A DNA stretch of 64,000 nucleotides from an uncultured delta proteobacterium (GTDB taxonomy: Bacteria; Desulfobacterota; Binatia; UBA9968). Position numbers and translations under genes: made by a program. Positions 1 through 64,000 of the stretch are shown here, in pieces (the first letter of the stretch is position 1; every line of letters starts with the position of its first letter). The stretch covers positions 32,001-96,000 of the forward strand of contig CAWJZV010000017.1 of NCBI GenBank assembly GCA_963847445.1, written 5' to 3'. The notes under the pieces are model-generated. The model was given only the letters and a program-made list of their open reading frames with translations. It was not told the origin of the DNA and searched no databases.

Positions 1-50
1 AGAGCAGCCGAGATTGGGCTCAGAGCCGAAATTAGTGAGCGACGCCGCCA

Positions 51-731
51 ATGATTCAACAGACTCCCGAAGCGGAACGGTTCAAAGAGCAAATGCGCGA
101 TTCGTTACGGCGCGAGACGATGAACTCTCGCGCTGTGACGATCCCGCGGCACTCGAATGTTTACACCTGCGGCGACCAGGACGAGATGGTCTATTTCATT
201 GAGAGCGGTCAGATCAAACTGCTTATGGTCTCGCCCGAAGGCAAGGAGTGTCTCTTGGCGATCCATGGCAGCGGAGATATTTTCGGCGAGTTGTGCCTAT
301 CCGGATTGGGCGCGCGGCACGAAACCGCGTCGGCGATGAAGGAAACCAAGTTAAAACAAATACCCTGTGCGCAGTTTTTTGCCCGTTTAAGCCGCGACGC
401 GTTGTCGGAGGGATTCGTGCGTTATCTGGCCGTGCGCATTGCCGACCAACAACAAGTCATCGCCAATCTGGTGACGGTGGATAGCGAGCAGCGGCTCGGT
501 AAGACACTGTTACAGTTGGCCCGCACCATGGGCAAGAAGGATCCGCACAGCATTCGCATCGAGTTGAAGATCACCCATGAGGAACTCTCCGAGATGGTCG
601 GCACAACCCGGCCGAGGGTCAGCTTGTTCATGCAGCGGTTTCATAATCTCGGACTGATCGAGACCAACAAAGACCGTTTTTTCATCATCAAAGAAAAGCG
701 ACTCACCGATTACTTGGCGCAGATTGCTTAG
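51..731 (+). CDS. Crp/Fnr family transcriptional regulator
   Basis: cNMP-binding domain (VYFIESGQIKL...GDIFGE) and C-terminal HTH (ITHEELSEMVGTTRPRVS). Confidence 0.92.
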   Translation: MIQQTPEAERFKEQMRDSLRRETMNSRAVTIPRHSNVYTCGDQDEMVYFIESGQIKLLMVSPEGKECLLAIHGSGDIFGELCLSGLGARHETASAMKETKLKQIPCAQFFARLSRDALSEGFVRYLAVRIADQQQVIANLVTVDSEQRLGKTLLQLARTMGKKDPHSIRIELKITHEELSEMVGTTRPRVSLFMQRFHNLGLIETNKDRFFIIKEKRLTDYLAQIA

Positions 732-756
732 CCGGTTGTTCCCGCTAAGTTCCGTC

Positions 757-885
757 CGTCCTTTTGGTCGAAAGGATCGATGGTTGTGCCGAGCGTTCTT
801 TTATCTCCATATGTGATGCGCCGGTAATCCGCATCCAATTGAAAACGGCGCTTTCGCTCCCGCTCCGGTGTGGCATCGATAGTGT
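757..885 (+). promoter_or_regulatory. enhancer + sigma54 promoter cassette copy 1 (degenerate)
   Basis: CGTC-CTTTTG-GTCG-AAAGGAT-CGAT at 757; TGGCATCGATAGTGT at 871 (GT instead of GC at -12). Confidence 0.55.
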
Positions 886-959
886 CGATAGTGCCATAGT
901 GCAGTAGATTGATGACGTAGGATACGAAATCAGCAAACAGCAAACGAGGAGAAACGATT

Positions 960-1310
960 ATGGTTGGATCATCAATGAACAAATCGCCGATGCTTTTACT
1001 GGTCGGCACTCTTATGGTCGCCGGATGCGCTGGCGGATCACTGACAACCCGTGAAAAGGGCGCCGGGATCGGTGCTGTCGGCGGCGCGGTTGCGGGCGGA
1101 CTCATTGGCGCCGCAGTCGGCCATCCAGGCGCCGGGGCGGCGATAGGTGGTGGTTTGGGCTTGGGCGCGGGTGTTTTGGTGGGTGACCAGATGCAGGGCC
1201 AAGGAAACCAGAACTCCACGCAAGACGAGAATATCCGGCAAAACCAACTGGAAATAGATCGTCAGCAAAGGGAGCTTGAGCGGCTGCGAAGAGAGCGCGC
1301 AGAGTATTAA
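960..1310 (+). CDS. glycine-zipper lipoprotein
   Basis: lipobox VAGC, GxxxG zipper, coiled-coil tail, GAGGAG RBS. Confidence 0.85.
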   Translation: MVGSSMNKSPMLLLVGTLMVAGCAGGSLTTREKGAGIGAVGGAVAGGLIGAAVGHPGAGAAIGGGLGLGAGVLVGDQMQGQGNQNSTQDENIRQNQLEIDRQQRELERLRRERAEY

Positions 1311-1519
1311 AGATTTCAGCCGATCCTCAATATCAATGGGAGACTACGATAGGCACGATATGACTATGCTGTCGGTGCATGATCCATCGGTTACGAGACC
1401 ACGGACCTGAACGGCGGCGCCAACTTGCCGATCGTAGCACCACAATAAGAATTTAGCGGCTCATTGCTATCGGCGCCTGTCAGGGCGCTCTCCCTGTATT
1501 ATCGGGTTTTTTACCGGCG

Positions 1520-2668
1520 ATGGAAGTACAGACTCATAGTGACGATACGTCAGAGGTTTCACTCGAGACTGAGGGTGATGCCACGCTCGTCGTGCAACTG
1601 TCAGGCGCCTGGCGACTGCAAAAGAGCGCCGCCTCTGCCGGCCAGGTGCAAAAAGCGCTCGAGAGTTCGCATATTCGCAGGGTTCGCTTCGAGGCAAAAG
1701 CTCTCTCATCTTGGGACAGCAGCATCCTGATGTTTTTGATGAAAGTGATCGAGCTCTGCCGCCAGCAGGACATAGTCACCGAGCGCGAAGGATTGCCGGA
1801 CGGCATTCGCCGTCTGCTTGAACTCGCTGAGATAGCACCGGAGCAGGAAGGCGCCAGACCGGCGGCGGATGCGCAGTCTTTTTTGGCACAGGTCGGTACC
1901 ACCTCGACGGGGTTTTACCTCTCTTTGTCAGAGATGCTGCACTTTCTCGGCGAGGTGACGTTGGCGTTCGTCAAGCTGGTCAGGATGCGGGCGCGCTACC
2001 GGAGCGCCGATCTATTTCTAATTATCCAAGAATGCGGCCCGCAAGCGCTGCCGATCGTCACGCTCATCAGCTTTTTAGTAGGCGTTATCATGGCATTTGT
2101 CGGCGCTGTTCAGCTTCAGCAATTCGGCGCCCAGCTCTATGTGGCGGACCTCGTCGGCATCGCCGTCGTCCGCGATATGGGCGCCATGATGACCGGGATC
2201 ATCATGGCGGGCCGGACCGGCGCCGCGTTCGCAGCCAAGCTCGGCACCATGAAGGTGACTCAGGAAATCGACGCATTGATCACGCTGGGATTCTCACCGC
2301 TGGAATTTTTGGTGTTGCCGCGCGTGATCGCGCTGTGCCTGATGATGCCTTTGTTGTGTCTGTACTCCGACCTGCTGGGAATCCTGGGCGGCGCCGCGGT
2401 GGGGCTGTGGATGCTCGACCTTTCGTGGACCACCTATTACCACCAAACGGTAAATGCGATCAGCCTAACGGCGCTGTTCGGCGGCGTCTTTAAAAGCGTG
2501 ACTTACGGCGTGCTGATCGCTCTTTCGGGATGTCTGCGCGGCATCCAGTGTGGTGGCAGCGCTTCGGCTGTTGGCGAGGCCGCGACTTCCGCCGTGGTCA
2601 CGAGCATCGTCTTCATCGTCGCGGCTTGCGGCGCTTTGTCCGTGATATTTTATATCATTGGGGTTTGA
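1520..2668 (+). CDS. mlaE: MlaE-family ABC permease with N-terminal STAS-like domain
   Basis: RDMGAMMTGIIMAGRTGAAFAAKLGTMKVTQEIDAL motif; SSWDSS STAS-like segment. Confidence 0.92.
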   Translation: MEVQTHSDDTSEVSLETEGDATLVVQLSGAWRLQKSAASAGQVQKALESSHIRRVRFEAKALSSWDSSILMFLMKVIELCRQQDIVTEREGLPDGIRRLLELAEIAPEQEGARPAADAQSFLAQVGTTSTGFYLSLSEMLHFLGEVTLAFVKLVRMRARYRSADLFLIIQECGPQALPIVTLISFLVGVIMAFVGAVQLQQFGAQLYVADLVGIAVVRDMGAMMTGIIMAGRTGAAFAAKLGTMKVTQEIDALITLGFSPLEFLVLPRVIALCLMMPLLCLYSDLLGILGGAAVGLWMLDLSWTTYYHQTVNAISLTALFGGVFKSVTYGVLIALSGCLRGIQCGGSASAVGEAATSAVVTSIVFIVAACGALSVIFYIIGV

Positions 2669-2669
2669 C

Positions 2670-3458
2670 ATGAAGAGTGAAAGTCCAAACGAAATCGCCG
2701 CCGAAGCGCAAATTACCGTGCGCAATCTTACCCTGGCCTATGGCTCCTTCGTCTTGATGCGCGATCTCAACTTTACGGTTAAGCGGGGAGACGTGTTCAT
2801 CATCATGGGCGCTAGCGGCTGTGGCAAGAGCACGTTGCTGCGCAACATGATCGGTCTGATCGAACCGACGGAGGGAGAGATTTTCTACGATAAGGCGAAT
2901 TTTACCCGCGCCGATGCGGAGGCGCGGCGGAGCTTTTTTCGCCGCTTCGGCGTCTTGTATCAAAGCGGTGGTCTTTGGAGTTCCTTGACTCTGGCCGAAA
3001 ACGTCGCGCTGCCGCTGGAAGAATACACCGATCTAAGTCCGGTCGAGATCCGCGAGATCGCGACTTTCAAGCTTGCCCTGGTCGGCCTTAGCGGATTTGA
3101 AGATTATTACCCGTCGCAGATCAGCGGCGGCATGCAGAAACGTCTGGGATTGGCCCGCGCCATCGCGCTCGACCCCGAGGTGCTGTTCTTTGATGAGCCT
3201 TCGGCAGGGCTCGATCCCATCAGTTCGCGCCGGCTCGACGACTTGATCTTGGCTTTGCGCGATAGCATGGGCGCGACGGTGGTTGCAGTAACCCACGAGT
3301 TGCCAAGTATTTTTGCCATCGGCAATAACAGTATTTTTCTCGATGCTGAAAGCAAGACCGCGATCGCGAGCGGCGACCCCAAGGAGCTGCTCGCCCACAG
3401 TCAGAACGCCAAGGTGCGAGAATTTCTCACTCGCGGAGAAGGGCGGCCTGGTGAGTAA
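2670..3458 (+). CDS. mlaF: MlaF-family ABC ATPase
   Basis: Walker A GASGCGKS, signature ISGGMQKR, FFDEPSAGLDP. Confidence 0.93.
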   Translation: MKSESPNEIAAEAQITVRNLTLAYGSFVLMRDLNFTVKRGDVFIIMGASGCGKSTLLRNMIGLIEPTEGEIFYDKANFTRADAEARRSFFRRFGVLYQSGGLWSSLTLAENVALPLEEYTDLSPVEIREIATFKLALVGLSGFEDYYPSQISGGMQKRLGLARAIALDPEVLFFDEPSAGLDPISSRRLDDLILALRDSMGATVVAVTHELPSIFAIGNNSIFLDAESKTAIASGDPKELLAHSQNAKVREFLTRGEGRPGE

Positions 3459-4455
3459 AAAAGCTAATCCGACACTCATCGGAGCCTTCGTGGTCGGCGC
3501 CATCGTTTTGGTTGTTGGCGCGGTCGCGATCATTGGCTCGGGACGGCTGTTCCGCAAAACCCACGAGTTTGTGCTCTACTTCGAAGGCTCGGTAAGCGGC
3601 CTAAGAGAAGGCGCTCCGGTGAAGTACAAGGGCGTCGAAATCGGTTCCATTACCAATATCCTGCTGCAACTCGATGAGCCTGCGGAGGTCAACCGAATTC
3701 CGGTAATTATCAAACTCGATGCCGATAAGGTCAGCGGCCGAGAAGTCGGCGGCAGTCTGACAGACCCGGCCGGGCTCAAGGCAGCAATTGACCGGGGACT
3801 GCGCGGGCAATTGCAGACGGAGAGTATCGTTACCGGTGTGCTGTTCGTGGCGCTCGATCTCGTTCCTGATAGCCCGGCAAAGTTCGTTCAGCCGCCAGGC
3901 TCCCGGTACCAGGAAATCCCCACCATCACGACGACGCTGCAAAAAGCGCAAGATATCCTCGGCCAGCTGCTTACCAAGTTCGATGACGTTGATTTCAAAG
4001 CGCTGCTGACCTCCAGTGCCGACGCAGTTAAGACTCTAGGCGACCTGGTAAAAAACAAAGACCTGCAAGAAGCCTTTGCCGGGGTCAATCGGTTAGTCAA
4101 TATGCCGGAGTTGCATGCGTCCATCCGCTCGCTTGATCAAACCGTGGTTAAAATCAGCCAAGCCGCGGACGGTGTGCAAAAGGTTGCCGGCAGTCTTGAT
4201 CGCAGCGTGGCCACGCTCTCGGTCGATTTGAAAGAGACCCTGACCGGCGTGCGTGACGCGGTCAAGCAGATCCAGGCCACCGTGGCGAACGTAGATGGCT
4301 TCGTCGACCCTAACTCGCCGACCTCTTATGAATTGACCAAGGCTTTGAAAGAGCTTTCCGGCGCGGCACGGTCGCTCAGATTAATGGCCGATTTTCTCGA
4401 ACGAAATCCTCGGGCACTCTTGTTCGGTAGACCGGAAAGCGAGAAGAAACCATGA
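3451..4455 (+). CDS. mlaD: MlaD/MCE-domain protein
   Basis: N-terminal TM, SVSGLREGAPVKYKGVEIG MCE motif, helical tail ending LERNPRALLFG; GTG start overlapping mlaF. Confidence 0.9.
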   Translation: MSKKANPTLIGAFVVGAIVLVVGAVAIIGSGRLFRKTHEFVLYFEGSVSGLREGAPVKYKGVEIGSITNILLQLDEPAEVNRIPVIIKLDADKVSGREVGGSLTDPAGLKAAIDRGLRGQLQTESIVTGVLFVALDLVPDSPAKFVQPPGSRYQEIPTITTTLQKAQDILGQLLTKFDDVDFKALLTSSADAVKTLGDLVKNKDLQEAFAGVNRLVNMPELHASIRSLDQTVVKISQAADGVQKVAGSLDRSVATLSVDLKETLTGVRDAVKQIQATVANVDGFVDPNSPTSYELTKALKELSGAARSLRLMADFLERNPRALLFGRPESEKKP

Positions 4456-5084
4456 GCGGGCGGGTGACACAGGTGCTGGCGATCGTCGCTGTGTGGGTTT
4501 GGTTCGGTGGTTGTGCCGCCTTTACCCCGCGAGCCGATCCGTCGAGTTTTTATATCCTTGGGTCCCTCCCCGAGGCGGACTTCGCGGCAGACAAGAACAC
4601 AGCCGGCATCAAAGCCAATTTTTCCGTAGGACTTGGCCCGATTGAATTACCCGGTTACCTAGACCGCCAACAGATCGCCACACGCACGTCGACGAATCGC
4701 TTGAGCTATTCGGAGACCGATCGTTGGGCCGCGCCGCTGAGCGAAAGCTTCAGCCGGGTTTTGGCGCAAAACATTGCGCAGCTCCTCACCCCCGCGCAAT
4801 TGAGCCAATTCCCCTGGCAGAGTAACGACACACCGGATTATCAGGTGAAGATCGAGGTGCTCCAATTCGAGGCCGACAGCAATCAGCAGGCTTGGCTGAG
4901 GGCGCGCTGGAGCGTGATCGGCAGAAACAAAAAGATTCTGATCAGCCAAAGATCGCAATTGAGTCGGCGCGCTGGATCGCCAGCCACCGAAGATTTCGTC
5001 AAGGCGTTGAGCGAGACCCTCGGGGACCTGAGCCGTGAGATAGTAAAGACTTTGCAGACTTTCGCGAAGCAGGAGAAATCCTAG
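4452..5084 (+). CDS. PqiC-like ABC auxiliary lipoprotein
   Basis: lipobox FGGC; GPIELPGYLDRQQI and DRWAAPL motifs. Confidence 0.88.
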   Translation: MSGRVTQVLAIVAVWVWFGGCAAFTPRADPSSFYILGSLPEADFAADKNTAGIKANFSVGLGPIELPGYLDRQQIATRTSTNRLSYSETDRWAAPLSESFSRVLAQNIAQLLTPAQLSQFPWQSNDTPDYQVKIEVLQFEADSNQQAWLRARWSVIGRNKKILISQRSQLSRRAGSPATEDFVKALSETLGDLSREIVKTLQTFAKQEKS

Positions 5085-5267
5085 ACCCCCAGCCAGTCTG
5101 GAAGAGTTAAATCGGCTTGAAAGTTTTTTCTTGAAATAAGCCCTTGGGAATGAAGTCCAGACTTTGTTGTAAGTGGGCGCAGCTTCACGAATTGAGATCG
5201 CCCCGGTTCGCTTCTTCTAACTGCGCGACTCATGGCAATCGAAGATAGGCGTGGTTTTCTATTGGTC

Positions 5268-5802
5268 CTATGGCAGTTCGAGTCGAACATTCGCGGTGCC
5301 CGAATCTATCATCTCCAAAACTTTCGCCGCCGCCTGCGATAGATCGATGATGCGATCTCCGGCAAAGGGTCCGCGATCGGTAATCTCAACTTCCACCGAT
5401 TTCCCATTGGCTAGATTCGTAACCTTTATCCTGCTACCGAAGGGCAGGCTGGGATGCGCGGCGGTAAGCCCCGCTTGATCATAAATCGTTCCGCTGGCCG
5501 TCTGCTTTCCTTGATGTTGCGCCCCATACCACGAAGCTTCGCCGGTTTGAGGTAATTTCGCAGCCACAGTGGGAGGTTTTTTTGGCGCCGCGCTCGGCGC
5601 AGGTTGGACTACCGACCGAAGTCTTGGGAGCGGTAGGTTGCGCCGGGGTTTCGGCCGGCGCGGCAATTTCCGGCGGACGTTGCAGCAAGGCGCAGCCCTG
5701 AAAAAGCCCAAGACCTAAACAGATTGCGAATAGTCGCAGGCGGCTATCGGAAAAACCCAGGAATACGAATCTGAGCAGCGAAAAAGAGAAATCATTAGCC
5801 AT
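5268..5802 (-). CDS. rlpA: RlpA-family septal ring lytic transglycosylase lipoprotein (one indel)
   Basis: GEASWYG...TASG..YD...LTAAHPSLPFG, ITDRGPF..RIIDLS; signal peptide in a neighbouring frame from ATG 5802. Confidence 0.88.
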
Positions 5803-5983
5803 TGTAATAGATCCACTTCGACCGGTTAGATTTCCTATTGCAATGATTTGAGTTAGCAACCTGTAGTATGGCCTTTTCACCCCGCTTACAAGCGAAACTA
5901 CACTCGGAATCAACGAAACGCCCGACGAACGCAGATACCGGTGTGCCAGCCCGCGCGCTTGGCAATAAATGGTTTTTCACCAT

Positions 5984-5999
5984 TGTTCAGTTTTGGACA
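5984..5999. promoter_or_regulatory. Crp/Fnr-like box
   Basis: TGTT-CAGTTTTG-GACA between divergent rlpA and LapA-like genes; recurs in window. Confidence 0.5.
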
Positions 6000-6087
6000 G
6001 CAACCGCTGCCGAGTCAGCGTAAGAATAGCATCGATAGGTCAAAGGTAAAGTATAGTGGTTGGGGCAAGAGAGAGAAGGATAAACAT

Positions 6088-6438
6088 ATGTTGGTATTAC
6101 TTGTGGCAGTTATCTCCGGGATCGCGATTGCTTACTTTGGAATGCAAAACATTAGCCCCGTTACGATCCGGCTCAATGAATTTGTTTGGAATGACGTCCC
6201 TTTGTATCTGGTGATCGTGGGCTCGTTGTTGGTCGGACTCTTCATGGCAGGGATTCTCTATTTTGCCAGGTCGGTTTCCTCGACGCTGACCATCTATGGA
6301 AAAGATCGCGCGATGAAAAAAACCAAACATACCGTAGCCGATCTGGAACAGCGGGTCCACGACCTCGAAGCGGAAAAGGCGCGACTCAATACCACACGAA
6401 CTTCTACGTCTGAAATCCCGCATCATACGCTGTCGTAA
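6088..6438 (+). CDS. LapA (DUF1049)-family membrane protein
   Basis: two TMs with FGMQN..PV.I and VPLYLVI motifs, coiled-coil tail. Confidence 0.75.
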   Translation: MLVLLVAVISGIAIAYFGMQNISPVTIRLNEFVWNDVPLYLVIVGSLLVGLFMAGILYFARSVSSTLTIYGKDRAMKKTKHTVADLEQRVHDLEAEKARLNTTRTSTSEIPHHTLS

Positions 6439-6621
6439 GGGCAAGCCGGCCTCCGCGCCGATCGCCGCTTTTCCCGAGCGCGCGATAGCTGGTTCGATTA
6501 GAAACAATGATGTAGGGCCTTGCCTGTTTACCCACATCGCACAGAATCCCCTCGCGGAGCGCGGTCCGGCATAGGCCGGTCAACATTAAAATAGCCGGCG
6601 GTGGTTATACCTCGCTGAGTG

Positions 6622-7279
6622 TTACTGGAACCGCGCGCTATCGAGTCGGGCCAAACTCTCCAGCTTATGCACCCGTTCGTCATAACCGATCTGGCGGAAC
6701 AGATCGGCGAGACAAGCCGAACTTTCCGTAGTCCGCTTCGAACGCGCTGTCGAAGGGAACCTGTTCGAGGGCGGGATTCTCCGCAACGTAATTCATATAC
6801 TCGTGCTCGGCGTGATCTTCGAAGTGGGCATTCAGCAGATAGCTCCACCTGGGCCGGATCACATAGAGCAGCCAGGAAATATTGTAGTACAAAAAAGAAA
6901 TCACCTGAGGGATGAACCAGTGATGGAAAAAGCGTTCACGGATTCCGCTCTTATTCTTGAGTTCCTCCAGGATCAGCAGATGCCACTGCTCGTTGTCTTG
7001 TTGAGTCCGGCTCTCTCGGACCCAATCGAAGATGCGCCGGGCAAAAACAGGGTCGGCATGGGCATGGGTAATCGCGATATAGGCGACGTTCTCCCAGGCC
7101 TGGTAAGGCATCCGGGCAATGATCTCCAACACTCTAAATTTGGCAAGAGTTTTCGTGCGTCCGTACAGGAGGTCCATGGAAACGAACAGCAGGCGGGCGA
7201 GCAAACCATAGCGCATCCGTGGCGCGGCCAGGGTGTTTGCTTGCTCCAGCTTGAGCCGCTCAGAGGTTAGTCGCTCCAT
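6622..7279 (-). CDS. alternative-oxidase-like di-iron carboxylate protein (one indel near 3' end)
   Basis: LEIIARMPY, DNEQWHL, FEDHAEHEY, and DERVH in the shifted frame. Confidence 0.75.
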
Positions 7280-7561
7280 CGTCGAATGCGCTCCTTTTCC
7301 GGTGAAATTTTAGACACTTTACTATCCGTGTAGTTTACTTTTGCCGGACTTTAATAGGCTTTTACCCGGTGCTGCGGAAGAAGCTTATCAGGCTTGCGAC
7401 AACAGTGATTCCACAGTCATCGATTTGGCTTCGTAACTGTGTCGTTTTGGCTTTCCGATCTTTTGCTCCTTTCGCCGTCGCAGCAGGAGCCCTAAGAATG
7501 TTTACAAACGTTTTCAGTCAAATCCTAGAGCCGTCAAATAATCGTTGATGCCGGTGTGGTT

Positions 7562-7683
7562 CGACCATTTGGTCGAAGCTCTCGACGCTTGTGACGAGCC
7601 GCAACTGCTCCATCGTGACAGCCTGAATAAATCTAAGGCAAATCCCGTGTGTTTCGCACTGGCGTGTCTGGCACACAACCTGC
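7562..7683 (+). promoter_or_regulatory. enhancer + sigma54 promoter cassette copy 2
   Basis: CGAC-CATTTG-GTCG-AAGCTCT-CGAC-GCTTG-TGACG; TGGCACACAACCTGC at 7669. Confidence 0.8.
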
Positions 7684-7792
7684 TCTTACGTACGACAATG
7701 AGAACAGCGGATTCACTCAAAACTACAAAACTGATCCGCTCGCAGATAACGGCAATTCCTTGCCGCGAAAACAGAAGATAACCGGGGAAACA

Positions 7793-7933
7793 ATGAATTG
7801 TCCGCATTGCCAAAAAGAAGTTGTGCCTGAGTTTTACTGCATAAACTGTGGCTACGTACCACCCAGGATGCACGACCCCGAACCGATTAGTGGCAGCGAA
7901 CTTGAGATCCGCTTGAAACTCATTGAACGGTAA
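7793..7933 (+). CDS. 46-aa zinc-ribbon microprotein
   Basis: MNCPHC...YCINCG, two CxxC; GGGG RBS-like site; downstream of cassette 2. Confidence 0.55.
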   Translation: MNCPHCQKEVVPEFYCINCGYVPPRMHDPEPISGSELEIRLKLIER

Positions 7934-8028
7934 GGCAATAAGCGCGGTCTCCGTGCTGTCTCTGAGTAATGTTATGGGCGTCTGGCTCACCGGTAGATCC
8001 GATCACGCGAAAGAAAGGAATGACTGAC

Positions 8029-8103
8029 ATGAACAATCTGTTTTACATAGTGGGTGTAATTGTGGTGGTGGTTTTCGTTGCCGGGTTTTTAGGGCTCAGG
8101 TAA
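8029..8103 (+). CDS. 24-aa single-TM microprotein MNNLFYIVGVIVVVVFVAGFLGLR
   Basis: AAGGA RBS; paralog at 35142 with similar leader. Confidence 0.75.
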   Translation: MNNLFYIVGVIVVVVFVAGFLGLR

Positions 8104-8303
8104 GCCCAGCGCTTCTAAAGAGGAGCACGATGGTCGCGCGGCTCTCCACGGATGGGAAACCGCTTAATAACTTTGTTATGCGGTTCAGTATTGGACAGTA
8201 GTCTCGGCGATTCATTGTAACTACGCTACACGGCCGACACGCCACCGTTAAGAACAAATTCGCATGAGTAGGTTTCGAGGATTAACGAATTATCAATTCA
8301 GAA

Positions 8304-8907
8304 ATGGAGATACAGATGGAAACGTTAGACACACAAACATGGATCATACTTGCAGCTGTTGTGGCCCTAGGATTGGTTGCACTTGGGGCCTGGTTCTTCT
8401 ACCAAAAAAAGCAATCCCATAAGCTGCAAGAACGCTTCGGCCCGGAATACGGCCGAACCGTCAACGAATTAGGCAGTCGAACCAAGGGCGAGTCGGATCT
8501 CAAGGCGCGCGAAAAGCGCGTCGAACGCCTCGATATCCTTGCTTTGGCACCGTCGGAAGCCGCCAGATTCACTGACGGCCTGGCAAGCATTACAGAGCCG
8601 ATTCGTCGATAACCCCAAGGGAGTGGTCGTGCAAGCGGAACAGCTGGTTCGTGAGTTGATGGAGAAGCGCGGTTACCCCATGGGTGATTTCGAGCGCCGT
8701 GCGGGCGACATTTCAGTCGACCATCCTGACGTTGTGGCAAATTACCGATCGGCGCAGGCCATCGCGGTGCGCGATCGGCAGGGCTCGGCGGACACCGAGG
8801 AGCTGCGCAAAGCGGTTGTCCATTATCGCGCGCTGTTCGATGAACTGCTCGAGGTGAGGGAAGCGAGGCAGGAGATTATCGCTGAGAAGCGCGTCGCGGC
8901 GCTATGA
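8304..8907 (+). CDS. membrane-anchored hypothetical protein (one indel near 8575)
   Basis: N-terminal TM, LQERFGPEY, continuing as FVDNP...RGYP...LRKAVVHYRALFDELL in next frame. Confidence 0.75.
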
Positions 8908-8937
8908 TCAATTGGCGACCGTGAGGAATAAAACCAA

Positions 8938-9132
8938 ATGGAACGAATTCACAAGAAAAATGAAATCGTCGGCAACTCCGGCAAGAGTTTTGGCGAAGAC
9001 AGCCAATATCCCGTGGCGAAGGCTAGCGAGTCACAACCCCCTATAGACTGGTTCAAAATGGCCGAGCAGTCCATGCTGTTGTCCCGATTGCTGACAAATC
9101 AAAGAGGAAGATTAAATGGAACGAACTTATAA
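8938..9132 (+). pseudogene. degenerate dodecin duplicate
   Basis: MERIHKKNEIVGNSGKSFGE...IDWF parallels the intact dodecin downstream, then diverges. Confidence 0.6.
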
Positions 9133-9331
9133 GAAAATTGAAATCGTCGGCATCTCTGAAACCAGTTTTGGCGAGGCCACGCAAAACGCCGTGGCCAAGG
9201 CCTGTCAGTCACTGCGCCATGTGGACTGGTTCGAAGTGACGGAAATGCGCGGGCTGGTTGAAAAGGACAAAGTCAAAGAATTTCAGGTCACCGTCAAGAT
9301 CGGGTTTCGGCTTGAAGATCAGCCGGCTTGA
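9116..9331 (+). CDS. dodecin (flavin-binding)
   Basis: YKKIEIVGIS..SF..A..NAV, WFEV, FQVTVKIGFRL. Confidence 0.92.
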   Translation: MERTYKKIEIVGISETSFGEATQNAVAKACQSLRHVDWFEVTEMRGLVEKDKVKEFQVTVKIGFRLEDQPA

Positions 9332-9369
9332 GCCCTAACGCGCCACAGCCAGGGGCAGAGGGGATTCTA

Positions 9370-9591
9370 ATGTCGGAGAGAAACGAGACGTTTGTCGAAC
9401 GCTGCCGTGCGGCGATCGTCACGATTGCTGATTCGGCGGAGCTGGAACGGTATCTACGCGCAGCGGTGGCCGAGGAGTTTCCGCTGGTCAAGCCGGGCTT
9501 TAGCGCGAGCGAGCCAATGCCGATGTTACCACAGGCTCTCCGTGCATTACCTGAAGAAACTCTTCCTGGAGGAAATTATGCCGCAGATTAA
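9370..9591 (+). CDS. small hypothetical protein
   Basis: GAGGGG RBS and ATG; fills gap between dodecin and mlaC. Confidence 0.4.
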   Translation: MSERNETFVERCRAAIVTIADSAELERYLRAAVAEEFPLVKPGFSASEPMPMLPQALRALPEETLPGGNYAAD

Positions 9592-10213
9592 TTCGACTCC
9601 TGGGATAGCAAACGTTCAGCGGAGTAGGGTTAGCGCGTTTGGCATTTTAGCCTTGTGGGCGTGCATTCTGCTGCCCGCGCCATCGCGCGCGGGCGACCCT
9701 ACTGAACAAGTGCGGAGCACAGTGGACAAGGTGCTGACCATTGTCAGGAATTCCCAGCCAACATCGAAAGCTCAATCGGAAGCGCAGCGGGCTCAATTGG
9801 TCGAGGTGATTTATCCCAGATTCGATTTTACGGAAATGGCCAAACGCTCGCTGGGCCGTCACTGGGCAGGCCGCACGCCGGAGGAGCAGAGCGAATTCGT
9901 CATAGTTTTCGCCGCGCTGATGGGCCGATCTTACGCCGATAATATAGAATCCGCTGCCAGTCCAAGTGTCCGCTACACGCGCGAAAGCGAAGATCGGAAC
10001 TATGCCCAAGTGGACACCGAGATCGTCACCGACAAGCGCCCGCCGGTAAGCATCAATTACAAACTCCACAGCGTCGATAAGCAGTGGAAAATCTATGACC
10101 TAGTGATCGAAGATATCAGCGTGGTCAACAACTACCGGTCGCAGTTCGATCGGGTCATCGAACGATCGTCTTTCGCGGAACTCGTGCGTTCGATGAAGGA
10201 AAAACAATCGTAG
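9578..10213 (+). CDS. mlaC: MlaC/Ttg2D phospholipid-binding protein
   Basis: FDFTEMAKRSLGRHW, WKIYDLVIEDISVVNNYRSQF; GGAGG RBS. Confidence 0.9.
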   Translation: MPQINSTPGIANVQRSRVSAFGILALWACILLPAPSRAGDPTEQVRSTVDKVLTIVRNSQPTSKAQSEAQRAQLVEVIYPRFDFTEMAKRSLGRHWAGRTPEEQSEFVIVFAALMGRSYADNIESAASPSVRYTRESEDRNYAQVDTEIVTDKRPPVSINYKLHSVDKQWKIYDLVIEDISVVNNYRSQFDRVIERSSFAELVRSMKEKQS

Positions 10214-10359
10214 CCGGCAAAAACCCCGCGTTGAGACCCGGCGGGCGAGGCCGCCGGCAATCGCGACGGTCCACAGGTCGCAGAACGCCAAATGCGTCTG
10301 TGTACAACATACCTATAGCCGCTCTTGTTTCAGCGGCAAGAAAATCAAGCAGTCTAATC

Positions 10360-10482
10360 CGACCCTTTGGTCGAAGCTCTCGACGCTGGCGTCGTGGCTG
10401 CGCGCCGATTCACCGCGATACCTGTCTTAATGTTTGAGGAAAGTCGCCTTGGTCTGGCGCCAAGATGCGGCACAACAGTTGC
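10360..10482 (+). promoter_or_regulatory. enhancer + sigma54 promoter cassette copy 3
   Basis: CGAC-CCTTTG-GTCG-AAGCTCT-CGAC; CGGCACAACAGTTGC at 10468. Confidence 0.82.
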
Positions 10483-10525
10483 GCTATAGGTAGTTTAGTA
10501 AAAATTTCAGTGGAGGAAAATAGTT

Positions 10526-11518
10526 ATGAGAAGATTACGATCAGTTCTATCGCCGGTGATTACGGCAGCGGGTGTCTTGGCTCTGTCGGGTGTCGGCTTG
10601 GCTCAGACACCGAGTGGTTCGCACCGTGAGGCGAGCGCCAGGGCGCATGAATTCATGTCCAGTGCGCCTTGTCCACTGGCCAGGGTTACCAAAGAGAAAA
10701 TTACCGAGGAACAAGCGCGAGATCTGGCCCAAGGGTTTGCGGACAAAAACTGGAACGGCTTCAAAGTGGTGCGGCCGCTCAGCTACGGCGGCGGCTATAC
10801 TACCATGTGCTACCAGACAGCCAGCGCCTTTGTCGCACCTCCTCTAGCGGGCAACGCCGCGCCGGCACGTCCTCTAGCAGCCAACGCCGCGCCGACACGC
10901 CCTCTGGTCCTATACTCCGTCGAGTATTCCATGGACCTGAAAAATCCCGCGGGTGAAACGCGCAATCTTTGCGTCGATCAGTACGGATTCATCACGGAGT
11001 TCTGCGGCGATTTCGCCATGGCGGGCGCAACCGGTCCGATCGGCCCAGCTGGCGCGATGGGCCCTGCCGGCCCCATGGGAGCGCAAGGTCCAGCCGGAAC
11101 AGCGGGCGCGCAAGGTCAATTGGGCTCGGTAGGCCCCCAAGCCCAATCTGGCGCGGCAAAGCCATGGTCCACGTTCAGGGATTTCTTGTTCGATTTCGAT
11201 AAGTCGGAGATTCGATCTAACGAGACCAAGCATGTAACTGACATCGCGGCCTACATGAAGCAGCATCCAGCCGTCAATGTCGGAATCGACGGTCACACTG
11301 ATCCGCGCGGCACCGATGCTTTCAACCAAGGGCTGAGCGAGCGGCGTGTCAACGCCATTAGCGAGGCGCTGGTTAATGCCGGAGTGTCCGCAAGCAGGAT
11401 CAAGACAGGCGCCTTCGGTGAGTCGCAGCCCAAGTGCAGTGCGCCCACCGAGCCTTGCTGGCAGAGCGACCGCCGCGTCGAGGTGCTGATCGGCAACGCG
11501 CAAACAGCAAGCAGATAA
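10526..11518 (+). CDS. secreted OmpA-domain protein with collagen-like linker
   Basis: signal peptide; (GXY)13; FDFDKS, IDGHTD, NQGLSERR, DRRVEV. Confidence 0.88.
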   Translation: MRRLRSVLSPVITAAGVLALSGVGLAQTPSGSHREASARAHEFMSSAPCPLARVTKEKITEEQARDLAQGFADKNWNGFKVVRPLSYGGGYTTMCYQTASAFVAPPLAGNAAPARPLAANAAPTRPLVLYSVEYSMDLKNPAGETRNLCVDQYGFITEFCGDFAMAGATGPIGPAGAMGPAGPMGAQGPAGTAGAQGQLGSVGPQAQSGAAKPWSTFRDFLFDFDKSEIRSNETKHVTDIAAYMKQHPAVNVGIDGHTDPRGTDAFNQGLSERRVNAISEALVNAGVSASRIKTGAFGESQPKCSAPTEPCWQSDRRVEVLIGNAQTASR

Positions 11519-11575
11519 CCGGCAAATTCACTCACTCTGGCGCGGCAAGTCTTAAGGTCAGAGAGGCAAACCGAC

Positions 11576-11613
11576 GAAGGACCCCCGATGCCAACTGGCC
11601 TCGGGGGTCCTTC
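11576..11613. terminator. hairpin, putative terminator
   Basis: GAAGGACCCCCGA...TCGGGGGTCCTTC inverted repeat after the OmpA-domain gene. Confidence 0.6.
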
Positions 11614-11630
11614 TGTATTAGGGTGTAATA

Positions 11631-13367
11631 GTGACTCTAAAGATTCCCTCCATGCGCAGGATTTTTTTACCAAGCCACTTTCTCGTCTCCGGTCTGCTAC
11701 TTCTCGTCTTGGCCGCACTCTATGTTTTTTTTCAGGCGCGCAGCCTCAAGCACGCATTCCTGATACAGACTGAGAACAAAGGAGTCGCGGTGGCCAAGGC
11801 GATGGAGGCTAGTGTTAGAAGTGCCATCGTTGGCAACGCGCTCTTGGAGGATCTGATCGGGCAGCGTCTTTTCGACAATGCCCGCTTGATCGACCAACTG
11901 CTGCGCGCTCGGGATGTGGATGAGGCGCTGCTTAAACAGATCAGCGCCATGAACCGCTTGCAAAAAATCGATCTGCTCAATCAGGAGGGCCAACCGTGGG
12001 ACCTCGTAGCATTGTCGGCATCGATGGCAATGGCAAGGGTTGGCTATGACGTCTCTCAGCGCCAACAAATGAAAACAGTGGTATGGGGAAAACGTTGGCA
12101 GTTGGCCAACGGAAGTGACAAAAATACCGGCGCCGAGCCGCCGGCTAGAATCAAGCAAAAGGATTTCTGGAAAGGCAGCGCTTTTGGCGCTGCCGTCGGT
12201 GCCCGCAGCTTCCCCGGCATCATCGCGGTCCACGCCAACGCCGACTATATATTGAACTTCGAGAAAGAGATCGGAGTGCAAACTCAGATCGAGAATCTGG
12301 GCAAACATTCAGACAGTGAGTTCATCGCTTTCCTCGATAGCAATTTGAATGTCGTCGCCCATACCGACCGGGGCCGTATCGGACAGCAGGAAAAAGACCC
12401 GCTGCTTGGGAGGGTGAAGGCGAACGGTAAGCCTTTCGGCCAGGTCGTCGTGCGCAGCGACGGAAAACGCTACTTCGAGGTGGTGGAACCTGTGGCGAAT
12501 TTGGGTTTCCTCAAGATCGGTCTGTCGGTGCAATCGATGGAGGCCGCGTGGCAGAACAGCTTGCAGGCCATCGTCATTTTGGGCATGGCAATTGTCGCCG
12601 CGGGCATTCTCGGCATGGCGGCGATTTTCCATAACCAGAACTCGCATCTGCAAGAGGTCAAAGCTTTGGAAATCGAAGTGTTACGCAGAGAACGCCTTGC
12701 GGCGCTGGGAAACGTAGCGGCCACCGTCGCCCACGAGGTCAGAAACCCGCTCAATGCCATTTCGATGGGACTGCAACGTCTCAAGTTGGAATTTCAACCG
12801 ACTGAGGATCGCGATCAATACTCCCGTCTGACCGAGCTGATGTTGGGGGAATCGCGTCGCATCAATTCCATTGTCGAACAATTCCTCTCGCTGGCGCGTC
12901 CAGTCGAACTCAAAACCGAATCCTTGCCGCTGCAAGAAGTTCTCAAAGAGTTGGCGGCATTGGAAGAACGACACGCTCGGCAATCCAACGTGCGAATCGA
13001 AATTATCGCTGCGCGTGATCTGCCGGCGCTCAAGGCGGACCCCAGCCACCTTACCCAAGTTTTGCTGAATCTTATGCTTAATGGCATACAAGCGATGCCG
13101 CAAGGTGGAACCCTGACCCTGGAAGCGAAAAGGTCGAACGGTAACATTCTCATCGCCGTGACCGATACCGGAACTGGGATCGCGCCAGAACACGAGGGGC
13201 GAATTTTTGACCCTTACTTCACGACCAAGGTGCAGGGCACCGGGCTGGGTCTGGCGATTTCGCGCCGGCTTATCGAAGCTCACGGCGGAACGATTAAGGT
13301 TGCTAACCAAGCGAGCGGCGGAAGTCGCTTCGAAATTTCCTTGCCGCTCAACCGCGTGGAGGTGTAA
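11631..13367 (+). CDS. membrane sensor histidine kinase
   Basis: two TMs, H-box AHEVRNPL, N/G1/F/G2 boxes. Confidence 0.92.
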   Translation: MTLKIPSMRRIFLPSHFLVSGLLLLVLAALYVFFQARSLKHAFLIQTENKGVAVAKAMEASVRSAIVGNALLEDLIGQRLFDNARLIDQLLRARDVDEALLKQISAMNRLQKIDLLNQEGQPWDLVALSASMAMARVGYDVSQRQQMKTVVWGKRWQLANGSDKNTGAEPPARIKQKDFWKGSAFGAAVGARSFPGIIAVHANADYILNFEKEIGVQTQIENLGKHSDSEFIAFLDSNLNVVAHTDRGRIGQQEKDPLLGRVKANGKPFGQVVVRSDGKRYFEVVEPVANLGFLKIGLSVQSMEAAWQNSLQAIVILGMAIVAAGILGMAAIFHNQNSHLQEVKALEIEVLRRERLAALGNVAATVAHEVRNPLNAISMGLQRLKLEFQPTEDRDQYSRLTELMLGESRRINSIVEQFLSLARPVELKTESLPLQEVLKELAALEERHARQSNVRIEIIAARDLPALKADPSHLTQVLLNLMLNGIQAMPQGGTLTLEAKRSNGNILIAVTDTGTGIAPEHEGRIFDPYFTTKVQGTGLGLAISRRLIEAHGGTIKVANQASGGSRFEISLPLNRVEV

Positions 13368-14789
13368 ATGCTCAATCGTTTTCATATTCTGATCGTCGAC
13401 GATGAACCGGTGCAACGCGAATTGGTTGGCGGCTTTCTCAAAAAACAAGGCTTTGAAGTGACCCTAGCCGATAGTGCTGAGAGAGCCTTGGAACTCTTTC
13501 GTCAGGACGCCTTTGATCTGATCCTGACCGATCAAAGGATGGCAAACATGTCGGGCTTGGATTTGCTGCAAGCCGTGCACACCATCAATCCGGAAACGCC
13601 GGTCATATTAGTTACGGCGTACGGCACTATCGAAGCGGCGGTCGCCGCCCTCAAGCAGGGCGCCGTCGATTACTTGACCAAACCGGTGAATTTGGAGGAA
13701 CTGCTGCAGCGCATTCGACAGGTGAGCGACCGCTACCGAATCATCAACGAGAACCGCGAGCTGCGGGAAGCGTTGGGCGAACGCCATCGCATCGAAGGGA
13801 TTATCGGCGAAAGCGGGCAAATGCTTGAGGTCCTCTCTTTGGTGCGCCGGGCGGCGCCAAGTGAAGCAACCGTTTTGATCCGGGGTGAGAGCGGCACGGG
13901 AAAAGAGCTGATTGCCCAAGCCATTCATTTTGCCAGCCCAAGGGCGCGCGCTCCTCTCGTCAAGGTCAACTGCGCGGCGCTTCCCGAAGCGCTTCTCGAA
14001 TCGGAATTGTTCGGCCACGAAAAAGGCGCCTTTACCGGCGCTATAGCGTCACGCCAAGGGCGCTTTGAGCTGGCCAATGGCGGCACACTGTTTCTCGACG
14101 AAATCGGCGACCTGCCATTGCACTTGCAGGCGAAGCTCCTGCGCGTGTTGCAGGAGCGGGAATACGAGAAGGTCGGCTCCAGCCGTTCGGTCAAGGTCAA
14201 CGTCAGGATCCTGGCTGCCAGCCATCGGCCCCTGGAGGCACTCCTAAAAGCCGGACAGTTGCGCGAAGATCTCTACTACCGGCTCAATGTCGTCACGATA
14301 CTCCTGCCACCGTTGCGCGAGAGACGCTCGGATCTTGCGCTGCTGATCGACCACTTCGTCAAGCGATTCGCGGCGAAGAACGGCAAGACGATCAGCGGCC
14401 TTACCGCTGAAGGCCGGGATATTCTTTTGCGCTACGACTATCCGGGAAATGTCCGTGAGCTGGAAAATATTATCGAGCGCGCGGTGGTCCTGACCAGGGA
14501 TGATGTGATCGGCAGTAGTGATTTACCTGTCACTGTCCAAGAAAAGGAAGCAGAGGATGATCACGAAGCCAACCTTGCGGTCGCAGTCGAACGGCTCGAG
14601 CGCCGCATGATACGGGAAGCGCTGGCCCGCTTCGAAGGGGTCCAGACGCGCGCCGCGGAACTACTGGGAATGAGTGAACGGGCGCTGCGCTATAAACTGA
14701 CAAAATACGGCTTTCGGGAGGAAGCCTCAGATACCGATTCCGAGCCGCAAGTTCCAGCCGCCGAAAAAAGTGCTGAATCAGAGGATTGA
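13368..14789 (+). CDS. NtrC-family sigma54-dependent response regulator (bEBP)
   Basis: REC (LILTDQRM), GESGTGKE, GAFTGA, FLDEIGD, Fis-type HTH. Confidence 0.95.
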   Translation: MLNRFHILIVDDEPVQRELVGGFLKKQGFEVTLADSAERALELFRQDAFDLILTDQRMANMSGLDLLQAVHTINPETPVILVTAYGTIEAAVAALKQGAVDYLTKPVNLEELLQRIRQVSDRYRIINENRELREALGERHRIEGIIGESGQMLEVLSLVRRAAPSEATVLIRGESGTGKELIAQAIHFASPRARAPLVKVNCAALPEALLESELFGHEKGAFTGAIASRQGRFELANGGTLFLDEIGDLPLHLQAKLLRVLQEREYEKVGSSRSVKVNVRILAASHRPLEALLKAGQLREDLYYRLNVVTILLPPLRERRSDLALLIDHFVKRFAAKNGKTISGLTAEGRDILLRYDYPGNVRELENIIERAVVLTRDDVIGSSDLPVTVQEKEAEDDHEANLAVAVERLERRMIREALARFEGVQTRAAELLGMSERALRYKLTKYGFREEASDTDSEPQVPAAEKSAESED

Positions 14790-14960
14790 ACTACCCTGCA
14801 GCAAGCTGGGGGGAAGCGAACGCATTTCGGGTGAACTTGTCGGGTGGTTGGAGGCGCGAAGCGCCGATACTCACCGTTCGGAATGATGGGTATCGCTAGC
14901 GCTCCACCCATCCTACGTCGGAATCACACGGCAAGCTGCGGAGAATTAACCCGTAGCGAC
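14787..14960. repeat. composite palindromic repeat: REP doublet nested in a GCAAGCTGC-hairpin element
   Basis: outer ends match 47687-47777 in reverse orientation; inner GTAGGATGGGTGGAGCGCTAGCGATACCCATCA (minus, 14884-14916) with degenerate partner 14839-14875. Confidence 0.65.
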
Positions 14961-15056
14961 GAAATTAATTTGTCCTGAGAATGCGGGAATGACATGCTGC
15001 GGTTGTCAAAAAAGAAAAATTTGCCAGACTCGTTAGCTCAGTTCAGCGTTATCGGT

Positions 15057-16923
15057 TCAGCTGCCAGTTCCTACCGTCGGCTGCAATTCCACCAGCAGTT
15101 TCATCAGGGCGGTGAGATCCACCGGCTTGACCATGTGGCCATTGAACCCGGCCGCTTTGGACTTTTGCCGGTCTTCGTCCTGACCCCAACCGGTCAAGGC
15201 CACGATCACGATGTTCTTGCCCCACGGCTGTTCGCGTATTTTACGGGCCGCTTCATAGCCGTTCAACTTCGGCAAGCCAATGTCGAGCAGGACCACGTCG
15301 GCTCGGAACGTCAGCGCCGCTTCTACCGCCTCGAGGCCGTCGTATGCGGTGTGGGTCTCGTTGCCGGTCAGGTACAACAGTCGCGCCAGAGAGTCTGCCG
15401 ATAACCGGTTGTCATCGACAACGAGGATGCGGCAGGGTGTCATGGTCGTCGGCGCACTGACGGTCGGCTGTGGCGGCGGCGGTTGCGCTGTTTCAAGTGT
15501 TTCAATGACCGGCAGACGCACGACGAACTCACTGCCCTGACCGACACCGGCACTGTGGACCGACACCGTGCCGGCGTGCATCTCCACCAAGTTTTTCACC
15601 ACCGTCAGACCGATGCCCAAGCCGCCTACCGAACGCTTCAGAGAGGTATCGACCTGCGTGAACATGTCGAAGATGTGGGGAAGCTCGCCGGCGGCGATGC
15701 CGATACCGTTGTCGCGCACGCGGATGACGGCAAACGGAGTGGCGCGTGGCGAGTGCTGAGTGGCGAGTTTCAGAGCTTCGCTTCCAGCGCCCGCCGAAGC
15801 CCCGAGAGCATTCGACTGATTTCGTCCGACATCTTCAGGAGCGAGATCGCCACTTGCCATACCTTGAGCTCGCGATAATGCTGCACGGTCATCGCGAAAT
15901 TCTCCCTTCTTTTCCTACTCACCACTTGCCGCTCGACACTCACCACTAATTCAATGCGACCGCCCTTGTCGGTGAACTTGTTGGCGTTGTTCAAGAGGTT
16001 GCCCAACACCTGAGCCAGCCGGGTCGGGTCGGCGTTCAAGTAGATAGGCTGCGGCGGCAGCGTGATGGTCAATGCTTGTTCAGCCGACTCCATCGCCGGG
16101 CGGCTCGCTTCGACCGCGTGGCGCACGACCGACGCCAGTTCGACCCGCCCCCTGCGGAGTTCGATAGTGCCCCGGCTGATGCGGCTCACGTCGAGCAAAT
16201 CGTCCACCAGCCGCACCATCTCGCCGACCTGACGTTCCATCATCTCAGTCGCTGCATGGACGGACTGTTCATCTCCGGGTGCCAGCCGCATGATTTGCAG
16301 GGCGTTCGAGATCGGCGCGAGCGGGTTCCGGAGCTCGTGGGCCAGCATCGCCAAGAACTCGTTTTTGCGGCGGTCGGCGTCAAACATATTGGCGGCGTAT
16401 TGTCGCAAGTCGTCGGACAGCTGCATGCGCTTGGAGACGTCGATGAAATAGCAAACCACGCCGTACTGTCCATCGGGCAGGTTAATGCGATGGATCTGCC
16501 AGTCGTAGCATTCTCTTACCTTGCGGTCGTAGCGCACTTCGGAGAATTCAATGGCTACGTGCGGCTCGCCGGTTTCCAGGGTGTGCCGGAAACGAGCGAC
16601 GATCTCGTCGGCGGATTCGGCCGGCCAGAGGATGTGGATGACTTCGACAAAGTCTCTGCCGATCAGCTTCGCCGATGTCGCCGAAGACTGGACGAGCCTG
16701 TCCGGCTCATCTGACGGATGCGCAGATCCGCGTCCACCAGGTACATGCCGACCGGGGAGGCGTCAAAGACGGCCTCGAACCGGGCGTTGCTCTCGCGTAG
16801 CGCAGCCTCGGCCTTCTGGGCCTGCTCGGTCAGCTCGTGCTGGCGGACCGAGGAGATCAGCAGCGCCTCGTTTATTTCGCGCAGTTGCTGTTCCATGGTC
16901 ATAGGGGTGCCGGTGCTCTTCAT
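15057..16923 (-). CDS. hybrid sensor kinase (PAS-HisKA-HATPase-REC), broken by indels and a 210-bp insertion
   Basis: FLAMLAHELRNPL, NLLNNANKFT, VRDNGIGI, GLGIGL, ILVVDDN..VLLDIGLP..KP spread over several frames. Confidence 0.85.
15738..15947 (-). mobile_element. insertion flanked by inverted heptamer arrays carrying a 40-aa four-helix-bundle-protein remnant (ORF 15770-15892)
   Basis: AGTGGTG-type array (15917-15947) and complementary array (15738-15768); AAGGGAG RBS; MTVQHYRELKVWQVA...EISRMLSGLRRAL. Confidence 0.7.
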
Positions 16924-16943
16924 TTCGTGTTCCTTCCGGGCTT

Positions 16944-18514
16944 TTAGCGCTTGCGAGGGCGGGGCTGAGAGCCTTTCCGGGGAGGCCGGCCGGTTCGCGG
17001 TCCGGGATCATTCTTCCCTGACTCCAAGGACCACGGGCCGGGGATGCCGCTGGTCAGGGCGCGGTAGCCCCGCATCGGCTCGCCGATCACCAGGCCCTTG
17101 GCGGTGATCTCGTACTCGCACATGTCGATGCTGTGCCGGCTGCGGCGCATCTTCACCACCAGCAGCATCTTGCGCAGTTGGCCGTTGATCGAGACGTAGC
17201 GCAGGCGCACGATGTCGTCGGCCAGGAACGAGATGGTGAAGTTGCTGAGGCCCATCGAGGTGAAGTTCTCCTCGACCTCGACGGTGCTGACGATGGTCAC
17301 GCCCAGCCGTGTGAGCGCCCCGATCATGCGGTAGAGCGACTCGCGAAAATCGGTGCGGAAGCCGGGGGCCAGCGCCATCTCGAAGCCGACCAGCGAGTCG
17401 ATGACCAGCCGCTTGCAGCCGATCTCTTTGACCGCGTTGACGATTTCGTGCACCGTCTCATCCACCGAGAGGTCGAGCGGCCGCAGGTAGATGATCTTGA
17501 GCGTGCCGTCCTTCTGGGGCGTGTCGAAGTCGAAGCCGAACGAGGCGGCCCGCTGCATGTACTCGGCGGGAAGCTCCTCGAAGATGGCGACGATCCCCGG
17601 CTCGCCCCGGCGCAGACCCTCGGCGATGAATTGGATGCCGAGCACCGATTTGCCCGCTCCGGAGGGTCCGGCCACGAGCAGGCTGTCGCCTTCGGGGATG
17701 CCGCCGCCCATCAGCGCGTCGAGTTCGCCGACGCCGGTGGAAAGCCGCCGCCGGCCCTTGACGTGGTCCGACTTCTGCCGGCGAGGCCGAAGGTGCGCGG
17801 GAAGGTCTGCAGGCCGTGCGTCGGTGATGCGGAAGGTGTGCAGGCCGGGCACGGACTCCTGGCCGCGCAGCTTCATGACCTGCATCTTGCGCACGATCGA
17901 GTTGCGCTCGACGCTCTGGTAGAGCCAGAACAGCCCGTCGGCCACGGTGAAGACCGGGTTGTCGCGCAGCTCGCCTTCGACGTACTCGCCGATCAGGAAC
18001 GTGGTGGCCTGCCAACTGGTCAGGTGCAGCGCCAGGCGCTGGACGAAGCCCTGGAGCTCCATTTCGCTGGCGCTGGCTGAGCGCCTTGCGCACCACGGTG
18101 CGGAACGAATCCACCACGACGATGCTCGCCTTGGACGCCTCGACCTCCTTGATGATCGCATCGAGGACCGCGCCGAGGTCCTGCTCCAGGACGACCTGGC
18201 TGAGGTTGACGAAGCGGATCGCTCCGTCCAGCTTGGCATGCGTCGAAGAACGTGAACTGCTGCTGGTAGCGCAGCATCTTGATGGCCGGCTCGCCGAGCA
18301 CGGTGAAGTACAGCGCCGGCCGCTCCGGCGTGGCGTTGGCGAACATGATCTGATGCGCCAGCGTGGTCTTGCCGCACCCGGGAGCGCCGGCGATGATGTT
18401 GAAGGAGTACTCGGGCAGGCCGCCGCCGAGGATTTCATCGAGGCCCGGCACGCCGGTGGGCAGTTGCCGAATGATCACTCGACCTTGCCTTGATCTTGTC
18501 CTGTGCGTGCTCAT
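16944..18514 (-). CDS. KaiC-like double-domain ATPase (indels)
   Basis: TGVPGLDEILGGG..GAPGCGKT and TGVGELDALMGGG..GPSGAGKS; VVVDS and LVIDS Walker B; KLRG and KMRR. Confidence 0.9.
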
Positions 18515-18531
18515 GAATTAGTCTCGATTCT

Positions 18532-18943
18532 TTATAATGCTATTCGTCCAACGATAGCGTCGGGCCAAGCCTCGCGCACCAGGCGCAGCGTGAGGGTTCG
18601 CCGATGAAAGTGACCAGCAGCCCGAGCAAATGGGCGGTGATCGCGACCGCCGCCTCGGGTCCAGCGTTCGTCGCTGTCACCTGCGAGCACTTCAAGTCCT
18701 TCCAGGGAGCAGTCGGGCTTGAGCTTTACGGTTTGCAGTGAAGGGACTTCCGCGCGGGCCAGAGCCAGCGCCCGCCGCAGGAGCGACTTGAAGCCGTCTG
18801 AACCGGCGAATCGCGTCAGCGAAATCCGCAGCTTGTCGCACACACGCACCGCTTCAGGGACGATGCGCACCGGTGGCGCTCTGGCTCGCTGCTTCCAAAG
18901 CCACCAATCGCCGGGCCAAGTTTCCCATCGATGCAGATGACAT
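18532..18943 (-). CDS. small hypothetical protein heading the KaiC-like operon (indels)
   Basis: ATG 18943 (MSSASMGNLARRLVALEA), then VCDKLRISLTRFAGSDGFKSLLRRAL...LVTFIG...LVREAWPD across frames. Confidence 0.65.
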
Positions 18944-19186
18944 ATTGATTATTAAACTAGTGTATCAGGGCAATTCACGCAGCCGACGCGTTAGATGTTA
19001 TTACCGCGGGAATATTCAAAGCTGTTTTCATGTTGGCTTAGGGCGCTCGGCGTTTTAGCTTGGATCGAATTTCTTCTGACTGCGTAATCGTTTACGGGCG
19101 GTCTCACCCCGCTTCTACCTGTAGAAAAAAAGCGCTCGCGAGTCAACGCGCGAGGTACGAGTTTGGCAATTTGTCTTTTTTGAAAC

Positions 19187-19202
19187 CGTCTAATTTTAGA
19201 CA
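19187..19202. promoter_or_regulatory. Crp/Fnr-like box
   Basis: CGTC-TAATTTTA-GACA between divergent KaiC operon and receiver gene. Confidence 0.55.
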
Positions 19203-19285
19203 GCAATCCTTTTCAAGCAGCGTAAATGTATCAAGCCAGGCTCGATATTTTTGTCGCGATGGTTAGCGACTGGTTCGGAGGATAT

Positions 19286-19756
19286 ATGTTGATGCCGAGG
19301 AAAATACTGATTGTCGAAGACCGCGCCGATGTTCGCGATCTTCTCGGAGAGGCGCTAACCCTCTTGGGCTGGGAGACCATCCTCGCCGAGAGCGACCGGG
19401 AAGCGCTGGACAAACTTGAAAGCGAAATACCGAACGTCATTCTACTGAACATGCGAAAGCCGGAGAAGAACGGAATCAAGCTGGCAGCATCGCTCAAAGC
19501 ACATCCTGCTTACAAAAATATACCGATTCTTGCCGCGAGCGGGCAATCCCGTGGAGTGAGCCGAGAACGTTGTCTGGCGCTCGGCTTTGACGATTTCATT
19601 GCTAAACCGCTCGTGCTTCCCGAGCTCGAAATGCGCCTTACGAATATTTTGTCTGTGGAGAGACGAAAAACAATACGAGCAACAAGCCCTGTGAATCTCG
19701 AAACTAATCGCCGCGAACCAAGTTCGCGGGGCGCCAGTCGTCGGAGGGTCGCTTAG
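19286..19756 (+). CDS. single-domain response regulator with Asn at the phospho-acceptor position
   Basis: KILIVED...VILLNMRKP...FIAKP; GGAGG RBS. Confidence 0.85.
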   Translation: MLMPRKILIVEDRADVRDLLGEALTLLGWETILAESDREALDKLESEIPNVILLNMRKPEKNGIKLAASLKAHPAYKNIPILAASGQSRGVSRERCLALGFDDFIAKPLVLPELEMRLTNILSVERRKTIRATSPVNLETNRREPSSRGASRRRVA

Positions 19757-19810
19757 TTATCGGTGTCAGATCGGCTATGTTCTGCGATGATGGAGCCGCA
19801 TGGAAGAAAA

Positions 19811-19994
19811 AAATCTCCCCTAGCCCCTCTTTTCCAAAGAGGGGAACCCGAAAACTCGCCGCGTCGCGAGCGGTTAATCTGAGTTTGTTGTGTATTTGAC
19901 ACCAGCCGTGTCCAGCCAAAACTTATGGATAATGATGAGTGTTTCAAAGGGGGATTGAAAGTCTCCCTTTGTAAAGGGAGATTTAGAGGGATTT
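19811..19994. repeat. inverted pair of REP-like palindromes
   Basis: AAATCTCCCCTAGCCCCTCTTTTCCAAAGAGGGG (19811) and reverse-oriented relative at 19962-19994. Confidence 0.6.
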
Positions 19995-20236
19995 TTAACC
20001 TGCTTACACAACTTTGACGAAACCCTGGGAGATCTCATAGCGCCGACATCGACGTCGCCAGAAGCGTGAACGTCGTTTCAACTTATACTTTCACTCCGTC
20101 GCAGTTCCGCTGGCGCAACCCCATTATCGCTGCTTGAAGTTCCGACATCCGATTCGAGCCAAGCATTGCGACCCGGCACTTCTAAAGGTCTTCTCGCGCT
20201 GAGTTCAGTCGTATATAGTCGTGTCGAGGTCTTGGC

Positions 20237-21286
20237 ATGAAGATCGCGCAGATTACCAGCGTTTATATCTCCGTTCCGCCGAAGACCCATGGCGGAACGG
20301 AGCGCATCGTCTATTATCTTTGCCAGCAGCTCAGCCGGCGCGGCCATCAGGTGGAACTTTTTGCTTCGGGGGACTCCAAGGTTGACTGCACCCTCCAGTC
20401 AGTCTTGCCGGTCGCCTGCCAGGACGATCCGCTTTCGACTTTTTATCTTGAGAAAGAGTTTGAGACACGACACACCTATGACCTGTATCGCCAGGCCGAA
20501 CGTTTCGACGTAGTTCATGCGCACTCGCCTACATTAGCGCCGTATTTTTCTGCTTTTACGACAACGCCGACGTTGGTCACTTACGGTTATATAGAAAAAG
20601 AACTGCACGAATATTATCGCGCACACTTCCCGCAGTGCCTTCCGGTGTGCGTCAGCCAGGCGCAAAGAAAAATGTTAGGGGACGAATCGATCCCGGTGGT
20701 TTATAACGGCATCGCCATGGACGAGATCCATTTTAACGATAAACCGGAGGATTTCTTCATCATCGTCGGCCGCATGACGCCCGGAAAGGGCATCGCCGAG
20801 GCGATCCGCATTGCCAAGAAGGCCGGCGCGCGACTGCTGATTGTCGGCCATGTCACCAGTCATCTGCCGTGGAGCGAGGAGTACTTTCTCAAGGAGGTCA
20901 AACCGCATATTGACGGCGATAAGATCCGCTACATCGAGCGCCTGCCCTATCGCGAGATCGTCCAACTGATGAGCAAAGCCAAGGGGTTTCTTTTCCCGCT
21001 GCAGTGGGATGAGCCGTTCGGCATGGTCGTGATCGAAGCCATGGCTGCGGGAACTCCGGTGGTGGCCTACCCGCGCGGCTCCATGCCCGAGTTGATCAAG
21101 CACGGCGAGACCGGCTATCTGCTCGACCTTGAGGATGAGATGGTTGAGATGCTCGATCGAATCGACACGCTGGATCGCGCGCGATGCCGGGAGTGGGTCG
21201 AGGAACGGTTCGGCGTGGAGCGGATGGTCGATGCATATGAAAGGCTCTATAAGATGGCCGCGAGCGGGTGTTGGACCGGGACCTGA
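20237..21286 (+). CDS. glycosyltransferase family 4
   Basis: VPPKTHGGTER, WDEPFGMVVIEAMAAGTPVV. Confidence 0.92.
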   Translation: MKIAQITSVYISVPPKTHGGTERIVYYLCQQLSRRGHQVELFASGDSKVDCTLQSVLPVACQDDPLSTFYLEKEFETRHTYDLYRQAERFDVVHAHSPTLAPYFSAFTTTPTLVTYGYIEKELHEYYRAHFPQCLPVCVSQAQRKMLGDESIPVVYNGIAMDEIHFNDKPEDFFIIVGRMTPGKGIAEAIRIAKKAGARLLIVGHVTSHLPWSEEYFLKEVKPHIDGDKIRYIERLPYREIVQLMSKAKGFLFPLQWDEPFGMVVIEAMAAGTPVVAYPRGSMPELIKHGETGYLLDLEDEMVEMLDRIDTLDRARCREWVEERFGVERMVDAYERLYKMAASGCWTGT

Positions 21287-21301
21287 AGTCAACGGCGAAC
21301 A

Positions 21302-22298
21302 ATGGCGAGTAAAAGGTGGAACCTTGAAAGCCTGGGAAGCGAAAGCAGCTATTGGCGCTCCTGCATCCTGATCACTGCGGCGCATCTCGATCTATTCGGT
21401 TGGATCGGCAAGCGGGAAAAAAGTCCCAGAGCGCTGGCTGCTCATTTTGGCGGCGAGGCAGTGGCGTGGGAGATGTTTCTCAATGCCCTCTGCGGCATGG
21501 GCTTGCTGCGCAAACGCGCAGGAAAATTTAGCAACTCGCGATTTACTTCGCGTCACCTTAGCGGGGCTGGAGCAACTTTGCTGTTGCCCAATTATGACGC
21601 TTGGAATAGTTGGGGTGGGCTCGCTTCCAGCCTCATCACCGGAAATCGACCGAGGACCCAGAAACCATTCGCCGCGGATCGCGCTCAGGCCAAGCGCTTA
21701 CTTTGCGCGCTGGATATCCATGCGCGGCAGATCGCGCCGTATCTGATCGAGAAATTGCCCCTCACCGGCTGCCAGACTCTGCTGGATGTCGGCGGCGGGC
21801 TGGGAACCTATGCCGCGGCTTTTTGTCGTCACTATCCTAGCCTTCGGGCGACTCTTGTTGAGCATCCCAATATTGTTCCTCTGGCGCGTCGGGCGATCAC
21901 GGGACTCGGGTATGGCGAAAAGAGTGCGGGTCATCGGACTGGATATTTCCCGGAATGCACTGCCGCGGGGATTCGATAGCGTATTCGTCTCCAACGTCCT
22001 ACACGCCCATGGGGTCGCTGAAAACCGCTCCTTAGTTGGCAAACTTTATCGTTGTCTCAACCCTCGGGGCCAGTTGATCCTGCGCGATGTTTTCATGAGT
22101 CGGGATAGGACCGCTCCCGAGTGGGGGACGCTCTTTTCCGTTTCGCTGCTTTTGCACACGCCCCAAGGACGTTGTTACGCTCTGGACGAGATTCTTGGTT
22201 GGCTGCGCCACGCCGGCTTCTCACGTATAAGCGGCCCCTACCGCAGCAGCCCGCTTCCCTTCGATCCCGATTCGATTTTAATAGCGCAGAAGAGCTGA
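21302..22298 (+). CDS. SAM-dependent methyltransferase with dimerisation domain (one indel near 21910)
   Basis: LLDVGGGLG motif I; FDSVFVSNVLH and LNPRGQLILRD in the next frame. Confidence 0.85.
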
Positions 22299-22502
22299 TG
22301 CGTAATTGACGCGCAATGAGCGCCAGCAGTGCGCGCTTATTTTGCTATCCGGCTCGGATCGAGAGGACGGATTGAACCGTCTCGACAACCAGGAAGTAGC
22401 AGCAGCCTGAATCCTAAAAAAGAGAAATGTCGGCTTTCTGACAGATTCATTCGCCAATTCTGATATACACGGCAGACATCTTAGTGCGGCACATAGAATT
22501 TA

Positions 22503-22755
22503 ATGAAACTAAAGGATCTGCCTGACTGGTCTAAACGTTTTGGCTCGCTTGAGCAGTCGGAGTCGCGCCGTTTTAAAAAGTGCCGAATCTTCGCCGTTGG
22601 GTCACTTCGCAATGCTCGTTATTGACTCCGACGGAGTCCAGAACCTCACATTGCTCGAGGTGGGTGCAGGTAAAATTAACAAAGTTCTTGCCGTGCTTAA
22701 GACTCATATTGGACGGCCACTCGATGAAATCGCGCAACTCGAAATAATCGACTGA
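22503..22755 (+). CDS. small hypothetical protein (probable indel)
   Basis: ATG 22503 then frame change into ORF 22540-22755; co-oriented with the Crp gene. Confidence 0.4.
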
Positions 22756-22780
22756 TGACCCAGTCGGGGACATCCTACTT

Positions 22781-23599
22781 ATGACCGACACTAATGCTAA
22801 AGCTCTACAGCAATTAAGAGACCTCGCCTCATATCCGTTACCGCAGTTGGAAAAGCTCGCGGCCAATCTGTCGATAAGACCATTCAAGACAAACAAAATT
22901 ATCTTCGATCAAAACGAGGACGCAAAGGTCGTTTATCTACTGCTATCAGGGGTCGTTAAGGTTTCTTACCTCCACAGCGATGAAAACCAAACGATAGTCA
23001 GTCTCCATCCGGCGGGCGAGTTTTTCGGTCTCGATGCGCTGATTCCCCAAATGAAGCATCCTTTCAGATGCGAAGCGTTCGAAAACTGCACGGTCGGTAC
23101 GATCAAGCCGCAAACCCTCGTTGAAATACTCCTGGGGATCTCCTATGAACCTTTCCTTCGGTGGCACACCGGGGCAATGAATGCCGGGCGAAAAATCTAC
23201 GTCCATTGCATCAAAGGCATTGGACTTGATCTGCGTAAACGTCTCGCTCTCGAACTCATGAATTTGGCCGATCGTTTCGGCAGGGCCGACGCTCGCGGGA
23301 TCGTGATTGATGTAAATATCAGTCATGAAGTCCTCGCCGGTATCGTCGGTGCGTCGCGCCAGCAGGTCACGGAACACCTCAATCAATTTGATCGTGAGAA
23401 GTGCATTTCAAGAGATGGACGTCGGATCATAATAAACGCGCAAAAACTTCGGCCGATCATAGAGAATCGGCGATCTAGTAAGAATCGTAAGCCGCTTGCC
23501 GTTTCACCGCGCACTCGTCCCAGTCTAAGCCGACCGTTTAGTCGAAAGTTTCGACGCTTTCGACGAGCCAGCTCGCTCTGCTCATCCGTGACGGATTAG
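22781..23599 (+). CDS. Crp/Fnr family regulator; true stop probably near 23480
   Basis: VYLLLSGVVK..GEFFG; HTH ISHEVLAGIVGASRQQVT; last ~40 codons overlap cassette 4. Confidence 0.88.
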   Translation: MTDTNAKALQQLRDLASYPLPQLEKLAANLSIRPFKTNKIIFDQNEDAKVVYLLLSGVVKVSYLHSDENQTIVSLHPAGEFFGLDALIPQMKHPFRCEAFENCTVGTIKPQTLVEILLGISYEPFLRWHTGAMNAGRKIYVHCIKGIGLDLRKRLALELMNLADRFGRADARGIVIDVNISHEVLAGIVGASRQQVTEHLNQFDREKCISRDGRRIIINAQKLRPIIENRRSSKNRKPLAVSPRTRPSLSRPFSRKFRRFRRASSLCSSVTD

Positions 23600-23655
23600 A
23601 GATCTCTCGAACCATCTAGCCTTTCCTTCAGGATGAGTTGCGGCACAAAGTTTGC
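23531..23655 (+). promoter_or_regulatory. enhancer + sigma54 promoter cassette copy 4
   Basis: CGAC-CGTTTA-GTCG-AAAGTTT-CGAC-GCTTT-CGACG; CGGCACAAAGTTTGC at 23641. Confidence 0.85.
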
Positions 23656-23722
23656 TCGTACTTTGTCTGGATCGTCTTTACAAAGGAACGAAATGCTTGC
23701 AGGGCCGAGAAAAGGAGTTTCG

Positions 23723-24205
23723 ATGGGCTTTGACTGGGCGACATGGTGGCGCGGCTTTCTCGGAACTGCTCCTGATCGGGATCAAGTGGCGCTTGAAATC
23801 TTGCGCCAACGGTACATCGACCAGCGGCAGAGGGAAAGTCAATTGACCGAACACGCTGACAAGATGCATTATCCGCAATTTGGTGAAAAACTGCTCCAAA
23901 TCGCGGCGGACAAAAATAAACATGCCGAGTGGATCGGCGAAAGGATTATCGCTCTTGGAGGCAAGCTCCCCGAGGTGCCTGTGCGCCGCTCGACGAACAT
24001 AAACAGTTGGCAGTATTTGCAGCTGGATCTAGCGGAGGAAAAACGTTGCGCCGACCGCCTGCCAGAGCAAATTTGGCGTCTCGAACCCGAGCATCCCGAC
24101 ATTAGCAATTTCCTGCAACGGATTGCCGCAGCGGAGAAGCAGCATCTTCAAGCAATCAACGACATGCTGATGCGCAGCGATGGGTTTGCGCTATCGCTCG
24201 CTTAG
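23723..24205 (+). CDS. ferritin-like domain protein
   Basis: HAEWIGERIIALGGK and AEKQH helical motifs; AAGGAG RBS. Confidence 0.75.
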   Translation: MGFDWATWWRGFLGTAPDRDQVALEILRQRYIDQRQRESQLTEHADKMHYPQFGEKLLQIAADKNKHAEWIGERIIALGGKLPEVPVRRSTNINSWQYLQLDLAEEKRCADRLPEQIWRLEPEHPDISNFLQRIAAAEKQHLQAINDMLMRSDGFALSLA

Positions 24206-24309
24206 GACCGTGGTTAACTCTCCCCTTCGTAGGACAAAATACGCATAAGCCAAGTCGTATCCGCATACGATTCAATCGCTCTTATCAGTGAGCGTTGAGT
24301 AATTTTTTC

Positions 24310-24432
24310 CGACCTTTTAGTCGAAAGTTTCGACGCTTTCGACGGGCCTTGCTGTTTTTCCTTCTGACAAGCTAGAGAAAATATCGGATCATGCGGCCTT
24401 TCCCACACGGCAAGGCGTGGCACAAGGCTTGC
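24310..24432 (+). promoter_or_regulatory. enhancer + sigma54 promoter cassette copy 5
   Basis: CGAC-CTTTTA-GTCG-AAAGTTT-CGAC-GCTTT-CGACG; TGGCACAAGGCTTGC at 24418. Confidence 0.85.
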
Positions 24433-24470
24433 GCATCATCAATTATCAATCGCCCGAACAGAGGTGTGAC

Positions 24471-24600
24471 ATGCGCACGGCAATGTTGATCGTCTTGATG
24501 ATTTGCTGCTGACCGCTGCACCGTCACTTGGCCTCCTGGTCGGTCGTAAGCTGACTACTTGCCGCGGCGGGCTCGAAGCGCAAATCGGCTCTACTTAACC
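24471..24600 (+). pseudogene. possible decayed DUF3309-like small membrane protein
   Basis: GAGGTG RBS, MRTAMLIVLMI hydrophobic start, broken frame. Confidence 0.25.
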
Positions 24601-24656
24601 AACATAACCGGGATCGGCCCTAAAGGCGCCGGTCTTGGAAACAGGGGAGGTGCTTT

Positions 24657-24875
24657 ATGCCTTTAATTCAACTCGTGGTGGTCCTGATCGTGGTGGGTGT
24701 GCTTCTTGGGCTGGTGAATCGTTACATTCCGATGGCAGGATCGATCAAGTCGATCCTGAATGGGGTTGTGGTCATCGGCGTAGTTCTGTGGCTGCTGAAT
24801 ATTTTCGGACTTTTCAATTCACTGTCGGCGATCCGGGTGGGCAAGCTGTCTTGGCTCGGCGCGATTGGCGCCTGA
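24657..24875 (+). CDS. Thivi_2564-family small membrane protein
   Basis: LIVVGVLL.LVNRYIPMAGSIKSILN.VVVI.VVLWLL pattern; GGAGGT RBS. Confidence 0.85.
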   Translation: MPLIQLVVVLIVVGVLLGLVNRYIPMAGSIKSILNGVVVIGVVLWLLNIFGLFNSLSAIRVGKLSWLGAIGA

Positions 24876-24940
24876 GTCGCGATAGGATCTCTGACTGCCG
24901 GTTGTGTAACCGATAGTCAGAGATCAAGAGATTGCCAGCC

Positions 24941-27368
24941 ATGTTGTTTTGGTCATTGCTGTTTCTCTTGCTTGTTCTAGCCGTTAGCCTATTGGACATT
25001 GCTTTCACTCCGGCACGCGCGCGAATCAGTTTGCCGGGGTTCCGTCGTCACACTCGCTGGGACTGGGCGACTTCCATTCCAACCGGGTTCAGACGTGTGC
25101 GAATGAGGGCTCTGGCGGCGGCTCGGGCAATCCGTGGTAGCCGCTTCGCCAAACGACAGTGGCAGAGAGGCGTCCTTAATCTTGTCGTTTGTTCAACGGT
25201 GATCATTACGACTCTAGTTTCAATCGGAGTTTATCACGTCAATTTTAACCGCAGCGATTTGCCTGACGTAGAAGCATTGGCCCGCTTTGAGTTTCCGACC
25301 ATCGGCACCGTCTACGACGCCGCCGGCCTGCCGCTCATTGAACTGGCAAAAGAGTACCGCAAGATCACCCGGTATAAGGACATTCCGCCGATTGTTCGCG
25401 ATGCCATCATCGCCGCCGAAGACAAGCGATTTTTCTCACATAGCGGGGTTGACTATGCGATCATTCCTCGCCTGCTGAGCAAAATCAGAATGCGCGCCTT
25501 TGGCGCCGGTCTGACTCGGATGGCAAGGGGAAGCGGCCAGTCCGGCGCTGCTGCCGCAAGGCGGCTCGACGATCACCCAACAGCTCGTGCGCGGTCATTT
25601 TCTCAAAAACCTGACGGCGAAGGAAAACAGCCACCAGCTGCAGTATGACGGCATGGTAGCGTGGGCGCTGTCTAAGCTGATCGGCGCGCGCACCGTCAAC
25701 ATGTTGGTTCGCAAGATCGAGGAGATTCGGCTCTCGTTGTGGATCGAAGAGGAGATGCAAAAGCGTTTCGGTTCGAAACGACAAGCTAAGGAAGAAATTC
25801 TCGCCCGCTACGCCAGCTTAATCTACATGGGAGACGGCCAGTACGGGTTCGCCACCGCAGCGCAATACTATTTTGGCCGGCCGCTGGCGAGGTTGACCGC
25901 CAATGACGCCGACCAGGCGGCGCTGCTCGCCGGTATCGCCAAGGCACCGCGTTACTACGCGCCCAACGCGAAGGATACCGAGCGAGTGCTGCGCCGCCGA
26001 AATCAAACCCTAAGCCTGATGGCCGCCAACGGTTTGATTTCCCAGGACCGTGCACGTGCCGCCGAGCAGCTCCCCATTGAAGTGATCGAGCGGCGCCAAG
26101 ACAAGCTGGGTCAGGCGCCTGCGGTCCTTGGAACGATCCTCCAGGAACTCAAAGGCCGAGGCGGCGCGGATCTCACTGCTGAAGATCTCTTTCAGGGGCG
26201 CATCCAGGTTTACTCGACGGTGGATGTCCGGGTGCAGCAAATTGCCAACCAAGCGCTGGAACGCGGCCTCGAACTTTACGAAAAACGACATCCCAGTGCC
26301 AAAGGGATAATCCAAGGTTCTGTCGTCGTGTTGCGCAACCACGATGCGAGCATCCTGGCCGAGACCGGCGGTCGGCAGTTCTACCAGGACCGCTCCGCCC
26401 GATACAGCGACTTTAACCGCGTCACCAAGTCCCTGCGGCAACCCGGGTCGACGATGAAGCCCTTCGCCTACCTGGCGGCCTTTCGCCAGGGAGGTTTCAA
26501 TCTCGAAACGATGGTTCCCGACGAACCGATCGGGGTTCGGGATGGCGAGAAACAGAGCACCAAATGGATCTCAAACTACGATCGACAATTCCGCGGCATG
26601 ATTCCGCTGCGCGAGGCGCTCGCAGAATCGAGCAACGCCGTGGCGATTTGGCTCACAGGGGAGATTGGCATTGGCAGTGTTCTGGCCACCTCACGCAGTC
26701 TAGGGGTGAAGACGCGGTTGCAGCCCTATCTGACCACGGCGTTGGGAGCGTCCGAAGTGAATTTGCTGGAGCTCGCCAATGCCTACCGCACCATGGCGTC
26801 GGGACTGTTCGCCGAGCCCTATGTGATCCGAAAAATCGTCCGCGAATCGGGCGAGGTGGTGGCTAAGGAAAAGGAGCGGTCAGCGGTCGCAGTCAACGAC
26901 CCGGCGCTCGCGCTGATTCAGGAAGGTCTGCGCGGTGTCGTGCGCATGCCCAGCGGCACGGCGCATACGCTTAACCCGAGCGTTTTCCCGATCGCGGTCA
27001 TGGGCAAGACCGGGACGACCAATGAGTTCAGGGATGCGCTCTTTGTCGGCTCGACCTTCGGCCCTGAAGGGATCACGGTCGCCGTTCGTGTCGGCTTTGA
27101 CGACAACCGTTCGCTCGGAACTGAAGAAACCGGCGGCAGGGTCGCGCTGCCGGTGTTCAGAGAACTGATGCTGCGAGTTTACCGCGACAAGCTGGTCGGG
27201 CCTGTGCCGCGGTTTCCAGCGCAAATGGAACAGAATATCAACGACTATCTCGCCGCCGGCTCGGTGCCTACCGGAGAATTCATGAGCGCTGTTAACTCTT
27301 CCCATCAATCGGCGCCGCTTGCGGTATGGGTCGAAGCCGGAAGCGCAACAGTGCAACGACAACCATAG
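24941..27368 (+). CDS. class A penicillin-binding protein, PBP1A-like (one indel near 25540)
   Basis: EDKRFFSHSGVD, GGSTITQQL, RQPGSTMK (SxxK), SSN, KTGT. Confidence 0.9.
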
Positions 27369-27420
27369 AAGAATCGACCGGCTGTCCGTTCGCGCGGCGC
27401 GCAATAATTCTTGGCAAAAG

Positions 27421-27436
27421 TGTCTAATATTGGACA
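27421..27436. promoter_or_regulatory. Crp/Fnr-like box
   Basis: TGTC-TAATATTG-GACA upstream of ORF 27564. Confidence 0.55.
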
Positions 27437-27563
27437 GAAACAGTTTTTGCGCCAGCCTAGGTTCCATTTCAAATATCACCATTAAGTTTCAGCCCCGAGG
27501 TTTTTTGGAAACGTTAAAAGCAGATAGGCTTAAACCTAGGCACGCCATCCGGAGGATGCCGCG

Positions 27564-27860
27564 ATGAACAAATTAATGTTGCTGGCGGTTCTCATATTGG
27601 CTCCCGGTCTCGACGGGAATAGCTCTGCATATTCAAACCAAGCGGTGGCCGCCGATGTTTCCAGAGAGCGGCCTGGCGCGCGACCCGAGCTCGAACATGG
27701 CACCGAACAGCAGATCATCGCGCCCGCCGAAAGGTATTATAGTAACGAAAAAAGATTGCTTACCGCCGCCGGTCCGGCTAACGAGCGTGAAGTGAAAAGA
27801 TTAAAGTTGATATTTCTGCTGATGATGAGCCTGGGTCAATCTCGCGCCCCAGTTCATTAG
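27564..27860 (+). CDS. secreted hypothetical protein
   Basis: GGAGG RBS, signal-peptide-like N-terminus. Confidence 0.55.
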   Translation: MNKLMLLAVLILAPGLDGNSSAYSNQAVAADVSRERPGARPELEHGTEQQIIAPAERYYSNEKRLLTAAGPANEREVKRLKLIFLLMMSLGQSRAPVH

Positions 27861-27879
27861 GAAAACCGTTCGAGCGATC

Positions 27880-27961
27880 CGACCCTTTAGTCGAAAGTTG
27901 CGACGCGATCGGCGAGACCGTTGCGGCCTTTCCCACTTTCAGAGTGAGGCACAATATTTGC
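27880..27961 (+). promoter_or_regulatory. enhancer + sigma54 promoter cassette copy 6 (short spacing)
   Basis: CGAC-CCTTTA-GTCG-AAAGTTG-CGAC-GCGAT-CGGCG; AGGCACAATATTTGC at 27947. Confidence 0.78.
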
Positions 27962-28005
27962 CCTAAAAAATTCCAGCAAGTCCGCGGGTCGCCGAAGGCG
28001 GAGAG

Positions 28006-28185
28006 ATGATTATGGACAAGATCATTTTGTTTTTGTCGATTGGGCTTATCGGTTGGTGGGTAGGAAACCTGGCGGGACAAGATCAATACGCGCAGGTATT
28101 AGGGGCCGATGCCAGTGTGCTCGAAATAATAATGGGAATTGTCGGCGCCGGCTACTTGTTCATGTTCACCTCCGGGACGCAATGA
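28006..28185 (+). CDS. 59-aa GlsB/YeaQ/YmgE-like small membrane protein
   Basis: IGLIGWWVG...IIMGIVGAG pattern; GGAG RBS; below ORF-track cutoff. Confidence 0.55.
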   Translation: MIMDKIILFLSIGLIGWWVGNLAGQDQYAQVLGADASVLEIIMGIVGAGYLFMFTSGTQ

Positions 28186-28260
28186 CTCGACTAATAACCG
28201 CCGCGCGGACGGATTAAATCGACCCAGGCCGATCAGTTCTGAAAGACACGACCCGCAGCC

Positions 28261-28385
28261 CGACTATTTGGTCGAAGCTCTCGACCATGTCGACGAACGT
28301 ACGGTGGTTTCCCTCGATCTTGCTAAATGTTTTTCTTGTGAAATCCAGCGTCTTCCTTCGCGCCCAGATCTGGCATGCATTCTGC
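28261..28385 (+). promoter_or_regulatory. enhancer + sigma54 promoter cassette copy 7
   Basis: CGAC-TATTTG-GTCG-AAGCTCT-CGAC-CATGT-CGACG; TGGCATGCATTCTGC at 28371. Confidence 0.82.
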
Positions 28386-28415
28386 TCCGTATAGTTCAGA
28401 TACTTAGGGGATCCT

Positions 28416-28703
28416 ATGAAAAAAATAATCACCATTCACGGTCAACGCGTCGAGCTGTATAGTTCAGACCAAGGGCAAAGCTGGTCGAGTAATCCGCAAT
28501 CGACATTCGATTATGGACAACGCGAGGAGATCCTGCGCGGGGAACTGAAGCAGCGATTCGCAAGGATAGACGGAATGCAGCCCGCTCCCAATATCGAAGT
28601 TGGATTTGATATGCCAAGCCGCTTTGCGGGACGGAAGAGAAGCAAGCGCTCTGTTCCGTTAGGCTCCATCTCGTGTTGCCGTTCGTTTGCGCGCATCGAT
28701 TGA
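28416..28703 (+). CDS. small unknown protein, paralog of 34816
   Basis: IHGQRVELYSSDQGQSWSSNPQS shared with 34816. Confidence 0.7.
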   Translation: MKKIITIHGQRVELYSSDQGQSWSSNPQSTFDYGQREEILRGELKQRFARIDGMQPAPNIEVGFDMPSRFAGRKRSKRSVPLGSISCCRSFARID

Positions 28704-29083
28704 AAGAATTCCAACCTGTAGGTAATTTGTCGCGGCACGGCGATCACGAGCGGTCCCGAGCACGTCCCTTAAGACTCAGTCGTTATTATGAGACGGAACT
28801 GTGCGGGCATAACGGTCCAGCAAATTATTGGTGTTGTTGAGCAGTAGACGATGAAAGATTGTCTTCAAAATATGAAGGAGGTCGGATTTATAAAAAAAAG
28901 ATCAATTCAAAGGGAGCTGACAACGGGTCAAGATGCACTGATTGTCAGTTCACCGACAACGATCTTCTGGAAGCCGAGGTTGAAAACGACTAGGTCCCGG
29001 GGGTAGTTCATCAGCGCTACCGTCAAGACGACCGAATCCAGAAGTCAGATATGAGTGACAATAAACCTAGAAGGAAAAATCTT

Positions 29084-29479
29084 ATGCGGAATAAAATTAT
29101 GACATCATGTTTGGTTGGTATTGGAATGTTGGCTTTAACGGGCATGAGCTTCGCGCAAACGACGCCAGCAAAGCCGGATATCGGCAGCGATAGCAAGGCG
29201 AAACCGGCCAAGCCGGAAACGGGCATGGACAGCAAGGCCAGTGAAAAGAAGGCGACAGGCGATGTGACTTCTGTCGATGCCAAAGCCGGTAAACTGGCGG
29301 TCAAGACCGCCGACCAGGACCTCAGCCTAAACGTTGAGGCGAGCGCCGCTAAAAAGTCGCTTGAGTCGATCAAGGTTGGGGACAAGGTTAACGTTTCCTA
29401 TCAGGATAAGGGCGGTATTCTAACGGCCAGCTCTGTCAGCAAGTCTGGAGCGACGCCAGGCCCCGGCGCTTCTCGGTAA
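29084..29479 (+). CDS. secreted protein with small beta-barrel-like domain
   Basis: signal peptide; GDVTSVDAKAGKLAV...IKVGDKVNVSY. Confidence 0.7.
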   Translation: MRNKIMTSCLVGIGMLALTGMSFAQTTPAKPDIGSDSKAKPAKPETGMDSKASEKKATGDVTSVDAKAGKLAVKTADQDLSLNVEASAAKKSLESIKVGDKVNVSYQDKGGILTASSVSKSGATPGPGASR

Positions 29480-29525
29480 ACCAAATAGCGATTGGTAGCA
29501 CTAAACTAAATAGTGCTGTCCTCGT

Positions 29526-29558
29526 CAGAGGAGGCGGCGAACTTCGCCGCCTCCTCTG
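29526..29558. terminator. perfect hairpin, putative terminator
   Basis: CAGAGGAGGCGGCGAA-C-TTCGCCGCCTCCTCTG. Confidence 0.7.
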
Positions 29559-29719
29559 TGTCGCTTATAAATGTATCTCAGTTTCGGCACATCGCTTCAG
29601 ACGATATTCGCAAGTTCGGGACGACCTGATTATTTCGCACTCGCAATCGCGCCGGTTAAGGTGAAGGTCATTGGTTTAAACAACTGACGGTTTTTAACGC
29701 GTCCTTTAGGACTCTGATA

Positions 29720-29758
29720 CGACCATTGGTCGCGAGCAAGGGCCGGCACGGATCGTGC
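29720..29758 (+). promoter_or_regulatory. sigma54 promoter with adjacent partial palindrome
   Basis: CGAC-CATTG-GTCG at 29720; CGGCACGGATCGTGC at 29744. Confidence 0.6.
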
Positions 29759-29799
29759 TCAATCTCAATTACAGCACAGACTAAAGAAGGAGAGTTTTT

Positions 29800-29880
29800 A
29801 TGGATACTCTACTGATCGTTCTTCTCGTGGTGTTTTTAGTCGGTGGCGGGGGCTGGGGATATTCTCGTTGGCGCCGGTAG
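29800..29880 (+). CDS. 26-aa microprotein MDTLLIVLLVVFLVGGGGWGYSRWRR
   Basis: AAGGAG RBS; near-identical paralog at 34677. Confidence 0.8.
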   Translation: MDTLLIVLLVVFLVGGGGWGYSRWRR

Positions 29881-30029
29881 CAACCGTTGCCAACCCCGAC
29901 CCGATCGAGGATCGGGCGAGATTTGAATCGTTTCAATTTTGCTACACCGGCTGTGAAGCCGTTTCCATGCGGTCACGGCCGAGTGGCGAATTTCACAGGC
30001 TTAATCCCAACCTGTAAGAAGGATTTTGT

Positions 30030-30881
30030 ATGCCTCCGCATTCTATCGGTTCTGGAACTATTTCCTTCGGCTTAGTGGCAATTCCGGTAAAACTTTACTC
30101 TGCCGCTTCTTCTCAGTCAGTCAGTTTTAATCTCTTGCATGCTAAATGCGGCAGTCGAATTCGCCAACAACGCTTCTGTCCGGTATGTAACGAAGTGCTC
30201 GAAAATGCCGACCTAGTTAAAGGCTTTGAGTTTGCCAAAGACCAATATGTAAAACTTGCCGACGAGGAGCTTAAAGCACTCGAGGGTGAAGCTTCCAAAG
30301 CGATTGAAATCGAGGAATTTGTCCCGCTCGCAAAAGTAGATCCGATTTACTTCGAAAAGACTTATTACCTTGGACCCGACAAAGGCGGCGAGAAACCTTA
30401 TCGGCTGCTAGCGGACGCGATGACCCAAGCCGGCAAAGTAGCTCTGGCTAAATTCATCATGCGCGGCAAGGAAAATCTTGTCTTGATTCGTTCAGCGCAA
30501 GATGGCTTGATGCTTCACACTATGTATTTCGCCGACGAGGTGCGAAGCTTCGATGAGGTTGCCAAGGGAGAGACAGCAAAAATCAGCGGCGCCGAGACCA
30601 ATCTGGCACTCCGGCTTATCGAGGAGTTGTCCAATCAAGAGTTCGAAGCCGAAAAGTATGAAGACCAATATCGCCGGCGGGTCACCGAACTGGTCAACAC
30701 CAAAGCCGAGGGCAAGGAGATTACGGTTGCCGCGCCGCAAGCGAAGCGCGCGCAGGTGATCGATCTAATGGCGGCGCTCAAAGAAAGTCTGGGTAGGAAA
30801 AGCAATCTCAAGGAAAGGAAGCCCGCGGTCCGTGCCAAATCGACCCAGCCTGAAAAAGACCGGAAATCAGCCAAAAAATGA
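30030..30881 (+). CDS. ku: NHEJ protein Ku
   Basis: GTISFGLVAIPVKLY, DPIYFEKTYYL, VIDLMAALKESL. Confidence 0.95.
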   Translation: MPPHSIGSGTISFGLVAIPVKLYSAASSQSVSFNLLHAKCGSRIRQQRFCPVCNEVLENADLVKGFEFAKDQYVKLADEELKALEGEASKAIEIEEFVPLAKVDPIYFEKTYYLGPDKGGEKPYRLLADAMTQAGKVALAKFIMRGKENLVLIRSAQDGLMLHTMYFADEVRSFDEVAKGETAKISGAETNLALRLIEELSNQEFEAEKYEDQYRRRVTELVNTKAEGKEITVAAPQAKRAQVIDLMAALKESLGRKSNLKERKPAVRAKSTQPEKDRKSAKK

Positions 30882-31683
30882 GCGGTTCACCACCGCAGAG
30901 GTGGCGAAGATTCTCAATTTTTCAGGGAGCCGGATCCGTTCTTTTGTGCGTGCCGGTTTTATCACCCCTGATCGCGGAAACAAAAAGTCGCTCCAATTCA
31001 CGTTTCAGGACGTGATATTTTTAAAGACCGCTAAAGGCTTGCTCGATTCCCGCGTGCCGTCGAAGCGAGTCGCGCGCATGCTTTCGGCCTTAAAGCACCA
31101 GCTTCCCGATGGCCAACATCTGTCCAGTCTAAAAATTTACTCTGACGGCCGACGCGCCATCGTCTGGGACGGCAAGAGCCGCTGGCAGCCCGATTCGGGA
31201 CAGTTCCTTTTCAACTTCGACGCCCGCGCTATAGTGCAAAAGCTCAAGTTGCCACCAGCCCCGCCAAGCGAAAATCAACGGACCGCAGAGCACTGGTTCA
31301 ACTTAGCTGTCGAGCTCGAAGCAACGTCAATCAAGGAAGCGCAACGGGCCTATCATTTAGCTTTGGCGCTGGACGCAAAAATGGTCGACGCGCACTTAAA
31401 TCTTGGCAAACTTTATCATGACGGCGGCGAGCTGAAGAAAGCTGAGGCGCACTACCGCGCCGCGGCAGAGAACGCTCCGCACGATGCGGCAGCGCATTTC
31501 AATTTGGGCGTTCTGCTCGAAGATCTAAAACGGTCGCAAGACGCCATTGCCGCTTATCGAGAAGCGATCCGATTGGACCCCCGGTTCGCCGACGCCCACT
31601 ACAATCTCGGTCTGCTGTGCGAGGCGTTGGGCGAAAAGGCTGAAGCGATAAAGCATTTTCATAACGCCCAAAAAATTCGCTGA
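30878..31683 (+). CDS. MerR-like HTH + TPR protein (ATG overlaps Ku stop; 1-nt indel at 5' end)
   Basis: FTTAEVAKIL...FTFQDV; WQPDSGQFLFNF; TPRs AHLNLG, AHFNLG, AHYNLG. Confidence 0.8.
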
Positions 31684-31689
31684 CTAACA

Positions 31690-34284
31690 ATGGCCTTAGA
31701 ATCTTACCGCAAGAAGCGCAATTTCAAGACTACCCCTGAACCAGCGGGCAGGATTAAAAAGCCGAAAAGCGGGGATCTCGCATTCGTAGTTCAAAAACAC
31801 GCCGCTAGCCGTCTGCATTACGACTTCAGATTGGAGCTTAACGGCGTGCTGCTGAGCTGGGCGGTGCCGAAAGGCCCTAGTCTAGATCCAAATGACAAAC
31901 GTCTGGCAATGCACGTCGAAGATCATCCCATTGAATACGGCGGATTCGAGGGGATAATTCCGCCAAAGCAATATGGCTCAGGGACCGTCATGCTATGGGA
32001 TCGCGGAGTATGGATACCCAAGGAAGATTCGGTTGCAGGCTACAAAAAGGGCAAACTCAAGTTCGATCTCAAGGGAGAAAAACTCAGAGGCGGTTGGACC
32101 TTGGTAAAAAGTCACGGCGGCAGGTACGGCGCTAACGCGTGGTTATTGTTCAAAGAGGATGATGAGTACGCGCGCACAGGTCCGGAGGCGCGCGTTGTCG
32201 ATATCCGCCCCGATAGTGTGACGACGCAGCGCAGCCTGGAGCAGATCGCCGCCGATCCCGAGCGGGTCTGGCATTCCAATAGAACCGTTGCCGCAAACAT
32301 CAAAAAGGGAGCAGTCAAGAAGGCCAAAACGAAGATCGATCCATCGAAGATACCAGCCGCGCGAAAGGCGCTCCTGGCGAATTCCGTTGACGTTCAGCTT
32401 GCGACATCGGCAACAGTCGCGCCCGAAGGCGAGGGCTGGATCCACGAGATCAAGTATGACGGCTATCGAATGCTTTGCCGGTTAAACGCCGGAACGGTTC
32501 GAATCTATTCGCGAAATCGCAAAGAGTGGACTGCCGACTTTCCAAGCGTGGCGAGAGCGTTGGCCGATCTGCCCATAGAGTCGGCATGGATCGACGGCGA
32601 AGTTGTTAGCATGGACGCCAAAGGGCGCTTCGGCTTCCAAGCGCTTCAGCAAGCGCTGTCAACGGGCACCGGCGAAGTCGTCTACTACGCTTTCGACTTG
32701 TTGTATCTAAACGGCTACGACCTACGGGGTGTTACTTTGCAAGAACGAAAAACCCTCCTTAAGAGTCTTGTACCGGCGGCCGGTACCATTCGTTATAGCG
32801 ACGATTTCGCTGTGTCCGGCGCGGAGTTTTTTGCCCATGTCTGCAAACTGGGGCTCGAGGGAATGATTTCGAAGCGCGTCGATTCAACCTATCAGGGCAC
32901 GCGAGCGGCCACATGGCTCAAGGTAAAGTGCGCCCGTCGGCAGGAAATGGTCATCGGTGGATTCACGGATCCCGAGGGTTCGCGGCAAGGCTTCGGTGCG
33001 CTGTTGCTGGGCGTCTATGACGCCCAAGGCAATCTGCGTTATTCCGGCAAGGTCGGCACCGGCTTCAATGATGCCGTGCTGGTAACGTTGCGCCGCGACC
33101 TCGAAAAATTGGTTCGAGACAAGCCCGCTTTCATAAACCCACCCCGCGGCGCCGAGGCTCGCCGTGCCCATTGGGTAACGCCCGAGCTGGTCGCCGAAGT
33201 CACGTTCACCGAGTGGACTGACGACGGAACTCTGCGTCATGCATCTTTCCAGGGGTTGCGCAAAGATAAGCGAGCGCGCGACGTAGTGCGGGAAGAGCCA
33301 TCCCCCACCCCCAGCATCGCTCAAAGCAATTCTCAGTCGCCAGATAAATCATCACGCAAGACGAAGCCATCTCCGGCAAAGGGCGATAAAAATACCATTG
33401 CAGGAATTAAAATCTCTCACCCTGACAAGCTGCTTTACCCGGAAGCCGAAATTAGCAAACGTGATCTTGCGCTCTATTACGAAGCGATTGGCGAGTGGAT
33501 CGTCCCGCATTTGCGCAATCGCCCCTTGACGTTAGTGAGATGCCCCGACGGCTGGAACAAGGAGTGTTTTTATCAGAAGCATGCCGCTGCCGGTGTTGAT
33601 CAGGCGATCGAACGAGTGACGGTCCAGGACAGCGACGGTCCGGCGTTGTATATGATGGCCAACTCGGTGCGCGCTGTGGTCGCGGTGCTCCAAATGGGGA
33701 CGCTGGAACTTCATCCTTGGGGCGCGCGCACACCAAAGCTGGGATTTCCCGACCGCATGGTTTTTGATCTCGACCCTGACGAAGCACTCGGCTGGAAAGA
33801 AATTGCCAATGCAGCGACTGTTGTAAAAACCTTGCTCGATAACCTTGGCTTGCGGGGGTTTCTAAAGACCACCGGCGGGAAAGGTTTGCACGTCGTGGTG
33901 CCAATTCAACCCACTGTGCCGTGGGAGCACATCAAAGGCTTTACCAAGGCTATCGCCGAGTTACTGGCGCAAACATTTCCGGATCGATTTACCGCGAAGC
34001 TGCTTAAAGTCTCCCGCCATGGCAAGATATATATCGATTATTTGCGCAACGGCGAGGGCGCCACAGCGGTCGCGCCTTATTCGCTACGCGCTAAAGCCAA
34101 CGCGCCGGTGTCGACACCGATTAGCTGGCCGGAGCTCGCACGGGATTTACGCTTCGATTATTTCAACGTGAAGAATGTTCCGGCGCGGTTGAAGCGTTTA
34201 AAACGCGATCCCTGGGCGGAGTTTATGAAGACACGACAAACTGTCAGCAAGGCGATCATGAAAAAAGTCGGCTACACGATGTAG
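31690..34284 (+). CDS. ligD: DNA ligase D (phosphoesterase-ligase-polymerase)
   Basis: QKHAASRLHYDFRLE, HEIKYDGYR, EGMISKR, DRMVFDLDP, KTTGGKGLH. Confidence 0.96.
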   Translation: MALESYRKKRNFKTTPEPAGRIKKPKSGDLAFVVQKHAASRLHYDFRLELNGVLLSWAVPKGPSLDPNDKRLAMHVEDHPIEYGGFEGIIPPKQYGSGTVMLWDRGVWIPKEDSVAGYKKGKLKFDLKGEKLRGGWTLVKSHGGRYGANAWLLFKEDDEYARTGPEARVVDIRPDSVTTQRSLEQIAADPERVWHSNRTVAANIKKGAVKKAKTKIDPSKIPAARKALLANSVDVQLATSATVAPEGEGWIHEIKYDGYRMLCRLNAGTVRIYSRNRKEWTADFPSVARALADLPIESAWIDGEVVSMDAKGRFGFQALQQALSTGTGEVVYYAFDLLYLNGYDLRGVTLQERKTLLKSLVPAAGTIRYSDDFAVSGAEFFAHVCKLGLEGMISKRVDSTYQGTRAATWLKVKCARRQEMVIGGFTDPEGSRQGFGALLLGVYDAQGNLRYSGKVGTGFNDAVLVTLRRDLEKLVRDKPAFINPPRGAEARRAHWVTPELVAEVTFTEWTDDGTLRHASFQGLRKDKRARDVVREEPSPTPSIAQSNSQSPDKSSRKTKPSPAKGDKNTIAGIKISHPDKLLYPEAEISKRDLALYYEAIGEWIVPHLRNRPLTLVRCPDGWNKECFYQKHAAAGVDQAIERVTVQDSDGPALYMMANSVRAVVAVLQMGTLELHPWGARTPKLGFPDRMVFDLDPDEALGWKEIANAATVVKTLLDNLGLRGFLKTTGGKGLHVVVPIQPTVPWEHIKGFTKAIAELLAQTFPDRFTAKLLKVSRHGKIYIDYLRNGEGATAVAPYSLRAKANAPVSTPISWPELARDLRFDYFNVKNVPARLKRLKRDPWAEFMKTRQTVSKAIMKKVGYTM

Positions 34285-34507
34285 CGCCTCACGGGCTCAG
34301 GCAAGGCCGTATGGGCGGCTCCGATACGACAACGCTATGGTGGCAAGCCCGTGCACTCACCGAGAGACAAATTAACTAACGTATTTATCGGCAAAAGAAT
34401 CGGCGGATCCGACCGTCGAGCGTTATCGCCTGGGTAGTCGCTGATGAATGATCTCGCGGAATATAGCCTGCGATAGACTAATCGGTTCCGTCCTGCCAAA
34501 TCTGCTT

Positions 34508-34630
34508 CGACCCTTTGGTCGAGAGACTCGACGCTTTTAACGAGCCGTTTCTCGGTTTCGGTCTGACATCCTCAAGAAGCTCGCGGAAACACAGCCGTTC
34601 CCTCATCGGAACATCCGGCACAGATAATGC
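34508..34630 (+). promoter_or_regulatory. enhancer + sigma54 promoter cassette copy 8
   Basis: CGAC-CCTTTG-GTCG-AGAGACT-CGAC-GCTTT-TAACG; CGGCACAGATAATGC at 34616. Confidence 0.82.
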
Positions 34631-34676
34631 TTTTACAAAGGGGGAAGGACTAAACAGACAAACCAAAGGAGAGACT

Positions 34677-34757
34677 ATGGATACTATACTGATCGTTATA
34701 CTCGTGTTGTTTTTGGTCGGTGGCGGTGGCTGGGGATATTCTCGTTGGCGCCGGTAA
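34677..34757 (+). CDS. 26-aa microprotein MDTILIVILVLFLVGGGGWGYSRWRR
   Basis: AAGGAG RBS; paralog of 29800. Confidence 0.8.
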   Translation: MDTILIVILVLFLVGGGGWGYSRWRR

Positions 34758-34815
34758 CGCCCGCCGGAGCACAAATCACGTCGCAACAAACCGCGTCGAA
34801 AGATTCGGAGAATTT

Positions 34816-35043
34816 ATGACTAAGCAAATCGACATCCACGGCCAGCGCGTCCAACTCTATAGTCCAGACAAAGGCCGTACCTGGTCGAGCAGCCCGCAAT
34901 CAATCATTGCCTATCGACAAAGGAAGACGATGCTGCGCTTGGAATTACAAAAAAGGTTTGAACGCATCGACGACGGGATGCAGGACCCCGATCCTAATTA
35001 TATCGGCGCGCTTGAGGTCCCAAGGAACTTCATCGGACGGTGA
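34816..35043 (+). CDS. small unknown protein, paralog of 28416
   Basis: IHGQRVQLYSPDKGRTWSSSPQS; GGAG RBS. Confidence 0.7.
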   Translation: MTKQIDIHGQRVQLYSPDKGRTWSSSPQSIIAYRQRKTMLRLELQKRFERIDDGMQDPDPNYIGALEVPRNFIGR

Positions 35044-35141
35044 GACAACAGCTGAGATCCATTCGCATGCCTTCATTGAGGGATGTTATGCGCCTGAGCT
35101 CAATGGTGAATCCGATAACGCGCAAGAAAGGAGTAACTGAC

Positions 35142-35216
35142 ATGAATAGTATTATCTACGTTGTCGGTCTTGTGGTGGTGGTGCTCTTCGTTGCCGGCTA
35201 TCTCGGACTGAGGTAG
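35142..35216 (+). CDS. 24-aa microprotein MNSIIYVVGLVVVVLFVAGYLGLR
   Basis: AAGGAG RBS; paralog of 8029. Confidence 0.75.
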   Translation: MNSIIYVVGLVVVVLFVAGYLGLR

Positions 35217-35336
35217 CCCTGGCGCGTAGTTCAGGACTCCCCGAATATCTTTTTCAAACCTGTCTGAAGTCGGTCAGCAATCCTCGCGACTCAGCACAAG
35301 CGTCTGAAAGCCAAAAGAATAACTACAAATCAACTA

Positions 35337-35882
35337 ATGGAGGACAATCTAATGAACGAAGATGTTTTTGCCGGGCAATGGAAGCAAATGCGCGGCGAAC
35401 TTAAATCGTGGTGGAGCCAACTCGCCGATGATGAGTTGGACTTGATCGGCGGTCATAAAGACAAGCTGATCGGTTTAGTGCAGGAGAGATACGGCTATGC
35501 TCGCGAACATGCCGAGCAAGAGGTGGAGCGGCGCTTTAAGGAGTTTAGCGATAAAACGAGCGGGGCCGTCGCCAGCATCACGGCCAAAGCGCAGGAGTTC
35601 GGCGCGACGGCCGGGAACAAGGCGAATGATGCCGCCACCGTCGTTGGTGAAAAAATCGGATCCCTGGCTCATGTAATCCGGGAAAATGCCCCGCACGACG
35701 GCGCGGTGGCAACGGCGGCAACAGCGGTTGTGGACGGGCTGGAATCGGCGAGCTCTTACCTGCGCGAGAAAAAATTCGACCATCTGGCCAAAGATGTCAC
35801 GGACTTAGTCCGCACCTATCCGGTCCAATCTCTGCTGATCGGTATTGGTCTCGGCTATTTGCTGGCCCGGCGCCCGAGATAA
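35337..35882 (+). CDS. CsbD-family protein with DUF883-like tail anchor
   Basis: GQWKQMRGELKSWW..L.DDE..G..DKLIG; PVQSLLIGIGLGYLL. Confidence 0.85.
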   Translation: MEDNLMNEDVFAGQWKQMRGELKSWWSQLADDELDLIGGHKDKLIGLVQERYGYAREHAEQEVERRFKEFSDKTSGAVASITAKAQEFGATAGNKANDAATVVGEKIGSLAHVIRENAPHDGAVATAATAVVDGLESASSYLREKKFDHLAKDVTDLVRTYPVQSLLIGIGLGYLLARRPR

Positions 35883-35885
35883 GTC

Positions 35886-36305
35886 ATGGAAAACGGATCG
35901 CAATACCGCGCACAGGAAAGTTTCGTATCGTTGCTAGGCGGCATCGCTTACGATGCGAAGGAGTTACTGCTGCAAGAGGTGGCACTGACGAAACGCGAGC
36001 TGCAGTACGAGCTGCACAAAGCTAAAACCGCCGCGATCGCACTGGGGAGCGCAATCGGGATTATCGCCACCGGCGGGATATTACTGATGCTCGCGCTGGT
36101 TCACCTGCTCGACGCTTTTACAGTGGTGCCGCTCTGGGGGTGCTACGGGATCGTCGCGACTGTCCTCGTCGTCCTCGGCGCGGTGCTGCTCGTCGCGGCT
36201 AAAACTAAGGCAGAGGCACTAGAGGTGGTCCCTCAGCCAACAGTGGTGAGGATGAAGGAGAACGCACGATGGCTGACAAAGCAGACGACATCCGACAAGA
36301 GCTAG
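35886..36305 (+). CDS. holin-like (YqjE-type) two-TM protein
   Basis: LLLQEVAL.K.EL, two TMs, P..TV..MKENARW. Confidence 0.78.
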   Translation: MENGSQYRAQESFVSLLGGIAYDAKELLLQEVALTKRELQYELHKAKTAAIALGSAIGIIATGGILLMLALVHLLDAFTVVPLWGCYGIVATVLVVLGAVLLVAAKTKAEALEVVPQPTVVRMKENARWLTKQTTSDKS

Positions 36306-36790
36306 AAAAAGACCGTCAAGATATCGCGGCTACCCGTTCGGCGCTTACGGAGAAGCTGGGGGTCCTGGGCGACCGCGTTCAGGAGACCGTCGACGAGGTG
36401 AAGCAAACCTTCGATCTGCGTTATCAGGTGAAACAGCGACCGTGGCTCATGTTTGGCGGGTCACTGCTGGTGGGCTACGCGCTCGGTCGCCGCGGTGCGC
36501 CAAGAACCACAGCCGATAGGTCAAAGGCGCCGCCGTCTTCGAACGCGCAGCCGCAGAAAAGTATCGTGAGCGCAATCAGCACTCAGTTTACGGACGAGCT
36601 TTCCACGATCAAAGGGGCAGCCTTTGGAGCGGTGATAAGCACGCTCTGGGCGATGGCCAAACAGATGCTGCCGCAACCGGTCCGACAAATCGATAGCGCG
36701 ATCGCCAAGCCCGGCGTTCAACCAATCGATAGCTCACGGCAAATCACCGATCGAGGTAGCCCTTCGATGACCAACGGGCACGATCCGTAG
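36269..36790 (+). CDS. DUF3618-like protein
   Basis: DIAATRSALTEKL..L; QVKQRPWLMFGGSLLVG. Confidence 0.72.
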   Translation: MADKADDIRQELEKDRQDIAATRSALTEKLGVLGDRVQETVDEVKQTFDLRYQVKQRPWLMFGGSLLVGYALGRRGAPRTTADRSKAPPSSNAQPQKSIVSAISTQFTDELSTIKGAAFGAVISTLWAMAKQMLPQPVRQIDSAIAKPGVQPIDSSRQITDRGSPSMTNGHDP

Positions 36791-36850
36791 ATAAGGAGGT
36801 CACACGAAGTCAGCAGCTTCGGGAAAACTTAGCAATGAAAATACCAACCA

Positions 36851-37261
36851 ATGAAAGAAAGAGGATTTATGAGAATAGCTCTAGGTTTAGTTCTCGCGTT
36901 TCTAGTCGTCGGGTGTTCCAAAACTGAGCAGTCTAATACGGAACAGCCCAGCCAACCCGCCGTTGTCGCGGCTGATAATAGCGGCCGTAACGAGCGAGAC
37001 CGTAACGACGCGACCAAGACCGCAGGCGATCAAGCTGAGAATGAGGCGGATCGGACGATCTCACAGAACATCCGGCAGGCTATTGGCAAGGATGACTCGG
37101 TCTCGACGAACGGCAAGAACGCCAAGATCATCACGGTCGATGGCATCGTAACGCTACGCGGACCGGTGCAGAGTGAGAAAGAGAAAACTAACATCGGCGC
37201 CAAAGCCCAGCAAATCGCCGGTGTAAAAAGCGTCGATAACCAATTGGAGATTGCCAACTAA
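36851..37261 (+). CDS. BON-domain lipoprotein
   Basis: lipobox VVGC; GIVTLRGPV...GVKSVDNQL. Confidence 0.88.
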   Translation: MKERGFMRIALGLVLAFLVVGCSKTEQSNTEQPSQPAVVAADNSGRNERDRNDATKTAGDQAENEADRTISQNIRQAIGKDDSVSTNGKNAKIITVDGIVTLRGPVQSEKEKTNIGAKAQQIAGVKSVDNQLEIAN

Positions 37262-37277
37262 TTTAAAGGAGATGACC

Positions 37278-37832
37278 ATGTCTAAATCAGTTATTTGCTT
37301 ATGTGACAATGAATTCCAAACCAATATGATAGTCGAAAAGCTCAAGGGTGCGGGCTTTTCCAACAACGATATCTCGGTCTTGTTCCCCGATAAGTCGGGA
37401 ACCAAGGATTTTGCCCACGAACAGAATACCAAGCTACCGGAGGGTGCCGCCACCGGAGCAGGCACCGGCGGGGTGCTAGGCGCTGGTTTGGGCTGGCTAG
37501 TGGGTATTGGCGCCTTGGCGATTCCCGGCGTCGGCCCCTTTATTGCCGCGGGTCCGATCATGGCTGCTCTAGCAGGTGCCGGTGTCGGCGCAGCCGTCGG
37601 CGGGTTGAGCGGAGCGTTAGTCGGCATGGGCATCCCCGAGTACGAGGCCAAACGCTACGAGGGAAAAATCAAAGAGGGCAGCATTCTGATCTCGGTGCAC
37701 TCGGAAGATAGCGATGAAGTTAAGCGCGCTAAGGAGATTTTTGAAAAATCCGGCGCGCACGACATTTCGTCTACCGGAGAAAGCAGCGTGCCCAAAGCGG
37801 ACGATGAAAGCCGGGAACACCGCGTGTCGTAG
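37278..37832 (+). CDS. general stress protein (17M/DUF3341-like) with glycine zipper
   Basis: DISVLFPDK, GIGALAIPGVGPFIAAGP, MGIPEYEAKRYE. Confidence 0.82.
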   Translation: MSKSVICLCDNEFQTNMIVEKLKGAGFSNNDISVLFPDKSGTKDFAHEQNTKLPEGAATGAGTGGVLGAGLGWLVGIGALAIPGVGPFIAAGPIMAALAGAGVGAAVGGLSGALVGMGIPEYEAKRYEGKIKEGSILISVHSEDSDEVKRAKEIFEKSGAHDISSTGESSVPKADDESREHRVS

Positions 37833-37899
37833 ACCGCCGCATGCAGGTTGCGGGTCCGTCGTCAGATGGGCGGACTCGCAACGTTTTTAGGAGAGAATT

Positions 37900-38022
37900 A
37901 TGAAGATTTTACCGAAGATCATTGCAAACGAGACGGGCGCGATAGGTTGGGTCCTATTATGGGCGATCGGCATTCCCATACCGATATTACTCGTGTTGTT
38001 CATGGTGCGCGGTTGTACGTAA
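37900..38022 (+). CDS. 40-aa membrane microprotein
   Basis: MKILPKIIANETGAIGWVLLWAIGIPIPILLVLFMVRGCT; AGGAG RBS. Confidence 0.7.
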   Translation: MKILPKIIANETGAIGWVLLWAIGIPIPILLVLFMVRGCT

Positions 38023-38232
38023 TCATCAATTATGCGCGTCGATCGCGGGCCTTGCTCGTAGCGAAATTAAAATTGACTGACAACTCACGAACATTGCGCA
38101 TTCTAGTCGCCTTCTGCGCGACAAATACACCGCTTCATCGCCGGTGTTCGGTCGGGTATCCTCGCGACAAATGTGCGTAAGCGCGAAAGCGATACGCTGA
38201 GGGACGGCCGTTTTCATTAGACGAATCTCCCC

Positions 38233-39300
38233 ATGTTCAAAGTCACGCTGATCGCTCTTGGCACGTTCTTCATTGCTGTCACGGTTTTACCTTTGATACG
38301 CTCAGGTAACGCCTGGATCCGTATGTTGGATTTTCCACGCGCGCACATTGCCATCGGCGGCGTTTGCGTCGCAGTGCTATACGGTCTCTTTGTCTGGGAC
38401 ATTAAAAACGGCGCGGAGAGCGTGATGCTTGCGGGGTTGATCGCCTGCGTGCTGTACCAGGGGTACAAGATGTCTCCCTATACATTTCTCGCCTCTCGGC
38501 AGGTGCTGTCGAGCAACCGGCACAGCTCCGACGCCACTTTTAGTTTGCTCGTTTCTAACGTTCTGATGGAAAATCGCAACGCGACAAAATATTTGGAAAT
38601 TGTCAGAGAAGCGGACCCGGATATACTATTTGCCGCTGAAACCGACCGGTGGTGGACAGAGCAACTTGGCGTCCTCGATCAAACGTACCGCTACACAGTC
38701 AACTACCCGTTGGCAAACACCTATGGGATGATCTTGCGCTCCCGGCTAAAATTGATCGACCCGCAGATCAAGTTCCTCATCGAAGACGATGTGCCCTCCA
38801 TCCATACCGGTGTCGAGTTAACGTCAGGGGATCGTATCGTGTTGCACTGCTTACACCCGAGGCCTCCTCAGCCGGTGCAGGGTCAGGATTCCACCGAGCG
38901 GGATGCGGAACTGCTGGTTGTCGCGCGAGCAGTCGCAGAGTCGGACGAACCGGCTCTCGTCGCCGGAGACTTAAACGACGTCGCCTGGTCACACACGACG
39001 AAGCTGTTCCAAAAGATCAGCGGTCTCCTTGACCCGCGCATCGGCCGCGGCATGTACAATACTTTCAACGCCAAGAATCCTCTGTTCAGGTGGCCCCTCG
39101 ATCACGTTTTTCACTCCAGTCATTTCAGGTTGGTCAAACTCGAGCGGCTTCCGTTCTTTGGCTCCGATCATTTTTCCATCTACATCACGCTGAGCTATGA
39201 ACCGGAAGCGAAAGCGCAGCAGCCGGAGCCTGCCGCCGACAAGGAGGAGCGAGAGGAAGCGGCGGAGAAGATCGGCAAAGCGAAAAGCGAGGCGGTGTAG
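38233..39300 (+). CDS. membrane-anchored endonuclease/exonuclease/phosphatase family protein
   Basis: three N-terminal TMs; AGDLND, PLDHVF, GSDH. Confidence 0.9.
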   Translation: MFKVTLIALGTFFIAVTVLPLIRSGNAWIRMLDFPRAHIAIGGVCVAVLYGLFVWDIKNGAESVMLAGLIACVLYQGYKMSPYTFLASRQVLSSNRHSSDATFSLLVSNVLMENRNATKYLEIVREADPDILFAAETDRWWTEQLGVLDQTYRYTVNYPLANTYGMILRSRLKLIDPQIKFLIEDDVPSIHTGVELTSGDRIVLHCLHPRPPQPVQGQDSTERDAELLVVARAVAESDEPALVAGDLNDVAWSHTTKLFQKISGLLDPRIGRGMYNTFNAKNPLFRWPLDHVFHSSHFRLVKLERLPFFGSDHFSIYITLSYEPEAKAQQPEPAADKEEREEAAEKIGKAKSEAV

Positions 39301-39375
39301 TCTTCAGTCGCGGATACGGGGTGCGAGTTCCCAAAGTTATGAATCTATTTGAGCCTTTAATCATTCAAAGAAATA

Positions 39376-40365
39376 TTGCAGAACAGTCCCAGCCAAAGAG
39401 GGTCGACATCGGCCCAACCCATCGATAACGTTGTGACCAAGCCTTGCGCCCAGCCATTAGATAGCCCTGAGCAGAACCTCAGAAAAACCCTTAACTTAAA
39501 AGGGCTGGGGTTGCTCACGCGGGATGCTTTTTTTCAATGGATTGACGTTAACCCGTTTCAAATGGGCGCTGCCTTGGCTTACTTCACGCTATTCTCCATG
39601 GCGCCGGTTCTGTTGATCGCGATCGCAGTCGCCGGCTTAGTGTTCGGCCGCGAAGCTTCCCAAAACCAGATTATCGGCTTGATTGAGGATGTCGTTGGAG
39701 CACAGACCGCGGGGGCGATCCTGGCGATACTTGAAAGCGCCGGTCAAACGCCGGACTCCGGTTTTTTCGCCACCGTTATCGGCATGATTTTCTTGTTGCT
39801 AGGGGCCGCCGGCGTGGTCGGACAGCTGCAAGATTCGCTTAATACAATCTGGCAAGTCGTGCCCAAGGCCGGTCGCGGGATAATCGGCTTTTTGCAGGAT
39901 CGCTTGGTCTCCTATTCCATGGTCTTGAGTGTCGGCTTTTTGTTGCTCGTCTCATTGGTCGTCAGCGCGCTCTTAAGCGCGGTGTCGCAAATATTAGGCG
40001 GTTTTCTGCCGATCGAAGCGGCTACGGCGCACATACTGGATATCGTCATCTCGTTTGCGTTTATCACATTGCTCTTCGCGGTAATCTACAAATTCGTGCC
40101 TAACGTCCGGATCGCTTGGGGAGATGTCTGGATCGGCGCGGCGACGGCCGCATTGCTATTTTCGCTGGGCAAATTCTTGATCGGCTTTTATCTAGGCCAT
40201 AGCACGGTCACATCGATCTATGGCGCCGCCGGATCACTCGTTACACTCTTGTTGTGGGTCTACTATTCATCATTGATATTTTTCTTCGGCGCCGAGTTGA
40301 ACCAAGTCTACGCGCACCGGTACGGTTCGAAAATTACCTCCGCGGAAAACGCTCAAAAATCATGA
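39376..40365 (+). CDS. YihY/BrkB family membrane protein
   Basis: GAALAYFTLFSMAP, IYGAAGSL..LLLWVYYS..IFFFGAE. Confidence 0.92.
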   Translation: MQNSPSQRGSTSAQPIDNVVTKPCAQPLDSPEQNLRKTLNLKGLGLLTRDAFFQWIDVNPFQMGAALAYFTLFSMAPVLLIAIAVAGLVFGREASQNQIIGLIEDVVGAQTAGAILAILESAGQTPDSGFFATVIGMIFLLLGAAGVVGQLQDSLNTIWQVVPKAGRGIIGFLQDRLVSYSMVLSVGFLLLVSLVVSALLSAVSQILGGFLPIEAATAHILDIVISFAFITLLFAVIYKFVPNVRIAWGDVWIGAATAALLFSLGKFLIGFYLGHSTVTSIYGAAGSLVTLLLWVYYSSLIFFFGAELNQVYAHRYGSKITSAENAQKS

Positions 40366-42109
40366 CTAATTCACCCGGCGAGTCAATCCCGGCAGTAGCG
40401 GTCGCAACATCGCGTTACTACCCACTCTGATCGGCATACGATCTTCGTTCTGATAGTTGCGTCGCTCTATTGGGCGCAAGCCGTCTTGATTCCGGTTGCC
40501 TTGGCGATGTTGCTGACCTTTTTGTTAAGTCCGGTTGCCGCCGCCCTTGAACGGATAGGACTTGGGCGGATTTCATCGGTCATCCTTGTCGCAGTTCTGA
40601 CTTTTTCCCTCCTCGGCGGCATCGGCTGGATCGTCACTCTTCAATTTGGCAGCCTGGCTAACGAGCTGCCCCAATACACCGGTAACTTGAGACAAAAAAT
40701 TGCCGACGTGCGCGGCGCGGCTAAGGGCGGTGCCTTAGAGAAGGTCCAACAGACCGTTGAGGCAGTGACGAGCGAGATTCAGCAAGGTGACGAGCCCGCT
40801 AAGGGCAAAGATCAGCGCCCTCCTGTCATCGTGGAGTCGATGGAATCCTTCACGTTTTGGCCCGTTCCATCGGCTATCGGGCCGATGTTGGAGCGGTTCG
40901 CCAGCGCCGGCCTCGTGATTGTGCTGGTGATCTTCATGCTCAGTCAGCGCGAAGACTTGCGCAACCGTTTGATCCGTCTCGTGGGATATGGCCGGTTGAC
41001 GTTTACGACCAGCGCGCTGGAAGAAGCCGGGCAGCGCATAAGCCGCTATTTGCTCATGCAGACAATCATCAACTCTTCTTTCGGACTAGCGGTGACTGTG
41101 GCGCTCTATATGATCGGTGTTCCCTACGCGGTGCTTTGGGGCTTTTTCGCGGCGGTGTTGCGTTTCATCCCGTATGTCGGGCCCTTCGCGGCTGCAATCG
41201 TGCCGAGCGCTCTTAGCTTGGCTGTTTTTGACGGTTGGCTATGGCCGATCCTGGTTGTCGGGATTTTCGTGGCTCTGGAACTCACCTGTAATATGGTTTT
41301 GGAGCCATTGCTTTATGCCGAGAGCGCCGGCGTTTCGGGGGTTGGACTTTTGGTCGCAGTCGCGTTCTGGACTTGGCTTTGGGGGCCGGTTGGTCTTGTC
41401 CTGGCCACCCCGCTCACGGTCTGTGTCGTCGTGTTCAGCAAGTACATCCCAAGGATGGATTTTATCGCGGTGCTGATGAGCGATCAGCCAGCCATGGAAT
41501 CAAACATCAGCTACTACCAGCGACTGTTAGCTCTGGACCAAGCTGAGGCGACGGAGATTGTCGAAGAACATCTCAAGACCCATGAACAGGAGCAAATTTT
41601 CGATGCGGTGCTGATTCCGGCGCTGAACTATGCTCGGAGAGACCGCGATCTCGGTAGGCTGACGGACGATGGCGAGCAATTCGTTTTCCGAGCGACAAGG
41701 GAGATCCTCGATGACCTGAAGAAATTGCCGCCCGACAGCTCGTCGGCGCCATCAGACCCAGAAAAAATCGCGCTGGACGGTAATGATTTGGCTGCCACGC
41801 TGGCGAAAGTCCGCGTCTTGGCGTGTCCTGCTCGCGACGAAGCCGACGAACTAGCTCTCGACATGTTTCGCCATCTGCTTGAGCCCACGAGATATGCAGT
41901 GGAAATTATGTCCGACTCTGATGCTTGCTTCCGAAGTCGTTGACCTTATTGGTGATCGCCGTCCAGCAATGATTCTTATCGTTACCGTCTCACCCGGCGG
42001 ACTAGGCCAGACACGTTATCTCTGCAAGCGCGCGAGCAAGCTTCCGGAGCAGTATCCGCGCGCCGGCACCGACAGGGTGGCACGACAATGCGCCGTCTTG
42101 TGCGGCTAA
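40362..42109 (+). CDS. AI-2E family transporter with cytoplasmic tail (indels at both ends)
   Basis: LRFIPYVGP, FWTWLWGPVGLVLATPLT, YYQRLLA; ATGA overlap with YihY gene. Confidence 0.88.
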
Positions 42110-42241
42110 TTGCTCGAACATAATTCACATCGCTTCGAGCAGCACGGTTCCGTCAAGGATCAGAAATTTTATGATCTCTCACGCATTTATCATTTAATTT
42201 TATCAATCTGTTTTATTTCAGCCCGCACTTGATATCTAGGT

Positions 42242-42364
42242 CGACCATTTGGTCGTGTGCGTCGACCCGTTTGACGAGTCGTTTGTGGATTTCCCTCCGC
42301 GAGCGTCTGGAAGCTAGCGGAATCACTGCCTTTCCCACTTGGCAAACTCCGGCACAAATAGTGC
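42242..42364 (+). promoter_or_regulatory. enhancer + sigma54 promoter cassette copy 9
   Basis: CGAC-CATTTG-GTCG-TGTGCGT-CGAC-CCGTT-TGACG; CGGCACAAATAGTGC at 42350. Confidence 0.8.
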
Positions 42365-42410
42365 TCCACTTAGTGGGTGTAAAAACTAAGTGCAAACGAG
42401 GAGATTCACT

Positions 42411-42557
42411 ATGCGCTCGATAATCTTGGCAACGCTCATGCTCGTCCTGTTAGGCACGAACCTGGCCTGCAACACAATTCACGGATTTGGCCGAGACGTT
42501 GAGCGGGCCGGCGAAAAGACTCAGGACGCGGCCGACGCCGTGAAGAAGAAATTGTAG
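42411..42557 (+). CDS. entericidin EcnA/B family lipoprotein (48 aa)
   Basis: LACNTIHGFGRDVERAGE; GAGGAG RBS; below ORF-track cutoff. Confidence 0.85.
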   Translation: MRSIILATLMLVLLGTNLACNTIHGFGRDVERAGEKTQDAADAVKKKL

Positions 42558-42653
42558 GGCCGATCAAAGAAGCGAAACGCAGGGAGCATTAAATCGGGCT
42601 GGCACGAGCCTTCATTGCGTGAATGCAGGCCTGACGATTTGTTTTTGCAAAAG

Positions 42654-42669
42654 CGTCCAAAATTAGACA
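42654..42669. promoter_or_regulatory. Crp/Fnr-like box
   Basis: CGTC-CAAAATTA-GACA upstream of ORF 42824. Confidence 0.55.
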
Positions 42670-42823
42670 GCAGTCCCGGACTCTTCATCGTATCGGTAAA
42701 TATATTAAGGCGTGGGGTTTTGGCCGTGCGTAGCGGCGGTAGGCGCTCTCGGCACAAGCGCAGATTACCAAACTGAAAAATTTCAGGTCGAGAAAGACTC
42801 GATCATTTAAAACAGGAAAGTTT

Positions 42824-43521
42824 ATGAATCTGATCAATCGTTGGATAGCGAGTTTAACTTTGGCCATGGCGTTGACGCTAAGCACTGGTTGCATGGAAAA
42901 CATCGCGTTAATCGGCAGACCTACGCTTCAGTTGGATCAAGAAGAGATTTTCGCGGAGATAGCCCGTGTGGATACTGCATCTCGGCAGCTTCATCTGCGG
43001 CCGGAAGACAGCCGCGACCGGGTGGTCGGGTATAGCGTTGACGCCCGTGTGCTCTATCGCGGCCGAGAATACTCGATCGCGCAATTAGCGAGCGGAGATA
43101 AGGTCTCCATGCAGCTAAAGCAGGACTCACGCGGCAATTCTTATACGGATTTGATTCGGGTTCAGGAAACCATCCAGGATCGCAATCAGAGTCGTCACGG
43201 TGATGCCAGTCCGGAGTCGACGATCCAATCGCTCGATGGAAGGGTGGAGCAGCTCGACAGCGCCACGGCTTGGCTTTGTTGCGCTGGTGTGAGGATGCAG
43301 ACGCTCGACGGGCGGTGGCCAAGGTGGATTTTCAGCGTCAATCCTTCGAAATTCGCGATCAGCCCAGAGACCGGTTGATCGTTTTCCTTTCGTCCACCGC
43401 TGAGAGATTTGATGTGGATCATTTTCGTGCACTTCGGGATGGCGATTATGTTCGAGTCGAAGGGATATTTCTCGATCGACAACGATTTGAGTTGGCTACT
43501 TTCCTTCGCGACAACCGATAA
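42824..43521 (+). CDS. hypothetical lipoprotein with repeated beta domains (indels)
   Basis: lipobox STGC; LASGDKVSM and LRDGDYVRVEG in successive frames. Confidence 0.6.
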
Positions 43522-43565
43522 CAGATTGACCATCGGCGCGGCTTGAGCTGACGAGAGGAGAAACG

Positions 43566-44241
43566 ATGAGATACCTTCGGACTATAGCCACTTTGATCTT
43601 GGTCGCACTGCCCAGCCGGCTGCGCGCTGGAGACCGCTTCATCGCGCCGACCCGCGCCACAGGAATCGCCGCGCGCTTCGACCGGTCGCCCGCTCGATGC
43701 CAGGCAGACGGAGCGAGTGCAGCGGATCATGATGCCGCTAATGCGCGCGACCAATAACCCGCGCCGCTTAAACGAGGTCCGAGTCCGGGTTCTTGACGAT
43801 CCAAACATCAACGCCGCCAACGCCGGCGGCGGCGAGTTTCTAGTGACGACCGGTCTTCTGCAAAAGGCCAACGATGAGCACCTCAGAGGGGTGCTGGCAC
43901 ACGAGATTGCTCACGACGACCTTGGCCATGTGGCCAGAGCACAGACTTTGGGCACAGGGCTCAATATCGGCGTGATTCTGCTCGAGCAGTTTTTTCCGGG
44001 CAGCGGCGCGGTGACGCCGATCGCGGGCGCATTGATTGCAAATAGTTATAGCCGCTCAGAGGAAATCGAAGCGGACCGTCACGGTGTCGAGATCTTGCGC
44101 CGGGCCGGATATTCCAAAGAGGTAATGATCGACACGCTGACGTGGCTGACGCGCAGCGCAGGAGGCGACAAGGGCGGAGGTTTTTTGTCCACGCATCCCG
44201 CGACGGAAGATAGAATCGCCGCTTTGAGAAAGTTGGCATGA
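43566..44241 (+). CDS. M48 family metalloprotease (5' indels)
   Basis: INAANAGG, VLAHEIAH, YSRSEEIEAD, FLSTHP. Confidence 0.88.
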
Positions 44242-44344
44242 AGGGCGCGACATTGGAGACTCGACAAGTTCTTAGTCAGCAAGATGAAGGAAGAAGCGGG
44301 ATGGAAATATTTACGTTTTCAGAAACAAGGCATGGGGGTGATTT

Positions 44345-44656
44345 ATGGTGCGAACATTCAAAATCGTGACAGTTACATTGGCGCTTATGTTGGTCTTGAA
44401 CGGCTGCCAAGCAATGACCGGTGCAACCGCGGGAGAGAACATCGATGACGGCACCCTTACGACCTATGTGAAGACCGCACTCGCAGGAGAGCGGGTTAAC
44501 ACCCTGACACGTGTGGGCGTCGAGACCAACAACGCCATCGTGGTCCTTACCGGCGAAGTCGAGACCGCCCAGGAGAAGTCGCGCGCTGGAACGGTTGCCG
44601 GGCAGGTAAAGGGCGTCAGGCAGGTGGTCAACAACCTGCAAGTTATCAAGCGTTAG
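44345..44656 (+). CDS. BON-domain lipoprotein
   Basis: LNGC lipobox; DDGTLTTYVK, VVLTGEV, GVRQVVNNL. Confidence 0.9.
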   Translation: MVRTFKIVTVTLALMLVLNGCQAMTGATAGENIDDGTLTTYVKTALAGERVNTLTRVGVETNNAIVVLTGEVETAQEKSRAGTVAGQVKGVRQVVNNLQVIKR

Positions 44657-44702
44657 AGGCTGACTGCGCCAACATTAGAGCATTCGATAAGATCAAAAAT
44701 TT

Positions 44703-45006
44703 ATGACAACGAACGGTGAATCGAAATTCTCGTACTTACTAATCGGTCTAGGGTTGGGCGCTATTGGCGGACTAATGGCCGCAATTCTCGCCCATAGAGA
44801 GACGCCGCGAGGGGTTGCGTGAACGCAGCGGGAAAAGCTTGGACTACCTCAATCATCAAGCGGGTAAGTTGCGCGAGACCGCCGATGTTATCGTGCAACA
44901 GGGAAAGAATCTCATAGCTGGCAATGGCTCCGACTTGGTCGATCGCTCCACGACCGCCGAAAAGCAAGCCTATCAGGAAGGCAAGCGAGAAAACTTGGGC
45001 GGCTAA
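44703..45006 (+). CDS. YtxH-like protein (indel)
   Basis: ATG 44703, FSYLLIGLGLGAIGGLM, continuing to KQAYQEGKR. Confidence 0.6.
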
Positions 45007-45044
45007 GAGTATCGAGGGCTGCCTAAAGCGAAGGAATGAATACA

Positions 45045-45275
45045 ATGCGCATGAATCCGATAACGCTTGTTGGGATCGCCCTGATCGTACTGGGAATAGT
45101 GGCTTTTGCTTATCAGGGCATCACCTACACAAGCCGCGAGACAGTGATCGATATTGGCCCTATCAAGGCCACCGCCGAGACCCAGAAAACCATCCCGCTC
45201 TCGCCTCTCCTGGGCGGGTTGGCGCTTGTCGGCGGCATCGTCTTGGTGGTGGTCGGAGCCAAGCGGTCGTCTTAG
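45045..45275 (+). CDS. DUF3185-like small membrane protein
   Basis: GIALIVLGI..YQGITYT..IDIGPI...TIPLSPLLGG. Confidence 0.8.
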   Translation: MRMNPITLVGIALIVLGIVAFAYQGITYTSRETVIDIGPIKATAETQKTIPLSPLLGGLALVGGIVLVVVGAKRSS

Positions 45276-45352
45276 CGGCGCGCCAGATTGGCAGAGTCGT
45301 GGCCAAATCGATGGCGCAGCGATTTCTAAAAATTAGCTAGGGAGGATTGGAC

Positions 45353-45436
45353 ATGGATACTTCGCTTTTATTGCAGCTAGCGCTGGTATTCGTCGCGCTT
45401 TGGCTCGGAATACTGATGATCAGGGGAAGAATCTGA
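45353..45436 (+). CDS. 27-aa single-TM microprotein MDTSLLLQLALVFVALWLGILMIRGRI
   Basis: GGAGGA RBS; hydrophobic; fills intergenic gap. Confidence 0.5.
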   Translation: MDTSLLLQLALVFVALWLGILMIRGRI

Positions 45437-45466
45437 TCGGGCTACATCGGTGGAAGGGGAGGAATC

Positions 45467-46696
45467 ATGAAACACGCCAACATTGCCGGAAAGATTCGTC
45501 AAATCGCGTTCCTCGGCAATCACTTGCCGCGCCAGTGCGGCATCGCTACTTTTACCACCGATCTGAGCGGCGCGATCGCCGCGGAGTCTTCCCATGCCGA
45601 CTGCTTCGTGGTCGCGATGAACGACCCCGGCAAACAGTATGCGTATCCGCCGCGAGTCCGCTTCGAGGTGGCCGAGAGCGATATCGCGTCCTACCGCGGC
45701 GCAGCGGATTTTTTGAACGCTAACAAGATCGATGTCGTGTCCGTGCAGCACGAGTACGGCATCTTCGGTGGCAAGGCGGGCAACTACCTGCTCACGATCC
45801 TACGCAATTTGCGCATGCCGATCGTGACCACCGTTCACACCATGCTCGGCAAGCCGGATTCCATGCAGCGTCGAGCGATGAATGAGATCGCTCGGCTTTC
45901 GAAGCGGCTCGTCGTCATGAGCGCCCACGGCGCGGCCCTCCTCCATAACGTTCACGGCGTGGCCAAAGATAAAATCGATATCATCCCGCACGGGATTCCG
46001 AGCGTGCCGGTCGCCGGCCGGAGCAAGAGAGAACTCGGGATCGAAGGCAAGTCGGTGCTTCTTACATTTGGACTGCTGTCGCCGGATAAGGGTATCGAGC
46101 ATGTCATCGACGCGCTGCCGGGGATTCTTGCGCGCAATCCGGACACGGTTTATGTCGTGCTCGGAGCTACCCATCCACATATCAAAGAGCGCTCCGGCGA
46201 GAGCTACCGCGAAAGCCTGGAGCGCCAGGTGCAAGCACTCGGCGTGGAATCCAGCGTGATCTTTCACAATCGTTTCGTCAGCCATGGCGAACTCGTCAAG
46301 TTTCTCGCCGCCGCGGACATCTATGTAACGCCGTATCTCAAGCCGGAGCAGAGCACGTCGGGGACTTTGGCCTATGCGGTCGGCTCGGGCAAAGCGGTTA
46401 TTTCCACGCCTTATCTTTATGCCCGCGAACTCCTCGCTGACGGACGCGGCATACTCGTGCCGCCGAGAGATTCGCGGACCATCACCCGCGCGGTGGTTGA
46501 CCTCTTGAGCGACGATGCAAAACGATTGGCACTGTGCGAGCGCGCGGCCGCGTACGGCCGCAGCATGGTTTGGCCCGCGGTGGCCCGCCGCTACCTGCAG
46601 AGCTTCGACCAGGCATGCAGTCAACAATCCCTGCCCCGAGTTAGCCGAGGATTAGACGTATCGTTGACCGCGCCTCTTAATTCAAACGTTTTCTAA
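45467..46696 (+). CDS. glycosyltransferase family 4
   Basis: PRQCGIATFT, QHEYGIFGG, FGLLSPDKG, SGTLAYA. Confidence 0.9.
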   Translation: MKHANIAGKIRQIAFLGNHLPRQCGIATFTTDLSGAIAAESSHADCFVVAMNDPGKQYAYPPRVRFEVAESDIASYRGAADFLNANKIDVVSVQHEYGIFGGKAGNYLLTILRNLRMPIVTTVHTMLGKPDSMQRRAMNEIARLSKRLVVMSAHGAALLHNVHGVAKDKIDIIPHGIPSVPVAGRSKRELGIEGKSVLLTFGLLSPDKGIEHVIDALPGILARNPDTVYVVLGATHPHIKERSGESYRESLERQVQALGVESSVIFHNRFVSHGELVKFLAAADIYVTPYLKPEQSTSGTLAYAVGSGKAVISTPYLYARELLADGRGILVPPRDSRTITRAVVDLLSDDAKRLALCERAAAYGRSMVWPAVARRYLQSFDQACSQQSLPRVSRGLDVSLTAPLNSNVF

Positions 46697-46741
46697 GACA
46701 AGGATTCGAAACGAGTAAAATCGCAAAGGAGTTGCACTTTC

Positions 46742-47395
46742 ATGGACAAGCTTTCTCTATATCAAACCGCTTATACAAAATATCCCTATACGCTGCCGCC
46801 GCTCGAATATGCGTATGATGCGCTCGAGCCGCACATCGACGAACAAACCATGCATTTGCATCATGACAAGCATCATCAGACTTATATCGATGACGCCAAC
46901 AAAGCGGTCGGCAAATATCCTGCGCTGCAGAAAAGCGATCTAGTGACGCTATTGGCTGAGCTCAGCGAGTTACCTGCCGATATCAGGACGCCGTTGCAAA
47001 GCAGCGGCGGCGGCCACCTCAATCACGCGTTATTCTGGGGATACATGACGCCACAGGGCGGCGGTGAGCCCCACGGCAAGCTGGCAAAGGCGATGACAAA
47101 GACATTTGGCGGATTCGCTCAATTCAAAAAAAAGTTCGATGATGCCGCTAAAAAGCGTTCGGGCAGCGGTTGGGCGTGGCTCTTCGTAACCTCCACGGGC
47201 GACTTGGAGACTGGCTCAACGGCGAACCAAGAGACGCCATTATCAAACGGCCAGCTGCCAATTTTAGCTCTCGATGTGTGGGAACACGCGTATTATCTCA
47301 AGTACCACAACCAGCGAGCCGAGTACGTTACGAATTGGTGGCGAGTGGTGAACTGGAAGAAGGTCGAGGAACAGTTCGACAGCATCACCGCTTAA
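46742..47395 (+). CDS. sodA: Fe/Mn superoxide dismutase, Mn-type signature
   Basis: HHDKHHQTY, GGGHLNHALFW, NQETP, DVWEHAYY. Confidence 0.92.
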   Translation: MDKLSLYQTAYTKYPYTLPPLEYAYDALEPHIDEQTMHLHHDKHHQTYIDDANKAVGKYPALQKSDLVTLLAELSELPADIRTPLQSSGGGHLNHALFWGYMTPQGGGEPHGKLAKAMTKTFGGFAQFKKKFDDAAKKRSGSGWAWLFVTSTGDLETGSTANQETPLSNGQLPILALDVWEHAYYLKYHNQRAEYVTNWWRVVNWKKVEEQFDSITA

Positions 47396-47452
47396 CCGGG
47401 TCGAAAATCGCGCGACAATTAACGGCGTTTTTAGAGTGAAAGGATAACCGAC

Positions 47453-47659
47453 GTGAAAACAAACCGTGGCGATAACCGTATCGACACTACGTTGGGAGAG
47501 CTGATAGCGGCCGTCAGCGAGTGCGCCTTCGAATATTCCGCTGATACCAGAGAAGCCTATGATCTCGCCCGTTTGGTTTTGGTCGAGTTGCTGAAAGGGG
47601 CTTGCCCCAAAAGCGAAATCATCGAACTGGACTTTGGCGGAACTATGCGCCTGCATTGA
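47453..47659 (+). CDS. small hypothetical protein
   Basis: AAGGA RBS, GTG start, TTLGELIAAV. Confidence 0.55.
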   Translation: MKTNRGDNRIDTTLGELIAAVSECAFEYSADTREAYDLARLVLVELLKGACPKSEIIELDFGGTMRLH

Positions 47660-47686
47660 GCGGTTTCACCGGGCCATCGGGAGCGT

Positions 47687-47777
47687 TTAATCGCTGCGGG
47701 TTAATTCCCCGCAGCTTGCGACGAACCTTCGTGGGCGGAGGCTTCGATACCCCTTAGCTTGCTTCGGGGTAGTTCAT
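47687..47777. repeat. GCAAGCT-hairpin palindromic element
   Basis: reverse complement TGAACTACCCCGAAGCAAGCTAAGGGGTATC...GCAAGCTGCGGGGAATTAACCC matches the ends of 14787-14960. Confidence 0.65.
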
Positions 47778-47908
47778 TTTCGAACGTAGCTCGTCTAAGC
47801 AGATGTAGCATGTCAAAAATAACGGCACCGAGGTTTGGCGATTCGTGGGAATGTACCCGATTCCACGTGATCGCAAATTTACCTGCCCCAGTGACCAAGA
47901 GGAATACC

Positions 47909-49334
47909 ATGAGAATTAATATTTGGGATCGGCTGGCGATGGCGCTTGTCATCAGCACCCTGTCATTGACGGGGACCGGCATAGCGGCCGATGGGCCGCG
48001 AGAACCGCAGGAAGAGCAAAAGCGCGAAAAGGATGAAAAGCAGCAACAACGAAAAGAAGATCAGCAACAAGAGCGCGCACAGCAAAAATCGGAGCAGGAC
48101 CAGAAGCAACAGCAGCAGCGCGTCCAGCAGCAACAGCAGCAACAAGAGCAAAAGCAGAAACAAGACCAGCAGCAGCAAGAGCGCGCGCAGCAAAAATCAG
48201 AGCAGGACCAGAAGCAACAGCAGCAGCGCGTCCAGCAGCAACAAGAGCAAAAGCAGAAACAAGAGCAGCAGCAGCAAGAGCAGCGCGCAGCGAAAGTCAG
48301 AACAAGACAAGAAGCAACAACAGCAGCTCGTCCAGCAACAACAGCAGCAGCTAGAACAAAAGCAGAAACAAGAGCAGCAGCAGCAAGAGCGCGCGCAGCA
48401 AAAATCAGAGCAAGACAAGAAGCAACAGCAACAGCGCGTCCAGCAGCAGCAAGAGCAAAAGCAGAAGCAAGACCAGCAGCAGCAAGAGCGGGTTGAAAGA
48501 AAATCGGAGCAAGAGCAGAAGCAACAGCAGCAGCGCGTTGAACAGAAACAGCAGCAGCAAGAGCAAAAGCAGCAGCGGCAGGAGAAGGCGCAGCGAGAAT
48601 CAGAGCAGGACCAGAAAGAATTTCGCGCGCGGCAACAGCAGCAGCAAGAGCGGATTGAGCGTCGATCCGAGCAACTCGATGAGCGACGCGAGCAGCAACA
48701 GGACAGGCAAGAGCAAATTCAGCGACAGCGTCTGTCCCAGCAGCAGCAACAACTGCGGATTAAAGAGCAGCGACAACGCGTAGAGCTGTACCGCCAGCAT
48801 CTAGAGCAGCAGGAACGTCTCCACGAACAGCATATCCAGGCGTTACAGCAACAAAATCGCATTGCCCAGTACCGGTTTCAGCGACAGTATCTGGAACGGC
48901 TACGCCAGCAACAGCTAAGTCTCCGCAACGACCGGTTTGATTACGATAATGACCCGTACTTCTACACGGCTTCGACCTATCGTTACAATCGTGGCGGTCG
49001 CAACTACGAAACCAATCGATACGGTGCGAGGACGCTACGTCAGGCGGTTAACTATGGCTATGAAGAAGGGGTCCGCGCTGGCAAGGCAGACCGCGAAGAC
49101 CGTTGGCGTTCCAATTACAAAGATTCTTATGCCTATAGGGACGCAAACTACGGCTATCGGGGCTATTACGTAAACCGGACCGATTACAACCACTACTTCC
49201 GCGAGGGCTTCCGGCGCGGTTATCAAGATGGTTTCAATAGCCGATACCAATACGGTCGCGTCGCCGATGGAAACCCCGCCATCATGGATAACATTATGTC
49301 ACAAATCCTCAATTTCCAGGATCTTCGCCGATGA
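47909..49334 (+). CDS. secreted Gln-rich repeat protein with Tyr/Gly/Arg-rich C-terminal domain (indel near 48290)
   Basis: signal peptide, GAGGA RBS, repeats of QQQERAQQKSEQDQKQQQQRVQQQQEQKQKQD; GYEEG..AG..DR and YFREGFRRGYQDG. Confidence 0.82.
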
Positions 49335-49558
49335 CCGAGAGAGGTCGAGGCGCGTTGACATTGCAAGCAGGCGAATCGACGTCAGAACCGCGCGTAATCG
49401 ATCGGAAGCGAACTCATCGGAACCTGGCGCAGATTGCGTAGCGGCGGGGCCGTGGTATTAGTATCTTGATTCCTACCCTCGCCGCGCTTAAGATCCGTCG
49501 TATATGGCGAAGGTGAGCCGATAACTGTATAAATGCCTATGAAGGGAATGAAGATTTC

Positions 49559-49789
49559 GTGGATGCAAAACCGCTGATACAAGTCGGAATCGCCTGCATT
49601 TTTCTCGGCATCGTTGCTTTCACCTATCGCGGCGATGCCGATACTAGTCGCGAACAAGCCGCCCAACTCTGGACGGTTCAAGCCGGCGCCGATGCGATGA
49701 AAACCCTGGCGCTCTCACCGCTGTTGGCTGGCTTGGTGCTGGCGGGCGGGATCGGGCTGGTTGCCCTCGGAATTAGAAAATCAGCGTAG
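49559..49789 (+). CDS. DUF3185-like small membrane protein, paralog of 45045
   Basis: GIACIFLGIVAFTYRG..TSRE...LSPLLAGL. Confidence 0.65.
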   Translation: MDAKPLIQVGIACIFLGIVAFTYRGDADTSREQAAQLWTVQAGADAMKTLALSPLLAGLVLAGGIGLVALGIRKSA

Positions 49790-49881
49790 CGCTGTAAAGT
49801 AACGATCTCCAGCGAATCTCTGTGCTGTAACAGCGACGGGTTAGTAGGAAACAAGGTTATCTATCGTAAGCCGCGGACTCC

Positions 49882-50424
49882 TCACTGTTCGTGCCAGGCC
49901 AGCCGCAGCTGGTTCATCGCGGCCGGATGGCGCCGGATCAAAAACCCGAACATCGCGACGGCGGCGAACAGGTTGCCGCAGGCGACCGCCACGCTGCCGA
50001 TGGTGCCGATGAGGTTGGGAAAGATCGCCGCCGCGGCCGAAAATAGAATCGATTCAAATAATAGAAACAATAACAGGATCACGATGCCGAACTGCGGGTT
50101 GTGCTCGAACAAGGCGAACATCCGGGCGATGGCGAATCCGGCGATGAGAAAAAGCACGCCATGCAGGCCGGTATAGGCGAAGACAATATAGGGATTGATC
50201 GATACGGCCTGCTCCGCGCTCTGGCCGAGAAAGATCACGCTGCCGAGGAGCGACGGCGTGAGAAACATTTGGCCGCGCGCGGTATCGAGGATCAAAAACC
50301 AGACGGCGACTACCGCTGCGCCGGTCATACCGGTGAGAATCCCATCTTCGAATAGGCTTCCTGAACGCTGGCGATGCTCGCTGGGCGTAGACGCTTGGGC
50401 AGTGGATGGCGTTGCGCTTACCAT
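49882..50424 (-). CDS. hypothetical multi-TM protein
   Basis: four hydrophobic segments; GGAGG RBS. Confidence 0.7.
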   Translation of the reverse strand: MVSATPSTAQASTPSEHRQRSGSLFEDGILTGMTGAAVVAVWFLILDTARGQMFLTPSLLGSVIFLGQSAEQAVSINPYIVFAYTGLHGVLFLIAGFAIARMFALFEHNPQFGIVILLLFLLFESILFSAAAAIFPNLIGTIGSVAVACGNLFAAVAMFGFLIRRHPAAMNQLRLAWHEQ

Positions 50425-50700
50425 GCGACCTCCGTAAGCACCGAGTTTTGTCCGGTGCTGTTTGGGTAAAATGTCGGTACGCCAGTGCCGCGTTCAAGCT
50501 TCGCTTTGACCACAACGCCGGGTGCTTGCTTTTTGCGTCGATCGGCGACGCCCGGTTACCGATTGAGCGGAGAGATAACTCAGCGCGGGCGGCGATGTCA
50601 AGCCGATCTTAGGGCGATTGTTTCGTTCCCGTCATGCCGTCATTGCCGCACATGTCTGTTCCCCCTGTTGCTGCTTCCGCGTCATCAACGCTAACGGACA

Positions 50701-50790
50701 CTATTTGTACAGCGCGTCGATGAAGCCGTTCTTGTCGGGGTTTCGATGATGCCGGCATCGACCACGTCCTGGTATTTCATCCCGGCCGCT
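50701..50790 (-). pseudogene. C-terminal remnant of an ABC substrate-binding protein
   Basis: reads ...DKNGFIDALYK-stop with no upstream body; family call is inference. Confidence 0.3.
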
Positions 50791-50887
50791 TTTGCAGTGA
50801 ATTGGTTATCTCGGCGATCACGTCGGCGAATCCGTCACGGGTCGGAGGTTTTCAACGAGGTTCCTCCCGGCAAATCAAGTTTCTGTG

Positions 50888-51391
50888 TTACCGACCAGTC
50901 ATCACCGACGCCTGCGTCACGCACCAGGAAAGCATTTCCATCTGCGGCATGGTTTCCACCATGGATCCCGCGCGGGAAACTAAGCTTTCCGCTTCGGTGA
51001 TCGGTTGGCCCATGGCGAGCAGCACGGAGACGGCGAGCATGGCGGTGCGGCCGACGCCGCCGGCGCAATGAACCAGCACCGCTTCGCCGGAGTGCAGGCG
51101 GTTGGCGACATCGTTGGCGAGCGCCCAGAAGGCGTCCTTGTTCTCCGGCACGCCGCCTTCGCGTATTTCAAAAGGCACGACGGAACAGGGAACCGTGCCG
51201 GCGTCCAGCGCTTCGGCGTATTTAACCGATTTTTGGCGAATCTCGAAATCTTCGTTCAAGCAGACGATGGCGCCGACCGCGTCGGTCTTCACTTGATGCC
51301 AAACTTTATCGAGTGCTTCAAAGCGGCCGGGCATGCTGTGGAGCAGCAATCTTCCAGGAATGGAGTCGGGGAGTTCGACGTTACGAAACAT
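50888..51391 (-). CDS. protein-tyrosine/dual-specificity phosphatase
   Basis: P-loop VHCAGGVGRT. Confidence 0.88.
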   Translation of the reverse strand: MFRNVELPDSIPGRLLLHSMPGRFEALDKVWHQVKTDAVGAIVCLNEDFEIRQKSVKYAEALDAGTVPCSVVPFEIREGGVPENKDAFWALANDVANRLHSGEAVLVHCAGGVGRTAMLAVSVLLAMGQPITEAESLVSRAGSMVETMPQMEMLSWCVTQASVMTGR

Positions 51392-51791
51392 CTTGGCATC
51401 TCCAGTTAGAAATTATCTTCGCCGTCTTGCTTAGAAATATGCAATCGACAAGGGATAAACAAGCATGGCTCGGAAAAACTCGGAGTATTAACCGCAAAGA
51501 GCCTAGCGCGGCGAAGCCGCAACCAAAGAAGAAACCGGGATTCCACCGCAGAGGCGCGGGACATGAAAAAAAATCCCCTTTTGCAAAATTCAGCTGTTGC
51601 ATGTAATTGATTTCATTGAGGCCAATTTTGCGATTTTGCTCACTTTTGAATTTTTTCTCACGACCGCGGAGTTTACAGAGTTCGGAACATATCTTCATCA
51701 AGAAACTCTTTACTCTGCGTTCTCGGCGGTCATGAGAAAAAATCGAAACTTGAGACTCTGCGTCGTTTTTTTGGCTCTCGGTTTTTTCGAA

Positions 51792-52170
51792 CGTATCCGA
51801 AAGTTTGTGTGTGAAGCAAGTTGGTTATTTTAATTGCGGCTCGAATCGATCGGCGAAAAGGATCGCAAATTGAATCATGGCTGACTTCCATTCCCGTGCG
51901 CTCATCTTCCAATCCTTGGTAATATTTCTCAACGCTAAATAGAGCAGCTTCACCGCGGCCTCGTCATTGGGGAAATGGTACCGGTTCTTGATAATTTTTC
52001 TGAGCTGCATGTGCAGACTCTCGATAGCGTTGGTCGTGTAGATAATCTTTCTCACCTCGGCGGGATACGCAAAAAAGGGAATGACCTGCTCCCACTGCCG
52101 TTTCCAGATCAGCGCGATGGGCGGATATTTCTTGCCCCAGGGACCCTGCGAGAATTCTTCCAATGCCGCA
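51792..52170 (-). mobile_element. IS256-family transposase C-terminal remnant with right end
   Basis: IPFFAYPAEVRKIIYTTNAIES...FPNDEA.VKLLYLA; CACACAAACTTTCGGATAC after the stop. Confidence 0.85.
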
Positions 52171-52426
52171 AGGCCGTACCACTTCGGAATTGGCAATCTG
52201 TCGGCCGTCGCAATCAGCTCTACAGGTGGAAGGAACGGTTAACTTTGATTCTCCGTAAAATCCAGGCTAGCTGAACCTAATCCCATGCTTGACGCGAGAC
52301 GCTAGTCATGACATCTGACAAATACCTTGCGGTTTTGACTGTGATGGGATGATGGGCATAAAAATTGGGGGGGGGCGGGTCCGGTTGCGTGCATGTCATG
52401 GACAAAGGAGGAATGCCTGGAGCTGT

Positions 52427-54360
<1,934 letters not shown>

Positions 54361-54399
54361 GTTGTCGTTTTTTTGATCTCATTCAAAGACAGGGGCGGG

Positions 54400-57300
54400 T
54401 TATACATAGCCGAATCGTTTTCGGAATCTCCGCACGGACTCTTCAGGCAGTGTATAGCCGCGGCACTGCAGACCAGCCGCCTGATAACCTAATCCCTGGA
54501 GCACTTGGTAATGCGACTTGGAGGAATCGTCATCGACGACGCCGAGGGTCGGCTTCAAACTTTCATAACGCGCCGTCAGCAGTCCCGATAGCACGCAACC
54601 GCCGATGTTAAGCGGGTTATATTTGGATATGGCTTCGAGAACAGCCGGCGGCGTCTGGTCCTGCACCCTTTGAGGTAAATACAGAGTTCGCTGGAAAGGT
54701 TCCGGGAGCCGAAGGACGCCGCCCGCAGTAAAAAGAATATCCTCGTGGGCTTCAAAACGCTGCATAGCCTCATCGGATTGAAGCAATGCGGAGCCGAGTC
54801 GTCGACGATCACGGTTCCTGGTCTGAGCTGTTCGATATCCAGTACATCGGGCACATTGGTGGCTCCAACAATCAGGCCGGCGTCGTAAACTTCGTGCGGC
54901 ACTTTCCCATCGACTCGACGATCTGAATAGAGTCCTGCGAATTTCAATTCACGAATGAGGTCATCGCGAACTTTTTTTAGGTGATCGAGCTTGCTGTAAA
55001 TATCACAAAGCGTAATGGACTTTGGATGGGGCAGGCTGTGAAGCATGAGGCGAAGCGTGGTGTAACCGATGGATCCCAGCCCGAGGAATGCGACATTTTC
55101 TTCGGCCAGGCTTTTGCCCGCTTCGCGCAAAATCCTTTCGATCGTCATTACGACGGTAGACACGGTCGTCGCATGACCGGTGGTGACGAGAGGATAGCGA
55201 TCGTTTGCGGAAATGACGTCCGCGATGGCCTGCCCGTAGTTGGTTGCCGAGGGGAGCAAGCCGGTCAAGGAAACAACGCGTGCTCCGATGCGATGGGATA
55301 TTTCCAAGGCTTCGAGAATCAAGGTGACGAGATCCGATTGATCGTCGTATAGACGGGAGCGCAACCGAGGCAACCCGATATTCGCGATCCGGCCAAGGTG
55401 GGTTTCATTGATGCCGAACACGCAGGGTAGTTCGTCGAACCAGTCATAAAGAGCGGCATCGCGCGACAACCCCATGTGCTGGAGAAGGTCCTCCGACAAA
55501 TAACTCAACGCGGCGGCATCGACGGGAGGGATCTTTCCCGCTGCCAGAAGAGAAAGCAGCGATCGTCGTTCGATCGATAGCGGTCTCGCGCTGCCATCGA
55601 CCGGGTGAGAATGCATGGGCCTCGTTCCGGACACGCTTAGTAATCAATTCCGCGTCGGCTTTCGGGCCGCTCGGGCTTGGCTCAGGGTTGTTCTCATCAG
55701 CGAGTGTCTCGATCAGCCGAGCGAGCCCGGCGATCGTCGGCGCCTCAAAAATATGCCGCAGGGGCAGCTTTTTACGCAGCTTGGTGCGCACGCGGGATAC
55801 TAGCTGTGTGGCGGACAAGGAGTGTAGGCCCAGGTCGAACAAGTTGTCCTGAATGCCGACCTTATCGATTTTCAAGATCTCAGCGGCGAGTTCTACGAGT
55901 TTTCTTTCAAAGACGCTACGCGGCGCCGCAAAGGTTTCATTGATCTCGCGGCGTTTAAAGTCGGGGGCAGGAAGTGTCTTACGCTCCACCTTGCCATTAG
56001 GGCTACGCGGTAGAGAAGGCAGGAATACGAAAAACGCGGGTACCATGTATTCGGGCAGCTGCTGTTTGAGAAAGTCGCGTAGACTCCAGGCGGCGGGAGC
56101 ATCTTCGTCTTCCGCTACAACGTAAGCGACCAGCTGCTTTTCTCCGGAGTTATTCTCTGGTGCCAGAATGACGGCTTCACGCACTTTCGGATGTCGGCCG
56201 AGCACTGACTCGATCTCTCCCAGTTCGATGCGGATGCTGCGGATTTTAACTTGCCCATCACGGCGACCGACGAAAGTGAAAGTGCCGTCGGACCGATACC
56301 GAACAACGTCTCCGGTTCTGTACAAGCGCTCCCCCGGCTTGTTGCTATAGGGATGGGGAATAAATTTTTCGGCGGTTAGATCAGAACGATTGAGGTAACC
56401 TACGGTTAATCCTTCGCCGCTTATATAAAGCTCGCCTTCGACTACCCACGGGCGTCGGGTTGAGATCGTCGTCCAAGACATAAAGCTGAGTATGCGGAAT
56501 CGGTCGACCGATCGGTGCGGTCGGGCACTGGTGGTCGGCCAACGAGATCGGATGATAGCTCGAGGTCATTGTGCATTCGGTTGGACCGTACTGATTAACC
56601 AGCAAAGTCTTCTCTCCGAAAGCTTCATGAACCTTGCGGCATAAAGACCCATGCAGAGGCTCGCCGCCTAACCAGGATGAGACGGAGGCTGTCGTGACTC
56701 GGTCGGTCCTCGGCTAGCATGGTTTCAGCCAGCTCGTTGAGCATCGGCGGCACCGTGCTCAGCAGACAGGTTATCCGATGTTGCTTGATCTTGGAGATCA
56801 GCACTGTCGGGTCTTTGGCTCCCTGTTGATCCACCAGTACGACCCGCGCACCGACCGTTAGCGGAGCGATCATGTCGCGGACCGAAGCGTCGAAAGAAAA
56901 GGACGCCAGCTGCAGCACGCTATCTGCACTATTGAGATTGTAAGTGTCGGCGAGAAAATTACAGTAGCGCGCGAGTCCCCAATGCGATGTGAGGACTCCT
57001 TTAGGCGTTCCCGTGGAGCCCGAAGTATAATACACATAGGAAAGATCGGCGGCACTCGTCGCCCAAGTAGGATTGTCCTCAATTTCACTGTCAAAGAGAT
57101 GCCGATCCCGATCGAAGCAAATGATCTCTCCCTTGTACTCGGGTAGTCGGTTGAGACACGGCGCGCTGGTTACCAGCAGAGTCGCCCGCGTGTCTCCCAG
57201 CATGTAGGCAAGGCGCATCCTGGGATAGTCAAAATCCAGCGGCACGTAGGCGGCGCCGGCTTTGAGAATCCCTAACACCGCGATCACCATATCGCAGCAG

Positions 57301-60300
57301 CGCTCCATGAAGATCGGGATCAAGTCTCCTGTTGCCACTCCGCGCGTTCTGAGGTGACGGGCAAACTGATTAGCCCGTCGATTGAGCTCACGGTAGGTCA
57401 AGCTCAGGTGCTCGTCGGTGAGCGCGATGGCATCTGGGGTTCGCTGAACCTGGGCTTCGAAGAGTTGGTGGATACAGCGATGTTCGGCCGGGTGTGTTTC
57501 CGAGCCGCTCCACTCTGCGAGCAATTGGCGCCTTTCGTCCTCGGCCAAAAGGGGCAGTTCTAACAACCTACGACCGCAGTCCGATGTGAGTGCCGCCAAT
57601 AAGTTGCAAAGGTGCCCGAGCATGCGGTTGATGGTTGTGTCGTCAAACAGATCGGAGTTGTAATTGATTGTCAGAGTCAGCCGTTGCGGCTTGGGTATGG
57701 CATAGAGCGTCAAGTCGAATTTGGAGGGTATGGCAATGTGCTCCGAACGGCGATGCATCTAACCTGGGAAGCGACAGCTGGTCGTCTTGTGTTTCAAGGA
57801 GATTGAACAGCACCTGAACCAGCGGCGAGTGGCTGAGGCTGCGTTGGGGGTGAAGTTCTTCGACCAGCTTTTCGAAGGGCAGGTCCTGATGCGTGTAGGC
57901 GCCGAGAGCCGTCTCGCGAACTCGGGTTAACAACTCGTTGAATGTCGGATTGCCGCTCAGGTCGGTGCGCAGAACCAGGGTGTTGACAAAAAACCCGATC
58001 AGCCCCTCGATCTCAGCGCCGGTTTCGGTTGGCGATCGGCGAGCCGACAACGATATCGTTTTGTCCGGTGTAGCGGTAAAGCAGGGTTTGGAAGGCCGCT
58101 AACAGGGTCATGAACAAGGTGACCCCTTGTCGAGCGCTGAGCGCTTGGAGTCCCTGGGTCAGCTCTTGGGACAGCTCTATCGATTGTTTCGCGCCGCGAT
58201 AGCTCTGCACTGCCGGGCGGGGCCGATCGGTGGGAAGATGGAGCATAGCCGGCGCCCCGGCAAGTTGTTTTTTCCAGTAGGACAGCTGGTTCTCTAACAC
58301 CTCTCCTTGCAGCCACTGGCGCTGCCAGACGGCAAAATCGGCGTATTGAATCGGCAGCTCGGAAAGCGGCGAGGGGTTGCCCTGGGTGTAGGCTTGGTAG
58401 AGCAAGGACAGCTCGCGGTAAAACACCCCCCTCGACCAGCCGTCCGATACAATATGATGCATCGATAAAACCAAAATGTGATCGTCTTGGCCGAGACGAA
58501 GCAGCAGGACTCTGAACAGGGGGCCTTGGGATAGATCGAACGGCTCGCGGGCCAGCTCGGTTGCTAGTCTTTGCGCTTCGTTCTCACGGTCGCTTGCGGG
58601 ATGATGCGTCAGATCCGTTATCGGCACCGACATCCTCAGGGCCGGCGCGATCAGCTGAACCGGTTCGCCGTCAACCGCCGCGAAGGTCGTCCGCAGCGAC
58701 TCATGGCGCCGCACGATCTCGTTAAGACTTTGCTCCAGGGCCGGCGATGTCTAGTGATCCTTTGAGACGCAGTGCGCTGGGGATGTTGTAAACGGAACTG
58801 TTCGGCTCGTACTGATCCAAAAACCACAACCGCTGCTGGGCAAAGGATAGCGGAATTCTCTCCTGCGGGTCGGTGGCAAACATTGGCCGGGCGTGTCGTC
58901 TCTCTCCTTGACCACGGACTTGATCGATTCGCTCGGCCAAGCCTGCGATGGTTGGGCTCTCGAACAGAAAGCGCAAGGGAATCTCGGCCTGGCAGGTTTC
59001 CCATATGCGGGATATAAGCTGGGTGGCGAGCAGGGAATGGCCGCCCAGGTCAAAAAAGTTATCGTGGATGCCGACCTGGTCTACTTTTAGAACCCCAGCC
59101 GCAATCCCGGCCAACAACTCCTCCGTAGCTGTGCGAGGGGCGACGTAGCGCTCCTTCTAGTTCTGGTCTACCCTGTTCCGGTGCCGGCAGGGCTTTTCTG
59201 TCTAGCTTGCCGTTGGGGGTGAGCGGTAGACGATTTCGAGCATTACGAACGCCGATGGCACCATGAATTCCGGCAACTTCCGTTTCAGAAAGCTTCGTAG
59301 CTCATTCGTTGAAGTGTCTGGCCGAGCAGACCACATACGCCACCAGCCGCTTGTCTGTTCCGGGCGAAACCGCACGATCTTCAGGACCATCTTCGCGTGC
59401 GAGCACAGCCGCCTGCTCGGATTGCCGGATGTTGTCCGAGCACCGCCTCGATCTCACCGAGTTCGATGCGATAACCGCGGATTTTCACCTGATGGTCCAT
59501 CCGTCCCAAAAATTCGATGTTACCGTCAGGCAAGTAGCGGGCTAGATCGCCGGTCTTATATACGCGGCTTGCAGGATTGGCATTGAATGGATCGGGTATA
59601 AATTTTTCTCTGGTCAGTTCAGGACGGTCTAAATAACCCCGGGCTAAGCCGTCGCCACCAATATGCATCTCTCCTGACACTCCAATGGGGACGGGATTTA
59701 GGAGTTTGTCTAACAGATAAATTTGCGTGTTGGCGATGGGCCGGCCCAAAGTAACTCTGCTGACATTCGCCGCCACTCTCTGGACGGCCGAATAGATGGT
59801 AGTTTCCGTCGGACCATACATATTCCAGAGCGAAGCACAGCGTTGCACGAGCTGCTTGGCCAAGTCGTCGGCAAGCGCTTCCCCGCCGCAGAGAATTTTC
59901 AATTCTCGGTTGCCTTGCCAGCCACCTGCCAAAAGCATGCGCCAAGTTGCGGGGGTCGCCTGCATTGCCGTTGCGCCACAGTCTGACAATAGCTGTGCCA
60001 GTCTCAAACCATCGGAGGCGACGTCTCGGCGTGCCAGCACTACGCGCGCGCCTACGGTTAGCGGCAAGTATATTTCCAGTCCGGCGATATCGAAGCAGAA
60101 CGTCGTGACCGCAAGAAGGATGTCCGTTTCGCTCAGGCCGGGTTGGCGCGCCATCGAAGCCAGGAAATTAACCACACTGCTATGTTGAATCATGACTCCC
60201 TTGGGCTTTCCGGTTGAGCCCGAGGTGTAGATCACATAGGCGAGGTTGTCGGGGTCTAGTTGTTGGCCGACATTGGTTATGCTCTCACGCGCGATCTCTT

Positions 60301-63300
60301 GCCAGTCCTGGTCATAGGAATCCGCACGCCAGCAAAGGTTGGCACGAGTTTACCGATCTGCGCTTGAGTCAACAAAGAAGCAGCACGGCTATCTTCAAGC
60401 ATGAAATCAATCCGTTCGGCGTGGAAAGTCGGGGTCGATTGGCAGGTAGGCGCCGCCGGCTTTGAGAATCCCTAGCAGCCCGACGATCATTTCTATGGAC
60501 CGTTCAACGCAGATGCCGACGAGCACATCGGGTCCGACGCCGAGCTTTTGTAAGTAATGAGCGAGTTGGTTGGAGCGGTTATTGAGCTCGCGGTAGGTGA
60601 TCTGTTGGTCCTCGAAGACCACGGCGATGGCGTCCGGAGTTTTCTCGACCTGCGCTTCGAACAACTCGTGGATGCACTGTCGTTGGGGTAGTCGGTTTTG
60701 GTGTCATTCCATTCGACTAAGAGTTGATGCTTCTCCGCCTCGGTGAGCAACGGTATCTCGCTAATCGGTTGGTCTGGGTTAGCGACGATGCCTTCGAGCA
60801 AGACTTGAAAATGACCGAGCATGCGCTCGATGGTGGCGGCATCGAACAGATCGGTATTGTAGTTGAGCGAGGCGCGAGCGAGCCCTGTCTATCGGATATG
60901 GTGAGCGAGAGGTCAAACTTAGCAATGTTGCTAGAGGATACGAATCGGAACGGCGCTAAGTCCTTCAAGCTCCAAGGAAGGATCGCCGGCGTTTTGGAGT
61001 GCAAACATCACCTGGAACAGAGGCGAGATGCTGGGGTTGCGCTCGGGATGTAGTTCCTCGACAAGTTTCTCGAAGGGCAGGTCTTGATGAGTATAGGCTT
61101 CTAGAGTGGTTTCGCGGACTTGGGCCAGCAGTTCTTTGAAGGTCGGGTTGTTGGAAAGATCGGTGCGCAAGACCAGCGTGTTGACGAATAAACCGATCAG
61201 CCCCTCGGTCTCCTGGCGGGTCCGACCGGCGACGGGAGTGCCCACGGCGATGTCTTGCTGGCCGCAGTAGCGGCAGAGCAGGGTCTGGAAAGCCGCCAGC
61301 AAGGTTATGAAAAGGGTAACGCCTTCGCGCTGGACTTAAACCCTCAATTGCTTCGGAAAGTTGCGTCGAAAGCTCTACGGATTGGCTCGCATCCCCGGTA
61401 AGTTTGCAGCGCTGGGCGGGGATGATCGGTAGGGAGCTGGAGCGTCGAAAGACCGTCGAGTTGCTTTCTCCAGTAGGAAAGTTGCTTGTCGAGGTTTTCG
61501 CTTTGGAGCGAATCGCGCTGCCAGAGGGCATAATCGGCGTATTGGATCGGGAGCTCACTCAGGGGACTGGGCTTCCCGGAGCCGTAGGCTTGATAAAGTG
61601 TCGAGAGCTCGCGGAAGAGCACGCCCATGGACCAACCGTCGGAAACGATATGGTGCAGGTTCAAGGCGAGCACGTGGTCGTGCGGGGCGAGACGCCAAAG
61701 CCGAGACCGTATCAGCGGCCCACGGCTAAGATCGAAGGGCTGTAGAGCTTCTTCTTCGAGCAGGGATTGTAGAGCCGGTTCGCGTTCGTGTGCTGGAAGC
61801 TCGCTCAGGTCGATAGGAGTCAGCGAAAAAACCAACGACCGCAAGATCTTTTGCACTGGATTGCCATTGACGGTGGCAAAGACCGTGCGCAGAGCTTCGT
61901 GACGGCGCACGACTTCATTGAGGCTTTGTTCCAGAGCGTTGAGGTTGAGATCGCCGGCCAAGCGGAACGCTGCCGGTATGTTATAGGTTGCGTTACCGGG
62001 ATCGAGACACTCCAAGAACCATAAGCGTTCCTGAGCGAAAGAGAGCGGGGTGGCGTTGCTCCTTGGGACCGGAAGGTTGGGTTGAAAGCTCCGTGAGTCA
62101 TTCTTGATTCCCATGCTGGCCTGGACCGAATCGGCGAGGCTGGCAATGGTTGGCGACTCGAACAATCTGCGCAAAGGGAAATCGATCTGGAACGCTTTAT
62201 TTATACGCGAGACGACCTGAGTGGCTATGAGGGAATGGCCACCCAGGTGAAAGAAGTTGTCATGGATGCCGACCTTGTCGAGCTTGAGGATCTCGGCCCA
62301 GATGTTAGCGAGGAATCTCCTCCACCGGAGTTCTTGGGGCGGCAAAGGCATCGTCGAGCTCGGGTCTGCTGTGATCGGGAGCCGGCAGAGCCTTTCGGTC
62401 GAGCTTGCCATTGGGCGTGAGCGGCAGCGAATCGAGGAACATAAAGGCCGACGGCACCATGTAGTCGGGCAGCTTGTGCTGGAGATAGCTGCGCAGGTCG
62501 TGAGCCGAAGGGGCTGGAGCCCGCAACAGCAACGGTGTAGGCCACCAGGCGACGGTCTCCCGGAGTGTCTTCTCGCACGAGCACCACCGCCTGTTGGATG
62601 GCGGGATGTTGAGCGAGCACGGATTCGATTTCGCCGAGTTCGATGCGATAGCCGCGAATCTTGACTTGATCGTCAATTCGTCCGAGAAACTCGATGTTGC
62701 CGTCAGGCAGGTAACGCGCCAGGTCGCCGGTTTTATACAACCGCGCCTGCAGATCGTTACTGAATGGATGCTCAATGAATTTCTCGGTTGTTAGTTCCGG
62801 ACGGTTGAGATAACCGCGCGCTAAGCCTGGTCCGCCGATGTAAAGCTCTCCACAGACGCCAATCGGTACCGGGCTTAGGTGGTTATCGAGAATGTATGTT
62901 TCCGTGTTCGCAATCGGCCGACCAATGGGAACCGTTGCGGCGTTCGCTGCAACGGATTTTACCCGGTACCACGTTGCAAACGTCGTCGTTTCTGTAGGAC
63001 CGTAGACGTGGAGCAATCGACTTGGCGGGCTGCTGCGTAACAGCTCTCTCACTCTCTCGGGATCGACGGCTTCCCCGCCAAAGAGCAGGTTCCGCAACTT
63101 GCCGAGGGCGGCGGGTATTTGTGTCCACCATCTGATTGAACAAGGCAGTGGTCAAAAAGAGCGTGGAGATCCCATGCCGTTCGATTGCCTTCGACAAAGA
63201 CTGCGGCGATAGCAACGTATCTTTGGCGATCAACACCAGCCGTGCGCCGTTTAACAACGCTCCCCAGATCTCGAAAGTCGCGGCATCGAATGAAACATTG

Positions 63301-64000
63301 GACGCCTGGGCGATCACTTCCGATGGCGTAACCTGCACGTAGTCTGTATTCATCACCAAGCGATTGACCGCCCGGTGTGACACGGCAACCCCTTTAGGCC
63401 GCCCCGTCGATCCCGAAGTGTAGACCACATAGGCGAGACTGTCTGATGAAGTTTTCGCCGCTAAGTTGCGCTCGCTCCCTTGACCGATCTTTTCCCAGTC
63501 TGTGTCCAGAGAGATAATTGTGGCTGTGTGATCGAATACATCGACAAACGCATGCTGGGCGATTAAAACCCGCGCTCCGCTGTCCTGGAGCATAAACCTC
63601 AGTCGTTCATTGGGATAGGTAGGGTCTAAGGGAACATAGGCGCCGCCCGCTTTGAGGATGCCGAGTAACCCGACAATCATGTCTATGGAGCGGTCAACGC
63701 AAATACCGACGAGTTCGTCGGGACCGACACCATGTGTATGCAAGTAATGAGCGAGCTGGTTGGCGCGGCTGATTCAGTTCGCGATAGGTCAACTGCTGGT
63801 CTTCGCAAACCAGGGCTATGGCGTCCGGGGTCTTCTCGACCTGTGTCTCAAACAGTTCATGGATGCACTGATCTTTCGGATAGTCGGTCTTGGTCTCGTT
63901 CCACTCGTATAACAGCTGATGTCTCTCGGTCGGACTTAACAGCGGTATGTCCAGGAGCTGGCGGTTCGGATCGCGTATCATTTCTACAAGCAGTGTCCGC
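54400..64000 (-). CDS. multimodular NRPS, 3' part: (C)-A-T-C-A-T-C-A-T plus NAD(P)-binding terminal domain; many indels; starts outside window
   Basis: three A domains (YTSGSTG.PKG), two [10 protein letters not shown] domains, PCPs GGHSL, GGHSL, GLHSL; terminal GLGSIG domain 54400-55634. Confidence 0.9.

Follow-up and report, generated by a model that had tools for sequence, protein, structure and literature searches.

The window (the whole stretch of DNA that was analysed, 64,000 nucleotides) contains nine copies of a cassette, each made up of a 40-bp enhancer, a spacer and a sigma-54 promoter with its GG at −24; spacings are given from the enhancer start to this GG. The nine enhancer starts, GG positions and spacings reported in the initial annotation were all reproduced on re-measurement, and, as also stated there, all copies lie on one strand and point at gene starts. 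Its count of nine was right in that every copy is real, but it is a lower bound, with two more cassettes left of the window. The cassettes and promoters are as follows.

757..796, + strand: enhancer copy 1, the most degenerate copy (CGTCC..., TCGATGG; 46.4 bits by weight matrix)
872..895, + strand: sigma-54 promoter 1 (spacing 115), broken by a 9-bp tandem duplication
7562..7683, + strand: cassette 2 (enhancer 7562–7601, GG 7670, spacing 108)
10360..10482, + strand: cassette 3 (enhancer 10360–10399, GG 10469, spacing 109), preceding the regulator operon
23531..23655, + strand: cassette 4 (enhancer 23531–23570, GG 23642, spacing 111), overlapping the 3' end of a Crp-like ORF (22781–23599)
24310..24432, + strand: cassette 5 (enhancer 24310–24349, GG 24419, spacing 109)
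27880..27961, + strand: cassette 6, a short form (enhancer 27880–27919, GG 27948, spacing 68)
28261..28385, + strand: cassette 7 (enhancer 28261–28300, GG 28372, spacing 111)
34508..34630, + strand: cassette 8 (enhancer 34508–34547, GG 34617, spacing 109)
42242..42364, + strand: cassette 9 (enhancer 42242–42281, GG 42351, spacing 109)
C17:28775 and C17:31013 (contig coordinates), + strand: two further cassettes, left of the window
29745..29758, + strand: an extra sigma-54-type promoter (GGCACGGATCGTGC), canonical enhancer absent at −109

The genes behind the cassettes include a regulator operon and many small proteins.

51..731, + strand: Crp/Fnr-family regulator, downstream of the cassette at C17:31013; one of three island paralogues
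960..1310, + strand: Gly-zipper lipoprotein, first gene behind cassette 1
1520–5084: Mla-type transporter genes, after the Gly-zipper lipoprotein gene
7793..8103, + strand: two small ORFs behind cassette 2, one of 46 aa with CxxC pairs, the other a 27-aa membrane peptide (8020–8103)
10526..11518, + strand: secreted protein with an OmpA domain and a collagen-like Gly-X-Y stretch, opening the regulator operon, behind cassette 3
11631..13367, + strand: sensor histidine kinase (HisKA, HATPase_c)
13368..14789, + strand: NtrC-family enhancer-binding response regulator (REC, AAA+, HTH_8)
23693..24205, + strand: ferritin-like/rubrerythrin-like protein, behind cassette 4
24657..24875, + strand: Thivi_2564-family membrane protein, behind cassette 5
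24932–27368: class A penicillin-binding protein, split into two frames, after the Thivi_2564 gene
28006..28185, + strand: 59-aa membrane protein behind cassette 6; a family search gave no match
28416..28703, + strand: 95-aa protein with no assigned family, behind cassette 7
29800–29880, + strand: third DUF3309 gene (26 aa), with 90% DNA identity to 34676–34763
30030–30881, 30832–31683 and 31690–34284, + strand: Ku, a MerR/TPR protein and LigD, after the preceding DUF3309 gene
34677–34757, + strand: DUF3309, first gene behind cassette 8
after this DUF3309 gene, to 41943, + strand: 75-aa protein, CsbD, holin-X-like, BON, YflT-like, EEP nuclease/phosphatase, BrkB-like and AI-2E transporter
42411..42557, + strand: entericidin-family small lipoprotein, behind cassette 9

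Genes of general-stress types (CsbD, BON, YflT, ferritin-like, Gly-zipper, Ku/LigD) lie downstream of the cassettes, and the output set holds four DUF3309 genes. The 27-aa membrane peptide is also found behind a cassette at a related locus, and the 95-aa protein has a paralogue at 34816–35043 and a homologue behind a cassette at another related locus. An opposite-strand Lon gene 16 kb to the left has no cassette.

We infer that the co-directional genes from 34677 to 41943 form one operon behind cassette 8. Terminators were not enriched (25 against 22.8 expected; 33 against 24.1 expected), so the operon ends are guesses. Contigs from RNA libraries of one study (runs X15 and X16; 90–99% alike, hence from relatives) cover 28793–30116 and 34420–37700 with summed depths of 100–4000, against 0–5 over most of LigD, although such contigs cannot show start, strand or level and uncovered parts prove nothing. 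The GC of cassette 8 predicts a start at about 34642, and one X16 contig runs 27 nt past it, to 34669, where its last letters are presumably sequencing adapter.

Enhancer motif and cassette geometry

The enhancer is a pair of 14-bp dyads with a centre-to-centre distance of 21 bp. Its consensus across 56 distinct sites from this genome and its relatives is CGACCnTTTGGTCGA-N5-TCGACGnTTT..CGAG, in which the CGAC/GTCG cores are near-invariant. When up to one mismatch was allowed, CGACNNTTTRGTCG had 10 matches in the 64-kb window against 0.84 expected, and none of 100 shuffles reached 10. Nine of these are the copies listed above; the tenth, at 8706, has neither second dyad nor promoter. An independent repeat search of the window recovered the same nine 40-nt copies as one family (70–100% identity).

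The hallmark of sigma-54 promoters is GG-N10-GC with TGGCAC-N5-TTGC-like −24/−12 boxes, and their transcripts start about 11–13 nt past the GC in an rpoN-dependent manner. GGCA-N7-TGC fits eight of the nine initially annotated sites, both cassettes left of the window and the extra promoter at 29745. With a genome-wide frequency of 8.5e-5 per position, a chance match within a 5-position window is expected at ~4e-4 per site. On its own the pattern was not enriched in the window (14 against 11.7 expected), nor was the sigma-54 pattern with an unsuitable spacer (73 against 62 expected). The promoter signal is the fixed distance of GGCA-N7-TGC from the enhancer. Among 50 distinct cassettes from this genome and relatives, the spacing was 109 bp in 24, 110 in 12, 108 in six, 111 in five, 107 in two and 115 in one; the fixed distance of GG-N10-GC proposed earlier is thus borne out at 107–111 bp in 49 of the 50. 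Two short-spacing forms exist besides, of 68 and 98 bp, which are 41 and 11 bp under 109 and correspond to shifts of ~4 and ~1 helical turns.

The claim that GG-N10-GC follows each copy stood at eight sites and failed at 872, which reads GG-N10-GT. A perfect 9-bp tandem duplication there (TCGATAGTG, 876–893) puts the TGC 9 bp too far, and removal of one repeat unit gives GG-N10-GC; the promoter may be damaged. The extra promoter at 29745, with a CGACC-N3-GGTCG dyad close by (29720–29732), would work, if at all, without a canonical enhancer. Both sites count against reading the cassettes as one regulon. The spacers had been described as differing between copies, with conservation specific to the motif. 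This holds in that enhancer and promoter are conserved, but the spacers also carry weak phased A/T patches, at +69/70, +79–82 and +89–92 from the enhancer start. No conserved upstream element apart from the enhancer was found in the cassettes.

Distribution in the genome and in relatives

A 40-bp weight matrix detected 11 sites (34–61 bits) in the 7.19-Mb genome, with the next best match at 13.7 bits. All 11 are on the + strand of contig C17 between 28775 and 74242, within 46 kb, so that the genome-wide scan called for at the outset returned a single island and nothing comparable elsewhere. The strict motif was found in 25, and an orthologue of the kinase in 38, of the family's 89 other genomes. 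Both were present in 21, only the motif in four, only the kinase in 17 and neither in 47, a table that overstates the association because related genomes are not independent. In a pattern search, a cassette lay 0.6–1.4 kb upstream of the kinase orthologue, on the same strand, in 15 genomes; one also precedes it in G019, L111, L112, L113, L118 and L121. Cassettes of relatives precede the OmpA-like/kinase/activator operon, DUF3309 genes (26 and 49 aa), entericidin, Thivi_2564, a 24-aa peptide, a 74-aa protein and the Crp-like regulator. In the related genomes, where a motif search had also been called for, cassettes precede orthologous genes and have diverged spacers.

In 185,579 species genomes there were 113 exact matches, 56 of which had a promoter at +106 to +111, and 54 of these 56 were in MAGs labelled delta proteobacterium, Deltaproteobacteria, Thermodesulfobacteriota or Candidatus Binatia. 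Uncultured Binatia-type genomes are the source of nearly all sigma-54-linked copies. A strict sigma-54 pattern had no match at five loci of other phyla that carry relatives of the kinase (43% identity at three of them).

These positions bear on whether the copies might be a dispersed repeat without a common regulator, derived by duplication of a promoter module or left behind by a mobile element. Some cassettes (C17:31013, 34508 and 42242) are indeed similar to each other over their full length, and the downstream genes include paralogues, such as the DUF3309 copies with 90% DNA identity. However, the conserved parts are confined to the 40-bp enhancer, three short spacer patches and the −24/−12 element, there are no terminal repeats and no transposase, and no Rfam family matched. 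Every copy is directed towards a gene start, and the module stands before orthologous genes in other genomes despite diverged spacers. A mobile repeat or MITE, an origin raised from the start as an alternative, does not fit elements that keep to one strand, upstream of gene starts, and retain orthologous positions in relatives, and we regard a dispersed repeat as highly improbable.

The regulator operon and candidate enhancer binders

The kinase has two membrane segments around a periplasmic domain of ~280 aa (weak sCache_3_2 match). The activator contains Response_reg (4.5e-33), Sigma54_activat (PF00158, 2.7e-72, with GAFTGA at residue 220) and HTH_8 (3.3e-14) domains. An rpoN gene is present (Sigma54_DBD match of 212 bits in a 494-aa open frame, C9:43597–44070). 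NtrC-class activators bind dyad sites 80–150 bp upstream of their promoters. The activator HTH (GVQTRAAELLG.SERALRYKL) was near-invariant in eight orthologue loci, found with the kinase as query; seven of these are distinct, as L112 and L177 are letter-for-letter identical there. With the whole activator as query, 80 loci came back, spread over many phyla and none above 55% identity; these are paralogues sharing the AAA+ core and useless for the operator.

We consider it likely that the cassettes serve a single sigma-54 regulon as its cis-elements and that the island's two-component system drives this regulon. In response to a stress signal, the periplasm-sensing kinase (11631–13367) would phosphorylate the NtrC-family activator (13368–14789), and the co-transcribed secreted OmpA-like protein (10526–11518), a possible accessory sensor, may modulate the kinase. 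The activator would bind as two dimers to the tandem 14-bp dyads CGACC-N-TTT-GGTCG and CGACG-N-TTT-SRCG, whose centres, 21 bp apart, would be separated by two helical turns. The bound dimers would form an AAA+ ring and reach the sigma-54 holoenzyme at GGCAC-N5-TGC, ~109 bp downstream, by DNA looping, probably assisted by the phased A/T spacer patches acting as an intrinsic bend or IHF/HU site (the genome has three HU/IHF-family genes); ATP hydrolysis would then open the promoter. Since cassette 3 would drive the activator's own operon, positive feedback is predicted. The output would comprise at least 12 promoters in ~46 kb, with small membrane or periplasmic stress proteins as targets (four DUF3309, entericidin, Gly-zipper, Thivi_2564, CsbD, BON, YflT and ferritin-like), and probably also Ku/LigD and the Crp-like protein at 51–731, a probable second-tier regulator. 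The earlier proposal that one activator co-activates the island is supported, at the level of sequence, by rpoN, the island's NtrC-family activator, the conserved operon position, the fixed spacing and the orthologous targets.

A different one of the genome's ~25 sigma-54 activators, encoded elsewhere, might instead bind the enhancer, with the island's two-component system as just one of its targets. The genome does have 36 Sigma54_activat matches (about 25 full-length genes), and four motif-bearing relatives (G047, G049, G003 and G092; 87–96% complete, two in >600 contigs) gave no kinase orthologue with this query. The 17 kinase-only genomes, in which the orthologue is mostly 50–55% identical and the strict motif absent, also argue against assignment to the island activator; kinase-bearing relatives can carry a variant operator, as seen in L118 and L121, the two such relatives examined. 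Against a binder encoded elsewhere, the cassette position before the kinase/activator operon is kept across genomes, distant ones included, all 11 genomic sites surround the regulator operon, and the activator HTH is conserved jointly with the half-site. Among the ~25, none is a close paralogue of the island activator (next best 41–48% identical overall, HTH at most 49%). We judge such a binder quite unlikely.

Similarly, the island's Crp/Fnr-family regulators might bind the CGACC-N4-GGTCG dyad as co-activators or repressors, with the sigma-54 activator contacting part of the 40-bp element or another site. In its 5-N4-5 layout the first dyad resembles a typical Crp/Fnr site, the three Crp-like paralogues each adjoin a cassette, Crp-like genes are a constant feature of such islands, with orthologues of 78–90% identity in six related ones, and a Crp-like gene is present in 21 of the 25 motif-bearing genomes. 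However, such a gene is also present in 36 of the 64 motif-free genomes, against 17 of 64 for the kinase, and four genomes (G004, G069, G097 and G049) have the motif but no Crp-like match at 1e-60. At six related loci a cassette precedes the Crp-like gene, which thus looks like a target. Moreover, a sigma-54 promoter requires an activator site, and the only conserved element upstream of these promoters is the enhancer, at a fixed ~109 bp. Crp/Fnr operators are 5-N4-5 or 5-N6-5 dyads near −41.5 or −61.5 of a sigma-70 promoter. Here, the first dyad is centred about 103 bp before the sigma-54 −24 GG, and sigma-70-like matches were not enriched (8 against 8.7 expected; 13 against 10.8 expected). 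Binding of the dyad by the Crp-like proteins therefore appears unlikely.

Comparison with known systems and biological meaning

CsbD, BON (OsmY-like), entericidin, Gly-zipper lipoproteins, YflT, DUF3309, ferritin-like proteins and Ku/LigD belong to RpoS, SigB and EcfG/PhyR regulons, whose gene content overlaps that of the island. In those regulons the promoters belong to an alternative sigma-70-family factor, in contrast to the sigma-54 promoters found here, which need a distant ATP-driven activator. The domain order of the activator (REC, AAA+ with GAFTGA, HTH_8) is that of Escherichia coli ZraSR/AtoSC, and the best NCBIfam matches were AtoC (526 bits) and ZraR (440 bits) for the activator and ZraS (245 bits) for the kinase, all below the equivalog cut-offs (714, 760 and 479, respectively). 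Those systems likewise have tandem dyad sites ~100 bp upstream of a sigma-54 promoter, at operators from which the one described here presumably differs. The zraP-zraSR operon begins with a secreted protein, and a secreted-protein gene is also first here, but it is OmpA/collagen-like rather than ZraP-type; a ZraP-like first gene was suggested only in distant relatives, by a Metal_resist match below the cut-off (E 0.0056). The output of ZraSR/AtoSC is one or two operons, against at least 12 small-stress-protein promoters here.

DVU3305 of Desulfovibrio vulgaris Hildenborough is reported to be a 'general stress' sigma-54 activator of the two-component type, controlling both the operon that encodes it and nearby stress-induced genes for membrane or hypothetical proteins (PMC3333781, PMC4641369). 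The two systems would have in common a self-regulated operon with neighbouring stress genes; the Lon-protease response regulator and UspA-type targets described for that system (PMC3333781, PMC4641369) were not seen behind the cassettes here. Myxococcus xanthus has autoregulated enhancer-binding proteins, among them Nla28, that are reported to be linked to starvation or stress and to have many direct sigma-54 targets, including regulator genes (PMC9765219). Nla28 differs in phylum and half-site, and its developmental targets are genome-wide, in contrast to the single island here (PMC9765219).

The initial annotation did not recognise the operator, and a literature search found no description of it, no paper joining Binatota with sigma-54 and nothing relevant on Binatia stress; a search on the half-site letters gave only eukaryotic C/EBP papers. 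The evidence supports an operator and regulon that are new, with a textbook mechanism. None of the module-bearing genomes is from a cultured member of the lineage. The finding supplies a precise operator, a candidate regulator and a defined target set of small proteins mostly without assigned function. The unusually clean natural spacing series (68, 98 and 107–111 bp) also bears on the helical-phase rule of enhancer action. The finding would further show that a gene set found elsewhere under RpoS, SigB or EcfG can be put under sigma-54 control.

An RpoS equivalog was not found in the genome (best match 294 bits against a cut-off of 379). We tentatively suggest, as a possibility with less than even chances, that the general stress/dormancy response of the lineage is run by sigma-54 and a single periplasm-sensing two-component activator, not by RpoS, SigB or EcfG, through a compact, self-amplifying island of a dozen phase-locked modules that hands on to Crp-like regulators. 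If true, this would be a fourth architecture of the bacterial general stress response.

Cassette copies in the window, the genome and other species

All nine motif starts and all nine promoter GG positions listed in the initial annotation were re-located exactly:

757, +, cassette 1, GG at 872
7562, +, cassette 2, GG at 7670
10360, +, cassette 3, GG at 10469
23531, +, cassette 4, GG at 23642
24310, +, cassette 5, GG at 24419
27880, +, cassette 6, GG at 27948
28261, +, cassette 7, GG at 28372
34508, +, cassette 8, GG at 34617
42242, +, cassette 9, GG at 42351

Searching the window for CGACNNTTTRGTCG with at most one mismatch returned 10 matches against 0.84 expected, a number reached by none of 100 shuffles; nine are these copies, and the tenth, at 8706, has neither the second dyad nor a promoter. 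An independent repeat search of the window recovered the same nine 40-nt copies as one family (D3, 70–100% identity). The promoter pattern GGCA-N7-TGC by itself was not enriched in the window (14 versus 11.7 expected). Across the genome it occurs at 8.5e-5 per position, so chance does not account for its presence inside a five-position interval behind nearly every enhancer. A GG-N10-GC element had been claimed after every copy; this holds for nearly every enhancer, the exception being 872, which reads GG-N10-GT. The latter promoter carries a perfect 9-bp tandem duplication at 876–893 (TCGATAGTG twice) that shifts the -12 TGC 9 bp from the GG. Taking out one unit regains GGCA-N7-TGC, and in the orthologous cassette of a relative (L170:14285) the promoter is normal and lies at +109. 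The duplication may mean that the promoter is decaying, or may be an error of assembly.

A 40-bp weight matrix derived from ten copies was run over the assembly (7.19 Mb, 57% G+C, 48 contigs, 91.8% complete) in which the window is C17:32001–96000. Eleven sites were obtained (34–61 bits), all on the same contig (C17, 28775–74242) and on the + strand; the best match elsewhere in the genome scored 13.7. The count of nine stands for the window but not for the island: two further sites (C17:28775 and C17:31013) lie to the left of the window, each followed by a sigma-54 promoter (+110 or +109) and then a DUF3309 gene. The regulon is larger than initially described. One extra promoter was also located:

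29720–29758 (GG at 29745), sigma-54-type promoter before the third 26-aa DUF3309 gene

This DUF3309 gene is followed by Ku, a MerR/TPR protein and LigD. A canonical enhancer at -109 of this promoter is absent, and the sole dyad nearby is CGACC-N3-GGTCG, 12 bp upstream of the GG.

When one genome from each of 185,579 species was scanned for the exact pattern, 113 matches were obtained: 56 with a promoter at +106 to +111, 56 without, and one cut by a contig end. Nearly all promoter-linked matches (54/56) are in metagenome-assembled genomes (MAGs) labelled Candidatus Binatia, delta proteobacterium or Thermodesulfobacteriota; the other two are in MAGs labelled Pyrinomonadaceae, on short contigs of 9.7 and 2.9 kb. 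Matches without a promoter come mostly from unrelated phyla, with the second dyad missing. No promoter-linked copy was found in a cultured isolate among the 185,579 species; the cassette is conserved in an uncultured lineage.

Enhancer anatomy and spacing

Fifty-six distinct sites, taken from this genome and from relatives, give the consensus CGACCnTTTGGTCGA-N5-TCGACGnTTT..CGAG, in which two 14-bp dyads are centred 21 bp apart. It holds four CGWC-type half-sites spaced about one helical turn, and an asymmetric TTT points the same way in both dyads. Among 50 distinct cassettes, the enhancer starts 109 bp before the -24 GG in 24, 110 bp in 12, 108 bp in 6, 111 bp in 5, 107 bp in 2 and 115 bp in 1, the last being the duplicated 872 promoter. 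Two short forms, 68 bp at 27880 in the window and 98 bp in a relative (L113:4306), fall short of 109 by 41 and 11 bp, or about four turns and about one turn; being close to whole turns, these differences preserve the helix face. The spacers had been described as differing between copies, with conservation specific to the motif, a view to be qualified since they do hold weak conserved patches. Three lie ~10–11 bp apart (AA at +69/70, GAAA at +79–82, CTTT at +89–92), from which we infer an intrinsic bend or an HU/IHF site; the genome has three HU/IHF-family genes. In one relative (G015) an enhancer of full score (52.5 bits) occurs with the same letters at L171:4439 and L085:6; no sigma-54 promoter was found within 170 bp of either, and this enhancer may be orphan or rearranged.

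The candidate activator

The proposal that one enhancer-binding protein (bEBP) co-activates the island is supported, and a candidate two-component activator is encoded within it, behind cassette 3:

10526–11518, OmpA-like protein
11631–13367, histidine kinase
13368–14789, NtrC-family activator

The genome contains rpoN and about 25 sigma-54 activators. The island activator comprises a receiver, an AAA+ domain with GAFTGA at residue 220 and HTH_8; its best curated matches, AtoC (526 bits) and ZraR (440 bits), are both below the equivalog cut-offs. No close paralogue was found in the genome; the next best has 41–48% overall identity and no more than 49% in the HTH. The kinase has a ~280-aa periplasmic domain between two membrane segments, with a weak sCache match.

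Kinase orthologues (53–72% identity) were found in MAGs labelled Candidatus Binatia, delta proteobacterium or Thermodesulfobacteriota. At four loci (L111, L112, L113, L117) a cassette lies ~1.2 kb upstream of the kinase, before the OmpA-like gene. Two more distant loci, L118 and L121 (kinase 53%, activator 71–73% identical), have a variant tandem site by weight matrix, with a promoter at +110, preceding a 132-aa secreted protein and the kinase. The activator HTH is almost unchanged in the eight orthologue loci compared, which count as seven distinct orthologues because L112 and L177 are identical in their hits. The 132-aa protein (L118:4440–4838, L121:9489–9887), the first gene of the regulator operon there, has a Gly/Met/Pro-rich N-terminus, with a weak Metal_resist match (E 0.0056), and a C-terminal module similar to the N-terminal portion of the OmpA-like protein in the window.

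Strict motif (CGACNNTTTRGTCG-N7-CGAC, filtered by eye from a looser list) and kinase in 89 other genomes of the same family; the genomes are kin, so independence is overstated. Unpublished G059 enters only as a row with neither.
Motif present: kinase orthologue 21, kinase not found 4, total 25
Motif not found: kinase orthologue 17, kinase not found 47, total 64
All genomes: kinase 38, no kinase 51, total 89

Of the 21 genomes that have both, 15 carry the motif on the kinase's strand, 0.6–1.4 kb upstream of that gene. The island also encodes three Crp/Fnr-family paralogues, each adjoining a cassette, with orthologues (78–90% identity) in six related islands. That these regulators bind the first dyad, which has a 5-N4-5 layout, is improbable: the Crp-like gene is no more frequent than the kinase in motif-bearing genomes (21/25 for each), but it occurs in 36/64 motif-less genomes versus 17/64 for the kinase (unpublished G062 and G005 are counted only among the motif-less genomes that have the Crp-like gene). 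Moreover, it is downstream of a cassette in L172, L175, L176, L170, L113 and L114, usually right after the 49-aa DUF3309 gene, and so looks like a target. Sigma-54 promoters also require a site for an activator, and the region upstream of these ones has no conserved element besides the enhancer. The island's NtrC-family activator is strongly indicated, and is probably the autoregulated protein that acts at the cassettes.

Genes of the island and the nature of the regulon

Genes behind the nine cassettes of the window
Gly-zipper lipoprotein, then Mla-type transport genes
Two tiny ORFs
OmpA/collagen-like secreted protein, then histidine kinase and NtrC-family activator
Ferritin-like protein
Thivi_2564 membrane protein, then class A penicillin-binding protein
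59-aa membrane protein
95-aa protein of no known family
DUF3309, CsbD, holin-X-like, BON, YflT-like, EEP-family enzyme, BrkB-like and AI-2E transporter, in that order, behind one cassette
Entericidin-family lipoprotein

In other bacteria, a gene set of this type is put under a general stress sigma factor. The copies in relatives are likewise clustered and co-oriented (for example, six each in G015 and G018, eight each in G066 and G067), and the families behind them match those of this island: DUF3309 (26 and 49 aa), entericidin, Thivi_2564, the 24-aa peptide, the 74-aa protein and the regulator operon. Two genomes from another family of the same order have one cassette each, with a promoter at +110 or +111. 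Contigs from two RNA libraries of one study contain close relatives' versions of the cassette-driven genes at 28793–30116 and 34420–37700; as starts, strands and levels are not readable from contigs, they were not counted as support.

Three genes between the activator and the next cassettes are without a cassette:

15057–15860, -, kinase/receiver hybrid
16944–18377, -, KaiC-family ATPase
19226–19756, +, lone receiver protein

The class A penicillin-binding protein (24932–27368) is split across two overlapping frames, and a non-ribosomal peptide synthetase region (52427–63999, -) is fragmented into many ORFs with condensation, AMP-binding and PP-binding pieces; these broken frames are assembly-error frameshifts or pseudogenes. 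Just upstream of an MlaC-family gene (9392–10213), two small neighbouring ORFs are covered by a 130-nt direct repeat (8936–9243, 75% identity, 178 bp apart). A 447-aa ORF without a family match (47991–49334) has glutamine-rich repeats, with repeat families of 207 nt and 61 nt in up to 15 copies. A Mutator-family transposase fragment (51825–52196, -) at the right end of the block of co-directional genes may mark the island boundary.

We found no literature linking Binatota with sigma-54, nothing relevant on Binatia stress regulation, and no Rfam match in the window. In the sigma-54 regulome of Desulfovibrio vulgaris, as far as the excerpts of the two reports go (PMC3333781, PMC4641369), the 'general stress' activator DVU3305 controls its own operon; having a Lon-protease response regulator and UspA-type targets, that system is on those excerpts an analogue, not the same regulon. 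The island described here is a sigma-54 regulon of small stress-type proteins with a new, precisely defined operator. The class of mechanism is a textbook one; novelty lies in the operator, the content of the regulon, the tight packing into one island and the natural spacing series.
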